From: a virus | Length of the DNA: 34,441 nt | Strand: one strand, 5' to 3' | UHGV virus genome: UHGV-0156988 | In this document: positions 1 through 34,441 of the stretch, piece by piece | Layout of the letters: each line of letters opens with the position of its first letter | How positions within the stretch are numbered: position 1 is the first letter of the stretch | Made by a program: the position numbers and the translations under genes | The notes under the pieces: generated by a model | The model's database searches: none | The model's input: only the letters and a program-made list of their open reading frames with translations | What the model was told of the DNA's origin: nothing

Positions 1-49
1 AAGGTATACTCTCATACCGTCATGACAATGGTTTCTATACGGGTGAATT

Positions 50-1306
50 GTGCTTACCGATACAAAATTAAAAAACCTCAAGCCGCAGGACAAACTGTAC
101 AAGGTCTCCGATCGTGACGGGCTGTATGTAGCTGTGCTTACGTCAGGCACGGTCTCGTTTCGCTATGACTACCGTATCAACGGTCGCCGCGAAACACTGG
201 TAATCGGGCAGTATGGGCGTGACGGTATCAGCCTGGCAGAAGCGCGAGAAGAACTGATTGCTGCAAAGAAGCTGCTTAAAGCAGGCCAGTCACCGGCTGC
301 GGCTAAACGTGACGGTATCAAAAAGATTCGTGGTGCCGAGACGTTTGCGGTACATACCGACAGTTATATGAAACACGTCATCCTGGCTGACAGTACCCGC
401 GCAATGAAGCAGGCGGTGATCGACCGTGACATACTTCCGGTTCTTGGCAACAAAATGATGGCTGAAATTACCACATCGATGGTTCGTGATTTGTGTGACC
501 GGATTGTCGAACGCGGTGGTCGGGCAACAGCAGTACAGGCCAGGGAGATCATCAGCAGCGTATACCGTCACGCCAATGACCGTGGTCATGGCTTGTTTAA
601 TCCTGCGGCTGACATTAAACCTTCGTCTATCGCCATATTTAAACCACGAGAGCGAACACTGACACCAGAAGAAATTGGCCTGTTCTTCCGCACGCTGGAT
701 GCCATTGGTGCTATGGGCACTATGAAAATGGCTTTAAAGCTGGTGCTTATCACTATGGTTCGTAAAGGCGAATTCACCAATGCAACGTGGGATGAAATAG
801 ATTTTAAAAAATGGACATGGACAATTCCTTCAGACCGCATGAAGGGAAGCCGGGCGCACGTTATTTACCTGCCTAAACAGGCACAGGATATATTGGTTGG
901 GTTGCAGATGTGCGCTGGTGGAAGTGAATATCTGGTTCCTGGTCGTTACAATTTCCGGAAGCCATTATCTAATGCCGCGCTGAACTCTCTGATCGACAGA
1001 ACGGTGAAAATAATAAATGAAGATGGTGAGCATATTCAGGACTTCACCGTACACGATATGCGCCGTACAGCCAGTACGTTGTTGCATGAGGCTGGTTATC
1101 CTTCAGACTGGATTGAAAAGGCTCTGGCACATGAGCAGAAAGGTGTGCGCGCCGTATATAACAAAGCGGAATACGCCAGACAGCGCGCCTACATGTTGCA
1201 GCAGTGGGCCGATATGATTGATTCCTGGATTAACGGGGAGCATACGGATCTGATTCCGTTCTCCCCGTCGAAGTTTGAGAGGTGGATGGAAGACAGTAAT
1301 AAATAA
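50..1306 (+). CDS. int: Tyrosine recombinase / prophage integrase, P4-type
   Basis: 418-aa ORF with GTG start 4 nt after GGGTGA; N-terminus LTDTKLKNLKP..YKVSDRDGLY resembles P4-family integrases; C-terminal HDMRRT...Y catalytic region. Confidence 0.9.
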   Translation: MLTDTKLKNLKPQDKLYKVSDRDGLYVAVLTSGTVSFRYDYRINGRRETLVIGQYGRDGISLAEAREELIAAKKLLKAGQSPAAAKRDGIKKIRGAETFAVHTDSYMKHVILADSTRAMKQAVIDRDILPVLGNKMMAEITTSMVRDLCDRIVERGGRATAVQAREIISSVYRHANDRGHGLFNPAADIKPSSIAIFKPRERTLTPEEIGLFFRTLDAIGAMGTMKMALKLVLITMVRKGEFTNATWDEIDFKKWTWTIPSDRMKGSRAHVIYLPKQAQDILVGLQMCAGGSEYLVPGRYNFRKPLSNAALNSLIDRTVKIINEDGEHIQDFTVHDMRRTASTLLHEAGYPSDWIEKALAHEQKGVRAVYNKAEYARQRAYMLQQWADMIDSWINGEHTDLIPFSPSKFERWMEDSNK

Positions 1307-1308
1307 TT

Positions 1309-1968
1309 CTATCCTTCCTGGACTTTGGTAAGCGTCAGATTTCCGCAGAACACTGCTCCGGTGTCGATGTACATCTGGTTTGCATACACTAGTGGGTGAT
1401 GTGCTGGCGTATGACCGAAGATGAACAAATCGGCACCGGTTATCTCCGAGACAATACCGTCCTGCGCGTCGCTAACCCGCTCACGATTCCATATCACCAT
1501 TTCTTCCGGTACTGGCTTATCGAATGCGTATTCGTTGTGCGGGTAGTCTGCGTGGCAGATGACGACCTTCTTATTGCCGGTAACCAGTTCGATAATCATC
1601 GGGAGGTTGGTAACCTTTGGCAGAAGGTATTTGAGTTGCACATCCTGCTCAGAATCAAGTTGGTGCCACCATCCACCGCCGTTTGACATCCAATGTCCGA
1701 AACTTCCGCCGTTGACCAGTGCATCCAGCATCATCTGCTCATGGTTGCCACGAACAGCTCGGAACCACGGCATAGTAATCAAATCCAGGCATTCGACGTT
1801 TTCAGCGCCGCGGTCAACAAGGTCACCAACGGAAATAAGCAAATCGCGCGCCGGGTCGAATGAAACTTTGTCGAGTTCGTTCATCAGCAGCGTGTAGCAC
1901 CCATGCAGATCGCCGACGACGAAGATATTGCACCAGTCAGCGCCATTGATGCGTTGATATAGGTTCAT
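1309..1968 (-). CDS. Ser/Thr protein phosphatase, lambda PPase-like metallophosphatase
   Basis: Motifs GDLHGCY, GDLVDRG, GNHE; near-colinear with lambda phosphatase as recalled; start taken at internal ATG (MNLYQR), not the ORF-track start at 2088. Confidence 0.88.
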
Positions 1969-2615
1969 GCTGCACGCTCCCGCCCCTGGTTGTCTGTTGG
2001 TGACAGCGGAGCATTGCTGAATGCATTTGTTAATCTGGCAATATCCAACGCGTATCCAGGGTGTAGTTGCACTGCTGGGTCTTCGCACTGATTACCCCAA
2101 ACATCGAAGCCATGAGACGACTGGCGGGCGAACAGTTCAATGCGAGAAACATCGCCTAACAATTGCACAAGTTTTTCACGAACGACATCTGGTTTTCTTG
2201 AATGCTCAAGCCGCGGTGCGGTAAATGACTGAACGATACCTGCATTAATGCGCGTAGGTAGTTTTCCCTTTACTGCAAACAGGCAATCTTCACTATTGGC
2301 GCGAGTCATGTGACCCATACCCATAACCAGTTTATCTGGTTGTCGACTACCACATTTTATCCACGTGAATCCCTTCATGGTCATCAGACGGAATCCCCAG
2401 GCTTCAACAACTTTTAGTGCTTCGAGTGGTTGTGTTGGCACCCACCACATGGCCAACAGACAGTTTTCATCGGCCAAATCCCACACAGGAAGGCGGCAGA
2501 TATCCAGCACACTCATAACCGGATATTTAAAACCGGCACCGCGATTACCATCTGCGGCTTTGTCCCGGTATACCCAGGGTGGATCTGCATAGATTAGTGT
2601 GTATTTCTTAGTCAT
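1965..2615 (-). CDS. MT-A70-family DNA N6-adenine methyltransferase
   Basis: YADPPW (DPPW) motif near N-terminus; ATGA stop-start overlap with phosphatase gene; start taken at ATG 2615 (MTKKY). Confidence 0.75.
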
Positions 2616-2907
2616 AAACCACCCCACAACATCCTATGCCGCTATAGTCGCCACGGCGAAGGCCGTTACCTTTTGTGATACATTGGTCCCTGCGAACCGC
2701 GATCCTTGCACGCTCAACATCACCAGAAGCAACATCCATACACTGAAGCCAAAGGTGGGCGGCAATGCGGAACTGCCCTTTTTTCTCTCTTTCAATCGCG
2801 CGTTTTTCGATCTCTATCGCCGCAGGAGTAACGGCAACAACCTTTGAATGGCTGCGCATTGAAACCTTGTTCATGTGATATTTTTCAAGTCGGCTTAACT
2901 TTCTCAC
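2608..2907 (-). CDS. Hypothetical protein
   Basis: ORF of 99 aa in operon context; weak RBS; alternative internal start MNKVS; no recognisable motif. Confidence 0.35.
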   Translation of the reverse strand: MRKLSRLEKYHMNKVSMRSHSKVVAVTPAAIEIEKRAIEREKKGQFRIAAHLWLQCMDVASGDVERARIAVRRDQCITKGNGLRRGDYSGIGCCGVVYD

Positions 2908-3016
2908 TTAATCCAACCCTCTCTGAAAATTAATGCCAGCAGATAAAGCCATGCTGAAACAGAGGCCAGGAATAAGTACCAGCCTGACCATTTGCTCCAG
3001 TGCCTTAGCAGCGCAC

Positions 3017-3265
3017 TCATGCAGCGTTGCTCACAGGACGATATACACGTTGCTGAACAGGAGGTTTTTTACCCTGGAACTCTGCCGGGCTTGCTGCCTG
3101 ACGTTCATCAAGCCAACGCTCAACTTCATCACGGTTCCATGCGCAGCGTTTGTCAGTGATATACCAGCGTTTAGGAAATTCCCCTGCGCGCTCCATACGG
3201 TCTATAGTGCTCCATGACAGTGGCACCACCGCCAGGAGTTCCTTCTTACCTAATGCACCTTTCAT
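3017..3265 (-). CDS. AlpA-family DNA-binding protein (excisionase / prophage regulator)
   Basis: 82 aa; PLSWSTIDRMERAGEFP...WNRDEVERWL pattern typical of AlpA/Xis-like small HTH proteins; SD GAGAGGT before ATG. Confidence 0.7.
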   Translation of the reverse strand: MKGALGKKELLAVVPLSWSTIDRMERAGEFPKRWYITDKRCAWNRDEVERWLDERQAASPAEFQGKKPPVQQRVYRPVSNAA

Positions 3266-3314
3266 AAATACCTCTCTTGGTTGCAGTGCGGCGCGTGTGG
3301 CGCCGCGGTGGTGG

Positions 3315-4256
3315 TTACATAGATGTTTCGTTTAATTCTTCCCGACGAACGCTGTAAACGTCGGTGGCTTTTGCCAGCAGTTCGTCATCATCTGAAAGTT
3401 TTTGTGCAATGTATTTGTAAGCCTTATCCAGTTCGGAGACAGTGCTGTAATTCATCGCTGCGCTGGTAAAGGCCATCAGCATTTCTTCTGGATCACGGCT
3501 GTCCGATTTACGCGTTTGCTCATCAGGCTTTTTCGCTGGTTTAGCGTTGATCAGACTGTTCATTCCCGCAGCAGTGGTCGTTTGCGGAGTAATGTCTCGC
3601 TCAACGCGCGGTGCCGTTTCCTGTAATTCGTCTGGGGTGTAGACGCCCATGATTACGTCAGGACAGTGCAGGCGAGACCAGCGTTTTGTCGCAAGGTATG
3701 CGAGTTGTTGTTTCGGATCACTGGCCCAAAGTGTGGAGTTTCTTACCTGTGCTTGAGACAGCATTAACTCAAGCACTCGAGGTTGATCCTCGCCCTTCAT
3801 GGTTGCCCATACGCGAACACCGCAGCCTTCTTCGTCTTTTAGAGTCCAGCCTGGTGCGATATATGGATTGCCGTTTTTGGATGTTTTCTCAACAAACTTA
3901 CCGATCACGCGTTCCCACGGCCCGAACCACTCGTAGTTGATGCGATCTTTTGTTGGCGACATCGTTGAGATAACTGCGTTTACTAATTGGGCTTCATAAC
4001 CTAGCGTGCCGTTCACAACATGGGTTTTCTGAGCCACGGCAAACGGGTTCATTCCCCACTGCGCAGCCTGCATTGCCACGGCCATGCAATCAGCTGGTTT
4101 CCCGGCGAGGTGCGCCGGTACCGTTACGCGGCTTTGCGCCATTACCTCGGCGAATTTCATCAGTTGGTTCAAGCCGTCTGGGCTGAAAATAGTTGCAGCA
4201 GTTCCAGCGATTGCTGTGTCTACTGGTGCGTTGATGTTTGCGATGTCGTTGCTCAT
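3315..4256 (-). CDS. RecT/Red-beta family single-strand annealing protein
   Basis: C-terminal half resembles lambda Bet as recalled (DPKQQL...ERDITP segment); ATGA overlap with upstream nuclease gene; start taken at MSNDIAN. Confidence 0.8.
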   Translation of the reverse strand: MSNDIANINAPVDTAIAGTAATIFSPDGLNQLMKFAEVMAQSRVTVPAHLAGKPADCMAVAMQAAQWGMNPFAVAQKTHVVNGTLGYEAQLVNAVISTMSPTKDRINYEWFGPWERVIGKFVEKTSKNGNPYIAPGWTLKDEEGCGVRVWATMKGEDQPRVLELMLSQAQVRNSTLWASDPKQQLAYLATKRWSRLHCPDVIMGVYTPDELQETAPRVERDITPQTTTAAGMNSLINAKPAKKPDEQTRKSDSRDPEEMLMAFTSAAMNYSTVSELDKAYKYIAQKLSDDDELLAKATDVYSVRREELNETSM

Positions 4257-5074
4257 ATGTACATATCCTGTTTGCGTGCCCACTCAGGGCGTTTAATGAT
4301 TTCCACACCGCCCCATTCATCATTGATGCGGCATTCGTGATAGGTATTCAGATCCCGGCGGAACAGAGCGTGCCCGGCATCGACATCCTGCGCATCCAGC
4401 TCGAACACGCGTACCGGATACCGACCACAATCAATGCTTTCGCTCACGGCAAGAAAGAAAAAACCATGCGGCTGACCAGTAACCCTCATTGCGCCTTCGC
4501 GGTACATTGCGTCCTGCACGTGGTAGCGGAATTCCTCGATGTGGCGTGCAAAACGGTCCATATCTGCAACATTTTTCACGTCGACGATCACGTTGTGCTC
4601 GTTCAGCCATTTGTCTGGACGAATTCGGCACAACTCCCCCGTCTCTTCATCGTTCCAGTACATTGATGCTTCGCAGTAACCAGGTGCTTCCAGCATCCAG
4701 CGTGCCGCCGGGTGAGCCATTGCGCTATCACGCATCAGCTCCAGTTTCCGCCACTGCTCGGCATCAAGTACCGTAATCCCCATATCCGCCACATCACGAA
4801 GAAATTCCTCTTCGTCAGCTTTACCTTGTTTCGTCCGACGATCGAATTTCGGTGAAACAATGAAGCGTTTGTCGAACTCTCCAGGCTCCAGAAGCAGACA
4901 GTGCAATGCGGTTCCCATATCCAGTGCAGACTTTTTCTCTTCGTCTTCTGGTGCTGCCTGAACCCATTTAAGAAGCGCCGGATTCTTGGCAACCATGTCC
5001 AGTTGCGACTTACTCACGCCGTCACCGGCGTGGTAGTCTTCGTTGCTGATGTCGAAATAAATTCCCGGTTTCAT
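4253..5074 (-). CDS. RecE/YqaJ-like PD-(D/E)XK exonuclease
   Basis: 273-aa ORF directly upstream of and translationally coupled to the annealing protein; SD AGAGGGA before ATG; general resemblance to exonuclease VIII catalytic domain. Confidence 0.65.
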   Translation of the reverse strand: MKPGIYFDISNEDYHAGDGVSKSQLDMVAKNPALLKWVQAAPEDEEKKSALDMGTALHCLLLEPGEFDKRFIVSPKFDRRTKQGKADEEEFLRDVADMGITVLDAEQWRKLELMRDSAMAHPAARWMLEAPGYCEASMYWNDEETGELCRIRPDKWLNEHNVIVDVKNVADMDRFARHIEEFRYHVQDAMYREGAMRVTGQPHGFFFLAVSESIDCGRYPVRVFELDAQDVDAGHALFRRDLNTYHECRINDEWGGVEIIKRPEWARKQDMYI

Positions 5075-5370
5075 GCCGCGTCCCTCTGCCCATCAAGCTG
5101 ATCAGCCAGATCCCAGCGGGCGATAATTGCCATTGCCTCGCGCCGGTAGGCATCCATTAGTTCTTCGAACTCAGGGCTGTCTTTAGCGGCCTCCAGTACT
5201 TCCTGGCGAACGCCTTTAACTGTTACAACGTCGAAAGTTGATGCCAGTTGATGAAGCCGGATACTCTCAATCAGTTCAACTTGTCGGTCATATAGCTGTT
5301 CTGACAGACGGTAGTCCTTGTCGAATGCCAGCATGATTTTTTGAAGATTTTTCTGCTGATTAACGTTCAT
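5071..5370 (-). CDS. Hypothetical protein
   Basis: 99 aa from MNVNQQ with SD GGGAGGG; overlapping stop/start with flanking genes. Confidence 0.5.
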   Translation of the reverse strand: MNVNQQKNLQKIMLAFDKDYRLSEQLYDRQVELIESIRLHQLASTFDVVTVKGVRQEVLEAAKDSPEFEELMDAYRREAMAIIARWDLADQLDGQRDAA

Positions 5371-5372
5371 TA

Positions 5373-5525
5373 TCAGCCCTCCCATATCTCGTTATCGTTG
5401 GCCACATCGCGAGCTTCTTTGCTGACGAAAGCCCACTTAATGCCTTCCTGTAAGGTGCGGAACTTCCAGCTCATGAATCCGCATGCAGTAACGCAGTACC
5501 AACCGTTGATGATTTTCCACTGCAT
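5373..5525 (-). CDS. Small hypothetical protein (50 aa), first gene of leftward early operon
   Basis: Not in ORF track (below size cut-off); ATG at 5525 with GAGGT about 8 nt upstream; stop overlaps next start (TGATAATG). Confidence 0.35.
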   Translation of the reverse strand: MQWKIINGWYCVTACGFMSWKFRTLQEGIKWAFVSKEARDVANDNEIWEG

Positions 5526-5544
5526 AACTTGTTACCTCGGTCTG

Positions 5545-5622
5545 TTACCGTTGAGGTAATAATTATGCGTATATGGTTTGATGTCAATAGATATGAGTTA
5601 AAAAAATTACCCGTTAGGTAAT
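5545..5622 (-). promoter_or_regulatory. Leftward early promoter bracketed by two TTACC-N5-GGTAA operator sites
   Basis: Sites at 5545-5559 and 5608-5622; on the minus strand TTGACA (5583-5588) and CATAAT (5562-5567) with 15-nt spacer lie between them. Confidence 0.5.
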
Positions 5623-5635
5623 CGAATAGGCAATA

Positions 5636-5660
5636 AAAAAGCCGCCATAAGGCGGCTTAC
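5636..5660 (-). terminator. Rho-independent terminator downstream of repressor-like gene
   Basis: GCCGCC-ATAA-GGCGGC hairpin flanked by A5 and T-rich tract; reads as hairpin plus TTTTTATT on minus strand. Confidence 0.6.
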
Positions 5661-5678
5661 TTACTGAAAAATATGGTT

Positions 5679-6263
5679 TTATTGTTTGTTTTTTTCGTTC
5701 TGGTTGATGACAAATTCAATGTAACTTTCGATCTTTGCTTTCTCGGTTTCGGGTAACAATGCGTAGCGCGAGCGGTCATAGTTGATGGTTGCAGGGTCGT
5801 GCGGGTGAATAAGTAATTCATAGCCGTGACGCCCGAATGCGGATGCCACATTCTCCAGGGTGGAAATGGAAACGCTAACCTCATTGTTTAACAGGCGGCT
5901 GATTGTCACCTGGGCGACGCCGGATGCGCGGTGTAGTTTTCCCTGCGTTGAAAGGTCGCGGCTTTCGCTCATCCAGCGTTCCAGGTTGTGAGCCGCCAGC
6001 TGACCTATATCGCTCGGGCCGACAGGCTGAAAACCTTCCTGAGAAAGCGAGCGATCGATATCAAGCCAGTTACGGGGTTTATTGGCGGCAGCTTCAATTT
6101 TTCGCGCAACCTGGTCGCCGATAACCTTCTTGCCAAGAGCCCAGCGGTTTACCAGATTTGCCTGAGTTCCAAGTTTTTCTGCCATCCGCGTCTGAACACC
6201 ATTGAATTCACGGTCGATCAAGTCGTTGAGATTTTGCCTGCGGACGTCTTGGATACTTTTCAT
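5679..6263 (-). CDS. Prophage repressor candidate with two HTH-like segments and no S24 peptidase domain
   Basis: 194 aa; HTH-like segments (TRMAEKLGTQANLVNRW and VAQVTISRLLNNEVSVSISTLENVASAFG); divergent from cro-like gene across an operator cluster; own terminator. Confidence 0.6.
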   Translation of the reverse strand: MKSIQDVRRQNLNDLIDREFNGVQTRMAEKLGTQANLVNRWALGKKVIGDQVARKIEAAANKPRNWLDIDRSLSQEGFQPVGPSDIGQLAAHNLERWMSESRDLSTQGKLHRASGVAQVTISRLLNNEVSVSISTLENVASAFGRHGYELLIHPHDPATINYDRSRYALLPETEKAKIESYIEFVINQNEKNKQ

Positions 6264-6318
6264 TTTCTGGAAAATCGCCTCATATATGAATCAGTAGATG
6301 ATTCAATTTAAAGCAATA

Positions 6319-6381
6319 TTACCCAACAGGTAAATGCACCCCATAGGTAACTATCCTTGATTTTTGTTACCTTATGGGTGA
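6319..6381. promoter_or_regulatory. Operator cluster between divergent repressor and cro-like genes (three sites)
   Basis: TTACC-CAACA-GGTAA 6319-6333 (perfect); GCACC-CCATA-GGTAA 6336-6350; TTACC-TTATG-GGTGA 6367-6381; AT-rich inverted repeat 6384-6405 before cro-like start. Confidence 0.55.
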
Positions 6382-6417
6382 ATATTTATTATCTGAAATA
6401 AATATCAGGCAATAGCT

Positions 6418-6648
6418 ATGAGCGATAACGAACATTTCGATTTCAAAAAGCACTGGCTTGCACTTACTCCGGATGAGCGTGAAGCCTTCGCACAGGAAGC
6501 CGGAACGACGAGTCACTATATCCAGACTCACTTAACAGGTAAGCGCAAAATGCCAGGTAAAGTATTGATGAATGGGCTTTTTAAAGCCTGTAAAACAAGA
6601 CAATGGCTGCGCTCAAAAGCAGAACTGGCATACTTCTTCTACTCATGA
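6418..6648 (+). CDS. Cro/CII-like small HTH regulator
   Basis: 76 aa, first rightward gene after operator cluster; HTH-like segment FAQEAGTTSHYIQTHLTGKR. Confidence 0.55.
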   Translation: MSDNEHFDFKKHWLALTPDEREAFAQEAGTTSHYIQTHLTGKRKMPGKVLMNGLFKACKTRQWLRSKAELAYFFYS

Positions 6649-6670
6649 TATCCAGCTACAACCCTCTGTA

Positions 6671-6692
6671 GACCGCCACCCGGCGGTCTTTT
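6671..6692 (+). terminator. Rho-independent terminator after cro-like gene (tR1-like position)
   Basis: GACCGCC-ACCC-GGCGGTC hairpin followed by TTTT. Confidence 0.6.
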
Positions 6693-6703
6693 CATATCTA
6701 TTC

Positions 6704-6718
6704 GTACCTCAAAGGTAA
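6704..6718. promoter_or_regulatory. Single operator-like site GTACC-N5-GGTAA
   Basis: One-mismatch copy of the TTACC-N5-GGTAA palindrome immediately after the terminator. Confidence 0.4.
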
Positions 6719-6798
6719 TAAAAAACCAAATCTGGTTGATCTTTTTTTTGTGTCAGCACAAAATAACCGTAATCCCAATACTAATAACAGGGCTTACC

Positions 6799-6999
6799 AT
6801 GGAAATCATTACACGTATTGATGCCGCAAAGCGCGGACTTAAACGCTACTACACCGGAAAACAATGTAAGCACGGACATGACAGTGAACGCTGGGTTTAC
6901 AACGGACACTGTGTTGAGTGCACCATGGAATCAAACCGTCGTATCAGGGCAGAGATTAAGCAGATCATGATTAATTCCTCCCCACAACATTCAAGCTGA
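6799..6999 (+). CDS. Hypothetical Cys/His-rich small protein
   Basis: 66 aa from MEIITRID; CKHGH...CVEC suggests zinc binding; sits between cro-like and replication genes (cII-like position). Confidence 0.45.
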   Translation: MEIITRIDAAKRGLKRYYTGKQCKHGHDSERWVYNGHCVECTMESNRRIRAEIKQIMINSSPQHSS

Positions 7000-7014
7000 T
7001 AGCGGAGATTAATC

Positions 7015-7830
7015 ATGAGCAGACATGCAACAGATTGGGCCTGGGAGACAGATCCAGGTAGCTCGTCATTAAAGCTCATACTGCTCTCGATGGCTGACAG
7101 AGCAGATGAATATAACCTCTGCTACCCCAGCATAGAACGCCTCGTTAAAGACACTTGCCTGAATAAAAAAACCGTGCAGGCCGGACTTATATCGCTCATG
7201 AAAATGGGGCTTATTTCAGATACCGGAGAGAGAAAGGGAGCGACGAAAAGAGTGCGGGTTTTCTCTCTTAATATAACCAAAAACGGGAACATTAAAGGCA
7301 ACCGGGAAGGGGGTAATGAACCCGAAAACGGTAATGTTACCGAAAACGGGAATATACCCAAAAACGGGATGTTGAATGATCCCAAAAACGGGATGTTGAA
7401 TGATCCCAAAAACGGGATCCAGAACCAGTCATATAACCAGTCATTTAACCAAGAGAGGGAGAGCAGGACAAAAACCGGGGATTCTGTGCCTCATGACCCC
7501 GGCGCAAACAACGCCGTGATGAATAACTTTGTTCCTCCTGGTGGGCCAGGGCAATTAGGCAAATTTGTCATGCATGAACAATGGCAGCCATCAGATGACT
7601 TTCTTCGGAAAAGCTCATTGCAGGGGATCTACCTGGACAGTCTGCCAACGGCACAGGAACTTGCAGAGTTCAGAATTTACTGGATGGCTGAGGGTAAGGC
7701 ATACCATCAGGCACAGTGGGAGCAGAAGCTGGCAAGGCGGCTGCAGATTAGCAGACAGAAGCAATCAACATTACCTGATAACAACGTTCCGCACTGGAAC
7801 AGCCCTGAAGCGTGGGAGGATTTCTTGTGA
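7015..7830 (+). CDS. Replication initiator protein, lambda O-like
   Basis: 271 aa; N-terminal HTH-like replication-protein region; internal iteron repeats; followed by overlapping P-like gene. Confidence 0.75.
   Translation: MSRHATDWAWETDPGSSSLKLILLSMADRADEYNLCYPSIERLVKDTCLNKKTVQAGLISLMKMGLISDTGERKGATKRVRVFSLNITKNGNIKGNREGGNEPENGNVTENGNIPKNGMLNDPKNGMLNDPKNGIQNQSYNQSFNQERESRTKTGDSVPHDPGANNAVMNNFVPPGGPGQLGKFVMHEQWQPSDDFLRKSSLQGIYLDSLPTAQELAEFRIYWMAEGKAYHQAQWEQKLARRLQISRQKQSTLPDNNVPHWNSPEAWEDFL
7277..7444 (+). repeat. Iteron-like direct repeats inside initiator gene (candidate origin of replication)
   Basis: Six copies of CC(C/G)(A)AAAACGG(G/T)A(A/T) beginning at 7277, 7322, 7340, 7357, 7381, 7405, then tandem AACCAGTCAT repeats at 7422-7444; encode the PKNG(M) repeats. 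Confidence 0.6.
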
Positions 7831-8612
7831 ACAACGTTTTTACCGCGATACAAAACCGTGACGGAGAAGCCCTTTCTCGCATGTCAGGTTATGAGCATCA
7901 GTACACCAACAATGATAACGTGGTGAACATGTCAGCAGAGAGGCTTGTTGATGCCCTTTTCAAACAGCTGAAACAACTGTTTCCGGCGGCAGTGGTAACC
8001 AACCTGAAGACGCCAGAGCAGGAAGTTGCTGCAAAACAGCAGTGGATTGCTGCGTTTGCCGAAGGGGGGATCCGAACCCGTGAACAGGTTTCTGCTGGTA
8101 TGCGCCACGCCCGCGCCAGTGAATCTCCGTTCTGGCCGTCGCCTGGGCAATTCATCAAGTGGTGTAAAGACAGCAAGATGGTTCTTGGCGTCACCATTGA
8201 CGATGTGATGGCGGAGTTTAACCGGTACAGCAAGGAAAAAAGTTTATATCCTGGTGGTCCCGAAAGATTCCCGTGGCGACATCCGGTTATGTACTGGGTC
8301 GTATGTGATACCCGCCGTGCAATGTATCAGCGCCAGCTTAGCGAGATTGAGGTTGAGAAACACGCGCGCAGGCTGCTCGATGATTGGGCGAAAAAGGTGG
8401 CTTCCGGACAGCAGATACCCGATCCGGTGATCAGCATACAGGCAAAGCCAGAACCCATGAGTACACCTCCGGACACAGGGAGAGACGTTTACCATCCACC
8501 AGGGCGAAGTTTCGGGTGCATGCCTAACGCCGCCACCCTTGGTGGAATAACACCGGCGCAGTGGCTGATGGAGGAATACAGGCGAGGAAAGGCGGCAGGA
8601 TTTATCAAGTAA
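7827..8612 (+). CDS. Replication protein P-like helicase loader
   Basis: Colinear with lambda P as recalled (FPA...QWIAAF...GMR.AR...PF.PSPGQF..WC); GTG 7827 with SD GGGAGGA, overlapping O-like stop; ORF-track start 7812 rejected. Confidence 0.8.
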   Translation: MNNVFTAIQNRDGEALSRMSGYEHQYTNNDNVVNMSAERLVDALFKQLKQLFPAAVVTNLKTPEQEVAAKQQWIAAFAEGGIRTREQVSAGMRHARASESPFWPSPGQFIKWCKDSKMVLGVTIDDVMAEFNRYSKEKSLYPGGPERFPWRHPVMYWVVCDTRRAMYQRQLSEIEVEKHARRLLDDWAKKVASGQQIPDPVISIQAKPEPMSTPPDTGRDVYHPPGRSFGCMPNAATLGGITPAQWLMEEYRRGKAAGFIK

Positions 8613-8617
8613 TACCA

Positions 8618-8637
8618 GCGCGATAGCGCATTTTTTT
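8618..8637 (+). terminator. Weak terminator-like hairpin after P-like gene
   Basis: GCGC-GATA-GCGC followed by T7; stem only 4 bp. Confidence 0.35.
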
Positions 8638-8649
8638 ACGCCTCGACAA

Positions 8650-8726
8650 TTACCTGTTAGGTAATAAAATATTCTAAAATCTATTGATTTCGTGTCTTAT
8701 GTGGTTTTTAATTACCTCAGAGGTAA
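8650..8726 (+). promoter_or_regulatory. Promoter region bracketed by two perfect TTACC-N5-GGTAA sites
   Basis: Sites 8650-8664 and 8712-8726, centres 62 bp apart; TTGATT at 8684-8689 between them; downstream site overlaps the RBS of the 8730 gene. Confidence 0.5.
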
Positions 8727-8729
8727 ATC

Positions 8730-9074
8730 ATGAGAAAACAGATACAGGCTCTTGGTCGACTCAAAACAGATCAGATGAACAAAACAGAATCTGCGTATTG
8801 CCAGCACCTTGAGCTGCGTAAACGTGCAGGAGAAATCGTCTGGTATCGATTTGAGGGTATCAAGCTGCGGTTAGCTGATAACACGTTCTATACGCCCGAT
8901 TTCGCTGTGATGCTCGCCACCGGCGAGATGGAACTACACGAAGTGAAAGGTTTCTGGACCGACGACGCCAGGGTGAAAACCAAAGTCGCCGCAGATCAGT
9001 ATCCGTTCCGAATCATCGGGGTAACGGTTAAACCAAAGAAAGCAGGTGGTGGCTGGAACATCGAAGAGTTCTGA
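8730..9074 (+). CDS. VRR-NUC/DUF1064-like nuclease-fold protein
   Basis: 114 aa; YTPDF...EVKG pattern resembling VRR-NUC-type folds (recalled, not searched). Confidence 0.5.
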   Translation: MRKQIQALGRLKTDQMNKTESAYCQHLELRKRAGEIVWYRFEGIKLRLADNTFYTPDFAVMLATGEMELHEVKGFWTDDARVKTKVAADQYPFRIIGVTVKPKKAGGGWNIEEF

Positions 9075-9135
9075 ATCGACGATCTTTTTAGTTATCAATG
9101 TAATCAATAAGTTATGTGGATAAGCGAGGGTAAAG

Positions 9136-9735
9136 ATGGAAAGTAATATCAAAGGGTTAGTTGCCGCCGGGCATGAGATGGCTTCGGAACTGAAAGCAGA
9201 ATGTGGTGCCGTTGATATGCGCAGTGTGGCAAAGATGATCAGCGATTTGGCAACGCAACTGGAAGTGCAACTGGTGCGTGCTAATGCGCTGGCCGAAGAC
9301 CAGCAGAAAACGATTGAGTCAATTAAGCAGGCTGATGCGGCTGTTAAGTTGGCACACGAGAAGTTTTCGGCGCTGGCGGCGGAGAATGCGGGGCTGAAGG
9401 CTGGAATACTGCAGGCATCAGAAGATATGGAAGCACACCATGATGACTATGCCCTATTCAGCTATGACGCTGACGGCGAGCAAATGGACGCGCTATTACG
9501 GCTTTGTGACGCTCAGGATTCAATAGCATCGCTGGAGGATGTCAAAACCCCAGCCACCGACGCCTTCCTGGCTGAAGTGCGGGCGCAGGGCGTGGAGATG
9601 TTTGAACAGTGGTGTAGAGGTGAGCGCGATTTTACTCTCATTGATGAGGATGTTGCTGATGCAGCGGCTTATGAAGAATGCGTAAAAAGAGCTGAATATT
9701 TCGCCGCCCAGCTTCGCAAAGGAGGCAACCAGTGA
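9136..9735 (+). CDS. Hypothetical protein
   Basis: 199-aa acidic ORF with SD GAGGGTAAAG; no recognised motif. Confidence 0.5.
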   Translation: MESNIKGLVAAGHEMASELKAECGAVDMRSVAKMISDLATQLEVQLVRANALAEDQQKTIESIKQADAAVKLAHEKFSALAAENAGLKAGILQASEDMEAHHDDYALFSYDADGEQMDALLRLCDAQDSIASLEDVKTPATDAFLAEVRAQGVEMFEQWCRGERDFTLIDEDVADAAAYEECVKRAEYFAAQLRKGGNQ

Positions 9736-10031
9736 GTGTATGTCTTATTGATAAACGCCGACGTGGGCAACAAATACCATCTGTTGGAATGCCGAATCAC
9801 ACATGGTTTTGCGTACTTGATATCGATGGTATGGATGCGTTGATTGACACTCGTCATTACTGCGATACCGCAACAGCTACTCCGACGAAAGCAAAGAAAA
9901 TGGCTGCTCTGATAGAAAACTGGACTCCACCTGATGGTTGGTGCAATGGGAATGATCGAGATTGGCATGAAAAAATGAAGGGCTATATCTGCGATTTCTT
10001 ACGTAAATGCAACGGCTTCAGGGTGATGTGA
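9732..10031 (+). CDS. Hypothetical Cys-rich protein
   Basis: 99 aa; GTG start overlapping previous stop. Confidence 0.4.
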   Translation: MSVCLIDKRRRGQQIPSVGMPNHTWFCVLDIDGMDALIDTRHYCDTATATPTKAKKMAALIENWTPPDGWCNGNDRDWHEKMKGYICDFLRKCNGFRVM

Positions 10032-10032
10032 T

Positions 10033-10767
10033 ATGACCAAAATTAACTATCAGGCACTGCGTGAAAAGGCAGAGAAAGCAACGTGTGGTGTGTGGTCGCT
10101 CGAATATGGAGAGGAGAGATTTGATGGTGATGATGCACTAATTCATCGCGAGGCTGCTGGATATATTCCCATTTGCAGAATTGAAGGAGCGCATCCTGAA
10201 AGCGGTTTCGATGAAGATTTCCAAATGGAACAGCAGGCCAATGCTGAATTCATCGCCGCAGCCAGTCCAGCTACCGTGCTGGCACTGCTGGATGAACGGG
10301 AAAGAAACCAGCAATACATAAAACGCCGCGATCAGGAGAACGAGGATATTGCGCTTACGGTTGGGAAGCTGCGCGTTGAGCTGGAAGGCAAAGACAGCAA
10401 AATAGCCAATCTTACCGCCGAACGCGATGCTCTTCGTGAAGGTGAGATGGGCGACGCTAGGCATAGCAACACACGGGCCGCAGCTGATATCTACTTCCAA
10501 CTGGTCGAGGAGTGCGAAATTCCTGCTGGCGGATCTCTGGTCGAGTACGTTGACGATATGCGCGAGAAGCTGGAAGCCGCAGAGAAGCGCATAGCAGAGC
10601 TGGAGTTGCGGGAGGTTGTGCTTCCGCAATGCTATAGCATGTTGCATCGCGTCGATTTTGACGAGCCTTACCACACTGAAATGGTTTACAGGCAGCATCA
10701 GGTTCTTGAGGCACTGCACAACGCTGGAATAAACGTCACCGAATCAGGTAAAGGAGAGGCATCATGA
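10033..10767 (+). CDS. Ea22-like prophage protein
   Basis: 244 aa; QQANAEFIAAASPATVLALLDE and coiled-coil segment resemble Ea22-like family as recalled. Confidence 0.5.
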   Translation: MTKINYQALREKAEKATCGVWSLEYGEERFDGDDALIHREAAGYIPICRIEGAHPESGFDEDFQMEQQANAEFIAAASPATVLALLDERERNQQYIKRRDQENEDIALTVGKLRVELEGKDSKIANLTAERDALREGEMGDARHSNTRAAADIYFQLVEECEIPAGGSLVEYVDDMREKLEAAEKRIAELELREVVLPQCYSMLHRVDFDEPYHTEMVYRQHQVLEALHNAGINVTESGKGEAS

Positions 10768-11765
10768 GCACTATCACAAGAGAATGGCTGCAGCAGGCTA
10801 TCAACGATTATGAAAGCGTTCGTGATGAGCTTCCTTTCGGGCTTGATGATTACCAGGGGAATATCCTGGCTGCCCTGCGTATCGCACTGGCATCGCTGGA
10901 ATCAGAGCCGGTGGCGTGGTTGCTGTCAGGAGGCGGGGCAAAAAACAACGTCAGCTTCGATAGTGGCAATGCTTATGCCGACCCGCTGCGAGAAGTAACG
11001 CCGCTTTACACCGCCCCGCCAGCGCCGGTATCTGTGCCCGCTGCGATGGAAATTGATGATGACTTTGACAGCGCGTTTGAACACGGAAAAGCTGTCGGCT
11101 GGAACGCCTATCGCGCCGCCATGCTTCAGGCCGAACCTGTAAGTAATAGTGATGAGTTACCGCTGGACTATCTGCAAGGACACAAAGACGGCCTGGAGTG
11201 GGCTGCACAACAGGCAGAGGCCAATCATCCGCAAACAGGTGACTGGTTGTACGATGACCCAATCGAGCTTGCCAGGGCGATTCGCAAAGGTCCGGATATT
11301 CCTGAATTTAAGTCAGTATCTGTTGATGAGGATGATAACTTCTACTCGTGGTTTGGCAGGTTCTGGTATGAAAATTATCAGAAAAATAATTACACAACAT
11401 CTGCAAAACAGATGCTTGGTACGATGGCTGAATTTGCCTATAGGGCAGGTAGAGAGTCGGCAGCGCTGGCTGGCAACTCTCCGGTAATTCCGGATGGTTG
11501 GATAAGCTGTAGTGAGCTAATGCCAGATGATGGTCAGCACGTAATTATTTTATGTGATGGCGCATTCGTTCTTTATGCGCAATATCGAGACGGAGAGTTT
11601 TTCGATATTGTCCGCAATGGTGATGAATTTTTCGAAACACAGAGTCGCAATGTAACCCACTGGATGCCGCTACCAGAACCGCCGCAGGGGGTGAAGTCAG
11701 CGTTTGAACATGGAATGCAGCGTTACGCCGGTGCTATGCAAAAACTGTCTGAAGGTGATAAGTGA
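10764..11765 (+). CDS. DUF551-domain prophage protein
   Basis: 333 aa; C-terminal W..C.E..P..G..V....DG region resembles DUF551 as recalled. Confidence 0.5.
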   Translation: MSTITREWLQQAINDYESVRDELPFGLDDYQGNILAALRIALASLESEPVAWLLSGGGAKNNVSFDSGNAYADPLREVTPLYTAPPAPVSVPAAMEIDDDFDSAFEHGKAVGWNAYRAAMLQAEPVSNSDELPLDYLQGHKDGLEWAAQQAEANHPQTGDWLYDDPIELARAIRKGPDIPEFKSVSVDEDDNFYSWFGRFWYENYQKNNYTTSAKQMLGTMAEFAYRAGRESAALAGNSPVIPDGWISCSELMPDDGQHVIILCDGAFVLYAQYRDGEFFDIVRNGDEFFETQSRNVTHWMPLPEPPQGVKSAFEHGMQRYAGAMQKLSEGDK

Positions 11766-11921
11766 TGGATTATCTCTTACTTTTCTACTCTGGAGGCGTC
11801 TTAGGCTGCATGCCTTTTCACTGGCAACTTCGTCGCAACGAGAAGGTCATGTATCGAGTCATAAATACCGTCATCTGCTCCGCCATCTGGCCGATATTGC
11901 AAACTCCCAAGGTGAATATCA

Positions 11922-12260
11922 ATGGCTAAATCCGCAGCAGAACGCAAAGCCGCTCAGAGAGCAAGACAAGCTGCATCTGGTGTGCGTAAGCTGGAAATTG
12001 TGCTTGATGCTCAGGAAATTGAAATGCTGGAGCGTAACTGTGCCACTCGTCGCCCCGGGCGTGCACCTTACGAATTTGGTGAGTATATAGCGTTACTGAT
12101 CCGCCAGGATGATGCACGTGTGCGCGGGCGTATAAAATCGATCAGCAGAAAACGTTGCGGTAAGTGCGGCGAGAGAGTTCCAGTTAATTCATGCCCGTGT
12201 AATGGTGACTCGCAATGCTGGGTGACTAAAGGCTGGCATGAAACGAAATTAATAGTGTGA
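11922..12260 (+). CDS. Hypothetical DNA-binding protein, RHH-like N-terminus plus Cys4 zinc ribbon
   Basis: 112 aa; basic helical N-terminus (AERKAAQRARQAASGVRKLEIVLD) and C-terminal CGKCG...CPC cluster; SD AAGGTGAAT; stop lies inside TGTGACATGTCACG motif. Confidence 0.5.
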   Translation: MAKSAAERKAAQRARQAASGVRKLEIVLDAQEIEMLERNCATRRPGRAPYEFGEYIALLIRQDDARVRGRIKSISRKRCGKCGERVPVNSCPCNGDSQCWVTKGWHETKLIV

Positions 12261-12309
12261 CATGTCACGAGTAGATTATGCATGATGAATTTGACGGGTT
12301 TTGAATACT

Positions 12310-12335
12310 GCCGCCAACTATGGCGGCTTTATTTT
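12310..12335 (+). terminator. Rho-independent terminator upstream of terminase operon
   Basis: GCCGCCA-ACTA-TGGCGGC hairpin followed by TTTATTTT. Confidence 0.6.
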
Positions 12336-12346
12336 GCATGGTACTA

Positions 12347-12379
12347 TTACCACAACGGTAACTATTACCACGGTGGTTA
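12347..12379 (+). promoter_or_regulatory. Two adjacent operator sites immediately upstream of terS
   Basis: TTACC-ACAAC-GGTAA 12347-12361 (perfect) and TTACC-ACGGT-GGTTA 12365-12379; second site overlaps terS start codon. Confidence 0.5.
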
Positions 12380-12975
12380 TGATGTCTGCTGAACCTAAAA
12401 CCTATAAACGCAAATCAACGCAATTTAAGCCACTAACAGCAATGCAGGAGGCTTATTGCCTGTCATACATCAAAACGCCTGAAAACCAGACTCAGGCAGC
12501 GATTAACGCAGGATTCTCCCCAAATACAGCGGCAGTTAAAGCCAGTGTCATGATGCGTGATGAACGCATTAAAAAACGGATTGCCGAGTTGATGGAGGAG
12601 CGCAACAAACGAATGCGCGTCAGTGCTGATTACGTTCTCATGCGCCTGGTGGAGATCGACCAGATGGACGTGATTGATATCCTCAACGACGATGGGAGTC
12701 TTAAGCCAATCCGCGAGTGGCCGAAAATATGGCGCACTACGCTTAGCGGCTTTGATCTGTCATCGACCATCATGAACATGAACGAGGATTCGATAGAGAC
12801 AATCCTCAAAAAAATTAAATGGCCTGACAAGGTGAAGAACCTCGAACTGATTGGCAAGCACGTCGATGTCAATGCATTCAAAGAACGCCTGGATGTTAAT
12901 GTGAATGTGACAATTGCTGATCGCATAGCGGCAGCCAGGAAGCGACTCAAAGAACGTCAGGATGGTAATCAGTGA
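12379..12975 (+). CDS. Terminase small subunit
   Basis: About 199 aa; immediately upstream of and overlapping terminase large subunit; start moved from ORF-track 12301 because a terminator and operators lie in that extension. Confidence 0.7.
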   Translation: MMSAEPKTYKRKSTQFKPLTAMQEAYCLSYIKTPENQTQAAINAGFSPNTAAVKASVMMRDERIKKRIAELMEERNKRMRVSADYVLMRLVEIDQMDVIDILNDDGSLKPIREWPKIWRTTLSGFDLSSTIMNMNEDSIETILKKIKWPDKVKNLELIGKHVDVNAFKERLDVNVNVTIADRIAAARKRLKERQDGNQ

Positions 12976-14447
12976 CAGATACAGCGTTATCTCCTGAAGA
13001 GCAGTTGATCGAGGATATTGCAGGGTTCACTCACGATCCGCTTGGCTATGCCCTCTATGCGTTCCCGTGGGGGGAAGAGGGGACTGAACTGGCACATGCC
13101 ACCGGCCCACATCAGTGGCAGGCTGATGCGTTCCGAGAGATACGTGATCACCTGCAGAATCCAGAGACGCGCTATCAGCCGCTTATGCTGGCACGCGCTT
13201 CTGGTCACGGTATTGGTAAATCCGCATTCATCTCAATGCTGATCAACTGGGGCATGTCCACTTGCGAGGATTGTAAGGTCGTGGTGACCGCCAACACCGA
13301 CAACCAGCTACGAACGAAGACCTGGCCGGAAATTATCAAGTGGTCGAACCTTGCCATCACGAAAGACTGGTTTACCTGTACCGCTACCGCGATGTACAGC
13401 AATGATCCTGGGCACGACAAGCGGTGGCGAGCTGACGCAATCCCCTGGTCTGAGCACAACACTGAGGCATTCGCCGGACTACACAACGAGCGCAAACGCA
13501 TCATCGTGGTTTTCGACGAAGCATCCAACATTGCCGATCTGGTGTGGGAGGTAGCAGAGGGTGCGCTGACGGACGAAGACACCGAAATCATCTGGGTGGC
13601 GTTCGGGAACCCGACGCGTAATACCGGGCGTTTCCGCGAATGTTTCCGCAAATATAAACACCGCTGGAAAACTGCGCAGATTGACAGCCGGACGGTGGAA
13701 GGCACCAACAAACAGCAGTTGCAGAAATGGGTTGATGACTACGGGGAAGACAGCGACTTCGTTAAAATCCGTGTGCGCGGCATATTCCCTGATGCATCTG
13801 AATTGCAGTTTATCCCTACCGGTCTTACTGACGAGGCAATGAAACGGGTGGTAACTGCTGCGCAGGTGGCACATGCTCCGGTGATAATCGGCGTTGACCC
13901 TGCATACTCCGGTGTTGATGACGCGGTGATATACCTGCGGCAGGGGCTGCACAGTAAGGTGCTGTGGACCGGCAACAAGACCACTGACGATCTGATTATG
14001 GCAAAGCGTATCGCTGACTTTGAAGACCAGTATCAGGCTGACGCGGTGTTCATCGACTTCGGTTACGGTACCGGGCTGAAGTCAATCGGTGACGGTTGGG
14101 GGCGCACATGGCAACTTGTTCCGTTCGGTGGTGCGTCCACTGACCCGCAGATGCTTAACAAGCGTGGGGAGATGTTCAACTCATGCAAGACATGGCTGAG
14201 GCTGGGCGGCATGCTGGATGACCAGGAAACAGCGGACGACCTGTCGGCGGCAGAGTACAAAGTTCGAGTGGACGGTAAAATCGTTATCGAACCGAAGGAA
14301 GATATCAAGGAGCGGCTTGGGCGTTCGCCGGGTAAAGGCGATGCGCTACTGCTGACGTTTGCGTTCCCTGTGTCTAAGCGTCTGCGAATTCCCGGGCAGC
14401 AGAACCAGCAAGGCAAGGCCATTACAGATTACGATCCCTATGCTTAA
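12972..14447 (+). CDS. Terminase large subunit
   Basis: 491 aa; Walker A-like ARASGHGIGKS and C-terminal nuclease region; GTG start overlapping terS stop. Confidence 0.88.
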   Translation: MTDTALSPEEQLIEDIAGFTHDPLGYALYAFPWGEEGTELAHATGPHQWQADAFREIRDHLQNPETRYQPLMLARASGHGIGKSAFISMLINWGMSTCEDCKVVVTANTDNQLRTKTWPEIIKWSNLAITKDWFTCTATAMYSNDPGHDKRWRADAIPWSEHNTEAFAGLHNERKRIIVVFDEASNIADLVWEVAEGALTDEDTEIIWVAFGNPTRNTGRFRECFRKYKHRWKTAQIDSRTVEGTNKQQLQKWVDDYGEDSDFVKIRVRGIFPDASELQFIPTGLTDEAMKRVVTAAQVAHAPVIIGVDPAYSGVDDAVIYLRQGLHSKVLWTGNKTTDDLIMAKRIADFEDQYQADAVFIDFGYGTGLKSIGDGWGRTWQLVPFGGASTDPQMLNKRGEMFNSCKTWLRLGGMLDDQETADDLSAAEYKVRVDGKIVIEPKEDIKERLGRSPGKGDALLLTFAFPVSKRLRIPGQQNQQGKAITDYDPYA

Positions 14448-14497
14448 TCCGTTAGCGGGGATAATGACGGAGACATCCTCTGGTGAGGATAAAACAA

Positions 14498-14517
14498 AGC
14501 CAGCTCATCGGCTGGCT
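14498..14517. terminator. Bidirectional terminator hairpin between convergent terL and 14538-14909 gene
   Basis: AGCCAGC-TCATCG-GCTGGCT hairpin; T-rich on minus strand; immediately followed by TGTGACATGTCACG at 14521-14534. Confidence 0.5.
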
Positions 14518-14537
14518 GTTTGTGACATGTCACGGTG

Positions 14538-14909
14538 TTATTGCTCGCTTAACTTCTGCTTCAGCAAGTAACCTTCAAGCATCCAGATTTTGTTTACAGC
14601 ATTCTGCCGGGCAATCTTCCGACCAATTTCCGCATCAAAGTTTTCCGGGCTTGCACAGGCGCTCTCTCCGGTGACGGTGAAGCCGTTGCGCAGCACCAGA
14701 ACGCAGAACGTCAGCAGAGAAAGTGATTCGTGCGGCTGGTAGTTTACCTCTCCGCCAGTATGTTTCGCTTTTATGGCTACGCCAAAGACACCATCTTCTG
14801 CTGTGAAATATGCCTCCTGAGCAATAATGCTCTCGATATGGTCTGGCGTAACGCGCGGCGCGGCTAAACCTTTAGCCTGAATTTCAGATTCAATGTCTTT
14901 GTCACTCAT
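14538..14909 (-). CDS. Hypothetical protein (possibly Gp49/Sf6 gp66-like family)
   Basis: 123 aa; reverse orientation to flanking late genes; SD AAGGTGAG; family call is a loose recollection. Confidence 0.5.
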   Translation of the reverse strand: MSDKDIESEIQAKGLAAPRVTPDHIESIIAQEAYFTAEDGVFGVAIKAKHTGGEVNYQPHESLSLLTFCVLVLRNGFTVTGESACASPENFDAEIGRKIARQNAVNKIWMLEGYLLKQKLSEQ

Positions 14910-14925
14910 AGTCTAATCTCACCTT

Positions 14926-14949
14926 AAAAAAATGCCCGGCGAACCGGGC
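14926..14949 (-). terminator. Rho-independent terminator between tRNA and 14538-14909 gene
   Basis: On minus strand GCCCGG-TTCG-CCGGGC followed by T7, which runs directly into the SD of the downstream gene. Confidence 0.5.
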
Positions 14950-15112
14950 GAACTGGAAGCAATGAGTTATGCCTTCCGTGGCTGTACTGGTTTACAGCAT
15001 GAAGTCATCGCAATGGCGTCCTGCTGTAAAAAGGGCGGTGATAGTCCTTCAAGGGAAACCATCACCGCCAAGCCCCTGGAACTTCTGGCATCACGGTCCT
15101 TAGGCGTGATTC

Positions 15113-15189
15113 TGGCGTGGCATGCAGGATTCGAACCTGCGACCAACCGCTTAGAAGGCGGTTGCTCTGTCCAACTGAGCTAATGCCAC
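15113..15189 (-). tRNA. tRNA-Arg, anticodon UCU
   Basis: 77-nt cloverleaf folded by hand: acceptor GTGGCAT/ATGCCAC, D-arm GCTC/GAGC, anticodon stem ACCGC/GCGGT with loop CTTCTAA, T-arm GCAGG-TTCGAAT-CCTGC, discriminator G, encoded CCA. Confidence 0.88.
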
Positions 15190-15511
15190 AACGCTGAGAG
15201 CACTTAGCCTGTTAAGGCGCCACACTTTGTCGCGGCTCCATAAATGCTCTCATCGTTGCACCCTCGTCTCTTCCGAGGCGTCACACCGAATCGCCGGGAT
15301 GGTGAATCCCCGTGCGCGGAATAAAACCGCTCGACTTGCACATTCCGGCTACCTGGTTCGTTTGCCCGAGCAAGGGAGGGTGCCCCTTAAACGTATCCAG
15401 ACCGCTATCGGCGCATGTGCCATACGCCGTACTGCTCAAAATAAAATCTCACTCCACCTGTTCAATTTAACGACAAGCCAGTCAGGTTAATAACAGGAAT
15501 GCACTCTCTGC

Positions 15512-15526
15512 TTACCTGAAAGGTAA
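15512..15526 (+). promoter_or_regulatory. Operator site upstream of virion operon
   Basis: Perfect TTACC-TGAAA-GGTAA about 90 nt upstream of the first virion gene. Confidence 0.45.
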
Positions 15527-15616
15527 TAATTCGTGCGTTAAATGTCAACTGCCTACGATAAATAAATCATATGTGGTTAAATTGGTAATAATTTAATTGC
15601 GTACGGAGTCATTGAT

Positions 15617-15823
15617 ATGTGCATGGGTAGCTCACCATCAGTGCCTGCAACACCAGAAGTTCAGGCAGCACCACAGGAGCAGGATGCCGCCGTTGTTGAT
15701 GCCCGCGACGAAGAAACACGTCGCCGTCGCGCTGCTGCTGGTCGTAGTTCTACGCTGCTTACCGGTTCTCAGGGCGACACATCAACCGCTAATACCAGCG
15801 GTAAAACGCTGCTTGGTCAGTAA
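15617..15823 (+). CDS. Small virion-associated protein candidate (T7 gp6.7-like position)
   Basis: 68 aa; SD GGAG 8 nt upstream in a context (CGGAGTCATTGA) duplicated before the portal gene; begins MC..; low-complexity S/T/A-rich. Confidence 0.45.
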   Translation: MCMGSSPSVPATPEVQAAPQEQDAAVVDARDEETRRRRAAAGRSSTLLTGSQGDTSTANTSGKTLLGQ

Positions 15824-15837
15824 CCGGAGTCATTGAA

Positions 15838-17517
15838 ATGGCGGAAACAACTAAAGAGCGATTGAACAAACAGTTCGCACAACTTGAAAGCGAGCGTCAG
15901 TCGTTCGAGCCGCACTGGCGCGAGTTGAGTGATTACATCAACCCGCGTGGTTCCCGCTTTCTGACTTCTGAGGTCAACCGTAACGATCGACGCAATACAC
16001 GCATTATTGATTCGACCGGGACTATGGCGGCGCGCACTCTCGCCAGCGGCATGATGTCAGGCATCACAAGCCCCGCGCGTCCGTGGTTTCGCCTGGCTAC
16101 GCCAGATCCTGAAATGATGGATTATGGCCCTGTTAAGTTGTGGCTTGAGGCGGTGCAGAACCGTATGAACGATATGTTCAATAAGTCGAATCTCTATCAG
16201 TCGCTGCCGCAGTTATACGGAAGCCTCGGCACATACAGCACTGGTGCAATGGCGGTGCTGGAGGATGACGAGGACATCATTCGCACAATGCCATTCCCGA
16301 TAGGCAGTTACTACCTGGCTAACTCACCTCGTGGCAGTGTGGACACCTGTTTTCGCAAGTTCTCTATGACTGTTCGTCAGCTTGTTCAGGAATTCGGACT
16401 AAATAACGTCAGCGAATCCGTAAAAAGCATGTGGGAAAGCGGCACCTACGAGAAGTGGATTGAAGTGATGCATTCGGTTTACCCGAACATTGACCGCGAT
16501 ACATCGAAGCTGGATAGCAAGAACAAGCCATTCAAATCGGTTTATTACGAGGTTGGTGGCGATAACGACAAGTTGTTGCGTGAGTCCGGATTCGATGAGT
16601 TTCCAATTATGGCTCCGCGCTGGGAAGTTAACGGCGAAGATGTTTATGGATCATCATGCCCGGGCATGTTGGCGCTTGGACCTGTTAAAGCATTGCAGCT
16701 TCTTCAGAAGCGCAAGTCGCAGTTGATTGATAAAGCCACCAATCCGCCGATGGTTGCTCCGACTTCCCTCAAGAATCAGCGCGCCTCCCTTCTTCCTGGC
16801 GACATCACGTATATCGATCAGATTACTGGTCAGGATGGTTTCAGGCCTGCTTATCTGGTTAACCCCAGTACAGCAGATCTGGTAGCAGACATTCAGGATA
16901 CTCGCCAAATCATTAACAGCGCCTACTTTGTCGATCTGTTCATGATGTTGCAGAACATTAATACCCGCTCGATGCCTGTTGAAGCGGTGATCGAAATGAA
17001 AGAAGAAAAACTTCTGATGTTGGGGCCGGTTCTGGAGCGTCTGAACGACGAATGTCTTAACCCTCTCATTGACCGCGCTTTCTCGATGATGGTGCGTAAA
17101 AACATGCTGCCGCCACCGCCTGACGCGATGGAAGGTATGCCCCTGAAGGTCGAATACATTTCCGTCATGGCTCAGGCGCAGAAGTCTATCGGCCTGTCCA
17201 GTCTGGCGTCCACGGTTAACTTCATTGGTCAACTTGCGAAAGCGAAACCAGAAGCTCTCGACAAGCTCAACGTTGATCAGGCGATCGATGCATTCGCTGA
17301 TATGTCCGGAGTGTCTCCAACCGTCATTGTTCCGCAGGAACAGGTTGAGCAGGCTCGCCAGCAACGGGCACAGCAGCAACAGCAGCAACAAATGATGGCG
17401 ATGGGGATGGCGGCGGCACAGGGTGCCAAGACGCTAAGCGAAGCTAAAACTTCGGATCCGAGTGTGTTGTCAGCTATGGCGAATGCAGTTAGTGGTCAGG
17501 GTGGGCAATCACAATGA
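15838..17517 (+). CDS. Portal / head-to-tail connector protein, T7 gp8-like
   Basis: 559 aa; N-terminal and Gln-rich C-terminal tail (QQRAQQQQQQQMMAMGMAAAQG) resemble T7 gp8 as recalled. Confidence 0.8.
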   Translation: MAETTKERLNKQFAQLESERQSFEPHWRELSDYINPRGSRFLTSEVNRNDRRNTRIIDSTGTMAARTLASGMMSGITSPARPWFRLATPDPEMMDYGPVKLWLEAVQNRMNDMFNKSNLYQSLPQLYGSLGTYSTGAMAVLEDDEDIIRTMPFPIGSYYLANSPRGSVDTCFRKFSMTVRQLVQEFGLNNVSESVKSMWESGTYEKWIEVMHSVYPNIDRDTSKLDSKNKPFKSVYYEVGGDNDKLLRESGFDEFPIMAPRWEVNGEDVYGSSCPGMLALGPVKALQLLQKRKSQLIDKATNPPMVAPTSLKNQRASLLPGDITYIDQITGQDGFRPAYLVNPSTADLVADIQDTRQIINSAYFVDLFMMLQNINTRSMPVEAVIEMKEEKLLMLGPVLERLNDECLNPLIDRAFSMMVRKNMLPPPPDAMEGMPLKVEYISVMAQAQKSIGLSSLASTVNFIGQLAKAKPEALDKLNVDQAIDAFADMSGVSPTVIVPQEQVEQARQQRAQQQQQQQMMAMGMAAAQGAKTLSEAKTSDPSVLSAMANAVSGQGGQSQ

Positions 17518-17810
17518 CAGATTACGAAGACGATCAACTGAAAGAAGAAAACGACCGTAAGCAACGTGACATGGCACAGCGTGAAATTGATGACATTCGC
17601 TTTGTCATGAGCAGTGAACAGGGGCGTCGCGTTGTCTGGTCGGTGCTGGAGAAAGGCCGTGTGTTTTCCGCTATCTCACCGATGGACGCTATGGCAATGG
17701 CATTTAATGAGGGGCAACGCAATCTGGCGCTGGAACTGTTTCAGCGCGTTATGGCGCATTGCCCTGAACAGTATTTGAAGATGGCCAAAGAGGCCAGTGA
17801 ACAGGAGTGA
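17514..17810 (+). CDS. Hypothetical protein
   Basis: 98 aa; ATGA overlap with portal stop. Confidence 0.5.
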   Translation: MTDYEDDQLKEENDRKQRDMAQREIDDIRFVMSSEQGRRVVWSVLEKGRVFSAISPMDAMAMAFNEGQRNLALELFQRVMAHCPEQYLKMAKEASEQE

Positions 17811-17812
17811 TC

Positions 17813-18508
17813 ATGAATTTATTTGAGCGTTTGCTGTATAGCCGTCTTTGCAATGAGCAACCAGTCGATGGTGGAGCAGCTCCGGCTGCGTCAGAACCGT
17901 CAGCGCCTGCAGGTGATAACCCTGCTCCAGTTGGTGATCCATCACAACAGGAAGGTGATAAGCCACAACCTGTTGCTGATGGCGATAAACCTGCTGATGA
18001 CAAAAAGCCTGAAAACGATAAGCAGGATGAAAAAAAGGACGGCGATAAACCAGATGGTGCGCCTGAGAAGTACGAGTTTCAGGCTGCCGAAGGCGTAGAG
18101 CTGGATACAGAAGCATTGAAGGAATTCGAGCCGGTGGCGCGAGAACTTAACCTGACCAACGAGCAAGCGCAAAAGCTGGTTGATGCTTATCCGAAGATTC
18201 TGGCAGGTGTTCAGCAGCGCCAGGCAGAAGCCTGGCAGAAAACAACCGAGCAGTGGGCTGCGGATGTAAAAGCTGACAAAGAAATCGGTGGCGACAAGTT
18301 GATTTCTAACCTTAGCGCCGCACAGCGTGCGCTTGACCAGTTCGGGACACCTGAACTCAAAGAATATCTGAACACCACCGGGCTGGGTAATCACCCTGAT
18401 CTGGTCAAAACGTTCGTGAAAATCGGAAAGGCGATGTCTGAAGATGGCATGGTCACCGGTGGTAATGAAGGCCAGCGTAGTGCGGCCGAAGTGCTCTATG
18501 GCAAATAA
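17813..18508 (+). CDS. Scaffolding protein candidate
   Basis: About 231 aa, acidic and Pro/Lys/Asp-rich N-terminus, helical C-terminus; between portal and capsid genes; SD CAGGAG. Confidence 0.5.
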   Translation: MNLFERLLYSRLCNEQPVDGGAAPAASEPSAPAGDNPAPVGDPSQQEGDKPQPVADGDKPADDKKPENDKQDEKKDGDKPDGAPEKYEFQAAEGVELDTEALKEFEPVARELNLTNEQAQKLVDAYPKILAGVQQRQAEAWQKTTEQWAADVKADKEIGGDKLISNLSAAQRALDQFGTPELKEYLNTTGLGNHPDLVKTFVKIGKAMSEDGMVTGGNEGQRSAAEVLYGK

Positions 18509-18516
18509 GAGAGGAA

Positions 18517-19509
18517 ATGACAATGGCTGTTAAAGGCTTAACTGCGCTAACGCTGGCTGACTGGGGTAAGCGCGTCGATCCAAACGGGAAAGTCGATAAG
18601 ATTATCGAGCTTCTCGGTCAAACTAACCCGATCCTTCAGGATATGCCTTTTGTCGAAGGGAACCTTCCTACCGGACACCGAACCACCATTCGTTCTGGTT
18701 TACCTTCAGCTACCTGGCGTTTGCTGAACTATGGCGTACAGCCAAGCAAATCAACCACAGTGCAGGTAACCGATTCCGTTGGCATGCTGGAAACCTATGC
18801 TGAAGTCGATAAATCACTGGCTGATCTGAACGGCAATACCGCTGAATTCCGCCTGTCTGAAGACCGCGCATTTATTGAAGCGATGAATCAGCAGATGGCG
18901 CAGACGCTGTTTTATGGTGATTCCAGCGTTAACCCTCAGCAGTTTATGGGACTGTCCTCCCGCTATTCCAGCCTGTCTGCGGGTAATGCTCAGAACATCA
19001 TTGATGCTGGTGGCACGGGTACAGATAACACCTCAATCTGGTTAGTGGTGTGGGGCGAAAACACCGTGCATGGCATCTTCCCGAAAGGGAAGAAGGCTGG
19101 CATCCAGATGGAAGATAAAGGCCAGGTGACACTGGAAGATGCTAATGGCGGCAAGTACGAAGGCTATCGCACCCATTACAAATGGGACAACGGACTTGCT
19201 CTGCGTGACTGGCGTTATGTTGTTCGCATTGCAAACATCGATGTCAGCAATCTTTCAGAACCTTCCTCTGCCGCAAATATTGCGAAGTTGATGGTTAAAG
19301 CACTGCATCGCATTCCAAACCGTGGAATGGGTCGCCCGGTGTTCTACATGAACCGCACTGTATGCCAGGCTCTTGATCTGCAATCTCTGGAGAAAACATC
19401 TCTGGCGATCAGCGTAAAAGAGACAGAAGGCGAGTGGTGGACTTCATTCCGTGGTGTACCAATCCGTGAAACTGATGCGCTTCTGGAAACAGAAGCCCGT
19501 GTGGTGTAA
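18517..19509 (+). CDS. Major capsid protein
   Basis: 330 aa after scaffold-like gene, SD GAGAGGAA; followed by stem-loop and strong terminator downstream. Confidence 0.65.
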   Translation: MTMAVKGLTALTLADWGKRVDPNGKVDKIIELLGQTNPILQDMPFVEGNLPTGHRTTIRSGLPSATWRLLNYGVQPSKSTTVQVTDSVGMLETYAEVDKSLADLNGNTAEFRLSEDRAFIEAMNQQMAQTLFYGDSSVNPQQFMGLSSRYSSLSAGNAQNIIDAGGTGTDNTSIWLVVWGENTVHGIFPKGKKAGIQMEDKGQVTLEDANGGKYEGYRTHYKWDNGLALRDWRYVVRIANIDVSNLSEPSSAANIAKLMVKALHRIPNRGMGRPVFYMNRTVCQALDLQSLEKTSLAISVKETEGEWWTSFRGVPIRETDALLETEARVV

Positions 19510-19560
19510 CGCCTGTTATTAACCAGTGGGTCTGTTACGACCCACTAATGGAGAAAGAAG

Positions 19561-19998
19561 ATGATCACCGACAAACTGTTGATGTTCTCCGAAGCACAGG
19601 CGGTAACTGATACCGCGGCTTCTACTGACGTAATCGATCTAGGTCCAATTGATGGAAATCGTCGCGATATCGGCGTGGGTTACCCGCTTGAGTTTTGGGC
19701 GCTGGTTAACGAAGCCGCCACGGCAAGTGGTGAGGCAACTGTAAACATCCAGTTGCAGACGAGTGAGAATAACAGCTCATGGTCCACTATTTATGATAGT
19801 GGCGCACTGGCAAAGGCTACCCTGACAGCAGGTAAACGAGTTGTTTCTGCAAAGGTGCCTGCCGGTGTTCAGCGATATCTGCGTGTTAACTACTCCGTCG
19901 CAACTGGCCCACTAACGGCCGGCAAATTCACTGCGGGTATTAGTCTGGATGTTGATGCCAATACACCGTACCCGATCCGCTCAAAAGTAACTGGTTAA
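19561..19998 (+). CDS. Hypothetical virion protein (possible capsid decoration protein)
   Basis: 145 aa, Thr/Ala/Gly-rich, directly after capsid gene with SD GGAGAAAG. Confidence 0.45.
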   Translation: MITDKLLMFSEAQAVTDTAASTDVIDLGPIDGNRRDIGVGYPLEFWALVNEAATASGEATVNIQLQTSENNSSWSTIYDSGALAKATLTAGKRVVSAKVPAGVQRYLRVNYSVATGPLTAGKFTAGISLDVDANTPYPIRSKVTG

Positions 19999-19999
19999 G

Positions 20000-20344
20000 G
20001 TGATTTCGATGTCAGGTGAGAAACCAAGATACCGCGTTCTGCGCCTCTCTCATATCCATAACACACTGTGGCCGGAGGGGGCAGAAATCGAATACGAAGG
20101 TGAGCCTGGTAGCGCACTGGAACCTGTTAACGATGCAGCCAGACAGGCAAAAGCAAAGGTAGCAGGAAAGGTGACTATGGCAGCAACCAGCACCAAAATC
20201 ATCAACGATGTGTCAGATGATGGTGAACTGGATAAGCTCCGTGAAGAGTACGAATTGCTCTTTAGCGAGAAGCCACACCATAACGCCAAAGCCGAAACGC
20301 TCCGCGAGAAGATCGCAGATAAGCGTAAAGAACTTGGCGTGTAA
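20000..20344 (+). CDS. Hypothetical protein
   Basis: 114 aa with charged helical C-terminus; followed by strong terminator. Confidence 0.45.
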   Translation: MISMSGEKPRYRVLRLSHIHNTLWPEGAEIEYEGEPGSALEPVNDAARQAKAKVAGKVTMAATSTKIINDVSDDGELDKLREEYELLFSEKPHHNAKAETLREKIADKRKELGV

Positions 20345-20360
20345 GCCTCGCGAATCAGAC

Positions 20361-20382
20361 AAGGGGCTTCGGCCCCTTTATT
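20361..20382 (+). terminator. Rho-independent terminator (UUCG tetraloop) after capsid gene block
   Basis: AAGGGGC-TTCG-GCCCCTT followed by TATT. Confidence 0.7.
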
Positions 20383-20394
20383 GCAGGAGTGTAT

Positions 20395-20718
20395 ATGGAA
20401 CTCGTAAACCTCAAAACCGGCACTGACAGCTACCAGGATGAGAGCGGAGAAACCAGAACTCGCGATGAATACCCGTGGGGGCTGTGCATCACTCTTAATA
20501 ACGACACATTGAATAAGCTGAAGGCGCAACCTCAGGGCGTCGGAACAGAAGTGATGATAACTGCAAAGGCTGTTATTCGAGGCCTGTCTGCCAGAGAAAC
20601 TGACGATGGTGTTAATCGCAGCGCCGATCTGCAGATCACTGATATGGCGATCGCTCCTGTTTCCGGGGATGTAGAAAAATCAGCGGCTGAAACTCTGTAC
20701 GGTAACGGAGGTGAGTGA
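20395..20718 (+). CDS. Hypothetical protein
   Basis: 107 aa; SD AGGAG 5 nt upstream of ATG 20395. Confidence 0.45.
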   Translation: MELVNLKTGTDSYQDESGETRTRDEYPWGLCITLNNDTLNKLKAQPQGVGTEVMITAKAVIRGLSARETDDGVNRSADLQITDMAIAPVSGDVEKSAAETLYGNGGE

Positions 20719-21323
20719 TGGCCTCTGTAGTAGAGATCTGTAATCGTGCGCTGTCCAATATTGGCAATAGTCGCAGCATTAACAGCCTGACGGAAGCCAG
20801 CAAGGAAGCGGGGGAATGTTCGCTGCACTTTGAGGCCTGCCGTGATGCTGTGCTTTCTGATTTTGACTGGAACTTTGCTACCAAACGCGTGGCGCTTGCA
20901 GATACGAGCAATCCACCGCCTGACTGGGAATATGCGTACCAGTACCCGTCAGATTGTCTGCGCATTACTGAAATTATGCTTCCTGGTGTGCGCAATCCAA
21001 CAGCAGCAATGCGCGTTCAGTACGAAGTTGGTGCAGACACCGACGGAACAGGGAAGTTGATCTACACAGACCAGCCGCAGGCATGGCTCAAGTATGTCTC
21101 TCGCGTTTCAGATGTGAACATGTTTGATGCCATTTTTATGGAGGCGTTGGCCTGGCGTCTTGCGGCAGCTATTAACATGGCGCTGACTGGGAATGCAGAC
21201 CTCGGTACGTTTGCCCTCAATATGTACAATCGCGTGATTCTTAGTGCTGGCTCGCATAGCCAGAATGAATCACAGGAACCACAGCCACCGGTTGATGAGT
21301 TTACCATTGCGAGGTTGTCCTGA
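20718..21323 (+). CDS. Tail tubular protein A candidate (T7 gp11-like position and size)
   Basis: 201 aa versus about 196 aa for T7 gp11; SD GGAGGTGAG; 1-nt stop/start overlaps on both sides. Confidence 0.45.
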   Translation: MASVVEICNRALSNIGNSRSINSLTEASKEAGECSLHFEACRDAVLSDFDWNFATKRVALADTSNPPPDWEYAYQYPSDCLRITEIMLPGVRNPTAAMRVQYEVGADTDGTGKLIYTDQPQAWLKYVSRVSDVNMFDAIFMEALAWRLAAAINMALTGNADLGTFALNMYNRVILSAGSHSQNESQEPQPPVDEFTIARLS

Positions 21324-23794
21324 TGGCTATCAGTTGGATCCAGCCCAGCTTTGCCGGTGGTGAGATTGGGCCGTCGTTGTACGGACGTATCGACATGGCG
21401 AAGTACCAGGTGGCATTGCGCAAGTGCGATAACTTTATCGTGCGGCAGTATGGCGGCGTTGAGAATCGACCTGGTACGCGTTTTGTCGGTGCCGCCAAAT
21501 ACCCAAATCGGAAATGCCGCCTGATCCCGTTCCAGTTCTCGACGGTTCAGACTTATGCTCTGGAGTTCGGACACCAGTACATGCGTGTTATCAAAGATGG
21601 TGCGTTGGTGCTGAACAGCAGTAATGTTATTTATGAAATTGCCACGCCATATACTGAAGCCGATCTGTTCCTAATTAAATTCACGCAAAGCGCAGACGTG
21701 CTTACGCTGGTTCATCCGGCATACCCGCCGAAAGAGTTGCGACGTTATGCGCATGACAACTGGCAACTGGTTGATGTGGTAACGAAGAACGGGCCATTTG
21801 AAGATATCAATATTGACGAGTCAGTGACGGTTTATGCCAGCGCCAGCACCGGGACAATTACGTTAACGGCAAGCGCCTCTATTTTTGGCGCGGAGCAGGT
21901 AGGCAAATTGTTCTATCTGGAACAGCCAGCAGTGGATTCAGTACCGGTATGGGAAACCAGTAAGAGTACGTCGATTGGCGATATTCGCCGTGCAGGCAGT
22001 AACTACTATCGCGCCGTTACAGCAGGCAAAACAGGTACTTTGCGCCCTTCGCATACAGAAGGCACATCATGGGATGGCTGGGGCGGATCCAGTGATGATG
22101 ATACTGGCATTGAGTGGGAATATCTGCACAGTGGTTTTGGCATTGCCCGTATCACTGCTGCAAATGGCACTACTGCAACTGCCGAGGTGATTTCCTATAT
22201 CCCTTCGCAGGTCGTTGGCGAGGATAATGCCAGCTATAAATGGGCTAAATATGCCTGGAACAGTGTTAATGGTTATCCTGGCACTGTTGTTTATTATCAA
22301 CAACGTCTTTACTTCGCCGCATCGACAGCGTTCCCTCAGACTATCTGGGCCAGCCGTACTGGGGATTATAAGGATTTTGGCAAAAGCAATCCTACGCAGG
22401 ATGACGACAGAATTATCTACACCTATGCCGGGCGTCAGGTTAATGAGATCCGCCACCTGATTGATGTCGGTTCGCTGGTGGCACTGACTTCCGGAGGTGA
22501 GTACGTCATCACCGGTGACCAGAACAAAGTGTTAACCCCATCATCATTTGCATTCAGCTCTCAGGGATCAAATGGCTCAAGCAACGTCCCACCAATTGCT
22601 GTGGCGAATATTGCTCTGTTCGTCCAGGAGAAAGGCAGTGTTGTCCGTGATCTGGCCTACTCATTCGATGTTGATGGCTATCAGGGGAACGACCTGACCA
22701 TCCTTGCCAATCATCTTTTTCAGAAGCACAGCATTGTTGACTGGTGCTTCTCGATTGTCCCTTACTCCAGCGCCTTCTGCATTCGTGATGACGGTAAATT
22801 ACTGGTGATGACCTATTTGCGTGATCAACAGGTTTTTGCATGGGCACCACAGTCCAGTACCGGAAAATATGAAAGCACGTGCAGTATCAGCGAAGGCAAT
22901 GAAGATGCGGTGTATTTCGTCGTTAACCGAACCGTTAACGGGCAAACAGTGAGATACATCGAGAGACTGTCCAGCCGTTTATTTACCAGCGATGAAGATG
23001 CTTTCTTTGTTGATTCTGGCCTTAGCTATGATGGAAGAAATACGTCTGACAGAACGATGACCATCACTGGTGGTTCTGGTGAATGGGATTACCGTGCGGA
23101 ATATACAATCAGTGTTTCTGGTGGTGCGTACTTCACCAGTAGTGATGTCGGCGCGCAACTACAGTTCCCTTATACCGGAACTGATCCTGGTACTGGCGAT
23201 GAAGTGTCAAAAGAATTACGTTGCGACATTATTTCTGTAACCAGCAATACCGCTGTAGTGGTTCGTGCTAACAGGAACGTCCCGCCATCCCTCAGGAATG
23301 TGGCCACCACGAACTGGCAGATGGCGCGCCGGACATTTGGAGGCCTGTCTCATCTTGAAGGGCAGACCGTAAACATTCTCTCTGATGCGAACGTGGAACC
23401 ACAGAAAGTGGTTTCCGGAGGTGCCGTCACGCTGGAATCTCCGGGGGCTGTAGTGCACATCGGCCTGCCAATAACTGCCGAATTCGAAACACTGGATATC
23501 AACATTAACGGACAGGAAACGCTGCTGGACAAAAAACAGGTGATCCCGTCCGTTACTCTGGTTGTGAATGCCAGTCGCGGCATCTGGGCGACTACGCCCA
23601 GCGGTAAATGGTACGAATATCCACAGCGTGAATTCGAGTTCTACGATGATCCTGTTGATGACGCTACCGGAAAAGTAGAAGTGAAACTGGACAGTAACTG
23701 GGGCAAAAACGGACGTGTAAAAATCCGTCAGCTTGACCCGTTGCCGCTGTCTGTTCTTGCCGTTATTCCTCGCCTTACTGTTGGGGGATTCTGA
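21323..23794 (+). CDS. Tail tubular protein B candidate (T7 gp12-like position and size)
   Basis: 823 aa versus about 794 aa for T7 gp12; translationally coupled to flanking genes. Confidence 0.5.
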   Translation: MAISWIQPSFAGGEIGPSLYGRIDMAKYQVALRKCDNFIVRQYGGVENRPGTRFVGAAKYPNRKCRLIPFQFSTVQTYALEFGHQYMRVIKDGALVLNSSNVIYEIATPYTEADLFLIKFTQSADVLTLVHPAYPPKELRRYAHDNWQLVDVVTKNGPFEDINIDESVTVYASASTGTITLTASASIFGAEQVGKLFYLEQPAVDSVPVWETSKSTSIGDIRRAGSNYYRAVTAGKTGTLRPSHTEGTSWDGWGGSSDDDTGIEWEYLHSGFGIARITAANGTTATAEVISYIPSQVVGEDNASYKWAKYAWNSVNGYPGTVVYYQQRLYFAASTAFPQTIWASRTGDYKDFGKSNPTQDDDRIIYTYAGRQVNEIRHLIDVGSLVALTSGGEYVITGDQNKVLTPSSFAFSSQGSNGSSNVPPIAVANIALFVQEKGSVVRDLAYSFDVDGYQGNDLTILANHLFQKHSIVDWCFSIVPYSSAFCIRDDGKLLVMTYLRDQQVFAWAPQSSTGKYESTCSISEGNEDAVYFVVNRTVNGQTVRYIERLSSRLFTSDEDAFFVDSGLSYDGRNTSDRTMTITGGSGEWDYRAEYTISVSGGAYFTSSDVGAQLQFPYTGTDPGTGDEVSKELRCDIISVTSNTAVVVRANRNVPPSLRNVATTNWQMARRTFGGLSHLEGQTVNILSDANVEPQKVVSGGAVTLESPGAVVHIGLPITAEFETLDININGQETLLDKKQVIPSVTLVVNASRGIWATTPSGKWYEYPQREFEFYDDPVDDATGKVEVKLDSNWGKNGRVKIRQLDPLPLSVLAVIPRLTVGGF

Positions 23795-24258
23795 TGATCG
23801 ATGTTCGAATTATTCCCGCTACCGAAGAGCATCTTCAGATGATTTTGCCGGATGTTCGTCAGGCTGATATTGACGAACTGTATGCGGTATCACTGATGAC
23901 TACCGAAGATGCGCTGCGTGTTGGTCTGCGTACTGCGACTATGGCCTGGTCAGGGTTCGCGAACGGAGAACTGGTAACCATGTTTGGCGTATCTCCGGCG
24001 TCAATGATCGGTGGCAATGGTACGCCCTGGCTGGTCGGAACCAGCCGTATTGAAAAATATCAGAAGACATTTCTGCGCCACTGCCGCCCTGTATTGCAGC
24101 AGATGCTGGCAGTTTATCCGCACCTGGAAAACTACGTCGACGAGCGAAACCATGTTGCCAAAGCATGGCTGCACTGGCTTGGATTCAGGCTTGAAGAAGC
24201 CGCGCCTTATGGTGCTCTTGGTCTTAATTTCCACAGATTTCACATGGAGAGAAAATAA
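23794..24258 (+). CDS. Internal virion protein candidate (gp13-like position)
   Basis: 154 aa; TGATG overlap with upstream gene. Confidence 0.4.
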   Translation: MIDVRIIPATEEHLQMILPDVRQADIDELYAVSLMTTEDALRVGLRTATMAWSGFANGELVTMFGVSPASMIGGNGTPWLVGTSRIEKYQKTFLRHCRPVLQQMLAVYPHLENYVDERNHVAKAWLHWLGFRLEEAAPYGALGLNFHRFHMERK

Positions 24259-24803
24259 TGTGCGATCCGGTTATTGCTGGTGGCGCAATGCTCGCCATGA
24301 GTGGCATTCAGGCATACACCCAGTACCAACAGGGAAAGTATGCCTCGAAGGTTGCAGAAGCGAACGCAGATATAGCCACTGCTCAGGCAAATGATGCAAT
24401 AAACAGAGGTAACGCTGAAGCTGAGCAACGGCGCAGAGAGCTCCGACAGCGGCTTGGTACACAGGCGGCGACAATGGGGGCGACCGGCGCTGATTTATCT
24501 ACCGGTAACGCGCTGGATATATTTGGCGACACTGCCCAGTTTGGCGCCCTTGATTCGCTGACGACGGTGAATAACGCGCAACGCGAGGCTTACGGTTATC
24601 AGGTTCAGGCTGCCAATTATAAAGCAGAAGCCAGTTCAGCCCGTAAACAGGGGAATGTGGGAGCAGCAACAACATTGCTCACTGCTCCTCTGAAGGCATA
24701 CGGTGCGTACCAGATGTTTGGTGGGACGTGGAGTCCGTTTACTCAAAGCACTCCTGCGCCAATCGGGGCAGCAGCAGGAACCAGATTACCCGGAGGATTA
24801 TAA
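24258..24803 (+). CDS. Internal virion protein B, T7 gp14-like
   Basis: 181 aa; N-terminus MCDPVIAGGAMLAMSGIQA resembles T7 gp14 N-terminus as recalled. Confidence 0.55.
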   Translation: MCDPVIAGGAMLAMSGIQAYTQYQQGKYASKVAEANADIATAQANDAINRGNAEAEQRRRELRQRLGTQAATMGATGADLSTGNALDIFGDTAQFGALDSLTTVNNAQREAYGYQVQAANYKAEASSARKQGNVGAATTLLTAPLKAYGAYQMFGGTWSPFTQSTPAPIGAAAGTRLPGGL

Positions 24804-27316
24804 TGCCAGTCGTACCAACAGTATCCGGACGCCAGGTTGAGAGCCGTGGAGTTCAGTCAGCAGGCTTGCAGACGTTTTCTCAGCCAGGTATTGGTGATGC
24901 TTTTGTTCGGGCAGGGACAGAGGCAATTGATGTTTTAGGGCAGGCAAAACAGCGTGCCAATATCGCTCTGGCTCAGGATGCTTCTCTTAGCTTAAGCCAG
25001 ATAAGCAGCGATCTGCTGAATAACCCTGAAACAGGTTTGCTTAACCTGAAAGGGAAAAATGCTATTGGAAAAGGTCAGGAGTATACGCAGCAGTTTGATG
25101 CCCAGGTCGAGCAACTGGCTATGTCGCTGCCGGATGAACAAGCTCGTAATGCTTTCATGCAGCAGGCGCAGCAGCAGCGCATTCAGTTCACTACGCAGGC
25201 CGGGCGGCACGAGATAGGGCAAATAAATGCCTACGAAGAAGGCCAGTTTCAGGCGACGCTGCTGAACAATGGTAAAAATGCCGCAGCATTGTATGGCGAC
25301 AACGCCGCATACGTATTGGCTAATAAGCAAACTTTCCAGCAAATTGAGGATTATGGCATTGCGCATGGCTGGAGCGACGAGCAAATCCAGGCCAAGAAAA
25401 TCGAGTTTAAAGAGAAGGTTGCTGATGCCGCATTGTCCCAGTGGTCGGCAAACAATGCGACCGCATTCATCCAAAGTAATGGCGAGTTAAGTGATACTGC
25501 TGCTGGAGCTCGCCGTGCTGTAACAGATAGTGGCTCTTCCGAGCGTGTCCGTGGCATACGCAACAATAACCCCGGAAATCTCGAATACAGCAAAACTAAT
25601 CCGTGGGTAGGCCAGACCGGTGATGATGGTAGATTTGCTAAATTCGAAACACCTGAACACGGGATTCGTGCATTAGGGCGGAACCTGATGTCGTATCAGC
25701 GGCAGGGTATTGATACCGTCAGCGAGATAATTAATCGCTGGGCACCGCCTACTGATAAAAATGACACTATGTCGTATATCAAAGCAGTGTGCGAACAACT
25801 TGGCGTTTCTGCTGATGAGCCTCTCGATGCATCTAATCCTGATACCCTGAAGGCGCTTTGTGCAGCCATTATCCATCATGAGAACGGTAGCCAGCCATAC
25901 AGTGATCAGCAGTTAACTGCTGGTGTCAGTGCAGCACTTGGTTTATCAACAATTCCAACCAACACCAAACGCTATACCGGTAATGCAGCATTCGATGCGG
26001 CATCTCCTGAGGCGCAGGCAAGTTTTATGCGACAGGCGGATCAACTGCGTCGGCAGCAGCAGGCTGAATATAAAACGATGATTGACAGCCAGGTTCGCGA
26101 TGCGACAGCTGCGTATATGCGTGGCGTTGAATTTCCTAACCCACCTGGTGAGGCTGATTTTATTGCAGCTTATGGAGTCAGAGAAGGAAACCTGCGATAT
26201 ACCGAGTTCAGAAATACGCAAATCGCCGGACAGTATATAGGCTCTTTCCGCAACATGCCGACAAGCAGCATTACAGCATATGTTGAGCAATTACGCCCGG
26301 ATACTGGTGAGACAGGGGAGGGTTATGCGGCACGAGCCGCTCTTTATGACAACGTTGTGTCGGCTGCAAGTCAGGTGATAAAGCAGCGACAGGCTGATCC
26401 TGTACAGTTCTCTCTTGCCGCCGGACAGGCAAAGCCTATCGACATGAGCAATAAGGATAACTTTGGACAGAGCGTTGCCTTGCGTGCTACTCAGGTCAGT
26501 GACCTTGCTAAGTCATATGGCACTCCACTGACGTTCTTTTCCAAAGACGAGGCCAATCAGATCGGTGTTTTCTTTCGTGATGCGCCCGTTTCCCAACAGG
26601 CAGCATATCTCGATACCATCAGGCAGAGCACTGGTGGTGGGCAGGTGTATATGTCAGCACTACAGCAGATCAGTGCCAACGCTCCATCTGCTGCCGTTGC
26701 CGGGATACTGATGGATAAGCCAGGTGGTATTTTGGCAGAAAAAAACTGGTTTAATCCGGATGTTTCCGTGTCTCCTGAAACCGCTGCGCAGACAATTCTT
26801 GCTGGCGCGGCGGCTCGTAAAGGTACTGATGACGCGAAAGGTATTCCGATGCCTAAAGATGCTGATCTCCGCCTTGAGTTTTCTGACATGGTGAAGGATG
26901 CATTTGCTGGTGATGCTCAGGGGGCATCAATGGCATACGAGATCGCAAAGGACTATTACGCTGGTGTGATGGCGAAAAAAGGCGTGATATCAGGCGAAAT
27001 TGACACTGATATCTGGAAACAGGCTGTTAACGTAGCTACAGGTGGCGTGCATGACTATAACGGAATGGGGAATGTCCTTTTGCCGTGGGGAATGTCTGCA
27101 GAGCAATTCGATAAGCAGGTTAATCAGGCTTGGAATGAACAAGTTGTCGGCTCCGGGATAAAAACACCGCCTGGTCAGTATGGTTTGCAAAGTTACGGCG
27201 ATAGTCAGTACCTGGTGAAACTTGGTACTGGTTATCTGCTGAAAGATGATGGTTCTCCCGTTGTTCTTAATCTGACACAGAAACGTCAGAGATTCTCCGG
27301 AGATATTCCGCAATGA
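24803..27316 (+). CDS. Internal virion / ejection protein, gp15-like
   Basis: 837 aa from ATG 24803 (TAATG overlap); Gln/Ala-rich helical regions; embedded segment GIRNNNPGNLE...W.G at 25540-25900. Confidence 0.55.
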   Translation: MPVVPTVSGRQVESRGVQSAGLQTFSQPGIGDAFVRAGTEAIDVLGQAKQRANIALAQDASLSLSQISSDLLNNPETGLLNLKGKNAIGKGQEYTQQFDAQVEQLAMSLPDEQARNAFMQQAQQQRIQFTTQAGRHEIGQINAYEEGQFQATLLNNGKNAAALYGDNAAYVLANKQTFQQIEDYGIAHGWSDEQIQAKKIEFKEKVADAALSQWSANNATAFIQSNGELSDTAAGARRAVTDSGSSERVRGIRNNNPGNLEYSKTNPWVGQTGDDGRFAKFETPEHGIRALGRNLMSYQRQGIDTVSEIINRWAPPTDKNDTMSYIKAVCEQLGVSADEPLDASNPDTLKALCAAIIHHENGSQPYSDQQLTAGVSAALGLSTIPTNTKRYTGNAAFDAASPEAQASFMRQADQLRRQQQAEYKTMIDSQVRDATAAYMRGVEFPNPPGEADFIAAYGVREGNLRYTEFRNTQIAGQYIGSFRNMPTSSITAYVEQLRPDTGETGEGYAARAALYDNVVSAASQVIKQRQADPVQFSLAAGQAKPIDMSNKDNFGQSVALRATQVSDLAKSYGTPLTFFSKDEANQIGVFFRDAPVSQQAAYLDTIRQSTGGGQVYMSALQQISANAPSAAVAGILMDKPGGILAEKNWFNPDVSVSPETAAQTILAGAAARKGTDDAKGIPMPKDADLRLEFSDMVKDAFAGDAQGASMAYEIAKDYYAGVMAKKGVISGEIDTDIWKQAVNVATGGVHDYNGMGNVLLPWGMSAEQFDKQVNQAWNEQVVGSGIKTPPGQYGLQSYGDSQYLVKLGTGYLLKDDGSPVVLNLTQKRQRFSGDIPQ

Positions 27317-29115
27317 GTTACTTTGGCCTTAATCCAGTAAACCAGAATCAGCAGCTTGACGAAGCAGCATCAAATCCAGCTGGCTTTAACAGCGATGTTG
27401 GTTTTTTCGACAATGCTGTAGGAGCGGCATTGTCTGGTTTGTACTCCGGGCTGGTGGCAAAGCCAGATCAGTTGCTATGGGCAGGGATGGATAAAATCGT
27501 ATCCCCGATTGCTCAGTTTGTTAACGAAAACACCTCGCTCAATGACACTTCAGTTTCATACATTGCTGAGCAGAGAAAACTAGCAGAGCAGCAGGTTAAG
27601 CGGCTGACGCCTGATGCCGCGACAACCGGAACCGCCGGGCAGGTCCTTTATGGGTTGTTCGATATGGGCGGGCAGGCTGTTGTTGGTACAACGCTCGGTG
27701 GTCCGGTCGGAGGTGCTGCGGCGGTAACTTCGCTACAGGGTTTTTCTGAGTTTGAACGGCTGACAGCACAGGGTGTTGATTTCAGGACGGCGCAGGAAGC
27801 GGGATTAGTGCAGGGTATTACTGCTGGTGCCGGAACACTGATCCCTATGAGCCTCGGGTTACGTGCTGGTGGTGCGCTGGCGGAAGGTGTGGCGGCTCAG
27901 CTTGCGCGGACGGGTGAAAGTTCAGTGCGACGCGCCGCAGCAACAGCAGTACGTGCAACGCCAGATATTGCCTATGCCGCAGGTACAAATATTGCGTTCG
28001 GTATGGCACAGCGTGGGCTTACTGCAAAAACGCTTCGTGATGGTGGCTATAGCGAAATGGCTAATCAGTATGATGTGTTGGATCGACAGGCAATTGCTAT
28101 TGATGCTGTTCTTGGAGTGGCGTTTGGTGGTGTCGGCAGATTTATTAACTCTCGCGGCGAGTCTACAAGCGCACCAAATTTTTCACCAGTTGATGTCGAT
28201 GCTGCACTGGCGGCGAATGCCGCTCATCATGCTGAAATTGATATTGCTCCCGGTGTGCCGATCAACGTGCTTTCGCGTAATTCGCACATTCAGGCTCTGC
28301 GAAAAGCCATGTCTGATGTTAGCCAGGGGATACCTGTAGACGTTGCCAGCATTGTTGAGTCTGCATCTTTCAGTGAAATTCCTGGGCGCAAGAGTCTGCT
28401 TTCTCAGGCAGTTAATGAGGCTCTGTCATCTGTAGATGATGGAGTAACGGCGCGCGCTATAGAAAATCGGTTGCTTGAAGAACAGGCCGCGCAGCTTTTG
28501 CCGCGTGGCGATAGACAGGTTTACCAGTCTGAAATCGCTAATAGCCAACGAATTATTGAAAATCTCACTGAACAGCGCGCACAAATTCTTGCAGAAGAGC
28601 CAACCGGTAGCGGTAAAGCTTTGTCTCGTGCTCGATCAGATAAACAGGCCAGACTTCGCGATATTGATCAACGAATCCGGCAGGCACAAGAACGCCTGGA
28701 GTTTTCCCGTAACGCGTTGGCACCGCACGAGCCTGGCGGTCAGTTTTTTGAAGCTCGAGCAGAACTGGCACGACGACAGCAGGCAGAAAGTGAACTTAAT
28801 GCTCAGGCTGTTTCATTCTATAAAACAGCAGAGGTCAGGACGCCAGACGAAGTAGCTCCTTTTGAGCCCGGTAAGATATTGCAACAGACAGAACAAAAAA
28901 TGATGGCAGATCCGGCAGGAGATATTGATCTGCGTATAGCTGAAGACTCGCTGCTTGAATCTCCGGACATGATAATCACCGTGCTGGATGATGATGGTAA
29001 TCCACAATCGCGCAGTGCGCGTGAAGTACTGGATGAAGCGAACAGGGAAAGTGAGCAGGCAATACAGGATTCCAGCCTGTTTGATGTTGCTGTGGCGTGT
29101 TTCTTGAGAGGTTAA
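27313..29115 (+). CDS. Internal virion / ejection protein (possible N-terminal part of a split gp16 analogue)
   Basis: 600 aa; ATGA overlap with upstream gene; Ala/Gly-rich N-terminal half. Confidence 0.5.
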   Translation: MSYFGLNPVNQNQQLDEAASNPAGFNSDVGFFDNAVGAALSGLYSGLVAKPDQLLWAGMDKIVSPIAQFVNENTSLNDTSVSYIAEQRKLAEQQVKRLTPDAATTGTAGQVLYGLFDMGGQAVVGTTLGGPVGGAAAVTSLQGFSEFERLTAQGVDFRTAQEAGLVQGITAGAGTLIPMSLGLRAGGALAEGVAAQLARTGESSVRRAAATAVRATPDIAYAAGTNIAFGMAQRGLTAKTLRDGGYSEMANQYDVLDRQAIAIDAVLGVAFGGVGRFINSRGESTSAPNFSPVDVDAALAANAAHHAEIDIAPGVPINVLSRNSHIQALRKAMSDVSQGIPVDVASIVESASFSEIPGRKSLLSQAVNEALSSVDDGVTARAIENRLLEEQAAQLLPRGDRQVYQSEIANSQRIIENLTEQRAQILAEEPTGSGKALSRARSDKQARLRDIDQRIRQAQERLEFSRNALAPHEPGGQFFEARAELARRQQAESELNAQAVSFYKTAEVRTPDEVAPFEPGKILQQTEQKMMADPAGDIDLRIAEDSLLESPDMIITVLDDDGNPQSRSAREVLDEANRESEQAIQDSSLFDVAVACFLRG

Positions 29116-29120
29116 ATTAA

Positions 29121-31595
29121 ATGAGACAGGAATGTATACAAGCGGTCCAGCAGGCGGCGCAGCGCACGTTAACGGCGCGAGAAATACAGAACATTGAAGA
29201 CCGCATTTATCGAAATATGCGCTCCATTGCTCGTGATGACCCGATGTCGTGGCGACAACTTTCCGAATCAGAACGGTTGTATCGTGCAGCACAATTGGCA
29301 TCTGAAGAATTACAGCGAGAAGCGGCATTAAAGAAACGTCGTGTGGCCCTCACTATAGCCGCACGTCAGAGATTGGATAAATTTATCAATAGCTATCAAG
29401 GGGCTGATGGGAAACTTGGCGCTCTTAACCGTACTATTGCTTTTAATGCAGACGGTAAATCGAATTTCCTCTCTGTTGAATCCAGAACAAAAGCCACCCG
29501 TGATTATGCATTGAGTCAATTGCAGGAGGCATTCGAAGCAGTTGATCCTCGCTTTTTTGGTCTGTTTGAAGATGAAGCGGGCGTACGTGACCTGGTATAT
29601 GAAATGCGGGGGCAAAATACTGGCAATGCTAAAGCAAGAAAAGGTGCTAAGGCGTGGAGAGAAGTTACAGAGCTGCTGCGCCGCCGGTTTAATGATGCTG
29701 GTGGGGACATTGGCTATCTCGAAAACTGGGGGATCCCTCAACATCATTCTATGGAAAAGGTTGGGGCGGTATCAAAAGATAAATGGGTTAGCGATGTTAT
29801 AGGTAAGCTGGATCGCAAATATTATACCCGAGCCGATGGACAACTGATGAACGATGCCGAGTTGTCTGCATTTCTTGGAGAGGCTTATAACACGATCGCT
29901 ACTGGTGGGCTGAATAAGCTTACTGATACCGGAATGCGAATTTCCGGCGCACGTGCTAACCGTGGTAATGCATCACGACAGATACATTTCAAAGATGCAG
30001 ATTCCTATCTGCAATATCAGCAACTTTATGGCGATCGCTCTCTATGGGAAATCATGGTCGGTCACCTTGAAGGTATCAGTAAAGATATTGCACTGGTGGA
30101 AACATATGGCCCAAACCCCGATCATGTTTTCCGCTCTCTTCTTGATCAGGTGAAGGCAGAAACGGCAACAGCTAACCCGAGTAAAACCGGTAAAGTCGAG
30201 CGGCTGGCGAACAACACAGAGAATCTGTACAACTTTATTTCCGGAAAGACACAGCCTGTAGCGAATCCGCACATCGCGCGATGGTCTGACAATATCCGCA
30301 ACTGGCTGGTTGCCAGCAGACTCGGATCCGCGTTGCTGTCATCGTTCTCTGATCTTGGAACCATGTATCTGTCTGCGAAGGTTACCAACCTTCCAATGAA
30401 CCAGTTATTCCGCAACCAGCTTGAAGCTATGGACCCAACGAACCGTACAGAACTTGCGCGGGCGCGCCGCGCTGGTCTGGCGATGGAATCTCTACTTGGC
30501 AGCGTTAACCGCTGGGCGATGGATAATATGGGGCCGTCTGTGTCTCGTTGGGCTGCAACGGCGGTAATGCGTGCCAGTGGGCTTACAGCATGGTCAGATG
30601 CGCACAAGCGCGCCTATGGCGTAACCATGATGGGAAGCCTGGGAGAAGTAGTGTCACGGACACCAGACCTTCGTAGCCTCGATGATTCTGATTTTCGTAT
30701 CCTGAAAAGCAAAGGGATTACTGACACAGACTGGAGCGTATGGAAGCTGGCGCAACAGGAGGACTGGGGGAACGGCAATAATACGATGCTGACACCGGAA
30801 AGCATTATGCGTATCCCTGATTCAGCAGTTAAACATCTTGGTGAGCCTGAACGCGTGAAATTTGAGGCAATGCGTAAACTGCTCGGTGCCGTAACTGAAG
30901 AAGTTGATATGGCTGTTATTACACCGGGAGCACGTGAGCAACTGATAACCGGTTCTGGTATTCAGCGTGGAACATGGAAAGGTGAATTAACGAGAAGTGT
31001 TTTCCTGTTTAAATCGTTCCCTATCTCGGTGGTTATGCGTCACTGGTCACGCGCTATGGGTATGCCGTCTGCTGGTGGGCGTGCGGCATATATTGCGACG
31101 TTTATTGCCAGTACGACCATTCTTGGCGCTTTGTCGCAGCAACTTAACGACCTTGCGTCTGGTCGTAATCCTCGCGAGATGACAGGAGAAGATGCTGCTA
31201 AATTTTGGCTTGGTGCTCTACTGAAAGGTGGTGGTCTTGGCCTTTACGGTGACTTTTTATTGTCAGATCACACTAGGTACGGAAGCGGCGCGCTGGCGTC
31301 GATGCTTGGCCCGGTAGCTGGTCTGGTTGATGACGTAGTGAAGATTGCTCAGGGCATACCGTTAAATGCTGTGGAAGGGAAGAGTGAGCAGACTGGTGGT
31401 GATCTGGTGAAGCTGGGGAAAGGTTTGATGCCAGGTGCGAATCTCTGGTACTTAAAGGCGGCTCTCGATCATATGATCTTTAACCAGATGCAGGAGTATT
31501 TTTCACCAGGCTATTTGCGTAAAATGGAGCAACGTTCGAAGAAAGAGTTTAACCAGACATACTGGTGGCGACCTCAGGATGTCACTCCGCAATAA
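29121..31595 (+). CDS. Internal virion / ejection protein (possible C-terminal part of a split gp16 analogue)
   Basis: 824 aa; last large gene before tailspike. Confidence 0.5.
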   Translation: MRQECIQAVQQAAQRTLTAREIQNIEDRIYRNMRSIARDDPMSWRQLSESERLYRAAQLASEELQREAALKKRRVALTIAARQRLDKFINSYQGADGKLGALNRTIAFNADGKSNFLSVESRTKATRDYALSQLQEAFEAVDPRFFGLFEDEAGVRDLVYEMRGQNTGNAKARKGAKAWREVTELLRRRFNDAGGDIGYLENWGIPQHHSMEKVGAVSKDKWVSDVIGKLDRKYYTRADGQLMNDAELSAFLGEAYNTIATGGLNKLTDTGMRISGARANRGNASRQIHFKDADSYLQYQQLYGDRSLWEIMVGHLEGISKDIALVETYGPNPDHVFRSLLDQVKAETATANPSKTGKVERLANNTENLYNFISGKTQPVANPHIARWSDNIRNWLVASRLGSALLSSFSDLGTMYLSAKVTNLPMNQLFRNQLEAMDPTNRTELARARRAGLAMESLLGSVNRWAMDNMGPSVSRWAATAVMRASGLTAWSDAHKRAYGVTMMGSLGEVVSRTPDLRSLDDSDFRILKSKGITDTDWSVWKLAQQEDWGNGNNTMLTPESIMRIPDSAVKHLGEPERVKFEAMRKLLGAVTEEVDMAVITPGAREQLITGSGIQRGTWKGELTRSVFLFKSFPISVVMRHWSRAMGMPSAGGRAAYIATFIASTTILGALSQQLNDLASGRNPREMTGEDAAKFWLGALLKGGGLGLYGDFLLSDHTRYGSGALASMLGPVAGLVDDVVKIAQGIPLNAVEGKSEQTGGDLVKLGKGLMPGANLWYLKAALDHMIFNQMQEYFSPGYLRKMEQRSKKEFNQTYWWRPQDVTPQ

Positions 31596-31604
31596 GGAAG
31601 TGTT

Positions 31605-31781
31605 GTGTTTTTAATTATTTTGAGTGTGATAATTTCTGGTGGGTTGTTATTTATTGACCGCTACAAATATTTTCTTAACCCTCAGACTCAAGCTATTTGC
31701 TGGTTCATCTTTGTTGTGCAGGGAATAGTTCTTGTTGCAAGCCTTATTGAGGGGAGGCCTCTGATTTTTACTGGGTAAATA
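31605..31781 (+). CDS. Small hydrophobic peptide, two predicted TM segments
   Basis: Not in ORF track; GTG 31605 (or 31626) after AGGAAG; about 58 aa, almost entirely hydrophobic. Confidence 0.25.
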
Positions 31782-31790
31782 GGTGACTAC

Positions 31791-32087
31791 ATGCAAGCTA
31801 TAGGATTCATTGTTTATATCGTCGTTGGTCTTTTTCAGTTGGCAGCAATTATGGCTGGGCTTGAATCATGGTGGGGATTGCACTGGATAATTGCAGCCCC
31901 CATTGCTTTCATCGTGAGCTATATTCCATTTGTTGGAGCGATTGTTGGTATGGTTGGCGCTGTGGATGTATGGCGGTGGGAGTGGTGGCAGGCTGGCCTT
32001 CTCTTCTTTGGTGGGATCATCTTTGCTATTGTCTGCGGTGGAATGTCATCATTTTTCGAATGGCTATCATTCAGAAAAAGAGCGTGA
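31791..32087 (+). CDS. Small integral membrane protein, three predicted TM segments
   Basis: 98 aa, SD AGGTGA; Gly/Ile/Val/Trp-rich hydrophobic stretches with basic C-terminus FRKRA. Confidence 0.6.
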   Translation: MQAIGFIVYIVVGLFQLAAIMAGLESWWGLHWIIAAPIAFIVSYIPFVGAIVGMVGAVDVWRWEWWQAGLLFFGGIIFAIVCGGMSSFFEWLSFRKRA

Positions 32088-32095
32088 CATGTCAC

Positions 32096-32113
32096 AGGCC
32101 GCTCTTGCGGCCT
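32096..32113. terminator. Bidirectional terminator hairpin between convergent genes
   Basis: AGGCCGC-TCTT-GCGGCCT; TTTAAATTT on plus side, CTCTTTTTCT on minus side; abuts GTGACATGTCAC at 32084-32095. Confidence 0.55.
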
Positions 32114-32119
32114 TTAAAT

Positions 32120-32377
32120 TTACCGGGTTTGTTTTCGTAATTGTTCGGCACAATAGTCGAGATGTGTTTGCAGATCCCGCATAGACATCTGTGAGCTGGT
32201 GACGTAGTTAATCAGTGCAGTCAGTTCGGCAAGTGGGCCATCGACATTAAATCCATCCTTATCGAGATCCCGGAGTAATTTCATCAAGTGCGATCCTTCC
32301 ACCAGTGACCTGACGCCTCCCGGCGTGTGAATCCTTTCGGTAAATCCGTCTTCCAGTGGATAGTGATACTGCTGCAT
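32120..32377 (-). CDS. LexA-controlled small acidic protein, candidate antirepressor
   Basis: 85 aa from MQQYHY with SD GGAGAAG; LexA box at 32398-32417 overlaps a TGtATAAAT extended -10; own terminator. Confidence 0.5.
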   Translation of the reverse strand: MQQYHYPLEDGFTERIHTPGGVRSLVEGSHLMKLLRDLDKDGFNVDGPLAELTALINYVTSSQMSMRDLQTHLDYCAEQLRKQTR

Positions 32378-32397
32378 CTTAATCTTCTCCATGCAAT

Positions 32398-32417
32398 AAC
32401 TGTATATTTATACAGTA
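32398..32417 (-). promoter_or_regulatory. LexA (SOS) box
   Basis: Plus-strand AACTGTATATTTATACAGTA: CTGT-N8-ACAG with AT-rich spacer, one or two mismatches from TACTGTATATATATACAGTA. Confidence 0.7.
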
Positions 32418-32454
32418 GCAAATAATTTGTTTGCTATCCAGCACGTTTTGCAAA

Positions 32455-32469
32455 TTACCAGAAAGGTAA
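32455..32469 (+). promoter_or_regulatory. Operator site upstream of tailspike gene
   Basis: Perfect TTACC-AGAAA-GGTAA between the LexA-controlled gene and the tailspike gene. Confidence 0.45.
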
Positions 32470-32575
32470 TATCTATTCGTATCCATAGTTTTTCTATGCA
32501 TATATGGTTTTTCAGGTAATAGAATGGATGGGACTGCATGCGCGATGGGCGCACAAGCTATCCGGAGATAATGAC

Positions 32576-33889
32576 ATGACGGTCTCAACCGAAGTCGACC
32601 ATAACGAATACACCGGGAATGGCGTCACGACGATATTCCCTTATACCTTCAGAATTTTTCAGAAGTCTGATCTGGTTGTTCAGGTTGTAGACCTGGATGA
32701 AAACTTGACAGTATTGACACTTGATACAGATTACACGGTAACTGGTGCAGGCGGTTACGCTGGTGGGAATGTCACCCTGACGACAGCGCTCGTAAGCGGT
32801 TACCAGATATCTATATCTCGAGAGCTTCCAGTTACCCAGGAAACAGATCTTCGCAATCAGGGTAAGTTCTTTGCAGAAGTTCATGAGGATGCTTTTGATA
32901 AACTGACAATGCTGATCCAACAGGTTCGCAGCTGGTTTAGCCTTGCGCTTCGTAAACCATCATTTATTGCAAACTATTATGATGCGCTGAACAATTACAT
33001 TCGTAATCTAAGAGACCCAGAAAGGCCTCAAGATGCAGCAACCAGAAACTATGTTGATACAGTATCAACGGCAAACCTCAATCGAACACTTCGTACGCCT
33101 GAACCTATCCCAGAACTACCTGGAGTTGAAGAGCGTAAAAATAAACTTGTTGCTATGGATGATTCTGGTAATCCTATTATGGTATTGCCTGAATCAGGAT
33201 CTGCATCGGATGTTCTCATTGAACTTGCCAAGCCAACTGGGGCAGGGTTGATAGGCATTAAACCAGGAGGAAATGTTCAACAAGCGCTATATTACGTTAC
33301 TCCCGAACAGTTCGGGGCAATCGGAGATGGCACTCTTCATCTATTATCAGAAAAATATTCTACCCTAACTGACGCGCAGTCAGTGTATCCGCTTGCAACA
33401 AGTTTGTCTCAGTCAATTGATTGGGCTGCTATGCAAACAGCTGATAGTGTTGCTCGAGAATTAAAATGTTCGGTCCGTTGTCCAACGTTGAAAAAATACA
33501 GATTCTCATCCCTTGACACGTTAATGCTGGATATCGACAGTTGCTTTATTGGCGGTCCGCAATCTGATCATTTGCATGGGACAATGATAATCAAAGACAA
33601 ACCACCGGTGACAGCATCAACAAATATTGGCGATATCTGCATAGTCAAGGTCAAAAAGGCTTCCGACACTGTATCAACCAATGGATTTGTCAATGGAGTG
33701 GTATTCCAGGGTTTTTCTCTTGAGTGGGCAAATGTTGCGTGGATGTCCGCTGTTAAAGGTGATTTGTCAATTTGCCTTCATATGAACGATGCGATCAAAG
33801 CAAAAGTAGACGTCAGCGTATGGGGCGGGGAATTTGGGGTATACGGGTATGGCTGCTGGGGAATGGTTGGTACTTTGCCGAATGCATGA
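32576..33889 (+). CDS. Tailspike / tail fibre protein with T7 gp17-like N-terminal adaptor; probably 3-prime truncated
   Basis: Start at ATG 32576 (SD GGAG); N-terminal NEYTGNGVTTIFPYTF motif; later PEQFGAIGDG region suggests start of a beta-helix; only 438 aa and ends at a junction with unrelated sequence. Confidence 0.65.
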   Translation: MTVSTEVDHNEYTGNGVTTIFPYTFRIFQKSDLVVQVVDLDENLTVLTLDTDYTVTGAGGYAGGNVTLTTALVSGYQISISRELPVTQETDLRNQGKFFAEVHEDAFDKLTMLIQQVRSWFSLALRKPSFIANYYDALNNYIRNLRDPERPQDAATRNYVDTVSTANLNRTLRTPEPIPELPGVEERKNKLVAMDDSGNPIMVLPESGSASDVLIELAKPTGAGLIGIKPGGNVQQALYYVTPEQFGAIGDGTLHLLSEKYSTLTDAQSVYPLATSLSQSIDWAAMQTADSVARELKCSVRCPTLKKYRFSSLDTLMLDIDSCFIGGPQSDHLHGTMIIKDKPPVTASTNIGDICIVKVKKASDTVSTNGFVNGVVFQGFSLEWANVAWMSAVKGDLSICLHMNDAIKAKVDVSVWGGEFGVYGYGCWGMVGTLPNA

Positions 33890-34355
33890 AGAGATAATCG
33901 GCATGATCGGCCGACACGTGCCTGAGTTTGATATTGCGGCAGTTCCAAAGCGTTTCCATCGCGTCGGAGAGTTCTACCTGCTCGAGGTCGATATTTTCCA
34001 TGTCGCGGAACATCTTCGGCGCGTCGATTCGGGTGTGCTTCATGCGCACATCGTCGGCGTACCAGATGGCGGCGCGGGCGCCGGGCGAAAAGCGGCCGCC
34101 CTCGAGCACCACATGTTTGGCGTGCCAGAAGGGGTATTTGCCTTCAAAGAGGCATTCTCGGGCAGTGATGTTTTCGACGTGCTTTAAGGCGGATTCGCCC
34201 GGGTGAATGACAACGTGGTCGAGCTCCGCGCTGCGGAGCGCAAAAAGCGGGCGCTCACCGCCGTATTCGACATTTTGGAGGATCTGCATTTTTTGTCCTG
34301 TTTGAATGGTGAGGCTCACCCGAAAAAAAGCGATGCCGGCATCTCTTTGGGGCAT
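33813..34355 (-). CDS. Hypothetical protein in a compositionally distinct segment (possibly a truncated flanking gene)
   Basis: 180-aa ORF; 3-prime end overlaps tailspike ORF by 77 nt; segment looks more GC-rich than the prophage by eye; alternative start at 34289. Confidence 0.35.
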   Translation of the reverse strand: MPQRDAGIAFFRVSLTIQTGQKMQILQNVEYGGERPLFALRSAELDHVVIHPGESALKHVENITARECLFEGKYPFWHAKHVVLEGGRFSPGARAAIWYADDVRMKHTRIDAPKMFRDMENIDLEQVELSDAMETLWNCRNIKLRHVSADHADYLFMHSAKYQPFPSSHTRIPQIPRPIR

Positions 34356-34441
34356 CGTCGGGCAGCGATGATGAATCGCTTCAAACTCTAAGACCGCAGG
34401 CTTTGGCCCGCCCTGCTGATCGCCGCAAAGAACTGTACGAT

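Follow-up and report, generated by a model that had tools for sequence, protein, structure and literature searches.

The window, a 34,441-nucleotide stretch of viral DNA (UHGV-0156988), is a Uetakevirus prophage resembling ε15 and phiV10 and belongs to the E. coli phiV10 type. Its repressor gene, rep (5679–6263, minus strand), encodes a protein of 194 aa that matches PDB 5D50_A over its full length (E=4e-42, residues 1–190) and also 5D4Z (C-terminal part, E=4e-20). In Rep, an HTH DNA-binding domain at the N-terminus is followed by a dimerisation domain in the middle and a domain for tetramerisation and Ant binding at the C-terminus; the domain search returned HTH families only, Peptidase_S24 being absent. 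The putative recognition helix ANLVNRW, which was assigned by us, is invariant. Divergent from rep, in the position of cro, lies the gene for an HTH-like protein of 76 aa (6418–6648, plus strand), a gp39-like protein matching phrog_35, 'transcriptional repressor' (E=5.7e-13). The antirepressor gene ant (32120–32392, minus strand; PDB 5D50_E, E=1.6e-46) is divergent from the tailspike gene and occupies the same position as SPC32H_020. A LexA box, CTGTATATTTATACAG (CTGT-N8-ACAG, 32400–32415), overlaps the presumed −10 element of ant, TACTGT, and is conserved in seven genomes.

A 15-bp palindrome, TTACC-N5-GGTAA, recurs in the control regions of this prophage. A motif scan of the whole window revealed eight perfect copies, at 5545, 5607 (placed at 5608 in the sequence-only reading), 6319, 8650, 8712, 12347, 15512 and 32455, and a degenerate scan recovered all four imperfect copies proposed in that reading, namely 6367, 6704 and 12365 with one mismatch each and 6336 with two. 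The perfect motif occurred 0.00 times on average in 100 dinucleotide-preserving shuffles, and the analytic chance level of about 0.03 agrees with the figure given earlier; the repeat is real and not a product of chance. Non-coding DNA makes up 5.4% of the window when curated gene starts are used (terS ATG 12379/12382, tailspike ATG 32576). All eight perfect sites and the copies at 6336, 6367 and 6704 lie wholly within it, while the contact of site 12365 with coding sequence is limited to the terS start codon, which bears out the claim that no copy lies inside a long gene. The twelve sites are spread over seven intergenic regions instead of the six promoter regions first counted. A further conserved one-mismatch site upstream of int, TTACCTTAAAGGTAT, is truncated by the start of the window, where its right half, AAGGTAT, occupies positions 1–7; its role is uncertain because the eps15 record puts an integrase site there. 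Counting this cut copy, the window holds 12–13 sites in 7–8 regions. A reading of the palindrome as an RNA hairpin or terminator was ruled out, since its stem of just 5 bp around a variable loop would be too weak, and since the copies are located on promoters.

Phage eps15 (NC_004775 / AY150271) carries the same motif, in the form ATTACC-N5-GGTAAT, at matching positions. Its RefSeq record labels seven such sites 'protein_bind: repressor', although these labels may be predictions only; six sites of the window have their aligned counterparts among those annotated in eps15 (terS, portal, tail fibre, two leftward and one resolvase/DUF1064).

In the early regions, pairs of sites bracket two promoters, as had been proposed, and both pairs are spaced by exactly 62 bp where 62–63 bp had been given. 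The core promoter PL of the leftward recombination operon (TTGACA-17-AATTAT, 5559–5587, minus strand), with a −35 element, CTATTGAC, that is invariant in seven genomes, lies between a proximal operator that abuts the −10 element and covers +1 (5545–5559; ortholog eps15 32554–32570, labelled 'repressor') and a distal operator (5607–5621; ortholog eps15 32616–32632, labelled 'repressor'). The promoter of the DUF1064 operon, referred to here as the 8730 operon (TTGATT-17-TTTAAT, 8684–8712, plus strand; −35 TATTGA and −10 conserved in seven genomes), has its distal operator at 8650–8664 (ortholog eps15 35906–35922, labelled 'repressor') and its proximal operator at 8712–8726, which covers +1 and holds the Shine-Dalgarno sequence GAGG of the 8730 gene. 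Another candidate around operator 8650, TCGACA-16-TAAAAT (10/12 score), was not counted, as its −35 element is not conserved. Between rep and the cro-like gene, the expected OR-like triple is present. The operator closest to rep (6319–6333) adjoins the presumed rep promoter; the middle operator (6336–6350), 17 bp from 6319, has two mismatches here and is perfect in eps15, SPC32H and BUCT711; the third (6367–6381) fills the spacer of a rightward promoter with its −35 element TTGATT at 6357–6362. Upstream of the gp40/replication operon, a one-mismatch operator (6704–6718) follows a terminator (6670–6689) and precedes a box, CCAAATCTGG (6726–6735), and then a promoter candidate, TTGATC-17-CAAAAT.

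Late operons had been described as carrying sites directly in front of terS, the portal operon and the tailspike gene, a description that holds on the core promoter for terS only. The terS–terL unit has an extended −10 promoter, TGgTACTAT (12339–12347, plus strand), directly after a terminator (12310–12327), with one operator at +1 (12347–12361; ortholog eps15 12–27, labelled 'repressor') and a second, one-mismatch operator spanning the ribosome-binding site and ATG (12365–12379). The operator at 15512–15526 (ortholog eps15 2931–2947, labelled 'repressor') is indeed upstream of the portal operon, about 60–80 bp from the likely portal start, but it lies between this operon and a divergent tRNA-Arg unit, and contains the −10 element of a conserved leftward promoter (TTGACA-17-TACCTT, 15520–15548, minus strand). 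This promoter reads TTGAC(A/C)-17-TACCYT in all five distinct sequence types of the seven-genome alignment, and its likely product is tRNA-Arg(UCU) (15113–15189, minus strand; terminator 15069–15034, minus strand), which is found downstream in six of eight genomes. On the portal side, a 56-bp near-invariant block (15553–15608, plus strand; one variable base in seven genomes), presumably the late promoter and leader of the portal operon, contains a box, TCATATGTGG, a −10-like TAATAA and a lone GGTAAT half-site exactly 62 bp from operator 15512. The operator at 32455–32469 (ortholog eps15 19895–19911, labelled 'repressor') is likewise intergenic before the tailspike gene, but it is placed between the promoters of ant and tailspike without overlapping either one, at what we infer to be roughly −57 relative to ant and −68 relative to tailspike. 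Downstream of it, a tailspike late-promoter box, GCATATATGGTT-N5-GGTAATAGAAT (32498–32525, plus strand), is conserved in seven genomes. The lysis operon of the relatives has the same operator-then-box order as the portal and tailspike operons, and there, too, the operator overlaps no recognisable core promoter. A sigma-70 scan gave no convincing rightward core promoter over operators 15512, 32455 and 6704. Candidates picked by eye whose spacer holds the operator (e.g., TTGCAA-16-TATCTA at 32448) were rejected, as they are not conserved in the relatives.

The scan of related prophages proposed earlier found the same palindrome at matching positions in all seven relatives, whose hosts are E. coli, Salmonella, Enterobacter and Klebsiella, and these positions are kept although Rep identity drops to 42–45%. 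The pair spacing is 62 bp in all eight genomes, with one case of 63. Each degenerate copy is real and has a perfect or near-perfect partner site in the relatives; those at 6336, 6367 and 12365 align with eps15 33358, 33388 and 30, respectively. By hand-checked annotation, bona fide long genes contain none of the 57 perfect sites in six relatives (PAS61 left out), so that the motif does not occur at similar density in coding regions, the outcome that would have spoken against a regulatory role. Among 235 alleles, 0.8% of allele cells are variable in the half-sites, 7.7% in the flanks and 19.5% in the N5 spacer, a distribution suggesting that selection acts on the half-sites and leaves the spacer free. 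At least 324 viral contigs encode Rep. The population test used the best 80 IMG/VR loci, all of which encode a 100% identical Rep, and the covariation test is therefore uninformative.

The palindromes very probably serve as operators for Rep, the repressor that the phage itself encodes, and are placed at nearly every transcription unit. In agreement with the proposal that one phage-encoded regulator marks the early, accessory, packaging, virion and tailspike regions, the palindrome is present at each, and the eps15 record credits its sites to the repressor. Each N-terminal HTH domain of Rep would read one TTACC half-site; the half-site centres are 10 bp apart and thus lie on the same face of the helix. 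The operator overlaps −10/+1 or fills the spacer at PL, PR, the 8730 operon, terS and the leftward tRNA-Arg promoter, so that bound Rep would exclude RNA polymerase. In a lysogen, most transcription units would then be shut directly by Rep and not via an antitermination cascade. Terminators precede terS and other units, each of which then has its own operator-bearing promoter, and no Q- or N-type antiterminator is annotated in phiV10, eps15, PAS61, Tyrion and SPC32H. The unusual direct-control circuit suggested from the sequence is consistent with this layout, but it is not new, since the eps15 sites are already annotated. Upon DNA damage, cleavage of LexA would derepress ant, and Ant would strip Rep from all operators at once; the homologous SPC32H Rep is reported to be inactivated by a LexA-controlled antirepressor and not by self-cleavage.

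A simple dimeric binder, as first envisaged, does not agree with what is reported for the homologous SPC32H Rep, which binds its palindromic sites in tetrameric form and has a looping-type tetramerisation domain. Being tetrameric in SPC32H, Rep may be able to hold two operators at once, which would fit the 62-bp pairs (about six helical turns) at PL and the 8730 operon as well as the 17–18-bp pairs at OR and terS. According to a secondary source, one Rep tetramer is enough for repression, and looping across 62 bp would accordingly be neither required nor excluded; the structural mechanism of repression by SPC32H Rep is described in a 2023 paper as not extensively characterised. We infer Rep binding, looping and the repression of portal and tailspike from about 60–80 bp upstream, and direct repression at the portal, tailspike and lysis operons is the weakest step of the explanation by Rep.

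Rep may share its sites with the gp39-like protein, and it is possible, though not the favoured reading, that this protein is their main or an additional reader in an early-off/late-on switch, in which early promoters would be turned off via core overlap and late promoters perhaps helped from about 70 bp upstream. The protein is HTH-like, its motif AGTTSHYIQTHLTG is invariant, and with 58–84% identity across the genus it is better conserved than Rep. Operator position also differs systematically between early promoters, where the core is overlapped, and late ones, where it is about −57 to −79, and lambda Cro uses the same operators as CI. Nevertheless, the attribution of the eps15 sites to the repressor and the lack of evidence for activation argue against gp39, and so does the company that related half-sites keep in unrelated phages. 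In Pseudomonas and Moraxella phages, a Rep-type DNA-binding domain (DBD) is joined to a Peptidase_S24 C-terminus and flanked by related palindromes. PseuP_224 has three perfect copies of TTACC-N4-GGTAA and one with a single mismatch, JBD68 has TAACC-N4-GGTAA, Turba and Presto have TAACC-N5-GGTTA and Mcat9 has TTACC-N5-GATAA; the repressors of PseuP_224 and Mcat9, with the same DBD as Rep, do carry S24. No gp39 homolog was found by tblastn in these phages, the exception being a weak partial match in Mcat9 by pairwise BLASTP. Just 10 near-identical fragments matched the 72-aa DBD in a word-indexed protein search.

Somewhat less likely still is that 15512 and 32455 serve only the divergent leftward promoters, of tRNA-Arg and ant, with portal and tailspike run by a late box and an activator. 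The overlap of 15512 with the leftward promoter in five sequence types and the tRNA gene downstream of it fit such a division, as do the late leaders, which have the CCATATATGG pattern without a −35 element, and the rightward side, where no core promoter overlaps an operator. However, 32455 likewise leaves the ant core promoter clear, the lysis operon of the relatives has its operator and box without a divergent gene needing the operator, terS indicates that direct operator control of a late function is feasible, and the lone GGTAAT in the portal promoter is placed exactly 62 bp from the operator. That the palindrome instead serves a host factor, or an enzyme that modifies, recombines or packages DNA, such as a methylase with a bipartite site, is very improbable: the phage encodes DNA methyltransferases and N5-spaced bipartite sites look like the targets of type I enzymes, but the palindromes are promoter-confined, absent from 95% of the genome and precisely on −10/+1 elements, the motif accompanies the repressor DBD in phages whose hosts are unrelated, and to our knowledge no host regulator has a TTACC-N5-GGTAA site.

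Control by Rep resembles the CI/Cro system of lambda in the divergent repressor and cro-like genes, the three operators between them and the operators at the leftward early promoter. In contrast to lambda, Rep has no RecA-dependent self-cleavage domain, no N or Q is annotated in the relatives, and operators are also found at replication, accessory, packaging, tRNA, virion/tailspike and lysis units. The distant DBD relative PseuP_224 cI has the classical layout, with OL/OR only plus Q. P1 C1 and mycobacteriophage L5/L1 gp71, with its 'stoperators', are repressors that each use many dispersed operators, including ones at late functions. The likeness lies in the many operators across the genome under one repressor; those proteins are unrelated and their operators asymmetric, stoperators lying in transcribed regions in one orientation, whereas the window sites are symmetric, confined to promoter regions and arranged in phased pairs. 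TetDloop repressors of the pLS20 Rco/p53 type combine a DBD with C-terminal tetramerisation, and PMC9986798 reports the same fold for SPC32H Rep; the paired window operators fit bridging or looping of this type, although the window pairs are merely 62 bp apart.

The closest counterparts are SPC32H and eps15. SPC32H Rep–Ant (PDB 5D50, 5D4Z) comprises full-length homologs of both proteins and shares with the window the LexA box at ant and the lack of an S24 domain, and the palindrome occupies the same locations in the SPC32H genome as in the window. The eps15 Rep is just 42% identical to that of the window; eps15 has a third PL site absent from the window and lacks tRNA-Arg. Not labelled in its record are the OR triple, the second operator at terS, the site at the lysis operon and, of the right-hand pair, the proximal member. 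The repressor-site annotation of eps15 is reportedly tied to the epsilon15 genome paper of Kropinski et al. from 2007, and the SPC32H Rep–Ant lysis–lysogeny switch is said to have been treated by Kim and Ryu in 2013 and Kim et al. in 2016. The ZX5 paper mentions operators in general terms only, and the motif string was not found in the open literature. As the eps15 operator set is annotated and the Rep–Ant pair structurally characterised, the circuit poses no fresh question by itself. It supports a wiring of ε15/phiV10-type prophages, which abound in E. coli, that differs from that of lambda, in that one antirepressor-sensitive repressor would directly hold most units, DNA packaging and a tRNA gene included. 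This may be of use in prophage annotation, in predicting SOS-induced expression and in engineering phiV10-type reporter phages.

The phased operator pairs and a second, conserved late-promoter box are the parts possibly still worth experiments. The late leaders of portal, tailspike and lysis share the pattern CCATATATGG(TT), nine nucleotides and TAATAA/TAATAG/TATAAT, with no −35 element; the palindromic CCATATATGG box, centred at about −26.5, would take the place of the −35. It also lies 19.5 bp from the Rep operator at the PL, replication-operon and 8730-operon promoters, although at PL the box is weaker, its TATATGGTT copy (5570) lacking conservation in eps15, SPC32H and BUCT711. Its presence both in late promoters and near early Rep operators may point to a second regulator that would work with or against Rep in ordering expression. 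A two-layer control, in which Rep tetramers bridge the 62-bp pairs, including the portal half-operator, and a second regulator acts at the CCATATATGG box, is put forward tentatively; no such scheme was found in the accessible feature tables and papers, a set exclusive of the primary Rep and genome papers. Candidates for the second regulator may be the cro-like gp39 and a Cys-rich, gp49-like protein of 112 aa encoded just before terS. The latter gave no Pfam, NCBIfam or PDB match and has an AlphaFold model with a pLDDT of 57, and its 726 homologs are all annotated as 'hypothetical'.

By comparison with known phage sequences, the palindromes TTACC-N5-GGTAA are almost certainly the operator set of an ε15/SPC32H-type repressor (Rep), already known and rediscovered here. 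The palindrome observation is correct and lies far beyond chance. Across the whole window, eight perfect copies are found at 5545, 5607, 6319, 8650, 8712, 12347, 15512 and 32455, against none in 100 dinucleotide-preserving shuffles, which bears out the non-random occurrence claimed by the sequence-only reading; seven of its perfect positions are exact, and the one placed at 5608 starts at 5607. Near-copies lie at 6367, 6704 and 12365 (one mismatch) and at 6336 (two mismatches). After correction of ORF-extension artefacts (terS ATG at 12379/12382 and tailspike ATG at 32576), non-coding DNA makes up 5.4% of the window, and all eight perfect operators fall entirely inside it, as do three of the four degenerate copies; the fourth just touches the terS start codon, so the motif does keep out of long genes as had been stated. 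Symmetrised over 58 distinct sites, the consensus reads A-TTACC-wwWww-GGTAA-T, and its central base is A or T in 98%. The lone half-site GGTAAT occurs 36 times window-wide against 11.5 expected, and about 18 copies, a mild excess, remain in coding DNA once operator regions are removed.

On its sequence, the window is assigned to Uetakevirus (ε15/phiV10-like podophages), and its immunity and replication region is ~98% identical to PAS61, phiv142-3 and phiV10. The gene order begins with int (50-1306) and the leftward recombination operon, followed by rep (5679-6263, minus strand), the cro-like gene (6418-6648), the replication genes, an accessory operon starting at 8730, terS/terL, a leftward tRNA-Arg, the virion operon, ant (minus strand) and the tailspike gene. 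The relatives compared, phiV10, ε15, TL-2011b, Tyrion, SPC32H, BUCT711 and PAS61, carry 8-11 perfect palindromes each, and alignments place operators at matching positions in the leftward operon, the rep/cro intergenic region, the DUF1064/resolvase operon, terS, the portal operon and the ant/tailspike region; the relatives have an additional operator before the lysis operon. When 57 perfect sites were checked by hand against the annotation of six relatives (all but PAS61), none fell within a genuine long gene, and overlaps were limited to a terS start annotated too far upstream in phiV10 and a doubtful small ORF in Tyrion; a similar motif density inside related coding regions, which would speak against the operator reading, was not found. 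The ε15 RefSeq record holds seven ‘protein_bind, repressor, lysogeny’ features (12-27, 2931-2947, 19895-19911, 32479-32494, 32554-32570, 32616-32632 and 35906-35922), all reading ATTACC-N5-GGTAAT, and six of them match window operators 12347, 15512, 32455, 5545, 5607 and 8650. A one-mismatch site, TTACCTTAAAGGTAT, lies ~57 bp upstream of int and is conserved in relatives (phiV10, 26870; sequences L002, 26882; L004, 28568; L005, 26960); it is cut by the window start (1-7), and the eps15 record annotates an integrase-binding site over it. In phiV10, one more perfect operator (20497) is the loop between the arms of a perfect 12-bp inverted repeat, GAGTGCTTATAT...ATATAAGCACTC (20485-20523), located downstream of ant and in front of a Bro-N gene; the window lacks this operator.

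Rep, the 194-aa protein encoded at 5679-6263, is a full-length match to the SPC32H repressor (PDB 5D50 chain A; E=4e-42), and the 90-aa product of 32120-32392, the antirepressor Ant, matches the SPC32H antirepressor (5D50 chain E; E=1.6e-46). A domain search with Rep returned HTH matches and no Peptidase_S24 domain. A perfect LexA box, CTGTATATTTATACAG, at 32400-32415 stands directly 5′ of ant and is kept in all seven relatives; the LexA box and ant are the induction arm of the Rep switch, an arm absent from the sequence-only reading. From the work of Kim & Ryu in 2013, Rep is reportedly not cleaved via RecA, and ant is said to be under LexA control. Secondary sources describe SPC32H Rep as a tetramer on palindromic sites, with paired DNA-binding domains from different dimers, that is broken up by tetrameric Ant. 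They divide it into a DNA-binding domain (DBD), a dimerisation domain in the middle and a tetramerisation domain of the looping type, and one statement in them is that its gene-repression mechanism ‘has not been extensively characterized’. By analogy, Rep of the window would act as a tetramer with an SOS-controlled antirepressor, rather than as the simple dimer proposed earlier.

Promoter hexamers were read off the sequence and their function inferred from it. At PL, the leftward recombination-operon promoter (TTGACA-17-AATTAT, minus strand), operator 5545 adjoins the -10 and extends over +1, and operator 5607 lies 62 bp upstream. PR, the rightward promoter, has its -35 (TTGATT) at 6357-6362 and its spacer filled by operator 6367, with operators 6319 and 6336 upstream, beside the presumed rep promoter. 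In the 8730-operon promoter (TTGATT-17-TTTAAT), operator 8712 runs from the last -10 base and includes the Shine-Dalgarno, with 8650 again 62 bp upstream. The bracketing of PL and the 8730-operon promoter by operator pairs, recognized earlier, recurs at 62 bp for both pairs in eight of eight genomes, with a single 63 in BUCT711. This distance is about six helical turns, and one Rep tetramer could fit both sites of a pair.

Direct contact with the late operons, also claimed earlier, is better supported for terS than for the other two sites. The terS promoter is an extended -10 (TGgTACTAT) directly after a terminator, with operator 12347 at +1 and 12365 covering the ribosome-binding site and the ATG. 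At 15512, the operator is placed within a leftward promoter (TTGAC(A/C)-17-TACCYT; 15548-15520, minus strand) whose -10 is within the operator and which is kept in the five distinct sequence types of the seven-genome alignment; the promoter points at tRNA-Arg(UCU) (15113-15189, minus strand), followed by a strong terminator (15069-15034, minus strand). Five of the seven relatives have this tRNA in the matching position, and eps15 and Tyrion lack it; in phiV10 it is present but unannotated, a CDS ‘p04’ being annotated across it on the opposite strand. The portal-operon promoter is likely 60-80 bp right of operator 15512, inside 15553-15608. Only one base varies in this essentially invariant stretch of 56 bp across seven phages, whose hosts span four genera from E. 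coli to Klebsiella, although its flanks diverge. The presumed ant promoter (TGGATA-17-TACTGT; it overlaps the LexA box) and the tailspike promoter flank operator 32455, which overlaps neither of them. Because 15512 falls in a leftward promoter and 32455 on neither core promoter, direct Rep control of a late function is well supported at terS, and Rep control of portal, tailspike and lysis would be plausible but indirect; a better description of both sites is operators that lie within divergent control regions.

Directly before terS, 11922-12260 (plus strand) encodes a 112-aa protein whose N-terminus is basic and helical and whose C-terminus is rich in Cys (CxxC...CxC...C). PHROG 536 labels it ‘transcriptional regulator’, none of its 726 homologs is named, Pfam and PDB searches gave no match, and its AlphaFold model is poor; in the position of lambda Q, it is a candidate late regulator. 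Its stop codon is crossed by a perfect 12-bp palindrome, GTGACATGTCAC (12257-12268), identical in eps15 and TL-2011b and near where the linear records of eps15 and Tyrion end, which could be a packaging-related or regulatory site.

A second conserved box, TATRTGGTT, has four copies in the window against 0.35 expected, each near an operator. A unit built on it, without a -35, recurs in the leaders of portal and tailspike and, in relatives, of the lysis operon: (C/T)CATATrTGG-TT, 5 nt, then GGTAATAA, GGTAATAGAAT or GTGTATAAT. The CCATATATGG box is itself a palindrome, and CCATATATGG(TT) is followed 9 nt on by a -10-like hexamer in these leaders (window 15553-15608 and 32498-32525; phiV10 lysis leader 24738-24762). 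Related boxes occur at PL (5567-5576), at 6726-6735 and at the 8730-operon promoter (8695-8704), each 19.5 bp centre-to-centre from an operator. In the portal promoter, operator 15512 and a lone GGTAAT are exactly 62 bp apart; in the tailspike promoter the corresponding distance is 50 bp. The ε15 annotation contains no CCATATATGG box.

As a test of selection, 235 different alleles were collected for the 12 sites from ~87 related loci. Variation affects 0.8% of allele cells at half-site positions, 7.7% in the flanks and 19.5% in the N5 spacer; strong constraint acts on the ten specified bases and none on the spacer. Rep and gp39, the cro-like protein, are inseparable as readers within the Uetakeviruses, because the palindrome, an invariant Rep helix (ANLVNRW) and an invariant gp39 are common to all those compared. 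Distant homologs of the Rep DBD alone, with 36-47% identity to a Rep-type DBD query, are found in unrelated phages fused to Peptidase_S24, and related spaced palindromes adjoin these repressor genes: TTACC-N4-GGTAA in Pseudomonas phage PseuP_224 (10906, 10932, 11768 and 11807; three perfect, one with one mismatch), TAACC-N4-GGTAA in JBD68, TAACC-N5-GGTTA in Turba and Presto, TTACC-N5-GATAA in Mcat9 and TTAGT-N5-ACTAA in Acinetobacter MD-2021a. A tblastn search for gp39 homologs recovered the Uetakevirus controls and none in the DBD-Peptidase_S24 phages, so the half-site family follows the Rep-type DBD and depends neither on gp39 nor on the Rep C-terminus; one pairwise BLASTP of gp39 with Mcat9 gave a weak partial match. 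In outline the earlier interpretation is right: a single phage regulator has operators in the control regions for early, accessory, packaging and virion functions. The series of different spacers and half-sites with a common Rep-type DBD could help to work out the recognition code. In PseuP_224, which has a Q gene, the four sites lie around cI only, whereas Uetakevirus operators stand at most operons; the spread is thus a Uetakevirus-specific feature.

Within the window, the dnaT-like replication gene holds three adjoining tandem-repeat arrays (7312-7451), with three copies of an 18-bp unit that contains GGTAAT, 2.6 perfect copies of a 24-bp unit and 2.4 copies of a 12-bp unit, which look like origin iterons.

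Follow-up and report, generated by a model that had tools for sequence, protein, structure and literature searches.

Repeated DNA inside a replication initiator gene can be read in two ways, as a cluster of binding sites for the protein that the gene encodes or as the trace of a repetitive peptide. The question is raised by a phage genome, UHGV-0156988, whose 34,441 bp are referred to here as the window. The window represents a phiV10-like Escherichia coli podophage, and its positions 6700-8700 are about 98% identical to vB_EcoP_PAS61, phiv142-3 and phiV10 (genus Uetakevirus). A first-pass annotation of the bare sequence had proposed that the repeats form a lambda-type candidate origin, and all the computational tests that we ran on the sequence favour this reading. 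With a probability of about 0.8, we consider 7274-7457 to be the vegetative replication origin, of the ori-lambda type, lying in the stretch of the initiator gene that encodes the linker. The layout in which an origin lies inside its initiator gene is already well known, and the prediction of origins from iterons in O-like genes is an established practice, as in phage L (PMC8022706) and the Stx phages (PMC7466680). For the phiV10-like group, the layout is unannotated, and it is common to a large prophage family. The phiV10 RefSeq record annotates the initiator and loader genes, with no origin or repeat feature at the locus, and the vB_EcoP_ZX5 paper makes no mention of an origin. A literature search, whose reach did not include the original epsilon15 and phiV10 genome papers, found no description of the iteron family.

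The initiator is built of two domains joined by a linker. Its N-terminus is a winged helix of the HTH_36 type (PF13730, residues 18-67, E=1.8e-10) and its C-terminus is a DnaT-like domain (PF17948, residues 184-252, E=1.1e-15), while the iterons correspond to codons 87-135, within the linker of residues ~88-150. The protein matches phrog_1032, 'replication initiation protein' (E=1e-108), and its C-terminal 85-90 residues match structures of the E. coli DnaT C-domain (PDB 4OU6, 6AEP and 9ZBT, E~1e-20). It is because of this C-domain match that databases name the protein 'primosomal protein I/DnaT', a name that is misleading for what is predicted to be an origin-binding winged-helix initiator. 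Identity with DnaT itself was rejected, as the NCBIfam equivalog profile NF002770 gave 85 bits against a cut-off of 201 bits and aligned only residues 181-264 with profile positions 86-169. The likeness to E. coli DnaT is thus confined to the C-domain, whereas the N-terminal half here is a putative origin-binding winged helix. A PDB profile search with the N-domain returned marginal winged-helix matches only. An AlphaFold2 model of the initiator, made from a near-identical alignment, was unusable at a mean pLDDT of 36, the linker being its lowest-confidence part.

The next gene had been called P-like, and it is a true member of the lambda P family (Table 1), which also matches phrog_109, 'P-like helicase loader', at E=1e-92. 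Its GTG start overlaps the stop codon of the initiator (GTGA). The repeats lie in the initiator gene between the codons of its two domains, with a P-family loader gene next to it, and this position is one argument for an origin. In the cluster of loci with a DnaT C-domain that includes the window, a P-family gene comes next in 8/8 loci. Epsilon15, which lies outside this sample, lacks both a P gene and such iterons, and its DnaT-domain initiator is shorter and of another kind. An Rfam scan of 6300-8700 returned nothing, and the one perfect DnaA box found, at 9115-9123, is at chance level.

Table 1. Coordinates of the features in and around the candidate origin of the window.
Feature	Position	Strand	Evidence or remark
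Terminator-like hairpin between cro-like gene and replication genes	6670..6699	+	Annotated in phiV10 as putative rho-independent terminator
Replication initiator gene, 271 aa	7015..7830	+	ORF list, Pfam, phrog_1032, PDB matches
Iteron 1, TAACCAAAAACGGGAA	7274..7289	+	PWM 14.8 bits
Iteron 2, AACCCGAAAACGGTAA	7319..7334	+	PWM 14.8 bits
Iteron 3, TTACCGAAAACGGGAA	7337..7352	+	PWM 14.5 bits
Iteron 4, TACCCAAAAACGGGAT	7355..7370	+	PWM 17.5 bits
Iteron 5, ATCCCAAAAACGGGAT	7379..7394	+	PWM 21.0 bits; 5-bp inverted arms ATCCC/GGGAT
Iteron 6, ATCCCAAAAACGGGAT	7403..7418	+	PWM 21.0 bits; with flanks GATCCC/GGGATC
Three 12-nt units, GAACCAGTCATA / TAACCAGTCATT / TAACCAAGAGAG	7422..7457	+	TRF array, low stability, GAAYC units of the family, GF-2/lambda alignment
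Lambda-P-family helicase-loader gene	7827..8612	+	PF06992 Phage_lambda_P, E=2.2e-56; phrog_109; phiV10 annotation

The anatomy of the array is plain from the letters. The six direct repeats that had been claimed are present as six copies of CC[AG]AAAACGG[GT]A at 7277-7417, and a search of the whole window for CCSAAAACGGKA with at most one mismatch returns exactly six sites, all on the + strand (7277, 7322, 7340, 7358, 7382 and 7406). Their number is statistically significant, with 0.49 sites expected by chance and a count of six reached in 0/100 dinucleotide shuffles of the window. Measured from start to start, the spacings are 45, 18, 18, 24 and 24 bp; four of the five values given earlier stand, and the third is 18 rather than 17. 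Tandem Repeats Finder (TRF) divides the block into three arrays. The first has an 18-bp period and spans 7312-7367; the second, at 7357-7418, is perfect, has a 24-bp period and scores 124, more than any other tandem array in the window; and the third consists of 2.4 copies of the 12-bp AACCAGTCATAT at 7423-7451. The last of these agrees with the tandem AACCAGTCAT units reported after the iterons, which are placed here at 7423-7451. The full iteron is better described as a 16-bp element with dyad symmetry, in which, in iterons 5 and 6, the arms ATCCC and GGGAT enclose AAAAAC. These two copies match the consensus best, and they are also the nearest to the 12-mers. All six repeats lie within the initiator gene, as had been stated, and they share one frame; they encode TKNG, PENG, TENG and three times PKNG.

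A scan with a position weight matrix (PWM) found no second iteron-like cluster elsewhere in the 34-kb window. Outside the array, the PWM matches only two solitary sites, at about 10-11 bits, which are explained by the shuffle background of about three matches of such strength per 34 kb. A possible seventh iteron at about 7466-7480 (ACAAAAACCGGGGAT) was not counted, as it scores below 3 bits in the window and 4 bits in phiV10.

The copy number of the repeats is variable among close relatives. These are near-identical to the initiator outside the repeats and differ from it only in the number of repeat units, their proteins being 279-311 residues long against 271 here; overall identity is only 86-97% because of these length differences. 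Under a strict pattern, the 79 near-identical genes, that of the window included, hold 4 to 9 iterons with a mode of 6, and the arrangement 45, 18, 18, 24, 24 is the most common one (54/79). In the O157 typing phages 9 and 10, an apparent recombination junction at about 7299-7315 was discarded as an assembly artefact, the records being partial or ending inside the array.

As the six iterons of the window share one frame, the case for selection on DNA rests on relatives. A tblastn search with residues 1-87 reached phages of Edwardsiella, Vibrio, Acinetobacter, Pseudomonas and others, whose homologues are 30-58% identical. The first four to be inspected (GF-2, Her, Acb75 and PPompW) all have like repeats directly after the N-domain. 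Together with 80 loci from a scan of one genome per species, covering Gamma- and Betaproteobacteria, Desulfovibrio and one alphaproteobacterium, they make up a set of 84 diverged loci; Vibrio, Acinetobacter, Providencia and Aromatoleum are among the genera in which diverged N-domain homologues occur. A PWM seeded from the six sites of the window alone converges in these loci on GTCCCAAAAACGGGAC, and the 16-bp dyad motif (G/A)TCCCAAAAACGGGA(C/T) clusters just past the N-domain. The CC at motif positions 4-5 and the GG at positions 12-13 are about 99% conserved across the 84 loci, which are not independent, as 38/84 fall in one C-terminal cluster, mainly of Acinetobacter. At a threshold of 10 bits, and with a PWM refined on the very linker zones in which the matches were then counted, the linker zones, 37.6 kb in total, hold 354 matches (9.4/kb), whereas the 231.6 kb outside them hold 24 (0.10/kb), the linker density being 90-fold above that of the flanking DNA. 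The coding strand carries 337 of the 354, at least one match is found in 79/84 loci and at least three in 76/84.

The motif is observed to be conserved at the level of DNA throughout this family. Its sites fall in reading frames 0, 1 and 2 in the numbers 217, 48 and 72, at least two frames are used in 59/84 loci, and depending on the frame it is translated as PKNG, xQKR[ND] or VPKTE. In Vibrio salinus L092, sites placed 17 bp apart (GTCCCAAAAACGGAAT, ATTCCAAAAACGGAAC and ATCCCAAAAACGGACT) encode PKNGI, IPKTE and SQKRT, while in Aromatoleum the common core GTMCCGAAAACGG yields TENGT, SRKRN and VPKTx. The dyad symmetry is retained while the encoded residue shifts from N to I to F. A motif that is read in all three frames indicates selection on DNA and not on the PKNG peptide; judged by its frames, the conserved entity is the DNA, and the PKNG repeats are a by-product. 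That 79/84 homologues have a dyad DNA motif in the same position, and that it is read in three frames, argues further for an origin.

The motif has the features that are to be expected of initiator-binding sites. Its dyad axis lies between positions 8 and 9, where 1437 cells are complementary; moving the axis by one position to either side lowers this number to 713 and 696. Variants of the two arms covary, as ATCCC/GGGAT, GTCCC/GGGAC and GTACCG/CGGTAC, which is as expected of a site that would be bound by a dimer whose specificity drifts. Spacings in the family peak at 17-18 and 24 bp, and the 24-bp phasing of the last repeats, noticed at the outset in the window, is a family-wide trait, since the last iterons are 24 bp apart in the individually inspected loci.

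The iterons are linked to the N-domain. At least 16 unrelated C-terminal regions occur behind the N-domain with its iterons, and such iterons are absent from the initiators of Tyrion, TL-2011b and epsilon15, which have a DnaT C-domain and another N-domain. The initiator genes of Tyrion and TL-2011b have different repeats in place of the iterons, and the 'O' of the Stx2a_F403 phage, an HTH_36 protein of 29% identity, has different repeats as well (GGGGTGGGGCAGGAGCTGCCC, three copies). Within these comparisons, the iteron sequence follows the initiator N-domain, rather than the C-domain or the loader. A motif that tracks the N-terminal domain, and is absent where only the DnaT-like C-domain is common, speaks for the origin reading. 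The family can be delineated by an N-domain homologous to residues 1-87, at least three 16-bp motifs within about 350 nt, and then 12/13-mers with GAAYC, and we refer to its repeats as CCCAAAAACGGG iterons. The window, with six iterons of 14.5-21 bits and three 12-nt units, fits this HTH_36-type family of initiators.

The short units that follow the last iteron form an element of their own, and the AACCAGTCAT repeats are the window's copy of it. Units with GAAYC are found directly past the last iteron in nearly every locus, with three units in 54/74. The spacing of the units is 12 nt in 55 cases and 13 nt in 48. They occur there at 44 per kb, compared with 1.9 elsewhere, and are read in two frames in 63 loci. 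In the window, 7421-7460 has 57% A+T against a mean of 50% and stands at about the 4th percentile of duplex stability; of all 30-bp windows, those starting at 7421 and 7431 belong to the 4% with the lowest stability. This signal is far weaker than that in lambda or phage L. The strand at 7300-7499 is asymmetric, with A far in excess of T. Across the family, A/T content peaks 20-50 nt past the last iteron, at 71% against 56% in all 74 loci, and at 65% against 52% when the large, mainly Acinetobacter, C-terminal cluster is left out. We take the stretch 7422-7457, which occupies the place of lambda's AT-rich tract, as a candidate element for DNA unwinding or helicase entry.

Lambda, with its iterons and AT-rich tract in the middle of gene O (PMC7466680), is the natural standard of comparison. 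The annotated ori-lambda iterons are four copies of ATCCCTCAAAACGAGGGA at 20, 24 and 23 bp, followed by an A-rich tract. When the two are compared, as had been suggested, the iterons of the window resemble those of lambda in sequence and in spacing, and this likeness is a further ground for the origin reading. Both systems use direct repeats with an internal dyad and a central A-tract (ATCCCTCAAAACGAGGGA in lambda, ATCCCAAAAACGGGAT in the window), spaced by about 20-24 bp. The iteron ends and the A-tract are the same, although the iteron of the window is 2-3 bp shorter (16 bp against 18-19 bp). In both, the repeats lie mid-initiator between a DNA-binding N-part and a loader-binding C-part, these two roles being predicted for the window, and a P-family loader gene comes immediately downstream. 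The promoter-distal side has an A-rich, strand-asymmetric stretch, which in the window is modest. The window differs in having six iterons, all in one frame, and three 12-nt units of moderate A+T after them, where lambda has a long A/T tract.

The proteins are less alike. The description of the initiator as O-like stands insofar as its N-domain and that of lambda O both match phrog_678, phrog_345 and phrog_270 at overlapping profile positions. It fails at the level of Pfam, where the N-domain is HTH_36 and PF04492 (Phage_rep_O) is not matched, while lambda O itself matches it at E=6e-36; the C-terminus, too, is DnaT-like, with no lambda-O-type P-binding domain. A direct profile-profile comparison of the two N-domains (hhalign) was weak, at a probability of 12%. 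Homology of the N-domains is plausible, but would be remote at best, the PHROG cross-matches being its only support.

The Edwardsiella phage GF-2 links both systems, as a natural hybrid. After its N-domain and iterons come the right ori arm of lambda (CGTCAGAGAATTCTGGCGAATCCTCTGAC) and the lambda-O C-terminal domain, and in the alignment with lambda the N-domain-linked iteron module sits exactly where lambda has its iterons plus AT-rich tract. The replacement of these lambda parts by the module, beside lambda's right ori arm, also argues that the module is an origin.

Other known origins offer parallels of varying closeness. The Stx phages have six iterons against the four of lambda (PMC7466680), and the origins of Stx phages 933W and P27 are like the window in this number and in a copy number that varies between relatives (PMC7466680). 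In these two, O binds most strongly to the copies closest to the AT-rich side (PMC7466680), which is paralleled by the rise of the scores in the window from 14.8 to 21 bits. They differ in that true lambda-O proteins and lambda-like iterons are involved and the origins were tested by experiment, while the window's family is known from sequence. In Salmonella phage L, gene 18 contains six inexact copies of TGTCCAACGGA and then a very AT-rich stretch, annotated as rep_origin (PMC8022706), and with gene 18 of P22 it is a precedent for predicting an origin from iterons in an O-like gene (PMC8022706). The phage L initiator has neither an HTH_36 match nor BLASTP similarity, its iteron sequence is another one, and its partner is a DnaB-type helicase, not P; a link to the phage L origin (TGTCCAACGGA) was rejected, as the L initiator belongs to an unrelated family, and L serves as precedent only. 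In the iteron plasmids (RK2 oriV) and in oriC, 13-mers form the unwinding element and are bound single-stranded by the initiator (PMC4081077). The window likewise has an iteron array adjoining short tandem repeats of 12/13 nt, but the initiators are unrelated, and its 12/13-mers, with a role that is only presumed, are not strongly AT-rich.

What else could the repeats be? In the window itself they could pass for a slippage-prone, low-complexity coding linker of the PKNG type with no function at the DNA level, since all six in-frame copies encode xKNG or xENG, near-identical prophages differ in copy number by entire units of 18 or 24 bp, and the linker is the least confident part of a poor structure model. 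The relatives speak otherwise. There, 59/84 loci use two or three frames for the same motif, which gives such unrelated peptides as PKNG, SQKRN and VPKTE, the CC and GG remain nearly invariant, the dyad outlasts the changes of residue, and the motif is concentrated 90-fold over flanking DNA. The three-frame analysis rules out a peptide repeat as the explanation, and a linker devoid of DNA-level function retains hardly any credibility. Slightly more, though still very little, can be granted to the idea that the block is mainly a recombination junction for swapping the N- and C-terminal modules of initiators, and not a binding array. The many C-terminal regions to which the N-domain and repeat block are joined (at least 16) and the GF-2 junction with lambda sequence just past the block agree with it, but it leaves unexplained the dyad symmetry, the fixed spacing of 17/18/24 bp, the strand bias and the multi-copy arrays. 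Conserved origin DNA would in any case be expected to let modules be exchanged as a by-product, as happens with the O genes of lambdoid phages.

In plasmids, initiators that bind iterons commonly regulate their own expression, and this is one ground for a third reading, in which the repeats are initiator-binding sites mainly for autoregulation, or for a transcriptional roadblock, that would set the dosage of the initiator and P, with the firing origin elsewhere. On the minus strand, the arms of adjacent iterons do pair into hairpins that resemble terminators (7365-7408), and the AT-rich element of the window is modest. Against a firing origin elsewhere stands the lack of a second iteron-like cluster in the 34-kb window, and the conserved three-unit element and A-rich tract by the last iteron, together with the positional equivalence seen in GF-2 and lambda, fit an origin. 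Autoregulation and origin roles can coexist, and we judge it unlikely that regulation is the main function.

Binding, unwinding, loader recruitment and origin activity at 7274-7457 are what we infer for the array under the origin reading. Dimers of the N-terminal winged-helix domain would bind the six dyad-symmetric, A-tract-containing 16-bp iterons and form a bent complex like the 'O-some'. This complex would destabilize the adjoining A-rich, low-stability stretch with its three 12-nt units. The DnaT-like C-domain would recruit the P-like loader and host DnaB, and may possibly hold the exposed single strand. The PKNG(MLND) repeats of the protein then arise incidentally, because the iterons are translated as part of a linker in which insertions and deletions are tolerated.

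For the phiV10-type phages, which include reporter and typing phages of E. coli O157, this provides a concrete and testable candidate origin. More broadly, it defines a widespread module, made up of a winged-helix domain, 16-bp dyad iterons and three 12/13-mers, that can be recognized by sequence in prophages of many Proteobacteria and is useful for annotation, for the design of phage-derived replicons and for the study of replication-module exchange. Because one motif is read in three frames, the family is also a clear case of DNA-level selection mistaken for a peptide repeat. The lambda paradigm is extended by it, and not challenged.

The conserved 12/13-mer element is the most interesting loose end. 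It is found in about three quarters of the Proteobacteria-wide family, whatever C-terminal domain or loader is attached. It is possible, although we lean against it, that these units (GAAYCNNYCAnn) act as a sequence-specific unwinding or helicase-entry element, like the 13-mers of oriC or RK2 oriV. If so, lambda-like origins of this kind would melt at a defined repeat, recognized by the N-domain or a host factor, and not at a generic AT-rich tract, and the family would represent a compact, portable origin module (winged helix, iterons and 12/13-mers) that plugs into many loaders. As a side observation, the terminator-like hairpin upstream of the replication genes (Table 1) lies outside the origin proper and provides the context for rightward transcription into the candidate origin.

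Immediately 3' of the last iteron of the window lies a second conserved DNA element, consisting of three units of 12/13 nt with the pattern GAAYCNNYCAnn. Counted in the 60 nt beyond the last iteron of related phage and prophage loci (L091-L170), these units occur at a density of 44/kb, compared with 1.9/kb elsewhere. Three copies are present in 54 of 74 loci, and in 63 loci the units use two reading frames. In lambda, the position held by these units in the window and its family is occupied by an AT-rich tract.

Edwardsiella phage GF-2 has a naturally hybrid initiator (L005, 2001-2843), in which the window family's HTH_36 N-domain, together with its CCCAAAATTGGG iterons, is combined with parts of lambda. 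The iterons are joined to the right ori arm of lambda (CGTCCGAGAATTCTGACGAATCCTCAGAC; compared with L009, 520-760), the C-terminus is the lambda-O C-terminal domain, and a P gene comes next. Initiator genes with N-domains different from that of the window also contain repeats of their own, namely two copies of GTAACGCTGGCAGCGTTACAAAAGGAGT spaced 209 bp apart in phage TL-2011b (L004, 1939-1966 and 2148-2175) and three copies of GGGGTGGGGCAGGAGCTGCCC in Stx2a phages (L010, Stx2a_F403, 1790-1855), and these in-gene repeats are candidate origins of those phages.

Public annotations name the product of window 7015-7830 "primosomal protein I / DnaT". The likeness to DnaT is confined to the C-terminal ~85 residues, and the protein scores below the NCBIfam DnaT equivalog cut-off (85 vs 201 bits). 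Among the neighboring features, the 66-aa ORF bears a Cys/His pattern (CKHGH...CVEC) and has zero matches in Pfam, and the single perfect DnaA box, against 2.9 expected, is at chance level.

Features in and around the initiator gene (window coordinates)
Feature	Position	Strand	Remark
66-aa ORF, phiV10p42 homologue	6799-6999	+	just 5' of initiator gene
Terminator-like hairpin	7365-7384	-	followed by TTTTT
Terminator-like hairpin	7389-7408	-	followed by TTTTT
Three 12/13-nt units	7422-7457		
Perfect DnaA box TTATCCACA	9115-9123	-	~1.7 kb downstream of predicted origin

Under the strict pattern (window 7015-7830 vs P0001-P0120 and L011-L090), iteron number varies from 4 to 9 among otherwise near-identical E. 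coli prophages, in which the initiator proteins reach 311 aa. The 12-nt unit is found in 2 or 3 copies among near-identical relatives, phiV10 carrying one more than the window. The public sequences of O157 typing phages 9 (KP869107.1) and 10 (KP869108.1) break or end within the iteron array; in phage 9 the "dnaT" CDS is shortened to 474 nt. These breaks appear to stem from faulty assembly of the repeats rather than from genuine recombination.

In each antisense hairpin, the right arm of an iteron pairs with the left arm of the iteron that follows it. The hairpins are probably a by-product of the iteron dyads, but they could block antisense transcription.

Follow-up and report, generated by a model that had tools for sequence, protein, structure and literature searches.

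A repeated 14-bp inverted repeat in a phage genome tracks a gp49-family gene and is a predicted binding site for its product

Why would a phage genome repeat one 14-bp sequence at the ends of three transcription units? In the window analyzed here, a stretch of 34,441 nucleotides (UHGV virus genome UHGV-0156988), exact copies of TGTGACATGTCACG lie at 12256 to 12269 and 14521 to 14534 on the plus strand and at 32083 to 32096 on the minus strand, and the threefold repetition reported in an earlier note was confirmed. With up to two mismatches allowed, the window holds 7 strand-matches against 0.28 expected, a number reached in none of 100 shuffles. The core, GTGAC-N2-GTCAC, occurs three times in the window against ~0.06 expected, and no GTGAC/GTCAC half-sites were found there at spacings of 0, 1, or 3 to 7. 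The earlier note took the asymmetry of the 14-mer as a sign that the shared sequence extends beyond the palindrome, a point that proved uninformative. Across 57 sites, drawn from loci selected without regard to the motif, the base preceding the core is T or C and the base following it G or A in 108 of 114 symmetrized cases, and all four flank combinations (T...G, C...A, T...A, and C...G) are found, the one in TGTGACATGTCACG being a permitted combination among them; copy 3 in epsilon15, for example, reads TGTGACATGTCACA. Variation is confined to the two central bases, with C5 and G8 as invariant as the stem bases. The motif is present and conserved in epsilon15, phiV10, and PAT1, and among the window, epsilon15, and PAT1 core identity is 92 to 100%, compared with 48 to 75% in the 60-nt flanks. 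These sites point to the inverted repeat YGTGAC-N2-GTCACR as the functional unit, a selected, nonrandom element and most likely a protein-binding site. Among the papers searched, none had the 12-mer and none described MatP-like phage proteins; the ZX5 paper deals with other regulators.

Site 1 (core at 12257 to 12268) overlaps the TGA stop codon (12258 to 12260) of a plus-strand gene at 11922 to 12260, whose 112-amino-acid product belongs to the epsilon15 gp49/N15 gp46 family (phrog_536) and is the predicted binding protein. The early-right operon closes 40 nt 3′ of site 1, ahead of terS, with a plus-strand terminator that was identified by a terminator scan, spans 12310 to 12335 (stem at 12310 to 12327 plus a T-tract), and is homologous to a stem-loop annotated in the epsilon15 record. 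The earlier note had passed over the gene adjoining this copy. Site 2 (core at 14522 to 14533) falls between terL, which ends at 14447, and a convergent minus-strand gene (14538 to 14909) whose stop is 4 nt away. The terL terminator hairpin (14498 to 14517), 4 nt before the core, is bidirectional, scoring as a minus-strand terminator and folding on the plus strand as well. Site 3 (core at 32084 to 32095) overlaps the TGA stop (32085 to 32087) of the plus-strand gene at 31791 to 32087 and abuts the hairpin ending the virion-gene operon (plus strand, 32096 to 32113), which lies between that gene and a convergent minus-strand gene (32120 to 32392). Copies 1 and 3 overlap TGA stops because the motif itself includes TGA. 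Each of the three sites lies where a rightward transcription unit ends, the units being the early-right operon, terS-terL, and the virion operon.

A terminator hairpin had been placed beside every copy, and the hairpin positions are right, but adjacency applies to copies 2 and 3: the gap from 14-mer to hairpin is 3 nt for copy 2 and nil for copy 3, where base 32096 is common to both, against 40 nt for copy 1. Within this phage genus the association holds. The unit of terL stop, hairpin, 4 nt, and core recurs in eight loci with compensatory changes in the hairpin stem; site 2 is kept in place in epsilon15, PAT1 (with AG at its center), and six prophages of other species; and site 3 is kept in epsilon15 (position 19517), phiV10 (19493), and PAT1 (3438). 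In general it does not, since a perfect hairpin stands within 45 nt of 20 of the 57 sites and the other 37 have none. Terminators as the organizing principle of the sites are not supported, and the link appears limited to this genus. A reading at the RNA level, in which the transcribed motif would form a stem-loop and, with the neighboring terminator hairpin, control termination, processing, or stability, draws on the two sites that abut hairpins at a spacing fixed across the genus and on folding that predicts two adjacent stem-loops. On its own, however, the motif yields a 4-bp stem of −2.7 kcal/mol that 20 of 200 shuffles equal, none of the half-sites among the 57 sites shows compensatory changes, and C5 and G8, the would-be loop bases, are invariant. 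Furthermore, the hairpin stands before, after, or far from the site depending on the copy, many sites lie inside genes, and the motif co-occurs with a protein of DNA-binding type. Cis-acting RNA elements at terminators (nut/put-like) have stable, covarying structure and fixed orientation, and the motif has neither. An RNA-level element is not supported and seems very improbable, and of the two possibilities raised in the earlier note it is the protein-binding site that the conserved core favors.

Among the genomes compared, the motif tracks the gp49-family gene and not terminators. Exactly three GTGAC-N2-GTCAC sites (~0.05 expected) occur in each of seven full or near-full gp49-bearing genomes that span four unrelated phage groups, i.e., the window, epsilon15, phiV10, PAT1, the myovirus ZF40, the plasmid-prophage N15, and Vibrio phage K233; at other spacings from 0 to 7 these genomes hold a single N3 site, in K233. 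In 21 prophage loci from 21 species, picked by gp49 homology alone and totaling 408 kb, we counted 34 N2 sites against 0.39 expected and none at N0, N1, or N3 to N8. An N2 site was present in 20 of these loci, within 5 nt of the gp49-gene stop in 14, and overlapping that stop in 12. The same overlap is found in ~40 viral contigs with proteins 50 to 100% identical, and homologues merely 33 to 35% identical (N15 gp46 and L208) still carry the site over the TGA stop; where the stop codon is placed elsewhere, the site lies 2 to 6 nt past it. The DNA downstream of gene and site is unrelated between phages. No sites were found in three phages lacking the gene, namely, lambda, the P22-like BIS08P22, and Pseudomonas Ab31, the last of which shares the epsilon15-type terminase and virion module. 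Some gp49-bearing loci (Providencia, Rouxiella, and L213) have no site at the gene end, and a Yersinia P2-like phage has one site only. The motif, its conservation, and its statistical link to the gene are thereby shown, the link being a correlation; most likely, gene and site form a module that recurs in many temperate phages, themselves unrelated, whose hosts are enteric bacteria and vibrios.

We consider it likely that the three copies are double-stranded DNA sites for a dimer of the gp49-family protein, read in a MatP-like manner, carried as a module with the gene, and serving as a gate, insulator, or bridge. The dimer of the 11922 to 12260 product would recognize YGTGAC-N2-GTCACR as double-stranded DNA: a conserved basic helix (R8 and R13) would read the invariant GTGAC half-sites as in MatP, the ribbon strand would be placed over the two variable central bases, and the C-terminal zinc ribbon would be left free for oligomerization or a partner. 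Gene and site would be passed on together as a module in which one site is placed at the stop codon of the gene, and each phage has about two more elsewhere. That gp49 binds the sites, reads them in a MatP-like mode, and acts as a roadblock or bridge is inferred. The bound protein would act on DNA, probably as a gate or insulator to transcription crossing the three boundaries, and may additionally bridge sites. The hairpin-adjacent geometry (0 to 4 nt) would be unfavorable to roadblock-assisted intrinsic termination, because the bound protein would stand in the way of a polymerase coming past the hairpin while the hairpin was still incomplete.

The gp49-family protein has a predicted layout of a basic N-terminal helix, a ribbon-helix-helix (RHH)-like core, a long helix, and a Cys-rich zinc ribbon, with an AF2 model at a pLDDT of 91.9. 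It has no Pfam or NCBIfam match and no nuclease or recombinase domain, and Foldseek against PDB and BFVD returned nothing informative. PDB sequence matches covered only the C-terminal half (helix plus CxxC-G-x2-[LIV]-P zinc ribbon; TraR, E = 0.028; YbiI, E = 0.033), and hhalign of the family against the DksA/TraR zinc finger gave a probability of 67%, whereas the fold search did not return TraR. The likeness to DksA/TraR lies in that helix and zinc ribbon; the zinc ligands are CxxC-x8-C-x7-C in gp49 versus CxxC-x17-CxxC in DksA/TraR, with the fourth ligand placed differently, and the helix that aligns with the channel-inserting helix of TraR is the second RHH helix in gp49. A viral-contig search with the window protein listed relatives that were all 97 to 100% identical. 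Prophages of Escherichia, Salmonella, Klebsiella, Citrobacter, Yersinia, Pectobacterium, Vibrio, and Aeromonas commonly encode a member of the family, whose hosts are enterics, Vibrio, and Aeromonas.

MatP organizes the Ter macrodomain in E. coli and related bacteria. The phage site resembles matS, GTGAC[AG]N[TC]GTCAC (PMC3116907, PMC3603311), which MatP reads via alpha4 and beta1 (PMC8669397). Both are built of inverted GTGAC/GTCAC half-sites with T/C and G/A flanks, and both occur as dispersed single sites, few in number and without arrays. The spacer, however, is 3 bp in matS and 2 bp in the phage sites (GTGACATTGTCAC is the N3 version of TGTGACATGTCACG), and no N3, matS-type site occurs in the window, epsilon15, ZF40, N15, or the 21 prophage loci. 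The gp49-family profile aligns weakly but co-linearly with MatP residues 71 to 139 (alpha4-beta1-RHH), a score equaled by 45 of 5,000 shuffles; hhalign against MatP gave a probability of 0.9%, and the homologues listed by a MatP search were nearly all ~98 to 100% identical (one 69%), too alike for a diverse MatP profile. The window protein did not match PF06303 or PF17414, and MatP appeared at E ≤ 10 for none of 57 family members among the 25 families listed. At 112 amino acids with one helix before the strand, gp49 lacks the first three bundle helices of MatP, has no counterpart of the residues bridging to MukE (H38 to D42), and, where MatP has the C-terminal coiled coil that makes ZapB/tetramer contacts, shows a zinc ribbon following the long helix. 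Unlike MatP/matS, it is phage encoded, with sites on the phage genome and one at the stop of its own gene. It is possible, although unlikely, that gp49 and YGTGAC-N2-GTCACR are a phage sister of MatP/matS, a portable organizer whose role would be to fold or anchor phage DNA or to disturb the host Ter, MukBEF, or division machinery. Were this so, the one-base spacer difference would keep phage and host systems orthogonal, and MatP/matS itself may be domesticated from such a phage module.

Alternatively, a host protein, whether MatP or another reader of GTGA...TCAC such as SlmA, might bind the sites, in which case the phage would exploit host organizing machinery and gp49 would be irrelevant. 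MatP is also present in Vibrio and Aeromonas. The hosts of the gp49 family overlap the bacteria reported to have MatP (enterics; PMC7188993), and the half-sites and Y/R flanks are identical to those of matS. Nevertheless, known matS sites all have the 3-bp spacer, an N3 site is missing from gp49 phages bar one in a Vibrio phage, prophages avoid matS (PMC3603311), and N2 sites are lacking in phages that infect the same hosts but carry no gp49. Binding by a host protein would also leave the tight linkage to the gp49 stop codon unexplained, and we think this reading improbable. The SlmA site, GTGAGTACTCAC, is a 12-bp palindrome with the same outer GTGA...TCAC, but its consensus has G and C at positions 5 and 8, where the phage site has C and G, and SlmA is a TetR-family host protein unlinked to the phage gene. 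The outer resemblance of MatP and SlmA sites is described elsewhere (PMC3116907).

In other phages, many sites lie at a distance from terminators and inside coding sequence, including cII/YdaT-like genes, Q antiterminator genes (codons 2 to 5), N15 repA, and an AlpA-like gene. One such Q site belongs to a lambdoid prophage with gp49 in the other early operon. Vibrio phages have a site 23 to 31 nt upstream of terS; like the cII/YdaT and Q sites, it lies on the path to late-gene expression, in keeping with the transcriptional role proposed above. In ZF40 the gp49-family gene is in a nin-like region. The sites stand at different places in different phage groups, so that one regulatory scheme cannot account for every case. 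We asked whether the sites might act in packaging, replication, or recombination rather than transcription, as terminase pac-like sites, fork barriers, or hot spots at mosaic joints. Two direct copies bracket terS-terL in the window, the Vibrio sites precede terS closely, one N15 site is within repA, and DNA on one side of sites 1 to 3 is mosaic between relatives. However, sites near terminase genes, as expected of pac/cos, are confined to this genus and the Vibrio phages, and none were found in ZF40, N15, or the Providencia and Rouxiella prophages. In cII/YdaT genes, the site stands in the 3′ part at the same codon in divergent phages and therefore reflects vertical conservation, not insertion scars. 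Together with the lack of a nuclease or recombinase domain in gp49, these observations make such roles improbable as well.

The resemblance of GTGACA to TTGACA raises the further possibility that the motif is a −35-like promoter element giving short or antisense transcripts, perhaps activated or repressed by gp49. At site 1 a promoter scan returned GTGACA-18-CATGAT, reading rightward, and at site 3 GTGACA-18-AATGAT, reading leftward; a −10-like hexamer stands at 16 to 18 nt in 12 of 114 site directions against 4.9 expected; and a Providencia cII-like site has an antisense GTGACA-16-TAAAAT in an oop-like arrangement. These matches are weak (9/12) and not conserved among the window, epsilon15, and PAT1, a −10 is missing in ~90% of site directions, and one half-site would suffice for a −35, whereas both halves and their exact spacing are invariant. 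We find a promoter function highly improbable. A Q-like late activator site or PR′-like promoter was rejected because both ZF40 and N15 encode Q separately and because the −10 elements are unconserved. Prophage repressor operators were rejected too, as the epsilon15 record annotates different ones (ATTACC-N5-GGTAAT), also found in the window at ~12340 to 12380; no 14-mer lies in the immunity region. CRP and LexA boxes were rejected by inspection, on spacing and sequence.

The proposed gp49 module also differs from RHH repressors and from partition modules. Operators of RHH repressors (P22 Arc/Mnt, CopG, and antitoxins) overlap the promoters they repress, usually 5′ of the repressor's own gene, whereas the phage sites are at gene 3′ ends, between convergent genes, or within coding sequence, and the extra basic helix and zinc ribbon of gp49 fall outside the classical RHH family. 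Partition modules (ParB-parS, SopB-sopC, and ParG/omega) are similar in having the site immediately 3′ of the binder gene and co-inherited with it, and the centromere binders of types Ib and II belong to the RHH class. N15 SopB sites are also known as dispersed copies. Partition centromeres, however, are repeat arrays rather than single 14-bp units, in the window, ZF40, and N15 no partner NTPase (ParA/ParM) gene adjoins gp49, and the gp49 module occurs in integrating phages that need no partition.

This analysis gives an uncharacterized protein family a concrete predicted partner and target, and the 14-bp site is one that any genome can be screened for. With sites at operon boundaries and at key regulatory genes (cII-like, Q, and terS), the protein may be an unrecognized control point of the early-to-late switch in several phage groups, among them N15-type phage-plasmids and phiV10, a typing phage for O157. 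Being nearly identical to matS, the site prompts the questions of how RHH proteins measure half-site spacing and whether phages carry MatP-like DNA organizers. A minus-strand near-copy in the window, not listed in the earlier note, TGTGCCATGTCACG at 17565 to 17578 (core GTGACATGGCAC, one mismatch), lies inside a Bbp19-like gene (17514 to 17810); it is present in phiV10 but absent at the homologous place in epsilon15 and is therefore probably nonfunctional. One of the three phiV10 sites is split over the ends of the record, which starts within the motif because it was linearized after the p55 stop codon, an explanation that led us to reject a genome end or cos at the motif.

The window covers most of a prophage of the Uetakevirus (phiV10/epsilon15) type. 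Between 11000 and 15500 it shares 98% identity with the E. coli O157 typing phages and with phiV10, and its gene order agrees with the phiV10 and epsilon15 records. The 14-mer TGTGACATGTCACG occurs exactly at 12256 and 14521 on the plus strand and at 32083 on the minus strand (sites 1 to 3), and up to two mismatches give seven strand-matches against 0.28 expected by chance. The earlier note had reported these copies, each beside a GC-rich hairpin; copies and hairpins are confirmed, and all three hairpins score as intrinsic terminators. Gene 11922-12260 ends in a TGA stop that falls within site 1, and the terminator closing the early-right operon follows 40 nt downstream of the site. Site 2 lies 3 nt past the terL terminator hairpin and 4 nt ahead of the stop of a convergent gene (14538-14909), while site 3 covers the TGA that ends gene 31791-32087, and its last base also belongs to a hairpin between that gene and convergent gene 32120-32392. 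The gene ahead of site 3 differs from phiV10 p21. A one-mismatch near-copy of the 14-mer at 17565-17578 is absent from the homologous place in epsilon15, and another sequence one mismatch away from the core, GTCACTGGTCAC, occurs at 31039-31050 inside an 824-aa virion gene (29121-31595).

All copies are kept in phiV10, one divided over the record ends, and Salmonella phages epsilon15 and PAT1 retain the 12-bp core at each of the three corresponding positions with 92 to 100% identity, against only 48 to 75% in the 60-nt flanks. The PAT1 version of site 2 is GTGACAGGTCAC, which shows that the central dinucleotide can vary. The sites carry no annotation in the epsilon15, phiV10, and N15 records. 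The phiV10 record is linearized within site 1 (pieces at 1-9 and 39100-39104), and its annotated terS (41..715), which begins ahead of both terminator and operators, is probably too long by comparison with epsilon15. The window also carries two epsilon15-type prophage-repressor operators (ATTACC-N5-GGTAA; 12336-12382), placed after the early-operon terminator and ahead of terS. In the epsilon15 record, operators of this kind are annotated upstream of terS and of gp3 and in the gp19-gp20 interval, and the late operons therefore seem to be under direct repressor control.

We pooled 57 sites from genomes and loci not picked by motif. The search definition itself fixes the half-sites GTGAC and GTCAC, the centre is AT in 37 sites, and the flanks are T or C at -1 and G or A at +1 in 108 of 114 symmetrized cases; the site is therefore YGTGAC-N2-GTCACR (an N2 site, after its spacer). 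The asymmetry once ascribed to the 14-mer disappears at this scale, T...G being just one among four permitted flank combinations.

A scan of viral contigs with the 14-mer returned many matches directly 3' of a gene ending in ...GWHETKL..., a member of the family of window gene 11922-12260 (epsilon15 gp49, phiV10 p55, phrog_536; here the gp49 family). In about 40 contigs with proteins 50 to 100% identical, the core begins with the third base of the last sense codon and provides the TGA stop, and that codon is always NNG, irrespective of the amino acid; one contig group has the site 6 nt past the stop. Sequence downstream of the site is unrelated between contig groups: some have a terminator with repressor operators and terS there, others an immediately following gene with its ribosome-binding site, and others a promoter with a LexA box. 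In nine prophages (L004, L005, L008, L022, L033, L114, L120, L211, and L212), a TTGAC[TG]-17-TATACT-like promoter overlapping a LexA-box-like TACTGT-N8-ACAGTA follows the gene and site by 8 to 9 nt, so that an SOS-type promoter lies immediately downstream of the site.

The gp49 family was found by tblastn in 154 phage records (Escherichia, Salmonella, Klebsiella, Yersinia, Pectobacterium, Aeromonas, and Vibrio), and it has just 154 cluster representatives among 1.84 billion proteins. Full or near-full genomes from four unrelated phage groups each carry exactly three N2 sites, with about 0.05 expected, and no other spacing within 0 to 7 except one N3 site in K233: the Uetakeviruses (the window, phiV10, epsilon15, and PAT1), myovirus ZF40 (5125, 7622, and 14944, the last just past its gp22), plasmid-prophage N15 (28550, 33237, and 39269, the last over the gene 46 stop; centre TG or CA), and Vibrio phage K233 (21342, 33227, and 35942; centre GC or AC). 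Two contigs with 33 to 38% identical gp49 homologues behave likewise. In an unbiased set of 21 loci from 21 bacterial species (408 kb in total), selected by protein similarity alone (54 to 87% identity), there were 34 N2 sites against 0.39 expected and none at N0, N1, or N3 to N8; 20 loci have a site, and in 14 it lies within 5 nt of the gp49-family stop. N2 sites are absent from three phages without the gene, namely, lambda, P22-like BIS08P22 (terL 53% identical), and Pseudomonas Ab31, which has an epsilon15-type terminase and virion module. Lambda does have two GTGAC-N1-GTCAC sites, in G and lom (9747 and 19010; 0.05 expected), which may be chance. The site is a symmetric 14-bp DNA element under selection that is inherited together with one gene, and each phage has about three copies of it. 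A site for host MatP or SlmA, a -35-like promoter, or a packaging, replication, or recombination site would each account for part of the local picture, but all fail on strict gene linkage combined with absence from gene-less phages.

The same combination counts against an RNA element, which also explains part of the local picture. As RNA, the 14-mer forms a 4-bp stem of -2.7 kcal/mol, matched by 20 of 200 shuffles. Pairing all 5 bp would shrink the loop to an impossible 2 nt, so C5 and G8 are necessarily unpaired; both are invariant despite this, the half-sites being fixed by search definition. The 57 pooled sites show no compensatory change at half-site positions, variation being confined to the centre, and sites occur within coding sequence and on either side of hairpins. 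Such a pattern agrees with a symmetric dimer reading double-stranded DNA and disagrees with an RNA structure. The earlier note had proposed a terminator-linked element acting through protein binding or as RNA; the former remains likely, whereas the weak, noncovarying stem speaks against the latter. Its terminator association is real for this genus, since a unit of terL stop, hairpin, 4 nt, and core is kept in eight loci with the epsilon15-type terminase module, with compensatory changes in the hairpin stem. It does not extend into a general rule: a perfect hairpin (at least 6 bp) lies within 45 nt of just 20 of the 57 pooled sites, and terminators are not their common denominator. Just past site 2, at window 14535-14541, and at the corresponding positions in L002, L008, L042, L068, L091, L099, L113, and L210, unrelated convergent genes all have their stops 4 to 5 nt from the site (GG[CT][GA][CT]TA); site and hairpin form a fixed joint beside a swappable gene cassette.

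Elsewhere, ZF40 and Providencia and Rouxiella prophages have one site in the 3' part of a YdaT/cII-like gene, at an identical codon position encoding (R/C)DMS(Q/R) (Pectobacterium, Providencia, and Rouxiella: 7622 in ZF40, 6138 in L225, L229, and L230, and 5732 in L231). Sites at the same codons are embedded in L018, L027, L053, and L116, and in Providencia a GTGACA-16-TAAAAT runs in the antisense direction, recalling lambda oop. In a lambdoid prophage group (L009, L014, L019, L071, L112, and L121), the site covers codons 2 to 5 (M-RDMS-Q) of the Q antiterminator gene (PF06530), as at 1238-1249 in L071, where the opposite early operon carries the gp49 homologue and the stop of that gene has GTGACCTGTCAC. 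N15 has one site within repA. Another precedes a promoter-like TTGACG-17-TAGAGT, with about 24 nt separating it from the -35; this promoter-like sequence is itself upstream of gene 32, whose operon we take to be the anti-immunity operon.

The gp49-family product probably binds the site as a dimer. More tentatively, bound protein might gate or insulate transcription, as suggested by where the sites lie: in this prophage they mark where the early-right, terS-terL, and virion operons end; in other phages, at the Q 5' end, in cII-like genes, and just ahead of terS, they fall on the route leading from early into late expression; and at the 3' end of the gp49 gene itself, the gene would be transcribed and the DNA downstream controlled. 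Bridging of dispersed sites, as proposed for MatP, is a less likely second option. The distance from site to hairpin (0 to 4 nt), being too short, speaks against a simple roadblock-assisted terminator.

The gp49 family has no sequence match in Pfam, NCBIfam, or PDB. In its 57-member alignment a basic helix is conserved (consensus RKxxQRxR), with at least 90% of the members having R8 and R13; after it come a strand, a pair of helices with PYxxxEY, a further long helix, and CxxCGxxLP...C...GDxxCW. The AlphaFold2 model (pLDDT 91.9) gave no significant Foldseek match. The family profile aligns co-linearly with MatP 71-139 (alpha4, beta1, the RHH helices, and the coiled-coil start) at 5.8 bits, a score equalled by 45 of 5000 composition-matched shuffles; hhalign against one MatP sequence was not significant. 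The C-terminal half weakly matches the TraR and YbiI zinc fingers (E ~0.03; hhalign 67%), whose cysteine spacing is unlike that of gp49.

The MatP site matS, GTGAC[AG]N[TC]GTCAC (E. coli consensus GTGACATTGTCAC), has the sequence of the phage site but a 3-bp rather than 2-bp spacer (PMC3116907, PMC3603311, PMC8669397), and true matS is reportedly avoided by prophages (PMC3603311). MatP reads matS through alpha4 and beta1 inserted in the major groove (PMC8669397). In the gp49 family, the helix ahead of the strand is the best-conserved DNA-facing element and the strand is variable, which may parallel the invariant half-sites and variable centre. That gp49 belongs to the MatP family is not established, as the spacer rule, Pfam domains, and flanking domains all fail; the resemblance is one of target and apparently of reading mode. 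Since the MukE-contacting residues of MatP are in a helical bundle that gp49 lacks, a mimic that unloads MukBEF is unlikely. We rate the system as a probable ribbon-helix-helix protein with its putative cognate symmetric site, in an unusual gene-site architecture. Neither the 12-mer nor a MatP-like phage protein was found in any paper in the literature searched, and the relation of the pair to matS is intriguing.

In high-GC viral contigs, the 14-mer lies within dense, iteron-like arrays of GTGAC/GTCACG half-sites, five to nine per 120 nt (L021, ~10.75-10.9 kb; L069, ~1.85-2.0 kb; L040, ~0.7-0.8 kb; L050, ~3.1-3.2 kb; and L107, ~10.8-10.9 kb). These are apparently inside ORFs that encode VT/RD repeats preceded by ERKRRQRER-type basic stretches, which are similar to the N-terminal helix of gp49.

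Follow-up and report, generated by a model that had tools for sequence, protein, structure and literature searches.

A predicted ribbon-helix-helix protein with a cysteine cluster in epsilon15-like phages and the 12-bp palindrome that accompanies its gene

Described systems and the locus

Two described systems come closest to the locus studied here, a gene for a 112-aa protein located directly before the terminase genes in the window (the whole stretch of 34,441 nt analysed, virus genome UHGV-0156988): MatP on its site matS would be the closest analogue for DNA recognition, and lambda Q is the closest one for genomic logic. MatP is a ribbon-helix-helix (RHH) protein on an isolated palindrome, matS (GTGACRNYGTCAC, 13 bp), with half-sites identical to those described below; however, all of the roughly 50 sites of the phage family have a 2-bp spacer where matS has 3, no spacer-3 sites of the matS type occur in the window, epsilon15, ZF40 or N15, and the 112-aa phage protein has no four-helix bundle or C-terminal coiled coil but a Cys4 module instead. 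Q is a small DNA-binding protein with a zinc-binding motif. Like Q, the protein is encoded by the last early-right gene, followed by a DNA site and a terminator gating the next module, but it shows no homology to lambda Q (Q21/Q82), its site does not appear to lie in a promoter with a sigma-dependent pause, and its family coexists with Q.

Other RHH proteins, i.e., Arc/Mnt (P22), CopG, TraM, ParD/MazE, IncFII CopB/RepB-RCR_reg and YbfE, have operators at their own promoters, and the known small RHH regulators are mostly dimers of dimers on tandem sites, whereas the family described here has single 12-bp palindromes at the 3' ends of genes or transcription units and a fused zinc module. We class the protein among the RHH regulators, as one that has a zinc module fused to it and its sites at gene ends, not at promoters. 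TraR and YbiI, which bind in the RNA polymerase secondary channel, resemble the C-terminal part in their long helix, the pattern C-x2-C-G-x2-(I/L)-P ... G-x3-C and a further helix, but the family differs in having no second CxxC of the DksA/TraR finger (C91/C93 and C99 instead, with no Cys at +3), no conservation in the segment aligned to TraR IPEARRK and no match to DksA (hhalign probability 0.4%). With the zinc-finger late activators P2 Ogr and P4 Delta it has in common that it is a small Cys4 phage protein for which late control was considered, but sequence similarity is lacking (hhalign probability for Ogr 0.3%); Ogr binds around position -55 of late promoters.

The window is a temperate E. 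coli phage of the epsilon15/phiV10 type (Uetakevirus-like), and its positions 11909-12500 share 97-98% DNA identity with phages PAS61, TL-2011b and ZX5, and 97% with phiV10 over the matching part of the latter. To our knowledge, no late-gene regulator has been described for phages of this type, one of which, phiV10, serves as an E. coli O157:H7 reporter phage. The gene order and the features discussed below are collected in Table 1.

Table 1 Features of the window, in map order where coordinates apply.
Feature	Position	Strand	Details
Integrase and early-left genes	map start		left end of gene order
PerC-like regulator	2608-2907	-	left operon
AlpA-like regulator	3017-3265	-	left operon
CI-like repressor gene	5679-6263	-	
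cro-like gene	6418		
Replication genes, then small nin-like gene block			last member is ORF 11922-12260
Gene for 112-aa RHH and Cys-cluster protein	11922-12260	+	ATG start; ORF call
Basic helix and predicted RHH domain	11922-12143	+	approximately residues 1-74, with a strand near 23-28 and helices at 30-42 and 52-74
Cys-cluster (presumed zinc) domain	12156-12257	+	residues about 79-112; C79, C82, C91/C93, C99
Site 1, TGTGACATGTCACG	12256-12269		core GTGACATGTCAC at 12257-12268; presumed operator
Intrinsic terminator GCCGCCaactatGGCGGC and T-tract	12310-12335	+	7-bp stem, 6 GC pairs, TTTATTTT tail; RNA fold
Candidate extended -10 for terS, TGgTACTAT	12338-12346	+	sequence reading; missed by -35/-10 scan
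CI-type operators	12345-12379		ATTACCACAACGGTAAC (good, 12345-12361), ATTACCACGGTGGTTAT (degenerate, 12363-12379)
terS	12382-12975		
terL	12972-14447	+	
Site 2, hairpin and motif	14498-14534		hairpin AGCCAGCtcatcGGCTGGCT 14498-14517, 3 nt, then TGTGACATGTCACG 14521-14534
Small leftward island with tRNA-Arg, then head/tail genes, then tailspike			after terL
One-mismatch copy GTGACATGGCAC	17566-17577		inside gene 17514-17810; variant kept in TL-2011b and phiV10
Site 3, motif and terminator	32083-32121		CGTGACATGTCACA 32083-32096, then terminator AGGCCGCtcttGCGGCCT and TTAAATTT

The gene, its protein and its relatives

The 112-aa ORF named in the first-pass annotation was confirmed exactly, both by the ORF call and by its match to PHROG 536 ('transcriptional regulator'; E=1.6e-54, residues 1-111 against profile positions 2-114 of 115). 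A Shine-Dalgarno-like AAGGTGA lies 7 nt 5' of its start, and the start codon overlaps the stop of an upstream 55-aa ORF (ATGGCTAA). Relatives within PHROG 536 are epsilon15 gp49, phiV10 p55, TL-2011b gp20, ZF40 gp22 and N15 gp46, with homologues also in phiKO2 and in Yersinia, Vibrio and Aeromonas phages, and with 726 clusters at 90% identity and 154 at 50% the family is of moderate size. Single-protein searches of Pfam, NCBIfam and PDB gave no significant named family, and no Pfam model matched any of the 54 PHROG 536 members searched.

The predicted fold of the N-terminal half fits RHH proteins, with the beta-alpha-alpha succession present, which agrees with the earlier description as RHH-like, and the N-terminus is basic, as noted there, with R8 and R13 almost invariant. 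Residues of the RHH strand vary between subfamilies whose site centres differ. A single-sequence AlphaFold model (pLDDT 46) was unusable, and Foldseek against PDB and BFVD gave nothing past weak RHH matches.

The Cys4 zinc ribbon of the first reading held up in part. A conserved Cys cluster is present in the C-terminal third (C79 and C82 never vary, C99 is shared by more than 90% of members, and C91 is invariant in the closer ones), accompanied by conserved P87 and G95, and the likely zinc ligands are C79, C82, C91 and C99. The term 'zinc ribbon' is loose, however, with the best profile matches going to TraR and YbiI: the three best hits of the family profile against PDB sequences were TraR twice (E 0.027) and YbiI (E 0.033), all borderline, and hhalign aligned residues 47-106 of the family with nearly the whole of TraR at a likewise borderline probability of 73%. 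The Pfam model zf-dskA_traR (PF01258) matched neither the 54 members nor the C-terminal half alone, even at E values up to 10. Because this model remains silent and the second CxxC is missing, we use 'TraR-like' for the C-terminal module tentatively.

Homologues occur in settings very different from that of the window. Q-like genes coexist with the PHROG 536 homologue in N15 (gp40), ZF40 (gp25) and the bacterial locus L016, and in a P2-like Yersinia phage the homologue is an extra gene beside the region holding tin/old in P2; in none of these four is it adjacent to terS. Since it is present in Q-bearing and P2-group phages as well, the family is no general late switch. The window itself, as stated in the first-pass annotation, contains no recognisable Q homologue, with no Pfam or PHROG match to Q among the right-operon ORFs scanned.

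The literature retrieved contained no functional test of any PHROG 536 member, and the published work on ZX5 concerns regulators other than this family. Likewise, no paper with the GTGAC-N2-GTCAC motif was found, the epsilon15 genome paper lying outside this search, and as far as could be found the pair of protein and site described below is undescribed.

The palindrome and its tie to the protein family

The 14-mer TGTGACATGTCACG has exactly three copies in the window, at 12256, 14521 and 32083 (the last one reverse), and its 12-bp core is a perfect palindrome, located at 12257, 14522 and 32084, for which about 0.002 copies would be expected by chance in 34 kb. As described before, the TGA stop codon of the 112-aa ORF (12258-12260) sits within the first copy. 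Site 2 is positioned between the convergent terL and ORF 14538-14909 (minus strand); the scan scored its hairpin as a terminator for leftward transcription alone (minus strand); judged by eye, the A-rich/T-rich flanks appear bidirectional. Hairpin and motif after terL are kept in epsilon15, phiV10 and six further loci (L009, L010, L012, L013, L015 and L017). Site 3 holds the TGA stop of ORF 31791-32087, the end of the long head/tail unit, which converges with ORF 32120-32392 (minus strand), and it has equivalents in epsilon15 (19517) and phiV10 (19493). All three sites abut intrinsic terminators at the ends of rightward units; sites 2 and 3 lie at convergent gene junctions, not at promoters, no site in the window is located as a promoter operator would be, and no GTGAC-N2-GTCAC site was found 5' of the head or tailspike units. 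The one-mismatch copy (14-mer at 17565, core at 17566) is possibly a weak site or a chance occurrence.

Between the gene and terS, a terminator and two operators are present as the first-pass annotation had it. The terminator closes the early-right transcription unit and is kept in relatives, where 23 to 54 nt separate the motif from the hairpin. The candidate extended -10 of terS has counterparts in epsilon15 (TGtTACTAT) and in L024, L025 and Rahnella-type loci (TGtTATGAT), and because this conserved element lies just past the terminator, terS appears to have a promoter of its own under a repressor operator; since that promoter is operator-covered, the architecture demands no activator. Operators of the same type, ATTACC-N5-GGTAA(T/C), were also found at 5606, 6318, 6703, 8649, 8711, 15511 and 32454, that is, in the immunity region and in front of each of the remaining transcription units. 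The epsilon15 record AY150271 carries 'repressor' protein_bind features that match the ATTACC-N5-GGTAAT sites; they precede terS, the set of head genes and the tailspike gene. The two operators before terS serve the immunity repressor, not the 112-aa protein.

Several identities of the palindrome were considered and rejected. It is not a CI operator, the repressor operators being of the ATTACC-N5-GGTAAT type, and it is not a CRP site, since its spacing reads TGTGA-N4-TCACA, whereas the CRP consensus has N6. As the -35 of a conserved promoter (GTGACA-17-(-10)) it suits only some relatives: the window and epsilon15 show a weak GTGACA-17/18-(-10) match, which is not conserved in L013, L016, L024 and L025. 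Also discarded was the idea that the stretch from motif to terminator forms a conserved RNA structure or an antiterminator, as this spacer varies in length and sequence and the fold consists of two separate hairpins only.

Across phages the palindrome follows the protein. Exactly three exact GTGAC-N2-GTCAC sites are present in each of the window, epsilon15, ZF40, N15 and Vibrio phage K233. Those of epsilon15 occupy equivalent places despite DNA that is only about 75% identical; in the unrelated Pectobacterium myovirus ZF40 one copy lies 3 nt past the stop codon of the homologue; in N15 the copies read GTGAC-TG/CA-GTCAC and one contains the stop codon of gene 46; and in Vibrio K233 the centres are different. 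The P2-like Yersinia phage has one exact copy and one adjacent copy with a single mismatch. The same arms at spacers 0, 1 and 3-6 were absent from those genomes save for one spacer-3 site in Vibrio K233, and lambda has neither a PHROG 536 gene nor the palindrome. ORF 11922-12260 is the only ORF of the window with a homologue in N15, ZF40, the P2-like Yersinia phage, Vibrio K233 and a Pseudomonas-type contig (L156).

Among 21 bacterial loci from more than 15 genera, collected via the protein alone, 18 contained the exact 12-mer and 20 contained the arms at spacer 2, mostly with the site overlapping the gene's stop codon. When all 1024 possible 5-nt arms were counted at spacer 2, GTGAC turned up in all but one of the 27 family-positive sequences (26 of 27); it accounts for 50 sites in 649 kb, where an arm has 0.73 sites on average, and the next-best arm was found in eight sequences; this set spans podo-, myo-, P2-like and N15-like phages whose sole common gene is the one studied here. 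Conversely, of 120 viral stretches with TGTGACATGTCACA, at least 32 have a gene of the family in the short segment covered.

The site also changes along with the protein. A subfamily of 29% identity (18 viral contigs, found via the protein) has the palindrome GTTAC-N2-GTAAC, together with mixed GTGAC/GTAAC sites, amounting to 86 GTKAC-N2-GTMAC sites in 270 kb versus 0.74 in shuffles; in most of these loci the stop codon is in the site or at most about 9 nt from it, and a second site is at the start codon. Where the 12-mer falls within cII-like genes, it persists as xGT GAC ATG TCA Cxx, preceded by R or C and followed by R or Q; that these flanking residues change while the 12-mer stays indicates selection at the level of DNA rather than protein. 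Because the site accompanies the gene through unrelated phages and changes with the subfamily, the palindrome is very probably the operator of the 112-aa protein, and with considerable confidence, short of certainty, we take the latter to be a site-specific DNA-binding protein with operator GTGAC-N2-GTCAC. Fold, conservation and the tie between protein and site come directly from the computational analysis, and it is from these that we infer DNA binding to GTGAC-N2-GTCAC.

Possible roles at the ends of transcription units

Considering the evidence as a whole, the best explanation, to which we assign a probability of roughly 0.4, is that the DNA-bound protein acts on RNA polymerase at terminators of unit ends, with read-through as the favoured direction; both this action and its direction are speculative. 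An RHH dimer would recognise the 5-2-5 palindrome GTGAC-NN-GTCAC, and the C-terminal Cys4 module would offer a second contact surface, either for another dimer or for RNA polymerase, the TraR-like module being a possible polymerase contact. As the final product of the early-right operon, the protein would find three sites marking the 3' boundaries of the early-right, terS-terL and head/tail units, where it would act on transcribing RNA polymerase and not on promoters. Once accumulated, it would let polymerase read through the terminators and so couple the early-right unit to the terminase and later late units, the result being a delayed boost atop the repressor-controlled promoters.

Control at unit boundaries is favoured over promoter activation because each site in the window lies beside a terminator ending a rightward unit, and an effect on elongating polymerase is favoured by these unit-end positions together with the place of the gene, last in the early-right operon and before a module-gating terminator. 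The order gene, motif, terminator is syntenic in two settings, the epsilon15-like phages, where terS follows, and lambdoid prophages, where ninB follows; in the lambdoid cassette, ninB/orf stands next, where lambda has tR2, with a Q-like gene farther 3'. In the distant subfamily the order is stop codon, motif, about 25 nt and terminator. A terminator-like hairpin is found no more than 70 nt from 35% of the 136 non-redundant sites, versus 16% of random positions, and the N15 site at 28550 has an annotated terminator about 115 nt downstream. The cassette found in both settings fits the earlier proposal of a factor acting at the terminator; against action at terminators stand the 65% of sites that have no recognisable terminator nearby.

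Further points restrain the preferred reading. The distance from motif to hairpin varies between 0 and 55 nt, which speaks against a fixed geometry; site 2 is past its hairpin for rightward transcription, so that a factor could not be loaded there ahead of that terminator; and the late units all come with operator-covered promoters of their own, which makes read-through dispensable for the architecture. Many sites are intragenic (ZF40 gp08, the cII-like gp12 of ZF40, N15 repA, a terL-like gene of the distant subfamily), and these sites, the borderline TraR similarity and the coexistence with Q all count against it. In addition, the family's counterpart of the N-terminal helix of TraR in the alignment is RHH helix 2, which therefore could not enter the polymerase channel. 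A bolder version, in which an RHH dimer on GTGAC-N2-GTCAC pads, located within operons and at their ends, hands a TraR-like zinc module to polymerase and adjacent terminators are read through, a DNA-loaded elongation switch that would be a Q-like timer built of unrelated parts and would cover podo-, myo-, sipho- and P2-like as well as telomere phages of gamma-proteobacteria, seems to us rather a long shot.

The positions of the sites at 3' ends and convergent junctions, and not at promoters, would suit a roadblock or insulator that is also an autoregulator, where the bound dimer stalls polymerase, reinforces unit boundaries so that moron and late transcripts are kept apart at convergent junctions, and lowers expression of its own operon. 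Such turning-down would follow from a block at the protein's own stop codon, because it yields non-stop transcripts, and the site does overlap this codon in most lineages, with the gene of the distant subfamily even bracketed by two sites; lambdoid early-operon sites 5' of the gene (in ZF40 gp08 and the cII-like gp12) would add a feedback shut-off. We nevertheless regard this as unlikely, though ahead of the other alternatives, given that the sites in the window already have terminators and that the distant subfamily has sites within essential late genes (terL-like) in the direction of transcription, where a block would do harm as long as the protein is present; a hard roadblock fits poorly with these.

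The few, dispersed and often intragenic sites per genome would be expected of an architectural protein or one for DNA transactions like MatP at matS, binding dispersed palindromes, maybe bridged by the zinc module, and organising, replicating, segregating or packaging the genome. Two sites flank terS-terL, and the family is present in the linear-plasmid prophages N15 and phiKO2. A 'gp46' was among nine phage proteins detected in the proteome of telomere-phage lysogens and was classed with genome regulation and maintenance proteins, a match at the level of the name only (PMC12042878). On the other hand, the family has no sequence relation to MatP (hhalign probability 0.5%, no hmmsearch match), the spacer is strictly 2 versus 3 in matS, and phages that integrate, epsilon15 among them, can do without a partition system; packaging is unlikely, since the site follows the gene into phages with unrelated terminases, and a pac signal tied to terminase type was rejected for the occurrence of site and gene with lambda-type, P2-type and other terminases. 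We hold an architectural role to be unlikely as well and place it after the roadblock.

A classical late activator, as one form of the late-gene regulator envisaged in the first-pass annotation, binding 5' of the terS promoter, recruiting polymerase and replacing Q, is the least likely of these three alternatives and in our view improbable. In its favour, the gene is the last before terS in epsilon15-like phages, the window has no Q-like gene, site 1 is about 90 bp 5' of the candidate terS start, and in L009, L010 and L015 the site is 6 nt 5' of the -35 of a LexA-controlled promoter. However, a terminator separates site 1 from the terS promoter, two of the three sites are convergent junctions and not 5' of promoters, the head and tailspike units have none ahead of them, and homologues are found away from terS, alongside Q or in P2-type phages, with an epsilon15-type terS next to the gene in 11 of the 21 protein-found loci and absent there in about half. 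The earlier proposal is thus supported in part: the protein is a regulator-like, probable DNA-binding protein with a palindrome tied to its family and a probable link to terminators, but it is not established as a substitute for Q, and in the family at large it is not the late activator.

That the palindrome is instead a host-factor site or an RNA element, linked to the gene merely through stop-codon overlap, is very improbable: the motif RNA can fold into a small hairpin and the half-sites are identical to the matS ones, which a host protein targets, but that hairpin has merely 4-5 bp, extra unlinked copies exist 2-20 kb away in the same genomes, the Providencia and Rouxiella loci have the site elsewhere and not at the gene's end, it shifts to GTTAC-N2-GTAAC along with the protein subfamily, and lambda is without it.

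In conclusion, a gene formerly listed as 'hypothetical' or 'transcriptional regulator' becomes part of a testable pair, a protein family and a 12-bp site with known positions (three per genome in this case, one of them at the stop codon of the gene), offering direct targets for EMSA, ChIP and reporter assays. This pair is kept across very different phages and co-varies by subfamily, which is rare among small phage regulators, and its matS-like half-sites with a changed spacer constitute a natural experiment on the measurement of spacing by RHH proteins. Should the protein turn out to act on polymerase at terminators, it would represent a new type of phage developmental switch; should its role be architectural, phages would have in it their counterpart of MatP.

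Palindromes beside and beyond the family gene

In the viral contigs of the distant subfamily (L156-L173), two sites about 365 bp apart bracket the family gene, at approximately -362 and 0 relative to its end, the start-side site lying in the codons V-T-G-N and the other holding the stop codon of the gene, and across the terminase and portal genes the sites recur at intervals of 2-3 kb. In the P2-like Yersinia phage vB_YenM_42.18 (L152, 8073-12561), a 2.6-kb SMC-like gene is bordered by the family gene and its cluster of sites, which comprises 11675, 11708 and a half-site near 11741. This arrangement occupies the position of the anti-phage genes tin/old in P2 (L154, 30316-33380). Moreover, the palindrome GTGAC-N2-GTCAC was found within cII-like genes, at codons ..DMS.. 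(phage ZF40, 7622; locus L023, 6138; locus L029, 5732). The equivalent position of lambda cII, VVDDDMA (L155, 38543-38557), carries the old 'ice' (inceptor) annotation, which is likewise a 5-2-5 inverted repeat (GTCGT-TG-ACGAC).

In three relatives (L009, L010 and L015), the strong promoter TTGACT-17-TATACT follows the palindrome after 6 nt and is overlapped by a LexA box (TACTGT-N8-ACAGTA); thus, an SOS-controlled gene has been inserted into these loci, where it separates the family gene from terS. The only family-positive locus without any site was L011 (2495-2900), where the gene is 87% identical over residues 1-109, differs at its C-terminal end and runs straight into a terminator. In phiV10, site 1, the palindrome at the end of the gene, was missed by scans of the linear GenBank record (NC_007804), because this record breaks off within the palindrome, its end at 39104 coinciding exactly with the homologue's stop codon.

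Neighbouring genes and further regulators

The hydrophobic ORF at the start of the 112-aa gene weakly matched the GhoT/OrtT family of membrane toxins, with an E-value of 0.016 that did not pass the cutoff. Similarity to related phages starts only at about 11909-11923, so that this ORF falls on the variable flank of a mosaic joint. The PerC-like and AlpA-like genes are further candidates for lytic-cycle regulation, which the first-pass annotation had not counted.

Features of the window and of related loci
Feature	Position	Strand	Remark
PerC-like regulator gene, early-left operon	2608-2907	-	E 5.6e-7
AlpA-like regulator gene, early-left operon	3017-3265	-	E 3.1e-5
Hydrophobic 55-aa ORF	11762-11929	+	Overlaps start of 112-aa gene
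Extended -10 element TGgTACTAT, candidate terS promoter	12338-12346		Conserved; without -35
Island between terL and head genes	14538-15600	leftward	
123-aa ORF in island	14538-14909		Resembles phiV10 p03 and Sf6 gene 66
tRNA-Arg(tct) in island	15113-15189		
Repressor-type operators ATTACC-N5-GGTAAT	5544-5622, 6318-6334, 6703-6720, 8649-8665, 8711-8727, 12345-12379, 15511-15527, 32454-32470		
Palindrome and LexA-box promoter in relatives	L009 10336-10420; L010 10336-10420; L015 10541-10620		

Repressor-type operators and the lytic programme

The candidate promoter of terS is located directly 3' of the terminator T-tract and overlaps with the first operator, and epsilon15 as well as the Rahnella-type loci L024 and L025 carry counterparts of this extended -10 element. 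Repressor-type operators occur in the immunity region of the window and directly precede each rightward unit, namely replication, the nin-like genes, terS, head and tailspike, with those at 6703, 8649 and 12345 coming directly after a terminator. Therefore, the entire lytic programme looks directly repressor-gated, as in the GenBank annotation of epsilon15.

Follow-up and report, generated by a model that had tools for sequence, protein, structure and literature searches.

An epsilon15/phiV10-type prophage in a gut-metagenome contig, joined within its tail-spike gene to Sutterella DNA

The window (the whole 34,441-nucleotide stretch analysed here, UHGV-0156988, a gut-metagenome contig) is the left ~34 kb of a temperate podovirus prophage of the epsilon15/phiV10 type (genus Uetakevirus). 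The element is of a kind already known, an ordinary, well-described E. coli prophage of the epsilon15/phiV10 group. Taken as a whole, the evidence makes it very probable that this is a Uetakevirus prophage at guaA whose lysis cassette has been cut off by a chimera and whose late genes are controlled without Q. The window is ~97% identical to Escherichia phage phiV10, the O157 typing phages 9 and 10, phiv142-3 and PAS61. In its late region, 91-92% of the sequence aligns to phiV10, typing phages 9 and 10 and phiv142-3 with 97.2-97.7% identity, and epsilon15 aligns with 76% nucleotide identity; the early region is a mosaic of phiV10-group phages (72-79% covered). A first-pass annotation had described a mosaic of lambda-like early genes and T7-like virion genes. 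That description is right, but the mosaic is a known genus and not a new element: lambda-like early genes with a T7-like tail are the published hallmark of Uetakevirus.

The window follows the genus plan, which combines a lambdoid-style early part (integrase, RecT/exonuclease, repressor/cro, DnaT-type initiator, lambda-P loader) with a late part made up of a P22/Sf6-type terminase, a T7 gp8-family portal and an epsilon15/BPP-1-type head, followed by the adaptor, nozzle, internal virion proteins and tail spike, a module for tail and ejection that is distantly homologous to T7 gp11-gp17. The prophage sits in E. coli at the guaA 3' end; int lies beside guaA in every case among the E. coli genomes examined. 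The attL core ATTGAGTGGGAATGATT overlaps the guaA stop codon and lies outside the window, 142-158 nt to the left of position 1.

The P4-type tyrosine integrase (50-1306, plus strand; Pfam Arm-DNA-bind_3, Phage_int_M and Phage_integrase) is followed by a leftward block of early genes on the minus strand (1309-5074). Pfam and PHROGs assign these to a NinI-like Ser/Thr phosphatase (1309-2088), an MT-A70 methyltransferase (1965-2627), a PerC-like activator (2608-2907), an AlpA/excisionase-like protein (3017-3265), RecT (3315-4283) and a PDDEXK RecE-like exonuclease (4253-5074). The immunity region (5544-6648, both strands) contains a two-HTH repressor (5679-6263, minus strand), a cro-like gene (6418-6648, plus strand) and, by motif search, operator motifs of the form ATTACC-N5-GGTAAT at 5544, 5606 and 6318. 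To its right, on the plus strand, lie a replication initiator with DnaT-domain/HTH_36 character (7015-7830; Pfam DnaT, 1.1e-15) and a lambda-P-family helicase loader (7812-8612; Pfam Phage_lambda_P, 2.2e-56), with two further operator motifs 3' of them (8649 and 8711). Pfam and PHROGs thus bear out the P4-type integrase, the NinI-like phosphatase and the lambda-P homologue of the first-pass annotation; its Red-beta-like protein is RecT instead, and its lambda O-like protein carries a DnaT domain outside the O family.

The listed open reading frames of the virion module are all present at the sizes given (559, 233, 330, 201/202, 823, 154, 181, 837, 600 and 824 aa). Packaging begins with the terminase small subunit (ATG at 12379, end at 12975, plus strand) and large subunit (12972-14447, plus strand; Terminase_2 family), the pair matching phrog_51 and phrog_2. 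Both are of P22/Sf6 type, not T7 type, and neither BLASTP nor phmmer finds similarity to T7 gp18 or gp19. A minus-strand ORF (14538-14909) lies 3' of terL and is followed by a tRNA-Arg (anticodon TCT; 15113-15189, minus strand; ARAGORN), which the annotations of O157 typing phages 9 and 10 list too. The 559-aa portal protein (15838-17517, plus strand) matches PF12236 at 4.8e-187, the Pfam family to which T7 gp8 also belongs (2.8e-113), and PDB 8CK0 at 5.5e-179. The head module (17807-20718, plus strand) is of the epsilon15/BPP-1 type. It comprises a 233-aa protein (17807-18508) that is scaffold-like on inspection of its sequence, 'protease' being a database label, the 330-aa major capsid protein (18517-19509; PF20911 GP7, 2.3e-149), a Bbp16-like cement protein (19561-19998; PF21190 Bbp16, 3.1e-48), a 114-aa protein with no assigned function (20000-20344) and a Gp10-like decoration protein (20389-20718; precomputed Pfam Gp10-like). 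None of these matches the T7 scaffold and capsid families in Pfam.

The 201-aa tail adaptor (tubular protein A; 20715-21323, plus strand) was assigned from its AF2 model (pLDDT 85), for which Foldseek returns the Carin-1 connector (8CK1_E, TM 0.82) and T7 gp11 (7BOX_M, E 4.4e-6, TM 0.57-0.59); the modelled likeness to gp11 is at the level of the fold only. The 823-aa tail nozzle (tubular protein B; 21323-23794, plus strand) matches the 'Tail Nozzle' of PDB 8CK1_A at 4.7e-217 and phrog_376, and epsilon15 gp12 is homologous to T7 gp12 by HMM-HMM comparison (PMC4819975). The internal virion (ejection) proteins of 154, 181, 837, 600 and 824 aa (23794-31595, plus strand) match PHROGs internal virion protein and transglycosylase families. 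The 154-aa protein occupies the gp13 position, the 181-aa protein exceeds the cut-off of the T7 gp14 family (PF24072, 2.9e-7) and the lytic transglycosylase is located in the 837-aa protein (PHROGs; note in the epsilon15 record). The proposal of a gp16 analogue split into 600 + 824 aa holds for the second part: in published profile work the 824-aa protein alone is the homologue of T7 gp16 (IVP-D), and the 600-aa protein is, with the 837-aa protein, a candidate for the gp15 position (PMC4819975).

The T7 likeness of the late module is therefore remote. The gene order of T7 gp8-gp17 is shared (portal, scaffold position, capsid, adaptor and nozzle, then three to four internal virion proteins and a fibre or spike), as are the portal and gp14 Pfam families, which are the only two common to the window and T7, the gp11 fold of the adaptor and, from the literature, nozzle and gp16-type homology (PMC4819975). 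Pairwise sequence similarity is absent: BLASTP and phmmer against T7 gp8-gp19 give zero significant pairs, the gp13 (E 0.07) and gp17 N-terminal domain (E 0.023) matches are sub-threshold, and none of the Pfam models for T7 capsid, scaffold, Tube, nozzle and SLT finds a match in the window. Unlike in T7, the capsid (GP7 family), cement, decoration, scaffold and terminase proteins belong to other families, the terminase genes lie 5' of the portal gene (3' of the fibre gene in T7), the transglycosylase sits in the gp15-position protein, and the element has no phage RNA polymerase and is temperate.

How the late genes might be switched on is suggested by the distribution of the operator motif. 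Nine copies of ATTACC-N5-GGTAAT were found where 0.03 are expected; three lie in the immunity region, where they flank the repressor gene, two follow P, two precede terS, and the head operon and the tail spike are preceded by one each. The epsilon15 record annotates the same motif as repressor sites at equivalent places. The regulatory gap 5' of the packaging genes (12257-12380, plus strand), whose layout is shared with epsilon15, contains a first copy of the palindrome GTGACATGTCAC (12257-12268) overlapping the stop codon of a 112-aa regulator, an intrinsic terminator (12310-12335) and two operator motifs (12346-12362 and 12364-12380). Single motifs stand upstream of the head operon (CTTACCTGAAAGGTAAT, 15511-15527, plus strand) and, as a perfect copy with an equivalent annotated in epsilon15, upstream of the tail-spike gene (ATTACCAGAAAGGTAAT, 32454-32470, plus strand). 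At least three late units, terS-terL, head to ejection proteins and tail spike, thus each have the motif in front. Neither Q nor N antiterminator families were detected in the window (Pfam, PHROGs, NCBIfam); the window truly lacks Q, as is usual for the genus. In the simplest mechanism, the prophage repressor would control the late promoters directly, in place of Q-type antitermination; we infer this from the positions of the motifs and the annotation by the epsilon15 depositors. No convincing sigma-70 promoter was found beside the terS operators, and the strong terminator between the regulator gene and terS is not needed by a model with the repressor only.

That terminator, 40 nt past the palindrome of the regulator gene, invites another explanation, in which the 112-aa regulator (11922-12260, plus strand) replaces Q by binding the GTGACATGTCAC palindromes at terminators and permitting RNA polymerase coming from the early-right operon to run on into terS and further. 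The protein is a homologue of epsilon15 gp49 and phiV10 gp55 (phrog_536, 1.6e-54); in alignments its N-terminal helix is basic, one segment is a putative ribbon-helix-helix, and four cysteines (C79, C82, C91, C93) form a conserved cluster. Its gene is the last of the rightward early operon and always the last before terS, with its stop codon inside the palindrome. Three perfect palindromes occur where 0.1 are expected, each between a gene end and a terminator. The second (14522-14533) lies beside a terminator hairpin (14498-14517), both between terL and the minus-strand ORF 14538-14909. The third (32084-32095) overlaps the stop codon at the end of the small membrane protein genes and is followed by an intrinsic terminator (32096-32113). 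The palindromes are kept at equivalent places in epsilon15, only 76% identical overall, and in myovirus ZF40 a palindrome lies directly 3' of the homologous gene; two of the three in the window, however, close late units rather than precede them. The best three PDB matches of the gp49-like profile are all RNA-polymerase-binding DksA/TraR zinc-finger proteins, yet insignificant (E 0.05-0.08), and the AF2 model is unusable (pLDDT 53). The regulator has no Pfam or NCBIfam match, falls outside every Q family and shows no similarity to any of them, and its N15 homologue, gp46, lies in the middle of the early region of a phage that has a separate late transcription activator, gp40. We consider a Q-like role of the regulator unlikely and favour direct control by the repressor.

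Profile searches (Pfam, PHROGs, NCBIfam) detect no holin, endolysin or spanin in the window, and no match is obtained when lysis proteins from phiV10, epsilon15 and one intact E. coli prophage serve as tblastn queries, in agreement with the first-pass annotation, which had recognised no Q, holin, endolysin or Rz/Rz1. In the genus, the cassette (two membrane/holin proteins, a GH19 endolysin, Rz/Rz1) comes 3' of the tail-spike gene and of a gene for O-antigen modification, at the far right beside attR. In phiV10 it occupies 24812-26609, after the tail fibre (20996-23623) and oac and before int; epsilon15 has the same layout, and in the intact E. coli prophage NZ_CP148445 an 868-aa tail fibre is followed by an acyltransferase, two holins, GH19, a DUF2514 spanin and then yfgI. 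The cassette is missing from the window because the phage sequence ends in the middle of the tail-spike gene, at 33876/33877. It is barely credible that the window contains instead an unrecognised lysis system, with the two small membrane proteins (57 and 98 aa; 31605-32087, plus strand) as holins and the 837-aa virion transglycosylase as lysin. The small proteins are hydrophobic (two and three segments, respectively) and the 837-aa protein has matches in PHROG families that bear endolysin or transglycosylase labels. However, the only family matches of the small proteins are phrog_3075 (function unknown) and a sub-threshold Pfam holin match of the 98-aa protein (E 0.027; 15 bits against a family cut-off of 29), the transglycosylase lies among the internal virion protein genes, whose products act at entry in T7-like phages (PMC4819975), and relatives with these small genes and the 837-aa protein also have a complete canonical cassette elsewhere.

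The tail-spike gene (32576-33876, plus strand) is present for its first 433 codons only, the ORF itself running to 33889. These encode the conserved N-terminal particle-binding domain (first 230-252 aa, sharing 78-82% identity with the tail fibres of phiV10 and CP148445) and the start of a rare receptor-binding domain (33288-33874, which matches codons 155-350 of the phage C1 tail fibre, a 676-aa protein, at 84% identity). The spike thus ends at about codon 350 of this homologue, and ~330 codons are absent. The remaining DNA (33877-34441, minus strand) is the N-terminal half and upstream region of a Sutterella wadsworthensis DUF3737 gene, with its start codon near 34289 and a match to profile positions 3-137 out of 275 of PF12541 (1.6e-50). 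It is 100% identical to S. wadsworthensis DSM 14016 over 564 nt (33877-34440), has a GC content of 56.8% against 44.3% in the tail-spike gene and, from 33,890 onwards, is absent from 5,426 complete E. coli genomes and 50,697 phage records. An att site or a prophage end with host flank was considered for the junction and rejected, two genes being cut in mid-frame. The phage sequence does break off as had been noticed, but the true host flank, E. coli guaA, lies on the opposite side.

Two source contigs bear on the origin of the junction. ERZ507880 NODE_88 is identical to the window and continues in line with the Sutterella genome, with which it is collinear over 1,573 nt (99.87%). Assembly ERZ19693276 carries guaA, int and the remaining prophage up to the identical junction, past which it has only 218 nt of Sutterella DNA and then 87 nt identical to a third genome, this last piece being absent from the 5,426 complete E. 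coli genomes. The two assemblies come from different assemblers and differ by one base over 11.5 kb; since both contain the junction, at least some reads span it. Their agreement, and the guaA gene at the left of one of them, would suit a biological break in a decayed E. coli prophage in which a foreign patchwork has taken the place of the right arm (tail-spike C-terminus, O-antigen gene, lysis cassette, attR); such an element would be defective for adsorption and lysis. Against this, the contigs disagree after the first 218 nt (1.57 kb of Sutterella chromosome in one, a third, unrelated genome in the other), the Sutterella piece has type-strain identity and is cut mid-gene, both foreign pieces are missing from E. 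coli, coverage as read from the contig names is only ~6-7x, and chained short unrelated fragments are the typical appearance of ligation or amplification chimeras. We regard a biological break as quite improbable. The evidence points to a chimera from library preparation or assembly and not to a biological prophage end. Since the DNA beyond the junction is from Sutterella, the break is uninformative on the biology of the prophage. Of the two possibilities raised earlier, lysis genes beyond the junction would fit the phage family, with the cassettes of relatives 3' of the tail spike, although what lies there in this contig is Sutterella DNA, while a defect in lysis is unsupported.

The closest known systems are phiV10 (NC_007804), O157 typing phages 9 and 10, phiv142-3, PAS61, ZX5 and HEMP4, which match 87-92% of the late region at 97-98% nucleotide identity. 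They share the gene order from int to the tail-spike N-terminus, the tRNA-Arg, the guaA site and a gp55-like regulator before terS. The window differs from them in its early region, another mosaic (72-79% covered) in which RecT and the exonuclease have an ORF each and Ea22/DUF551 genes are additional, in a 98-aa membrane protein where they have a Bro-N anti-repressor between ejection genes and tail spike, in its distinct and rare receptor-binding part and in lacking the right arm. Salmonella phage epsilon15 (NC_004775), the Uetakevirus prototype, has the same architecture gene for gene, including the operator motif at early and late units and the palindrome-terminator modules, and its lysis cassette lies between the tail spike/serotype-conversion genes and attP; it differs in nucleotide sequence (~76% identity), host, O-antigen conversion genes and its 1070-aa tail spike. 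Lambda shares the early logic of repressor/cro, P-type helicase loader and NinI-like phosphatase, and a regulator gene followed by a terminator directly before the late genes. In contrast to lambda, the window has operator motifs before its late units and lacks N and any member of the three Pfam families of Q, and in the genus the lysis genes close the late region instead of opening it. The closest solved structures are the tail complex of Cobetia phage Carin-1 (PDB 8CK0/8CK1; portal 5.5e-179, nozzle 4.7e-217, connector 1.6e-26, fibre N-terminus 2.4e-27) and the head of Bordetella phage BPP-1, which shares the Bbp16 cement protein family; both phages differ in host and receptor-binding domains and are structural relatives only.

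By sequence, the element in the window is an ordinary phiV10-type Escherichia coli prophage of the genus Uetakevirus (the genus given for phiV10 and epsilon15 in the taxonomy lines of their annotated records), because it is closely identical to the phiV10 group, guaA stands next to its integrase and an att core lies at the guaA stop codon. In nucleotide comparison phiV10 matches the late region with 97.3% identity over 91% and the early region with 97.8% identity over 74%. At least 80% of the late region is covered by ten phage records; phiV10, the O157 typing phages 9 and 10 and phiv142-3 reach 91–92% coverage at 97.2–97.7% identity. Across the conserved late genes the window and the Salmonella phage epsilon15 are approximately 76% identical. 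Phages of the phiV10 group cover 72–79% of the early region, as a mosaic. The window reproduces the Uetakevirus gene order and is collinear with the annotated phiV10 and epsilon15 records (int, early genes, a regulator resembling epsilon15 gp49 and phiV10 gp55, terS, terL, portal, GP7 capsid, adaptor, nozzle, ejection proteins, tail spike). In a sister contig (ERZ19693276 k141_40174) guaA is found directly to the left of int, and in every E. coli chromosome carrying the identical integrase this gene adjoins guaA. The 17-nt att core, ATTGAGTGGGAATGATT, overlaps the guaA stop codon and lies 142–158 nt outside the window.

All ORFs reported in the first-pass annotation were present at the sizes it gave. 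Among the early genes, that of the P4-type integrase is accompanied by genes for a NinI-like phosphatase, an MT-A70 methylase and regulators resembling PerC and AlpA. The two-HTH repressor gene and a cro-like gene face each other, and replication is represented by an initiator with a DnaT domain and a loader of the lambda-P family. RecT and a PDDEXK exonuclease are encoded on the minus strand (3315–5074) by separate, slightly overlapping ORFs, whereas the phiV10 record has a single fused RecE–RecT protein; this difference is part of the early mosaicism. The late genes comprise terS, terL, portal, a scaffold-like protein, capsid, cement and decoration proteins, the 201-aa and 823-aa tail proteins, five internal proteins of large or small size, a pair of small membrane proteins and the tail-spike ORF. 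An NCBIfam search of ten key proteins gave no match. The structural operon is closed by two small hydrophobic proteins of 57 aa and 98 aa (31605–32087), possibly involved in superinfection exclusion; the gene for the latter occupies the slot of the Bro-N anti-repressor gene of phiV10. Within the late region a tRNA-Arg(TCT) gene (15113–15189, minus strand) is antisense to, and overlaps, an 83-aa ORF (14932–15183). This tRNA may explain why 64 Synechococcus phage records match the late-region query at 80–90% identity.

Phage sequence ends at 33876, inside the tail-spike gene (phage part 32576–33876). Positions 33877–34440 match Sutterella wadsworthensis DSM 14016 with 100% identity and cover the first half of a minus-strand DUF3737 gene (Pfam profile positions 3–137 of 275). 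At the junction the GC content changes from 44.3% to 56.8%, and the reading frames of the tail-spike gene and the DUF3737 gene are both interrupted there; the ‘461-aa tail spike’ takes its last four codons and its stop codon from Sutterella sequence read in antisense. Exact look-ups of the artefactual 180-aa and 461-aa ORFs returned no match, and that of the 437-aa version starting from the ATG at 32576 matched the source contigs. Sequence past 33,890 is absent from 5,426 complete E. coli genomes and from the phage collection. Exact searches of IMG/VR contigs and GTDB genomes found neither the junction nor the Sutterella segment.

The window is identical to part of the ENA contig ERZ507880 NODE_88 (58,440 nt). 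The first-pass annotation had allowed that the lysis genes might lie beyond the junction, but past the junction NODE_88 (extract L085, 11302–12874) runs collinear with the Sutterella chromosome, 1,573 nt at 99.87% identity. In the sister contig (40,822 nt) guaA and int are followed by the remaining prophage as far as the identical junction. Past this point (extract L086, 11301–11606) it has only 218 nt of Sutterella sequence, then 87 nt that agree perfectly with PPYE01000011.1, a third genome (GC 43%) that is absent from E. coli. Because an E. coli chromosome here gives way to a series of short segments from two other gut bacteria, all conserved perfectly, the junction is very probably an artefact, in which chimeric library fragments were extended differently by different assemblers. 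The recovery of the junction in two assemblies would also fit a real break in a decayed E. coli prophage, an explanation we regard as highly improbable. Real integration of the phage into Sutterella was rejected, since in the sister contig E. coli guaA stands beside the integrase, and the point at which both genes are broken lies away from any att site. In public metagenome contigs of this chimeric kind, joining E. coli prophage to Sutterella, boundary tools would call a provirus with host flank.

The truncated tail spike is itself unusual in its receptor-binding part. Between 33288 and 33874 it comes closest to the tail fibre of Escherichia phage C1 (Deseoctovirus), an unrelated phage, with 84% nucleotide identity; homology to phage tail fibres stops at 33874, which corresponds to roughly codon 350 of the 676-aa C1 fibre. 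Some 330 codons of the tail spike are missing. The tail fibres of the closer relatives match the window by tblastn over their first 230–252 residues only. The receptor-binding part is rare, with no close match in the 5,426 complete E. coli genomes, and a search for a full-length version of the domain gave only eight distant proteins. This pattern is consistent with a modular exchange of spike domains.

The same truncation accounts for the missing lysis genes. No family match above threshold was obtained in the window for a holin, a muralytic endolysin, Rz/Rz1 or a unimolecular spanin, and tblastn of the lysis proteins of phiV10, epsilon15 and an intact E. coli prophage against it gave matches at chance level only. 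In phiV10 the tail fibre (20996–23623) is followed by an O-acetyltransferase, the lysis cassette (membrane protein, holin, endolysin, Rz and Rz1; 24812–26609), attP and int, and the epsilon15 cassette is placed in the same way. The intact E. coli prophage encodes, in order, an 868-aa tail fibre, an acyltransferase, two holins, a GH19 endolysin and a DUF2514 spanin before host yfgI. As the layout is the same in the three relatives, in the prophage orientation the cassette is the last element before attR, 1–2 kb past the tail spike. The Uetakevirus right arm, with its O-antigen-modifying gene and the holin, GH19 endolysin and Rz/Rz1 genes next to attP/attR, is absent from the window because phage sequence ends at 33876. 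The first-pass annotation was therefore largely correct in what it observed and half right in its interpretation: lysis genes beyond the tail spike are the rule in this phage family, as the three relatives show, but the apparent lysis defect very probably belongs to the contig and not to the phage. The ‘prophage without lysis genes’ is a false lead: the phage part of the contig ends within the tail-spike gene.

The reported lack of a Q-like antiterminator is a usual trait of the genus. No early ORF matches a Q family (Pfam PF03589, PF06530, PF06323) or an N family in Pfam, PHROGs or NCBIfam, which confirms the observation for the window, and neither the phiV10 nor the epsilon15 record contains an annotated Q or antiterminator gene. 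Two features of the sequence relate to late control. ATTACC-N5-GGTAAT, the first, is found at nine sites when one mismatch is allowed, where 0.03 would be expected. Three sites flank the repressor gene (5544, 5606 and 6318) and two follow the P gene (8649 and 8711); two more stand immediately before the terS ATG (12346 and 12364), and the head operon (15511) and the tail spike (32454) are each preceded by one. At the equivalent places of epsilon15 this motif is annotated in the record as repressor-binding sites. The placement suggests direct repressor control of the late units; on the simplest reading, the late genes would be organized in several units, each controlled by the repressor itself. 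The terS start meant here is the ATG at 12379, which is more likely than the TTG at 12301 implied by the phiV10 annotation. If translation began at the TTG, two operator motifs and the terminator would fall within terS; in the longer ORF the PHROG match starts at residue 28, and the gene calls of the sister contigs give 197 aa.

The last early gene encodes the gp49/gp55-like regulator (112 aa, 11922–12260), homologous to epsilon15 gp49 and phiV10 gp55; the protein contains a cluster of conserved Cys residues and a putative ribbon-helix-helix segment. The stop codon of the gene is inside a perfect 12-bp palindrome, GTGACATGTCAC, and a strong intrinsic terminator (12310–12335) lies between the palindrome and terS. 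There are three perfect copies (12257–12268, 14522–14533 and 32084–32095) against 0.1 expected, and along the direction of transcription the order is always gene end, palindrome, terminator. The palindrome is kept at the three equivalent places in epsilon15, and in the Pectobacterium myovirus ZF40 it is found directly 3' of the gp49-like gene. A role as the –35 element of a PR'-like promoter was rejected: ZF40 does not preserve the –10-like sequence downstream, and neither of the other two copies faces a gene. The arrangement invites comparison with Q. The regulator, together with palindromes upstream of intrinsic terminators, could form a putative termination control that replaces Q in Uetakeviruses and is shared with unrelated phages such as ZF40. 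We consider this unlikely, as the family (154 cluster representatives in 1.84 billion proteins, from podo-, myo- and siphoviruses of Enterobacteria, Vibrio and Aeromonas) matches no Q family; 57 diverse members gave no Pfam match of any kind. The AF2 model of the regulator (pLDDT 53) is too poor for a fold search, and the top three matches of the family profile in the PDB, all DksA/TraR-type zinc-finger proteins (TraR, YbiI), are not significant (E 0.05–0.08). Phage N15, moreover, has a homologue (gp46) alongside a separate late activator, gp40. The phiV10/epsilon15 group is well used, in phiV10 reporter phages and epsilon15 structural work, and we found no published test of how its late genes are switched on; the conserved regulator–palindrome–terminator arrangement before the late genes is the one feature that may merit bench work.

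The first-pass annotation also described a T7-like virion module. In this it was partly right, although evidence at the sequence level is thin: gene order and the portal and gp14 families agree with T7, and the adaptor resembles its T7 counterpart in predicted fold. The order from portal to tail spike parallels T7 gp8–gp17, but BLASTP and phmmer comparison of the late proteins with T7 gp8–gp19 gave no significant pair. When T7's own proteins were run through Pfam and the results compared with the families of the window, only the portal (PF12236; 4.8e-187 in the window, 2.8e-113 for T7 gp8) and gp14 (PF24072; 31.0 bits in the window, cut-off 27) families were common to both. The T7 gp13 model (E 0.07) and the gp17 N-terminal fibre domain (PF03906; E 0.023, 14.8 bits against a cut-off of 25.2) remained sub-threshold in the window; in the PDB the tail spike weakly matched chain 8VBX_R, labelled ‘Tail fiber (gp47)’ (E 0.0054). 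The Pfam models for T7 scaffold (PF05396), capsid (PF21703, Gp10A-like), Tube, nozzle and SLT found no match. T7 gp9 and gp10 match their own families; the 233-aa protein of the window matches none, and the capsid of the window is PF20911 (GP7).

For the 201-aa adaptor, Pfam gave no match to Tube (PF17212) and hhalign no signal with T7 gp11, the adaptor alignment of only 30 sequences being too shallow. Its AF2 model (pLDDT 85) superimposes on the Carin-1 connector with a TM of 0.82 and matches T7 gp11 structures with E 4.4e-6, probability 1.00 and TM 0.57–0.59. Judged from the predicted model, the relation to gp11 is real at the level of the fold; it is not family membership by sequence. The nozzle had no PF25675 match in the window at E<0.1, and its nearest counterpart among solved proteins is the Carin-1 ‘Tail Nozzle’; HMM–HMM comparison is reported to show remote homology between epsilon15 gp12 and T7 gp12 (PMC4819975), which the Pfam search of the window does not reproduce. 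No sequence signal for T7 gp15 or gp16 was detected by Pfam, BLASTP or phmmer. The 837-aa protein does not match Pfam SLT, though PHROG transglycosylase families match it, and the lytic transglycosylase is also noted in the epsilon15 record. Published profile–profile work relates epsilon15 gp11, gp12, gp13, gp14 and gp17 to T7 gp11, gp12, gp13, gp14 and gp16, and makes epsilon15 gp15 and gp16 candidates for the T7 gp15 position (PMC4819975). Because of these assignments the proposed split of gp16 into 600 + 824 aa has to be revised: the 824-aa protein is the gp16 homologue, and the 837-aa and 600-aa proteins fill the gp15 position.

Other parts of the virion point away from T7. The head is of the epsilon15/BPP-1 kind, with GP7 capsid, Bbp16 cement and Gp10-like decoration proteins, and the terminase is of the P22/Sf6 kind and placed before the portal; the epsilon15 terminase and capsid group with those of siphoviruses (PMC4819975). 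The closest solved structures for portal, connector, nozzle and fibre are those of Cobetia phage Carin-1. Autographiviridae have their own single-subunit RNA polymerase and are strictly lytic, whereas the window has an integrase and a repressor instead, and none of its scanned ORFs matches an RNA polymerase family. The mosaic described in the first-pass annotation is thus nothing new; it is the textbook plan, already known, of epsilon15/phiV10-type phages.

Follow-up and report, generated by a model that had tools for sequence, protein, structure and literature searches.

The window that we analysed, 34,441 nucleotides at its full length, comes from a phiV10-like (Uetakevirus) prophage of E. 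coli. ORF calls and Pfam matches place the genes for the terminase small and large subunits at 12301-14447 and the portal gene at 15838-17517, all on the plus strand. Between them lies an island on the minus strand that is 99.1% identical to that of phiV10, and an island occupies the equivalent site in epsilon15, SPN1S and TL-2011b. An earlier note had described a tRNA and a 123-aa gene in this island, reverse-oriented, pointing the same way and bounded by terminators on both sides, with one terminator running into the ribosome-binding site of the gene. All of these elements were recovered where it had placed them. The tRNA and the small gene are ordinary by themselves, and both were known from RefSeq, which already annotates a tRNA-Arg and a "Gp49 family protein" at this locus.

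The tRNA-Arg(UCU) occupies 15113-15189 (minus strand), is 77 nt long and has its CCA encoded. ARAGORN called it as tRNA-Arg(tct), the one tRNA in the window, and the Rfam tRNA model RF00005 matched it with 73.3 bits (E 9.8e-16; gathering score 29), which bore out the canonical cloverleaf with anticodon UCU that had been proposed. Compared with K-12 argU, 13 of the 77 positions differ (64/77 or 83% identity). Ten of these 13 differences make up five compensatory pairs, at 2:71, 4:69 and 6:67 in the acceptor stem and at 29:41 and 30:40 in the anticodon stem, and the divergence of these two stems from argU was thereby confirmed. The loop CUUCUAA, A20, G73 and CCA are the same as in argU. The ArgRS identity elements of tRNA-Arg are A20, C35, U36 and G73, and the phage tRNA has all of them. 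Copies with at least 95% identity were found in only about 505 E. coli records, and elsewhere the best match was the host gene, at 85.9%. A captured copy of host argU was rejected on the 83% identity, the phage flanks and this restricted occurrence; the tRNA is phage-borne, as the earlier note had held. A tRNA-Arg(UCU) is also annotated in O157 typing phages 9 and 10, SPN9TCW and SPC32H/N. Like the tRNA-Arg(UCU) of temperate enterobacterial phages, the one in the window has a UCU cloverleaf, an encoded CCA, the argU identity positions and an AGA-rich genome around it. Unlike them, it is part of an array of structured RNAs, a long conserved stem ends on its G1, and in most relatives a non-tRNA cloverleaf-like RNA stands in its place.

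E. coli uses AGA at about 2 per 1000 codons. The corresponding counts were 5.6 per 1000 in the window and 8.1 in the early region, both approximate, since ORFs were picked by a crude greedy procedure that included a few spurious ones. The supply of AGA codons that had been suggested for the tRNA is thus plausible. With the identity elements and loop of argU, the tRNA would most simply top up the rare host AGA reader, and the AGA-rich early and tail genes of the phage would be the beneficiaries. The benefit should be uneven, since no AGA codon was found in the head-morphogenesis genes.

The 123-aa gene lies at 14538-14909 (minus strand), and its product matched PF13876 (the "Gp49 family") at E 2.4e-35 (121.3 bits against a cutoff of 27). 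SPO1 Acb4 belongs to PF13876, and tested homologues from phages of Gram-negative hosts also bind 3'3'-c-di-AMP (PMC11722364). With phmmer, the protein matched Acb4 in PDB entry 9E4W at E 0.0068. When its AlphaFold model (pLDDT 75.2) was searched with Foldseek, ranks 1-13 were all 9E4W (probability 1.00, target-normalised TM 0.61-0.69), and the next match after these chains had an E of 0.19. The protein thus shares with SPO1 Acb4 the PF13876 domain, the conserved ENF-x-EIGR core and a predicted fold that matches only 9E4W significantly, whereas the two are only 22% identical and the phage protein here is longer at its N terminus by about 28 residues. Of the residues through which SPO1 Acb4 contacts its ligand, only about half are conserved: the alignment retains F48, F62 and I66, and the backbone contact N63 has become D. 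The substituted contacts are E49 (T), V56 (C), Y57 (A) and T70 (I), while K36, K81 and L89 fall outside the aligned stretch. Since about half of the contacts are substituted, the specificity may differ. The gene is a member of the Acb4 family, and we infer ligand binding from the tested homologues. Its product is predicted to be an anti-CBASS cyclic-dinucleotide sponge, which would sequester the cyclic dinucleotides of CBASS. Judged by these matches, the element of the island that can be named as counter-defence is the 123-aa gene and not the tRNA.

Three terminator-like sites were found on the minus strand of the island, a number that is not above the shuffled expectation (mean 1.9). We accept them as real since they are conserved; the hairpin at 14949 precedes at least eight unrelated cargo genes. 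T1, at 15028-15069 (15069-15034 in the terminator scan), has a 14-bp stem followed by CUUUUU. In lambdoid relatives, a hairpin and U-run homologous to T1 closes the RNA array, after the leader RNA described below and before the first ORF. The generic scanner missed this hairpin because its loop exceeds 8 nt, and it was found by reading the sequence. Next comes the 5' UTR of the gene (14955-15026), with hairpins at 15026-14995 and 14977-14955, and this two-hairpin UTR is conserved in epsilon15 and in L025-type loci. T2, at 14926-14949, consists of GCCCGG-UUCG-CCGGGC followed by AUUUUUUU (called by the scan at 14949-14934, then ATTTTTTT) and directly abuts the Shine-Dalgarno sequence AAGGUGAG at 14925-14918. 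In other words, T2 ends one base before the Shine-Dalgarno AAGGTGAG, 16 nt upstream of the ATG. This junction is found upstream of at least eight unrelated cargo genes, with four compensatory variants of the stem. The terminator that had been seen to run straight into the ribosome-binding site is therefore real and conserved, and with such a conserved arrangement the read-through-dependent expression proposed for the gene is a reasonable inference. Most transcripts should end at T1, and the fraction that passes both T1 and T2 would translate the Acb4-family sponge.

The downstream boundary of the cargo slot (14491-14533) is formed by the palindrome GTGACATGTCAC at 14533-14522 and the terminator T3 at 14517-14491 (14517-14498 in the scan). 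The palindrome and T3 also follow unrelated cargo in loci L011, L015, L067 and L073, and in L076 with one base changed. TL-2011b has a different gene in the island, and Tad2-like cargo was found in L076 (E 4e-26) and L037 (E 1e-9). From these comparisons the gene position appears to be exchangeable, with Acb4, Tad2-like or unknown genes in relatives. With boundaries this precise, the slot can be used to search Uetakeviruses and related prophages for new anti-defence genes at little cost.

The sponges in this slot also bear on a further suggestion of the earlier note, that the tRNA counters a host defence that targets tRNAs. According to this explanation, the altered stems resist a nuclease that inactivates the host tRNA-Arg(UCU), and the island would be a counter-defence of RNA and protein combined. 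In its favour, each of the five stem differences from argU is compensatory, which changes the sequence of the stems and keeps their shape, and the neighbouring slot carries the anti-defence sponges Acb4 and Tad2-like. There are precedents as well: T5 tRNA-Lys acts against PARIS (PMC11464382), a phage tRNA-Tyr against retron Eco7 (PMC11555353), and a phage tRNA-Thr against P2 Old, which cuts anticodon stems (PMC12445682). In vitro, the set of tRNAs cleaved by P2 Old largely overlaps a published list that includes Arg (PMC12445682). Mutation of the anticodon loop is another published route by which phage tRNAs evade nucleases (PMC10264068), but it does not apply here since the loop is identical to that of argU. 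Moreover, no nuclease specific for tRNA-Arg(UCU) was identified, the AGA enrichment of the phage is a simpler reason for the tRNA, and epsilon15 manages without it, being a viable phage that lacks both the tRNA and most of the leader. We regard the nuclease-resistance explanation as unlikely. Because the tRNA shares its slot with a non-tRNA cloverleaf RNA, beside anti-defence cargo, codon supply and nuclease evasion can be directly tested against each other.

The earlier note had treated 15190-15526 as spacer. The 330 bp that precede the tRNA in fact contain a putative promoter/operator and a pseudoknotted leader RNA of about 245 nt, composed of a head and a long stem, P6. The head (15254-15434, minus strand) matched our covariance model R1 with 151 bits (E 2.4e-44). 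In the direction of transcription it consists of the hairpin H1 (15430-15409), the invariant block GGUAGCCGGAAUGUGCAAG (15353-15335), the hairpin P4 with the loop UCACC (15311-15295), the pseudoknot partner GGUG (within 15288-15280) and the hairpin P5 (15278-15262). When 30 diverse copies were aligned with plain MAFFT, 96.7% of the cells were paired, compared with 30-53% in slid controls, and nine pairs had compensatory changes (74 cells). The pseudoknot changes from CACC/GGUG to AACC/GGUU, and H1 has one covarying pair, G-C to A-U (16 and 14 of the 30 sequences). Covariation among the copies thus establishes the predicted structure of the leader. RNAalifold proposed an alternative fold in which GGCACAU of H1 pairs with AUGUGC of the invariant block; since both segments are invariant, covariation can neither confirm nor exclude it. 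P6 spans 15189-15258 (5' strand 15258-15244, 3' strand 15203-15189) and encloses an insert of 40 nt with two hairpins, and its last G is G1 of the tRNA. Its pairing is kept by 25 distinct stem variants across loci (for example GAUGAGAGCAU/GUGCUCUCAGC, AGGUAAGAGCAU/GUGCUCUUUCC and AUGAGAGCGCAC/GUGCGCUCCCAG), while the insert ranges from 33 to 411 nt.

The structure could in principle work as DNA, that is, as an element for recombination or packaging or as a protein-binding site; the inverted repeats would then covary because the same protein binds both arms. The arms of P6 and the boundaries of the cargo genes do resemble recombination joints, and the endpoints of the deletion in epsilon15 are two copies of TTCCCTTGATGCT. 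On the other hand, several helices need G·U pairs (UG in 30/30 copies at two pairs and GU in 17/30), which form only on the tRNA-sense strand; the opposite strand, or a cruciform, would have A·C mismatches in their place. The compensatory change in the pseudoknot and the constant orientation of the leader relative to promoters and tRNAs argue for an RNA as well, and we consider a DNA-level element very improbable.

Searches against Rfam 15 returned no match to the leader, either over 14300-15900 at E<=1 or over 15185-15560 at E<=10, and with this result a known riboswitch or sRNA and a known C4/isrK, tmRNA, SRP or Y-RNA-like family were ruled out. A protein-coding leader was also rejected, as no frame is open across 30 representatives and the lengths fall in all three classes modulo 3. 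For the same reason, the plus-strand ORFs that are annotated over the leader in phiV10 and mEp460 are probably spurious. A full-text literature search for the invariant 16-19-mers gave no match, so that the core sequence was found printed in no paper. What the literature yielded on prophage structured RNAs, on antitermination and on immunity-region sRNAs was all unrelated (Pas sRNAs near Q/lysis, dicBF, Rac), and a search on "phiV10 tRNA" gave nothing specific. The leader is apparently undescribed.

Upstream of the leader, a putative sigma-70 promoter was read at 15520-15548 (minus strand), with the -35 element TTGACA (15548-15543), a spacer of 17 nt and the -10 element TACCTT (15525-15520). 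A generic scan did not list it, because the -10 has only 3/6 matches. The geometry is conserved, however, and in each of five divergent Uetakevirus lineages the distance from the start of TTGACA (TTGACC in one lineage) to the operator is exactly 22 nt. The operator is the phage-repressor palindrome TTACC-N5-GGTAA at 15512-15526, overlapping the -10. This motif has 11 matches in the window against 0.70 expected, a count that none of 100 shuffles reached, and 5 of the 11 flank the HTH repressor gene (5679-6263). At the equivalent place, the epsilon15 record has an annotated 17-bp "repressor" site. Since the -10 lies inside the operator, the unit should be silent in the lysogen and on upon infection or induction. 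To judge from these motifs, the island is probably no lysogen-expressed moron but a unit that is repressed in lysogens. The lone operator could, instead or additionally, govern a rightward promoter for gp3 and the portal gene.

The island has its own promoter and terminator, is inserted between conserved genes and varies among relatives, all of which are characters of a moron. It resembles morons and accessory hot spots in being a reverse-oriented, terminator-bounded insertion between late genes with cargo that varies in close relatives. It differs from them in that it is apparently under operator control (early, lytic) and not lysogen-expressed, and in that its slot is defined by conserved RNA elements, the T2/Shine-Dalgarno junction on one side and the palindrome with T3 on the other. 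One might still explain the tRNA and the small gene as two independent constitutive morons, each with its own terminator and expressed in the lysogen, with the 330 bp upstream as spacer or 5' UTR. This would agree with the reverse orientation, the bounding terminators and the variable presence (another gene in TL-2011b, no tRNA in epsilon15), and also with the lack of a strong promoter in the generic scan. But the supposed spacer is a covariation-supported RNA common to lambdoid and P1 early operons, and a promoter/operator of conserved geometry stands upstream of it. No separate promoter was seen before the gene, and T2 abuts the Shine-Dalgarno in all cargo variants. Two independent morons are therefore quite improbable. 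We rather favour, as somewhat probable, a single repressor-controlled leftward early transcript, in which the leader RNA is followed by the phage tRNA and then by the Acb4-family gene in a swappable slot. Such a unit, set between the terminase and portal genes of a temperate podovirus like phiV10, would be silenced by the repressor in the lysogen and would be transcribed leftward and early from the sigma-70 promoter upon infection or induction. The first 320 nt or so of its transcript would be non-coding, first the pseudoknotted head and then the long stem.

The tRNA position is part of this array. The RNA that follows P6 starts with GUGG in 106 of 125 cases, and 27 start like tRNA-Arg (GTGGCAT); of 132 loci, 26 have a tRNA-Arg that ARAGORN called downstream of the head. 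A 129-nt RNA with an acceptor-like closing stem of 7 bp accounts for at least 14 of the RNAs after P6. In relatives, the tRNA position is filled by this cloverleaf-like RNA of 129 nt or by other small RNAs, and from the comparison of loci this slot, too, appears to be exchangeable. On the 3' side of the tRNA, a conserved hairpin, AUCACG-CCUAAGGAC-CGUGAU (15090-15110, minus strand), recurs at this position in many related loci, whether a tRNA is there or not. In the P6 loop and the neighbouring slots, we also observed a 16S helix-11-like fragment, an RprA-like module, a hammerhead-like motif and a 127-nt tRNA-like RNA, with Rfam matches that were mostly below the gathering scores.

The same leader RNA is present in the pL leaders of lambdoid phages and in the ban operon of P1. 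In mEp460, 2H10 and Stx2a_WGPS2, it lies just after a pL-like promoter, downstream of cI, and in BUCT708 it lies downstream of an HTH repressor-like gene. In P1, it is in the C1-controlled ban operon, with a tRNA-Ile about 10 nt upstream, and the 87 bases between the leader and the start of ban contain no terminator-like site. The leading ideas on the role of the leader are processive antitermination and release by RNase P as a stable RNA.

For antitermination, the put RNAs of HK022 offer the closest comparison. Like them, the leader is a structured RNA just 3' of a repressor-controlled early promoter and ahead of terminators, and no protein partner of its own is obvious, given that three unrelated phage types share the RNA. 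Unlike them, it has a core of about 165-190 nt with a pseudoknot, compared with about 74 nt, two stems and a stem-I triplex in put, and there is one copy per phage, compared with putL and putR in HK022; model R1 found no second, putR-like copy either in the window (34 kb) or in the lambdoid loci. There is no similarity in sequence or model: a put homologue was rejected because a search of the HK022 immunity region (L009) with R1 gave no match, and the published put residues, such as A3GACG7 (HK022 cryo-EM paper), have no counterpart in the leader. A canonical boxA after the leader in L082 and L031 counts against antitermination, since an autonomous antiterminator would not need boxA, and so does the arrangement in P1, where ban comes straight after the leader and no terminator-like site lies between. 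Transcripts might pass T1 and T2 by leakage, or the leader might make RNA polymerase terminator-resistant as the HK022 put RNA does. We prefer the latter with low confidence.

Alternatively, the leader may be a stable trans-acting RNA that is freed by RNase P. It might titrate a host protein or defence component, as a sponge or decoy would, or be the scaffold on which variable small-RNA cargo is delivered. A cut by RNase P at the P6/tRNA junction would release the tRNA and the leader as separate RNAs. In agreement with such a role, a tRNA or a similar RNA stands on one side of the leader in some contexts (tRNA-Arg or the 129-nt RNA downstream, tRNA-Ile upstream in P1), diverse RNAs occupy the P6 loop and neighbouring slots, and the invariant single-stranded blocks with the pseudoknot resemble a binding surface. 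Yet in some loci the head is directly followed by an ORF or ban with no cargo RNA, and the low Rfam scores of the cargo RNAs speak against this role as well. A trans-acting RNA is possible but rather doubtful. The species 1 and 2 RNAs of the T4 tRNA cluster and MALAT1/mascRNA are known examples of tRNA-linked stable RNAs or of tRNA-like signals for 3'-end processing. They are like the leader in being non-coding RNAs that lie immediately beside a tRNA or a tRNA-like fold, by which cleavage by RNase P could be directed, and unlike it in that there is no sequence relationship.

We tentatively propose, at somewhat less than even chances, that the leader founds a hitherto undescribed class of structured phage RNAs, situated at the 5' end of repressor-controlled early operons in epsilon15/phiV10-like, lambdoid and P1-like phages. 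It would act in trans as an RNA, or it would make RNA polymerase read through terminators with no need of a phage protein, and it would be the entry module of an array with exchangeable RNA and anti-defence slots, making up a combined RNA and protein counter-defence locus. If it does control early transcription or act in trans, phage families that are among the most thoroughly studied contain a regulator that has been overlooked. This large pseudoknotted RNA, which has no Rfam family, is present in P1, in Stx-converting phages and in epsilon15-like phages. Some part of the island sequence, much of it leader, was matched in 1318 of 5426 complete E. coli genomes (about 24%).

Across the island and its flanks, identity with Escherichia phage phiV10, an epsilon15-like Uetakevirus, is 99.1%, and at least 80% of the island is present in 223 complete E. 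coli genomes. On the plus strand, the island is flanked by the terminase subunits (12301-14447) on one side and by a small ORF plus the portal gene (15617-17517) on the other. ARAGORN and the Rfam tRNA model (73.3 bits) both accepted a minus-strand tRNA-Arg with anticodon UCU at 15113-15189, the sole tRNA of the window. The ORF call and the terminator scan, also on the minus strand, gave a 123-aa ORF (14538-14909) and three terminator-like hairpins, T1 (15069-15034), T2 (14949-14934, followed by a U-run), and T3 (14517-14498). What the earlier note had observed here was thus confirmed, including a terminator running into the ribosome binding site of the gene, since the Shine-Dalgarno sequence AAGGTGAG starts one base past the end of T2. 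The tRNA and the gene are of already known kinds, and the RefSeq annotation labels both at the island ('Gp49 family protein' and 'tRNA-Arg'). The deposited phiV10 record (DQ126339) carries no tRNA annotation; in this record (L001 2672-2923) and in that of mEp460 (L003 2934-3302), plus-strand 'hypothetical protein' ORFs are annotated over the tRNA and structured leader and are probably spurious. A predicted 68-aa ORF in the gap between the island and the portal gene (15617-15823) is phrog_831, a homologue of epsilon15 gp3 kept across Uetakeviruses.

The most interesting part of the island is the 'spacer' upstream of the tRNA. Positions 15190-15526 had been treated as such, and covariation and operator motif counts showed instead that they hold a conserved structured leader RNA (15434-15190, minus strand) and a putative promoter/operator. 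The first sign of the leader was that BLAST of 15183-15430 matched unannotated DNA of lambdoid phages and P1. Scanning viral contigs for the motif gave at least 120 loci, which together with the other loci compared yielded at least 102 distinct leader cores. In a second scan, 24 contigs belonging to 19 Enterobacterales genomes contained the RNA. Two further MAG contigs with the RNA are probably contaminants. To test the structure, 30 diverse copies were placed in a plain MAFFT alignment, with four helices and one pseudoknot counted as five helices. Pairing cells made up 96.7%, compared with 30-53% in slid controls, and compensatory change occurred at 9 pairs (74 cells). The pseudoknot itself covaries (CACC/GGUG to AACC/GGUU). 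Several G·U pairs are invariant and would read A·C on the opposite strand; therefore, the conserved structure is that of the tRNA-sense strand, which is what a function as RNA would predict. Because of these G·U pairs and the pseudoknot, it is unlikely that the leader acts at the DNA level. No conserved reading frame was found across the leader copies. With a covariance model the copy in the window scored 151 bits, and each phage has one copy. Downstream of the conserved head, the long stem P6 (15258-15244 with 15203-15189, minus strand) encloses a 40-nt insert; among the loci P6 has 25 compensatory variants and inserts of 33-411 nt, and its last G is G1 of the tRNA. The leader and P6 had no Rfam match even at E ≤ 10, and the invariant block was not found printed in the searchable literature. 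Thus, as far as Rfam 15 and this literature show, the leader RNA and its modular slots are undescribed. Two invariant head blocks (the apex of hairpin H1, 15417-15414, and GUGGCG, 15300-15296) contain UGGC, which is complementary to the tRNA 3' end GCCA. Since a four-base match is weak evidence, a T-box-like contact of the head with the tRNA end is only a thought.

In the lambdoid group, the head separates the repressor gene from the first early-left gene. The repressor gene is of cI type in mEp460, 2H10, and Stx2a_WGPS2 and is an HTH repressor-like gene in BUCT708, a phage deposited under Stenotrophomonas. The Stx2c and cdtI records, which are unannotated, match likewise. The lambdoid head begins just past a promoter/operator-like stretch, which is the nutL/putL position, and is followed by P6, an RNA of ~130 nt, and a hairpin that resembles T1 and has a U-run; the first ORF comes after these. 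In P1, P7, D6, and SJ46, the head is in the C1-controlled ban operon, ~10 nt past trnI and directly ahead of ban. Among the 132 loci listed, 26 have a tRNA-Arg(UCU) 218-282 nt 3' of the motif, 19 have a P1-type tRNA upstream of it, and 87 have no tRNA. Of 125 post-P6 RNAs, 106 start with GUGG, and at least 14 are 129 nt long with a perfect 7-bp acceptor-like closing stem and a cloverleaf-like fold. The arrays of other loci contain a 16S rRNA helix-11-like fragment, an RprA-like module, a hammerhead-like motif, and a 127-nt tRNA-like RNA; all except the last are leads only, because their scores are under Rfam gathering. The 16S-like segment (47 nt; L065 4600-4646, L091 1953-1999 on the minus strand, and L095 3971-4017) resembles bacterial 16S rRNA 237-283, the helix 11 region (E 2e-5 to 4e-7), and may either mimic an rRNA fragment or have been captured. 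The RprA-like module (L012 2631-2750) scored 50.2 bits against a gathering score of 70, and the hammerhead type I-like motif (CUGAAGAG...GAAAC, in an array insert at L054 384-430) 28.7 bits against 34 (E 0.0066). Many arrays (e.g. L016, L047, L069, L078, and L117) close with GCTGTGTGTAGTCTTGG and then a terminator, an end that resembles the 3' part of RprA. T1 holds the homologous position in the window, without the GCTGTGTGTAGTCTTGG motif. In the Rha/antirepressor region of mEp460 (L003 5351-5539) and Stx2a_WGPS2 (L010 208-396), an isrK-like RNA (67 bits) is beside a C4 antisense RNA (83.6 bits); this pair is a P1-type immI module within lambdoid phages.

Upstream of the leader on the minus strand, a -35 box TTGACA (15548-15543) is followed after 17 nt by a weak -10, TACCTT (15525-15520), enclosed by the palindrome TTACC-N5-GGTAA (15526-15512). 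The window has 11 copies of this palindrome against 0.70 expected, and five copies flank the HTH repressor gene (5679-6263). The epsilon15 record marks a 'repressor' site at the place equivalent to 15526-15512. Moreover, in five Uetakevirus lineages with diverged surroundings, TTGACA (TTGACC in one lineage) begins exactly 22 nt ahead of the operator. From the operator copies, the epsilon15 annotation, and the conserved spacing, we infer that a repressor-controlled promoter reads into the island; a promoter directed rightward could use the operator as well. The further copies (5545-5621, 6319-6381, 6704-6718, 8650-8726, 12347-12379, and 32455-32469) are paired to either side of the repressor gene, or lie between a lambda-P-like replication gene and a DUF1064 gene, inside the terminase small-subunit ORF at its start, and ahead of a 461-aa ORF at 32504. 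This spread over the window suggests that the repressor directly controls several transcription units.

The island is therefore probably an early repressor-controlled unit. It would fire upon derepression, RNase P would part the leader from the tRNA at 15190|15189, termination at T1 would leave the tRNA and leader as abundant products, and passage through T1 and T2 would set a lower level of the sponge protein. The earlier interpretation was right in part, namely on the phage-borne tRNA, the terminator-gated expression (with read-through inferred), and the plausible AGA supply, and was incomplete on the protein, the early control, and the leader. The least certain step is how the leader acts. 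Since it always heads early operons, before terminators, its preferred role here is in transcription elongation or antitermination; its occurrence in three phage groups that have no obvious dedicated protein in common suggests host factors or RNA polymerase itself. However, the single-copy leader is unrelated to the HK022 put antiterminator RNAs, P1 has no terminator-like site between leader and ban, and a canonical boxA follows the leader in two lineages. A trans-acting stable RNA freed by RNase P is about equally defensible.

The phage tRNA differs from K-12 argU at 13 of 77 positions. Ten of these form five compensatory pairs in the acceptor (2:71, 4:69, and 6:67) and anticodon (29:41 and 30:40) stems, the two stems that the earlier note had called diverged; the D loop and the variable region hold the other three. 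No difference falls in the anticodon loop (CUUCUAA), the T arm, A20, G73, or the encoded CCA. Copies of at least 95% identity are restricted to ~505 E. coli records, and elsewhere the best match is the host gene (85.9%). These patterns indicate a phage-lineage tRNA with its structure under selection, and the differences and distribution rule out a captured host argU copy. AGA codon supply is plausible: a crude gene call puts the AGA frequency per 1000 codons at 5.6 for the window, 8.1 for its early region, and 3.8 for its late region, compared with roughly 2 in E. coli. The spread inside the late region is strikingly uneven, with no AGA in the terminase, portal, scaffold, and capsid genes (12301-21323) and 23 in the large tail/injection genes (21323-31595). 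The tRNA may also serve evasion of a tRNA nuclease, as had been speculated, given its diverged stems and the phage tRNAs that rescue infection from PARIS (PMC11464382), retron Eco7 (PMC11555353), and P2 Old (PMC12445682), but its anticodon loop is unchanged and a search for a nuclease specific for this tRNA found none.

The counter-defence component that can be named is the 123-aa protein, rather than the tRNA. It matched PF13876 (Phage_gp49_66) with E 2.4e-35, and in a sequence search its sole significant PDB match was SPO1 anti-CBASS 4 (Acb4, 9E4W), to which it aligned convincingly and without gaps over the ENF-x-EIGR core. SPO1 Acb4 is a PF13876 member; all eight homologues assayed bound 3'3'-cGAMP, and additional binding of 3'3'-c-di-AMP was confined to homologues of phages that infect Gram-negative hosts (PMC11722364). 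An AlphaFold model from 31 homologues (pLDDT 75.2) retrieved 9E4W chains at Foldseek ranks 1-13 (probability 1.00, target-normalised TM 0.61-0.69; next match E 0.19), and about half of the SPO1 Acb4 ligand-contact residues are kept, so the ligand specificity may be different. By sequence and model, the gene belongs to this known anti-defence family, with predicted activity.

The first ORF past the array varies greatly between Uetakevirus-type loci, and those examined gave 34 protein clusters. The T2 hairpin, with four compensatory stem variants, and the AAGGTGA junction are kept ahead of at least eight unrelated genes, and the GTGACATGTCAC palindrome and T3 trail the cargo genes. In L076 the slot holds a Tad2-like protein (Thoeris anti-defence 2, PF11195; E 4.2e-26), and in the P1-like variant L037 the first ORF past the head is also Tad2-like (E 1.1e-9). 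Since Acb4 and Tad2-like proteins share it, the slot behaves, judging from gene content, as an anti-defence gene hot spot. The other cargo proteins had no Pfam match, and several of them (86-282 aa) are candidate new anti-defence genes. In epsilon15, the tRNA and most of the head are gone and T2 and the Acb4 gene remain; TL-2011b retained the RNA part with a different gene; thus, each part of the island is individually dispensable. In epsilon15-type genomes (L007 2039-2170; L120), only the first ~45 nt of the head are left, fused to the T1 loop, apparently by deletion between two TTCCCTTGATGCT copies. The epsilon15 record names this remnant an 'RNaseIII' site.

Follow-up and report, generated by a model that had tools for sequence, protein, structure and literature searches.

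The window (the whole 34,441-nucleotide stretch of the viral genome UHGV-0156988) carries, directly after its last ejection-protein gene, two small membrane-protein reading frames, ORF1 and ORF2, which are the last cistrons of the structural/ejection-protein operon and are closed by an intrinsic terminator. We suggest, at a probability of about 40%, that together they form an accessory cassette of inner-membrane proteins, which would interfere when related phages deliver their DNA, in a way analogous to SieA of phage P22. This reading is compatible with all of our observations, and its grounds are position, variability and analogy rather than homology or expression evidence. The function would be accessory and aimed at the cell envelope; transcription of the operon would bring with it production of the cassette proteins, perhaps to a low level in the lysogen as well, and these would most likely interfere at the inner membrane when related podophages inject their DNA, i.e., superinfection exclusion by analogy with P22 SieA, T4 Imm and HK97 gp15.

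Annotations of epsilon15, phiV10 and SPN1S-like phages already include small hydrophobic genes behind gp17, and the wider kind, that of accessory membrane morons and exclusion genes, is familiar. The new points are modest: the ORF1 gene with its non-ATG start, the broad membrane-protein family of ORF2, for which there is no Pfam model, and the combinatorial nature of the slot in which such envelope cassettes reside.

The cassette at the end of the ejection-protein operon

The window is a Uetakevirus prophage, i.e., an epsilon15/phiV10-like temperate podophage, and the DNA around the cassette also matches many E. coli prophages. On the minus strand, PHROG scans found a repressor and recombination genes of the RecT/RecE type; terminase, portal, capsid and large tail protein genes were found elsewhere in the window. 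The features that matter for the analysis are as follows.

50-1306: integrase (PHROG scan of the window)
24728-27316: large internal/ejection protein with matches to muralytic domains (PHROG scan)
27313-29115: large internal/ejection protein (PHROG scan)
29121-31595, + strand: gp17-like last ejection protein (internal virion protein) of 824 aa, matching the virion structural protein family phrog_684; left boundary of the slot
31596-31600, + strand: Shine-Dalgarno sequence GGAAG of ORF1, 4 nt upstream of the GTG (from the sequence)
31605-31778, + strand: ORF1, putative 57-aa inner-membrane peptide forming a two-TM hairpin, GTG start (alignment, dN/dS, hydropathy, homologues)
31781-31786, + strand: Shine-Dalgarno sequence AGGTGA of ORF2, within the conserved junction TAAATAGGTGACTACATG (from the sequence)
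31791-32087, + strand: ORF2, 98-aa predicted three-TM inner-membrane protein, ATG start (phrog_3075, dN/dS, AlphaFold2, hydropathy)
32096-32122, + strand: intrinsic terminator at the operon end, stem-loop 32096-32113 plus T-rich tail (terminator scan); right boundary of the slot
32120-32392, - strand: convergent gp19-like gene of 90 aa (phrog_450), between the cassette and the tailspike

The gp17-like protein of the window shares 99.3% identity with phiV10 p20 and 28% with epsilon15 gp17, whose assigned homologue is IVP-D (internal virion protein D, gp16) of T7 (Hardies et al., PMC4819975); thus, the cassette lies directly 3' of an IVP-D gene. Spacing is tight, in that the gp17 stop codon occupies 31593-31595, ORF1 starts 9 nt downstream of it, and the stop of ORF1 is followed after 12 nt by the start of ORF2. 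The original prediction located the two genes between the ejection proteins and the tailspike, which is correct, but the minus-strand gene at 32120-32392 also intervenes. This gene is a homologue of epsilon15 gp19 and phiV10 p24, and its product gave a weaker match to the C-terminus of the anti-repressor family phrog_1760. In the window's prophage the tailspike is partly lost and everything beyond it is also gone; the cassette is still intact.

The terminator consists of a 7-bp stem with six G-C pairs (-14.5 kcal/mol) followed by the tail TTAAATTT. It had been described as bidirectional, which we could confirm for the plus strand. Support on the minus strand is partial: the hairpin lies 6 nt past the stop codon of the convergent gene, but there is no T run on that strand and the terminator scan makes no call there. 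A consensus scan, which is weak evidence in such matters, found no sigma-70-like promoter upstream of ORF1 and ORF2 in 31000-31790; the two sites that it returned both lie in the 3' end of ORF2, and their number is no higher than expected by chance. Furthermore, synonymous sites are saturated in the last 190 nt of gp17, so that this segment gives no sign of an embedded conserved promoter. An Rfam scan of 31300-32600 gave no match. G+C content dips to 0.38 over ORF1 as against about 0.50 in gp17. Terminator-like hairpins in the 3' end of ORF1 (31741-31762) were taken as chance occurrences, since their conservation does not extend to the Klebsiella-type sequence.

ORF1 is very probably a translated gene

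The original prediction of a two-TM peptide with a non-ATG start stood in both respects but not in its extent: the peptide has 57 rather than 58 residues, and its TAA codon ends at 31778, 3 nt before 31781. Two hydrophobic stretches (residues 1-19 and 28-55 by hydropathy) flank a D-R-Y-K loop, and this basic loop (D18-R19-Y-K21) separates the two segments; application of the positive-inside rule to these segments suggests an N-out/C-out topology.

To the reading that ORF1 is a gene there is a simple alternative, namely that it is not translated, that the 186 nt separating gp17 from ORF2 act as a spacer or as a regulatory leader, and that ORF2 is the sole gene. The non-ATG start and the omission of ORF1 from the PGAP annotation of most E. 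coli genomes speak for this alternative. To compare the two, we used an alignment of 56 distinct versions of the region, the window included. The frame was open in 53 of the 55 distinct relatives; the remaining two contain indels, and one of these two comes from a record that is rich in frameshifts. The chance of the frame staying open across 52 variable columns is about 14%, which favors an untranslated ORF1. Variable columns are distributed 16/14/22 over the three codon positions, which is a weak third-position bias among close relatives, and synonymous divergence is below that of the flanking genes; both points again favor an untranslated ORF1.

Other observations argue against it. Values of dN/dS were 0.17-0.24, with a significant synonymous excess (Fisher p = 1e-5 to 4e-4). 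Two valid start codons alternate, E. coli-type copies having GTG and those of the Klebsiella, Salmonella and Citrobacter types TTG, and a purine-rich Shine-Dalgarno sequence is kept ahead of ORF1 in all three junction variants (GGAAG, GGGGGA and GGGGAGGGGAG) despite their differing spacers. Gene callers have called homologues of 56-58 aa in Klebsiella, Salmonella, Enterobacter and Citrobacter, and the length and stop position of ORF1 are constant across five genera. In addition, a 54-aa homologue with an ATG start occupies the same slot of another prophage and is 29% identical over its full length (z = 9.9 versus shuffled sequences), and each Uetakevirus examined has a positional analogue of the same hairpin architecture. 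Given the open frame, the start switching, the retained Shine-Dalgarno sequence, the dN/dS values, the length shared by five genera and the ATG-start homologue, we conclude from sequence comparison that ORF1 is a genuine translated gene, with a residual doubt of a few percent, and that an untranslated interval is very improbable. Scans of ORF1 against Pfam, NCBIfam and PADLOC gave nothing above threshold, and the only PHROG match was marginal. Whatever the function, there is a practical point, in that automatic annotation regularly misses genes of the ORF1 type (non-ATG start, 57 aa).

ORF2 is a conserved gene of a broad membrane-protein family

ORF2 is a genuine protein-coding gene and corresponds exactly to the 98-aa three-TM protein that had been proposed, with its ATG at 31791, its stop ending at 32087 and AGGTGA as its Shine-Dalgarno sequence. 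Its variable columns fall at the three codon positions in numbers of 20/8/70, comparable to those of the gp17 C-terminus (10/3/47), and dN/dS was 0.02-0.03 relative to Klebsiella-type copies, indicating very strong purifying, not diversifying, selection. As claimed before, hydropathy gave two TM segments in ORF1 and three in ORF2. The hydrophobic stretches of ORF2 comprise residues 1-25, 28-61 and 66-90 and are followed by a basic C-terminal tail (RKR), and the positive-inside rule suggests an N-out/C-in topology. An AlphaFold2 model built with 28 homologues (mean pLDDT 90.6) places helices at residues 2-28, 32-42/46-59, with a kink at the invariant P46, and 65-97.

The protein matches PHROG 3075 over its full length (2.2e-54, 183 bits; residues 1-97 align with positions 1-97 of the 98-position profile). 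This family has no annotated function, so that membership names ORF2 but does not explain it. Alignment of the homologues showed that G13, Q16, P46, G53 and G56-A57 are invariant, that a Trp-rich interface motif, W-x-W-E-W-W-Q-A-G-L-L-F-F-G, is conserved, and that TM2 bears small-residue motifs. Scans against Pfam, NCBIfam and PADLOC yielded nothing above threshold for ORF2, and a Foldseek search of the model against PDB and BFVD found no match at E < 2.

A profile search with the family recovered 734 cluster representatives at E <= 0.001, among which some domains are fused to DUF805, RDD or MORN domains; these fusion partners gave no functional lead. In Microvirga, Ensifer, Allorhizobium and other Alphaproteobacteria, an ORF2 homologue lies directly upstream of a DUF6804 membrane protein, at loci that are apparently non-phage. 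The fusions and non-phage loci together show ORF2 to be the phage-borne form of a membrane domain that is widespread in bacteria and uncharacterised, and they indicate that the fold has a cellular role unrelated to phage exclusion.

A lysis function is quite unlikely

The original prediction raised the possibility of a holin/antiholin pair displaced from a lysis cassette. Such a pair would oligomerise in the inner membrane late in infection and so trigger or modulate lysis. Several properties of the cassette are in line with such a pair: the proteins are small, have two and three TM segments, and are expressed with the late genes; spaced small residues in TM2 of ORF2 could pack helices; and the predicted N-out/C-in topology and short basic C-terminus of ORF2 resemble those of class I holins. 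Class I holins such as lambda S105 are proteins of about 100 aa with three TM segments, an N-out/C-in topology and late expression, and ORF2 shares size, segment number, predicted topology and timing with them. Unlike them, it has no neighboring endolysin, no dual-start motif and only a very short charged C-terminal domain, with about 8 residues past TM3 (ending RKRA). That no endolysin is adjacent had been recognized from the outset and proved right, the neighbors being gp17 and the convergent gp19-like gene. Among the Pfam holin models, the best match of ORF2 was to PF16079 (Phage_holin_5_2), at E = 0.027 and 15.2 bits; this is far under the curated cut-off of 29.2, and only 4 of the 28 ORF2 homologues show this sub-threshold match.

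Furthermore, relatives with the same cassette keep lysis genes of their own. The ORF1-ORF2 cassette recurs in phage phiv142-3, where it is annotated as a single 118-aa Orf12; this phage also has a complete lysis cassette beyond its tail fibre that comprises a membrane protein, a holin, an endolysin and an endopeptidase. In prophages of Cronobacter, Salmonella and Citrobacter that carry ORF2 or ORF1 homologues, the holin and endolysin genes sit elsewhere: those of Cronobacter and Citrobacter have Phage_holin_8 and Phage_holin_3_7 genes, followed in Cronobacter by a GH19 endolysin and Rz, and that of Salmonella has Phage_holin_2_1 and a lysozyme. Close relatives that lack ORF2 entirely, and the frequency of the family at non-phage loci, also argue against a lysis function. 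Together, the separate lysis cassettes of the relatives, the sub-threshold match, the tiny C-terminal tail and the non-phage relatives leave the holin pair unsupported, and we regard a role in lysis or its timing as quite unlikely.

The slot after gp17 is swappable

We compared the slot in 80 IMG/VR loci, in all of which the C-terminus of gp17 shares 95-100% identity with that of the window. ORF1 and ORF2 occupy it in 31 of these loci, a 46-aa p21-type peptide in 26, and a two-TM peptide with a 126-aa lipoprotein (lipobox LVGC) in 8; further contents were the lipoprotein alone and a 48-aa peptide with a 103-aa signal-peptide protein. By hydropathy, all of the cassette products are envelope proteins. 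Irrespective of the cassette, a GGCCGC...GCGGCC hairpin ends the slot in 72 of the 80 loci, and every Uetakevirus examined has a small membrane-bound product between gp17 and the conserved GGCCGC hairpin. In phiV10, with a gp17 that is 99.3% identical to that of the window, the slot holds only a 46-aa two-TM peptide.

That peptide (p21), epsilon15 gp18 (64 aa) and SPC32H_019 (46 aa) are two-TM hairpins with a basic loop. They share with ORF1 the slot, the strand, the terminator and this hairpin architecture, but have no detectable sequence similarity to it, and their phages lack ORF2; they are positional analogues of ORF1.

Partners vary on both sides. ORF2 may be preceded by ORF1, by a 103-aa two-TM protein, by a signal-peptide protein of 102-123 aa, by the 54-aa ORF1 homologue or by nothing, and the junction TAAATAGGTGACTACATG is conserved 5' of ORF2 behind the first three of these. 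Conversely, ORF1 may be followed by ORF2, by the lipoprotein, by an epsilon15 gp18-type peptide, or by a 93-aa membrane protein and then ORF2. ORF1 and ORF2 are therefore one combination in a shuffled array and not a fixed pair.

The cassette of the window is present in 216 of 5426 complete E. coli genomes (roughly 4%), and its presence differs between otherwise near-identical genomes, as is the rule for accessory genes (morons). Such variation and this carriage also speak for a moron directed at the host, which would alter the envelope physiology of the lysogen or infected cell and have no role against other phages. Membrane stress tolerance, transport, and serum or bile resistance are traits that the cassette would then affect, in the way that lambda bor and lom are envelope morons of a late region. 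The mainly cellular membrane domain of ORF2, with its DUF805, RDD and DUF6804 associations, and the intactness of the cassette in a prophage that has lost part of its tailspike and all beyond it, likewise favor a host-directed function. However, the promoter scan detected no promoter, no similarity to known conversion or virulence factors was found, the study of phiv142-3 did not single out this gene, and a host-directed function leaves unexplained why the cassette has been placed repeatedly right after the IVP-D gene in diverged lineages. We consider such a function possible, if doubtful.

Relation to the ejection proteins

Three lineages have an ORF2 homologue directly 3' of their last large internal virion protein, namely the window type, the Cronobacter/L057 type and a Salmonella prophage with T7-like gene order, and these virion proteins are only 22-27% identical to one another. 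This recurrent synteny could mean that the small membrane proteins serve the phage's own ejection proteins, by handling the newly made, membrane-active internal virion proteins, by shielding the inner membrane of the producing cell from them, or as minor virion components. The co-transcription and tight packing of the cassette with gp15-gp17, and the presence of some small two-TM peptide after gp17 in almost all Uetakeviruses examined, point in the same direction. On the other hand, ORF2 does not co-vary with the neighboring gp17: an ORF2 that is 94% identical stands behind a gp17 of 24% identity, whereas phiV10, with a gp17 of 99% identity, lacks ORF2. Moreover, the two-TM peptides of the slot belong to at least three families without detectable similarity, and some prophages have no two-TM peptide at all. 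We regard an accessory function in ejection as unlikely. The narrower idea of a dedicated partner of the gp17 encoded in cis was rejected on the lack of co-variation, which would fit a factor of broad action or simply a preferred insertion site.

Possible superinfection exclusion and comparison with known systems

Interference with the DNA delivery of related phages remains our preferred reading; superinfection exclusion was also among the options of the original prediction, beside other membrane factors. In its favor are the position at the end of the ejection-protein operon, the accessory and swappable nature of the cassette, the recurrence of ORF2 homologues behind the last internal virion protein of three diverged lineages, and the precedent of P22 SieA. 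Other observations count against it. No promoter was found upstream of the cassette, which leaves expression in the lysogen, as needed for classical exclusion, unsupported. Comparison of ORF1, ORF2 and the gp19-like protein with the PADLOC defence models yielded no family at E <= 1. The strong conservation of ORF2 (dN/dS 0.02) and its cellular pedigree count against exclusion, as does the consideration that the operon end may be merely permissive for insertions. In the literature we found nothing on WP_001147905 or on the function of epsilon15 gp18, and the papers found that mention Uetakevirus and superinfection did not concern this locus; the study of phiv142-3 does not mention orf12, and its supplement contains no orf12 data.

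If the cassette does block DNA delivery, it would provide a SieA-like handle on the T7 gp16-type podophage ejectosome, about whose inner-membrane step little is understood. Part of the pattern of phage resistance among its E. coli carriers would then be accounted for, with a bearing on phage typing and on biocontrol with phiV10-like or SPN1S-like phages, and a broad family of membrane proteins that has no Pfam model would obtain its first function. If exclusion is false, the cassette is one more unannotated pair of small membrane morons.

A more far-reaching proposal, which we regard as speculative and rather improbable, is that the slot after IVP-D in temperate podophages is a dedicated, combinatorial exclusion island. 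Its products would hit the incoming ejection conduit in different layers of the envelope, with a lipoprotein in the outer membrane, a periplasmic protein, and two-TM and three-TM proteins in the inner membrane, and ORF2 would found a new class of injection blockers derived from a widespread and wholly uncharacterised membrane domain of bacteria that lacks a Pfam family.

The closest precedent known is SieA of P22, a three-TM inner-membrane protein whose gene lies between gene 16, the last ejection-protein gene, and the tailspike gene (PMC10883804). SieA blocks DNA injection, mutations that escape it map to the ejection proteins gp16 and gp20, and sieA is found in 22 of 66 P22-like phages in very divergent sequence types (PMC10883804). 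ORF2 resembles SieA in its three predicted TM segments and in its predicted inner-membrane location, and the cassette resembles sieA in lying between the last ejection-protein gene and the tailspike of a temperate podophage and in occurring in only some relatives. The differences are considerable. SieA has 162-164 aa and ORF2 has 98; a BLASTP comparison with SieA revealed no similarity (E = 2 over 10 residues), and neither ORF1 nor ORF2 contains FxRYPxEAxxFNK, the motif of SieA (PMC10883804). Whereas sieA is on the opposite strand and has its own annotated promoter, ORF1 and ORF2 are co-oriented with the late genes, and the neighboring ejection protein is of the T7 IVP-D type at ORF1/ORF2 but of the P22 gp16 type at sieA (PMC4819975).

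As a set, the contents of the slot (two-TM peptides, periplasmic proteins, lipoproteins and a three-TM protein) mirror the classes to which T4 Imm and Sp and HK97 gp15 belong. All three are small envelope proteins that stop DNA entry of a superinfecting phage: Imm is a small two-TM inner-membrane protein, Sp is periplasmic and has about 100 aa, and HK97 gp15 is the inner-membrane product of a late-region moron. They differ from the present genes in that imm and sp are early genes in T4, a virulent phage, and in that the HK97 prophage expresses gp15. The repertoire of the slot also recalls the Cor/Llp lipoproteins.

Synonymous divergence and annotation of ORF1

E. coli-type and Klebsiella-type copies of the small envelope-protein genes were compared. 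Synonymous divergence of ORF1, the two-TM peptide gene at window 31605-31778, was found to be 0.56-0.72, clearly lower than that of ORF2, the adjacent three-TM protein gene (dS 1.1-2.3), and lower than that of the gp17 C-terminus, which was saturated in the same comparison. An overlapping nucleic-acid element, e.g. an ORF2 promoter or leader, could account for the low value, as could a more recent exchange. Furthermore, 6 of the 56 distinct sequences carried an additional T 3' of the ORF1 stop (TAAATTAGG in place of TAAATAGG), among them the following locus as well as L120 and L137:

L013 (phiv142-3) 3577-3933, Orf12

The published phiv142-3 record gives ORF2 as a 118-aa protein, whose N-terminal extension overlaps the ORF1 3' end, and has no entry for ORF1 itself.

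A spacer was also recognized downstream of ORF1-type genes in Citrobacter and Salmonella prophages:

L187-L189, 4175-4280, spacer of ~100 nt 3' of the ORF1-type gene

Its sequence, TAAATTGC.GAAC..AGCTGGAATTCAA.ACAAC..., was conserved even though the next gene encoded a lipoprotein, a 93-aa membrane protein or a gp18-type product, and the spacer may be a recombination joint or a regulatory element.

Gene neighbours and domain fusions of the ORF2 family

In Alphaproteobacteria, a gene for a DUF6804 membrane protein lies directly 3' of the ORF2-family gene at apparently non-phage loci, and the pair is a conserved two-gene module:

L016 6001-6646, ORF2-family gene and DUF6804 gene (layout shared by L018, L021 and L022)

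The family domain was also found fused to DUF805 (three proteins), RDD (one) and MORN repeats (one), and four matched stretches of it occurred within a single 427-aa protein, P0057. The proteins listed as fusions or repeats were P0057; P0076, P0079, P0095; P0077; and P0159.

Ejection protein and right end of the prophage

window 24728-27316, first large ejection protein, 862 aa
window 32504-34355, tailspike ORF and adjoining minus-strand ORF matching DUF3737

The ejection protein matched endolysin and transglycosylase families (phrog_1044 and phrog_7182), and its Cronobacter counterpart carries a Pfam SLT domain. Thus, the gene for a predicted muralytic activity lies two genes 5' of the cassette, and the product is a virion-borne enzyme and not a lysis endolysin.

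The tailspike ORF has only 461 aa, compared to 695-1070 aa in relatives, and tailspike profiles matched only its first ~315 residues. It runs into the minus-strand ORF, which covers only positions 3-137 of the DUF3737 model (275 positions in total), and near 33870-33900 G+C rises from ~0.43 to 0.61. It therefore seems that the prophage was cut inside the tailspike gene and joined to a truncated host gene. Because its conversion and lysis genes are gone, it is probably defective. The phage part of the window matches E. coli prophages at up to 100% identity; the right end (33700-34441, including the DUF3737 fragment) had no match among 5426 complete E. coli genomes and the plasmids of PLSDB, even when the search was run at blastn sensitivity. 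The host may be other than E. coli.

Region between the cassette and the tailspike

window 32120-32392, minus strand, gp19-like 90-aa protein (phrog_450)

The gp19-like protein also matched the C-terminal part of the anti-repressor family phrog_1760 (5.5e-7). The epsilon15 annotation places a repressor-binding site and an IHF site immediately 5' of the homologous gene. The interval from the slot to the tailspike varies in content among relatives, with Bro-N anti-repressors, HicAB, DUF2335 and other genes. This region resembles an immI-like region.

Follow-up and report, generated by a model that had tools for sequence, protein, structure and literature searches.

How a temperate phage can be induced by DNA damage when its repressor carries no recognisable autoprotease domain is the question raised by a small gene near the right end of the viral DNA analysed here, a stretch of 34,441 nucleotides called the window in what follows. 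The initial annotation, made from the sequence alone, had proposed that a near-consensus LexA box controls this gene, and that its product is an antirepressor acting on a non-cleavable repressor encoded some 26 kb away. Our analysis agrees with this proposal. The locus is very probably a lysis-lysogeny induction module, orthologous to the Rep/Ant system of the Salmonella phage SPC32H. Homology of both proteins to PDB 5D50, the order of the genes and the position of the box argue for a LexA-repressed antirepressor, here called Ant, directed against a repressor, Rep, that would not be cleaved. The distance between ant and rep was measured as 26.1 kb, as had been estimated.

The window is identified by its genes as most of a temperate short-tailed phage or prophage of the phiV10/epsilon15 type (genus Uetakevirus). 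Its gene order corresponds one for one to the annotated records of phiV10 and SPC32H, with the replication genes located after the rep/cro-like region (Table 1). The guaA attachment core ATTGAGTGGGAATGATT was searched for in the window and is absent, because the window begins only 49 nt upstream of the integrase gene. Two small hydrophobic open reading frames of 57 aa (31605-31778) and 98 aa (31791-32087), both on the + strand, separate the gene of the 824-aa virion protein from ant. The second one, a membrane-protein gene convergent with ant, belongs to PHROG 3075, of unknown function. In phiV10, the same slot is occupied by a 46-aa membrane protein and a Bro-N module, and the slot is regarded as a variable cargo position.

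Table 1. Positions in the window of the phage genes and of the elements assigned to the putative induction module.
Feature	Position	Strand	Basis or remark
Integrase gene (int)	50-1306		
Exonuclease gene	4253-5074	minus	
Two operator-like palindromes	5544-5560, 5606-5622		Between rep and the leftward early genes
rep, 194-aa HTH repressor	5679-6263	minus	Match to PDB 5D50 chain A; predicted target of Ant
Operator-like palindrome	6318-6334		rep/cro-like intergenic region
cro-like gene, 76 aa	6418-6648	+	PHROG 35; divergent from rep
Large terminase gene	12972-14447		Followed by the structural genes
Gene of the 824-aa virion protein	29121-31595		Followed by ant, then by the tailspike gene (from 32576)
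GC-rich hairpin, 7-bp stem	32096-32113		Terminator scan; after the ant stop codon
ant, 85-aa antirepressor (predicted SPC32H Ant orthologue)	32120-32377	minus	Match to PDB 5D50
Shine-Dalgarno sequence GGAG	32387-32390	minus	9 nt upstream of the ATG at 32377
Predicted LexA operator (SOS box)	32398-32417		LexA matrix; AACTGTATATTTATACAGTA, or TACTGTATAAATATACAGTT on the ant strand
Candidate ant promoter	32412-32440	minus	TGGATA-17-TGcTACTGT; relaxed scan of relatives
Candidate ant -10, TACTGT	32412-32417	minus	Left arm of the LexA box
Candidate ant TG	32419-32420	minus	
Candidate ant -35, TGGATA	32435-32440	minus	17-nt spacer to the -10
Perfect palindrome ATTACC-N5-GGTAAT, probable Rep operator	32454-32470		ant-tailspike intergenic region
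All ATTACC-N5-GGTAAT palindrome sites, 17 bp each	5544, 5606, 6318, 6703, 8649, 8711, 12346, 12364, 15511, 24785, 32454		

The identity of the small protein is given by its homologues. Ant matches chain E of PDB 5D50, an 'Anti-repressor protein', with an E-value of 1.6e-46 (residues 7-89 of the 90-aa open reading frame aligned), and shares 74 of its 85 residues (87.1% identity) with the Ant protein of SPC32H (GenBank KC911856). Proteins of the phages phiv142-3 and HEMP4 are 100% identical to it. That no recognisable motif had been seen in this protein at first is due to missing annotation and not to novelty, since UniRef already gives the exact sequence the name 'Anti-repressor protein'. The same sequence is a 'hypothetical protein' in NCBI records, including those of phiV10, ZX5, phiv142-3 and RefSeq E. 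coli genomes, and no NCBIfam model for it was found. Among the PHROG families, it matches phrog_450 and phrog_15539, both labelled as of unknown function, and its residues 27-75 match the C-terminal part of phrog_1760, an 'anti-repressor'. A Pfam search at E<=1 returned only a sub-threshold match to DUF724, and no DinI/Tum-type or other antirepressor domain. A second Ant-like gene was sought in the window and none was found; tblastn detected two Ant-like places in several phages, the second of which may be the C-terminus of a Bro-N gene.

The open reading frame of ant (32392-32120) could encode 90 aa, or 85 aa if translation starts at the internal ATG (32377). The shorter version, which was also the original call, is taken as the correct one because its start is aligned with the annotated start of SPC32H ant. 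A 1-nt indel shifts the upstream ATG at 32392 out of frame in phiV10 and SPC32H, and the Klebsiella phages lack this ATG. The Shine-Dalgarno sequence attributed to the gene is present, and its GGAG is unchanged in all ten aligned ant upstream regions. The protein had been described as acidic, which applies only mildly (12 D+E against 9 K+R). A terminator had been assigned to the gene as well. The hairpin is indeed found after the stop codon, but it is flagged by the scan on the + strand only, where the stem is directly followed by a T-run; the U-run of the ant strand begins 16 nt past the stem. Since the T-run is adjacent only on the + strand, the structure looks like a terminator common to convergent genes, and it is probably shared by ant and the gene of the 98-aa membrane protein.

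A standard promoter scan (threshold 9/12) identified no site upstream of ant. The scan was also run in a relaxed form across the ant upstream regions of the relatives. The combination TGGATA-17-TGnTACTGT is the only -35/-10 pair that is co-positioned in all six Escherichia coli, Salmonella and Enterobacter phages, and it is weak by consensus, with a score of 7/12. Transcription of ant is predicted to start near 32405. Since the -10 of this candidate coincides with the left arm of the LexA box, bound LexA would cover approximately -12 to +8. The extended -10 (TGtATAAAT) favoured in the initial annotation was rejected as the main ant promoter: it is not conserved in the relatives, and it is non-canonical because its hexamer ATAAAT has a T at position 2. 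The conserved pair is preferred in its place.

The LexA box was scored with a matrix of 27 E. coli operators (Lewis 1994, Fernandez de Henestrosa 2000 sets); the exact scores are approximate. The predicted operator is situated 20 nt upstream of ant and has its core CTGT-N8-ACAG at 32400-32415. With a heterology index of 1.11 (28 bits), it surpasses every site of the training set (range 1.4-9.6). The second-best site within the window has an index of 10.7, and when the window was randomised 500 times with a first-order Markov model, none of the sequences reached 1.11, the median of their best sites being 11.9. Another CTGT-N8-ACAG match in the window, at 14982, is outside the ten best-scoring LexA sites. 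The weight matrix thus bears out the strong SOS box that had been recognised by eye, which is by far the best in the window.

A LexA-like box is also found at the equivalent position in 10 related phages of Escherichia, Salmonella, Enterobacter and Klebsiella. It ends 18-20 nt before the ant ATG in these ten phages, and its heterology index of 1.1-7.5 falls inside the range of genuine E. coli operators. The upstream flanks of ant diverge among the ten, with a mean column identity of 76%. In the four Klebsiella phages, the left arm reads ATGT and not CTGT (index 6.7-7.5); this is a weaker yet plausible LexA site, and the control of Ant might be leakier. Every column of the window box can be matched to the SPC32H box and to the site mutated in SPC32N, which is reportedly a lytic variant of SPC32H. 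These two phages differ at two positions of the 3.2-kb ant locus, one of them a C-to-A change that alters the right-arm CAG of the box and raises the index from 2.6 to 6.6. This change is said to make Ant constitutive and SPC32N lytic.

The predicted target of Ant is equally recognisable. Rep matches chain A of PDB 5D50, named 'Repressor', over its full length (residues 1-190, E-value 4e-42), as well as PDB 5D4Z, which is the C-terminal domain of Rep, and it is 100% identical to phiV10 gp40. Pfam places an HTH_3 domain at residues 106-147 and a YdaS/HTH-like match at residues 21-61. According to both Pfam and the alignment with 5D50, the C-terminal half is a second HTH domain. No match to the S24 peptidase (PF00717) was obtained in the Pfam search, even at E<=1, and a lambda-type C-terminal S24 domain with a Ser-Lys dyad was likewise not found at this limit. 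The view of the repressor as a protein with two HTH-like segments and no S24 region therefore holds. The divergently oriented cro-like gene encodes a transcriptional repressor of PHROG 35 (E-value 5.7e-13) that is related to SPC32H gp42.

The palindrome ATTACC-N5-GGTAAT, searched for with at most two mismatches, occurs at 11 sites in the window against 0.78 expected, mostly in intergenic regions. It is found at syntenic positions in phiV10 and SPC32H, where the pair at 5544-5622 has its counterparts too. These sites are probably the operators of Rep, spread over many transcription units. Between rep and the cro-like gene, further half-site-like repeats are present at 6334-6351 and 6366-6383. 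A recurring layout was observed at 32454-32524, 5544-5622, 8649-8727 and 15511-15590, in which an operator is followed after 8-40 nt by a CATATATGGTT- or TATGTGGTT-like motif and, after a few to about 40 nt, by a second operator or a GGTAAT half-site. A scan for this motif gave 17 matches against 8.7 expected. It might belong to a promoter, or be bound by a second regulator.

The closest known system is the Rep/Ant switch of SPC32H (Kim & Ryu 2013, J Virol 87:11775; Kim et al. 2016, PNAS 113:E2480; PDB 5D50, 5D4Z). In both phages, ant lies antisense between the genes of the 824-aa virion protein and of the tailspike, and a cro-like gene is divergent from rep. The distance from the LexA box to the ant ATG and the operator palindrome are also shared. 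The features of the SPC32H type found in the window are a small Ant homologue, a Rep with two HTH domains and no S24 domain, the gene order and a predicted LexA site overlapping the candidate promoter of ant. The proteins are unevenly conserved: identity to SPC32H is 87% for Ant, 76% for the cro-like protein and 43% (42.7%) for Rep, which is homologous over its full length (54% in the N-terminal domain, 38.5% in the C-terminal domain). The two systems also differ in their host, which is Salmonella for SPC32H and Escherichia here, and in the internal 8 nt of the box (ATAAATAT versus ATGTTTAT), the window box being closer to the consensus. With Rep only 43% identical overall, and 38% in its C-terminal domain, the contact between Ant and Rep is a presumed one here. 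It is the C-terminal domain of SPC32H Rep to which Ant reportedly binds.

The induction module would function as follows. In the lysogen, host LexA, by analogy with SPC32H, would sit on the box, which extends over the -10 and the predicted start of ant transcription, and would thereby keep the gene silent. Rep would hold the lytic promoters off through its ATTACC-N5-GGTAAT operators and, since it has no autoprotease domain, would escape direct inactivation by RecA. After DNA damage, self-cleavage of LexA would allow the production of the 85-aa Ant, which would bind Rep and free it from the DNA, and the lytic genes would be expressed. In SPC32H, an Ant tetramer is said to bind two Rep dimers and thereby to break up the DNA-binding Rep tetramer. 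The strength and conservation of the box, the homology of both proteins, the gene order and the absence of an S24 domain from Rep are observed in the window itself, and the work on SPC32H makes binding of LexA and a comparable outcome of induction likely in this prophage. That Ant would displace Rep from its operator, and that SOS induction would proceed via Ant, is suggested by homology and by published work (PMC9638917). A review describes antirepressors of Salmonella prophages that are made after LexA self-cleavage and inhibit the repressor by protein contact (PMC7380047, citing Kim & Ryu 2013). For the repressor side, overexpression of the ZX5 repressor abolished free phage and reduced transcription of endolysin and holin by more than 99.9%, and this repressor is reported to be identical to phiV10 ORF40 (PMC9782041). 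As phiV10 gp40 is in turn identical to the Rep of the window, the repressor of ZX5 and this Rep are the same protein.

The phages phiV10, vB_EcoP_ZX5 and phiv142-3 (Uetakevirus) belong to the same lineage as the window, with Ant proteins that are 98.8-100% identical. In phiV10 and ZX5, a Bro-N 'anti-repressor' is located beside ant, whereas the window is without one. The study of ZX5 dealt with the Bro-N protein and mentions neither LexA nor SPC32H (PMC9782041).

The antirepressors of coliphage 186 (Tum), Gifsy and Fels-2 share their logic with Ant (Shearwin 1998; Lemire 2011). In these phages, as summarised in a review, a small LexA-repressed antirepressor inactivates a non-cleavable repressor by protein-protein contact (PMC7380047). 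Homology of Ant to Tum, GfoA or GfhA was not detected in Pfam (E<=1) and PHROG profile searches, and Ant is assigned to a separate SPC32H Ant family that has only this logic in common with 186 Tum and Gifsy. The Gifsy/186 paradigm invoked in the initial annotation is thus appropriate for the function, but not as a family relation. SPC32H Ant is reportedly distinct in structure from the antirepressors of siphoviruses and myoviruses. In P22, another short-tailed temperate phage, the antirepressor gene ant of immI is located just upstream of the tailspike gene. P22 Ant differs by its size of ~300 aa and by its control, which is exerted by Mnt, Arc and an antisense RNA and not by LexA; according to the review, it is not needed for SOS induction because the C2 repressor of P22 is cleavable (PMC7380047).

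The end of the window bears on what induction of this particular copy would produce. The tailspike open reading frame (32576-33889) encodes 437 aa, and its homology to a 676-aa tail fibre of phage C1 breaks off 15 nt short of the stop codon, at about 33874, after which the GC content changes from ~43% to 61%. A truncated DUF3737 open reading frame (33813-34355, minus strand) covers profile positions 3-137 of 275. A megablast search of 5426 complete E. coli genomes found no match to the right end (33875-34441). Positions 29576-34441 (4866 nt compared) are identical to a 58,440-bp metagenome contig (ENA ERZ507880 NODE_88). An independent contig of 40,822 bp (ERZ19693276) has the junction between tailspike and high-GC sequence and the next 220 bp in common with the window, and diverges at 34095 into AT-rich sequence. 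For the stretch from 33875 to 34441, the possible origins are deletion of a prophage end, capture of a fragment or a join made in assembly.

As the tailspike looks truncated, this copy may not release infectious phage after SOS induction. It is conceivable, although somewhat unlikely, that an intact switch is carried by a defective prophage; Ant would then lift the repression by Rep with no infectious particles formed, and the module would be only a remnant or a trans-acting inducer of related prophages. The shortened tailspike, the abrupt end of its homology, the jump in GC content and the truncated DUF3737 gene all point in this direction, as does the occurrence of the junction in two independent metagenome assemblies. 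However, the window stops at 34441, so that lysis genes could lie beyond it or elsewhere, and part of the join may be an artefact of assembly, the sequence being a metagenome contig from which the second assembly departs at 34095. Moreover, a defect of this kind concerns the outcome of induction and not the mechanism of Ant.

A distance of 37 bp separates the LexA box from the perfect palindrome upstream of it, in the region between ant and the tailspike gene, and this palindrome is kept in all ten phages. In the record of epsilon15, the equivalent site is annotated as a repressor-binding site. Its position would suit a double control of ant, by LexA and by Rep, in which the production of Ant becomes self-reinforcing. 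We consider this doubtful: the centre of the operator precedes the predicted ant start by ~58 bp and does not fall within the core promoter, and the succession of an operator, 26-40 nt, a CATATrTGGTT-like motif and GGTAAT is also found upstream of + strand genes at 8649 and 15511. Because of this similar layout, the operator at 32454 points to a Rep-controlled tailspike promoter.

In such a divergent intergenic region, the LexA box, at 159 bp from the tailspike ATG (32576), might itself serve mainly the tailspike or another transcript, and the small open reading frame would then not be the effector of induction. This is very improbable in view of the fixed spacing of 18-20 nt between box and ant ATG in ten phages, the overlap of the box with the sole conserved promoter candidate, which reads towards ant, and the crystallisation of an Ant homologue bound to Rep (PDB 5D50). 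A lambda-like self-cleavage of Rep stimulated by RecA, with the small gene as an accessory, found no argument in its favour and has practically no likelihood for a protein that lacks any S24 match at E<=1 and is aligned end to end with SPC32H Rep, itself built of two HTH-type domains.

Induction by LexA-controlled Ant thus remains the preferred reading, and the uneven conservation of its partners raises a further idea. Despite the divergence of Rep, the operator half-sites do not differ between the E. coli and Salmonella phages. The C-terminal tail of Rep (approximately residues 162-190) is well conserved, and may form a shared interface. In phiV10, gp23 is a Bro-N 'anti-immunity'/antirepressor protein encoded just downstream of ant (phiV10 19646-20230, minus strand), with no counterpart in the window. 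Its residues 150-180 are 45% identical to residues 2-32 of Ant (BLASTP E-value 9e-7; phrog_450 E-value 7e-8). Together with the match of Ant to phrog_1760, this segment suggests a reusable module that would target Rep. Since Ant is more conserved than Rep, the half-sites are the same and gp23 carries an Ant-like segment, Ant could be a promiscuous and portable module of this kind, a proposal that we regard as speculative and rather improbable. If true, a single Ant produced under SOS conditions might also induce other, diverged Uetakevirus prophages of the cell; the module might be transferred to different antirepressor scaffolds, for induction independent of LexA, and a feedback latch might be added by the Rep operator next to the ant promoter.

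The system itself is already known, its mechanism, its protein family and the crystal structure of the complex having been published since 2013-2016. It is also widespread. The ant locus is present in 529 of the 5426 complete E. coli genomes (~10%), and the exact 85-aa Ant occurs on at least 1000 public contigs. The practical value of the finding is one of annotation, as RefSeq, PHROGs and most phage records still label the gene 'hypothetical' or of 'unknown function'. The antirepressor of the sister E. coli phage ZX5 was sought in a 2022 study, which overlooked the ant gene (PMC9782041). The correct regulatory mechanism could be recovered by a careful reading of the raw sequence alone. Recognition of ant would mean that, in a common group of E. 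coli prophages, SOS induction depends on LexA and Ant and not on cleavage of the repressor.
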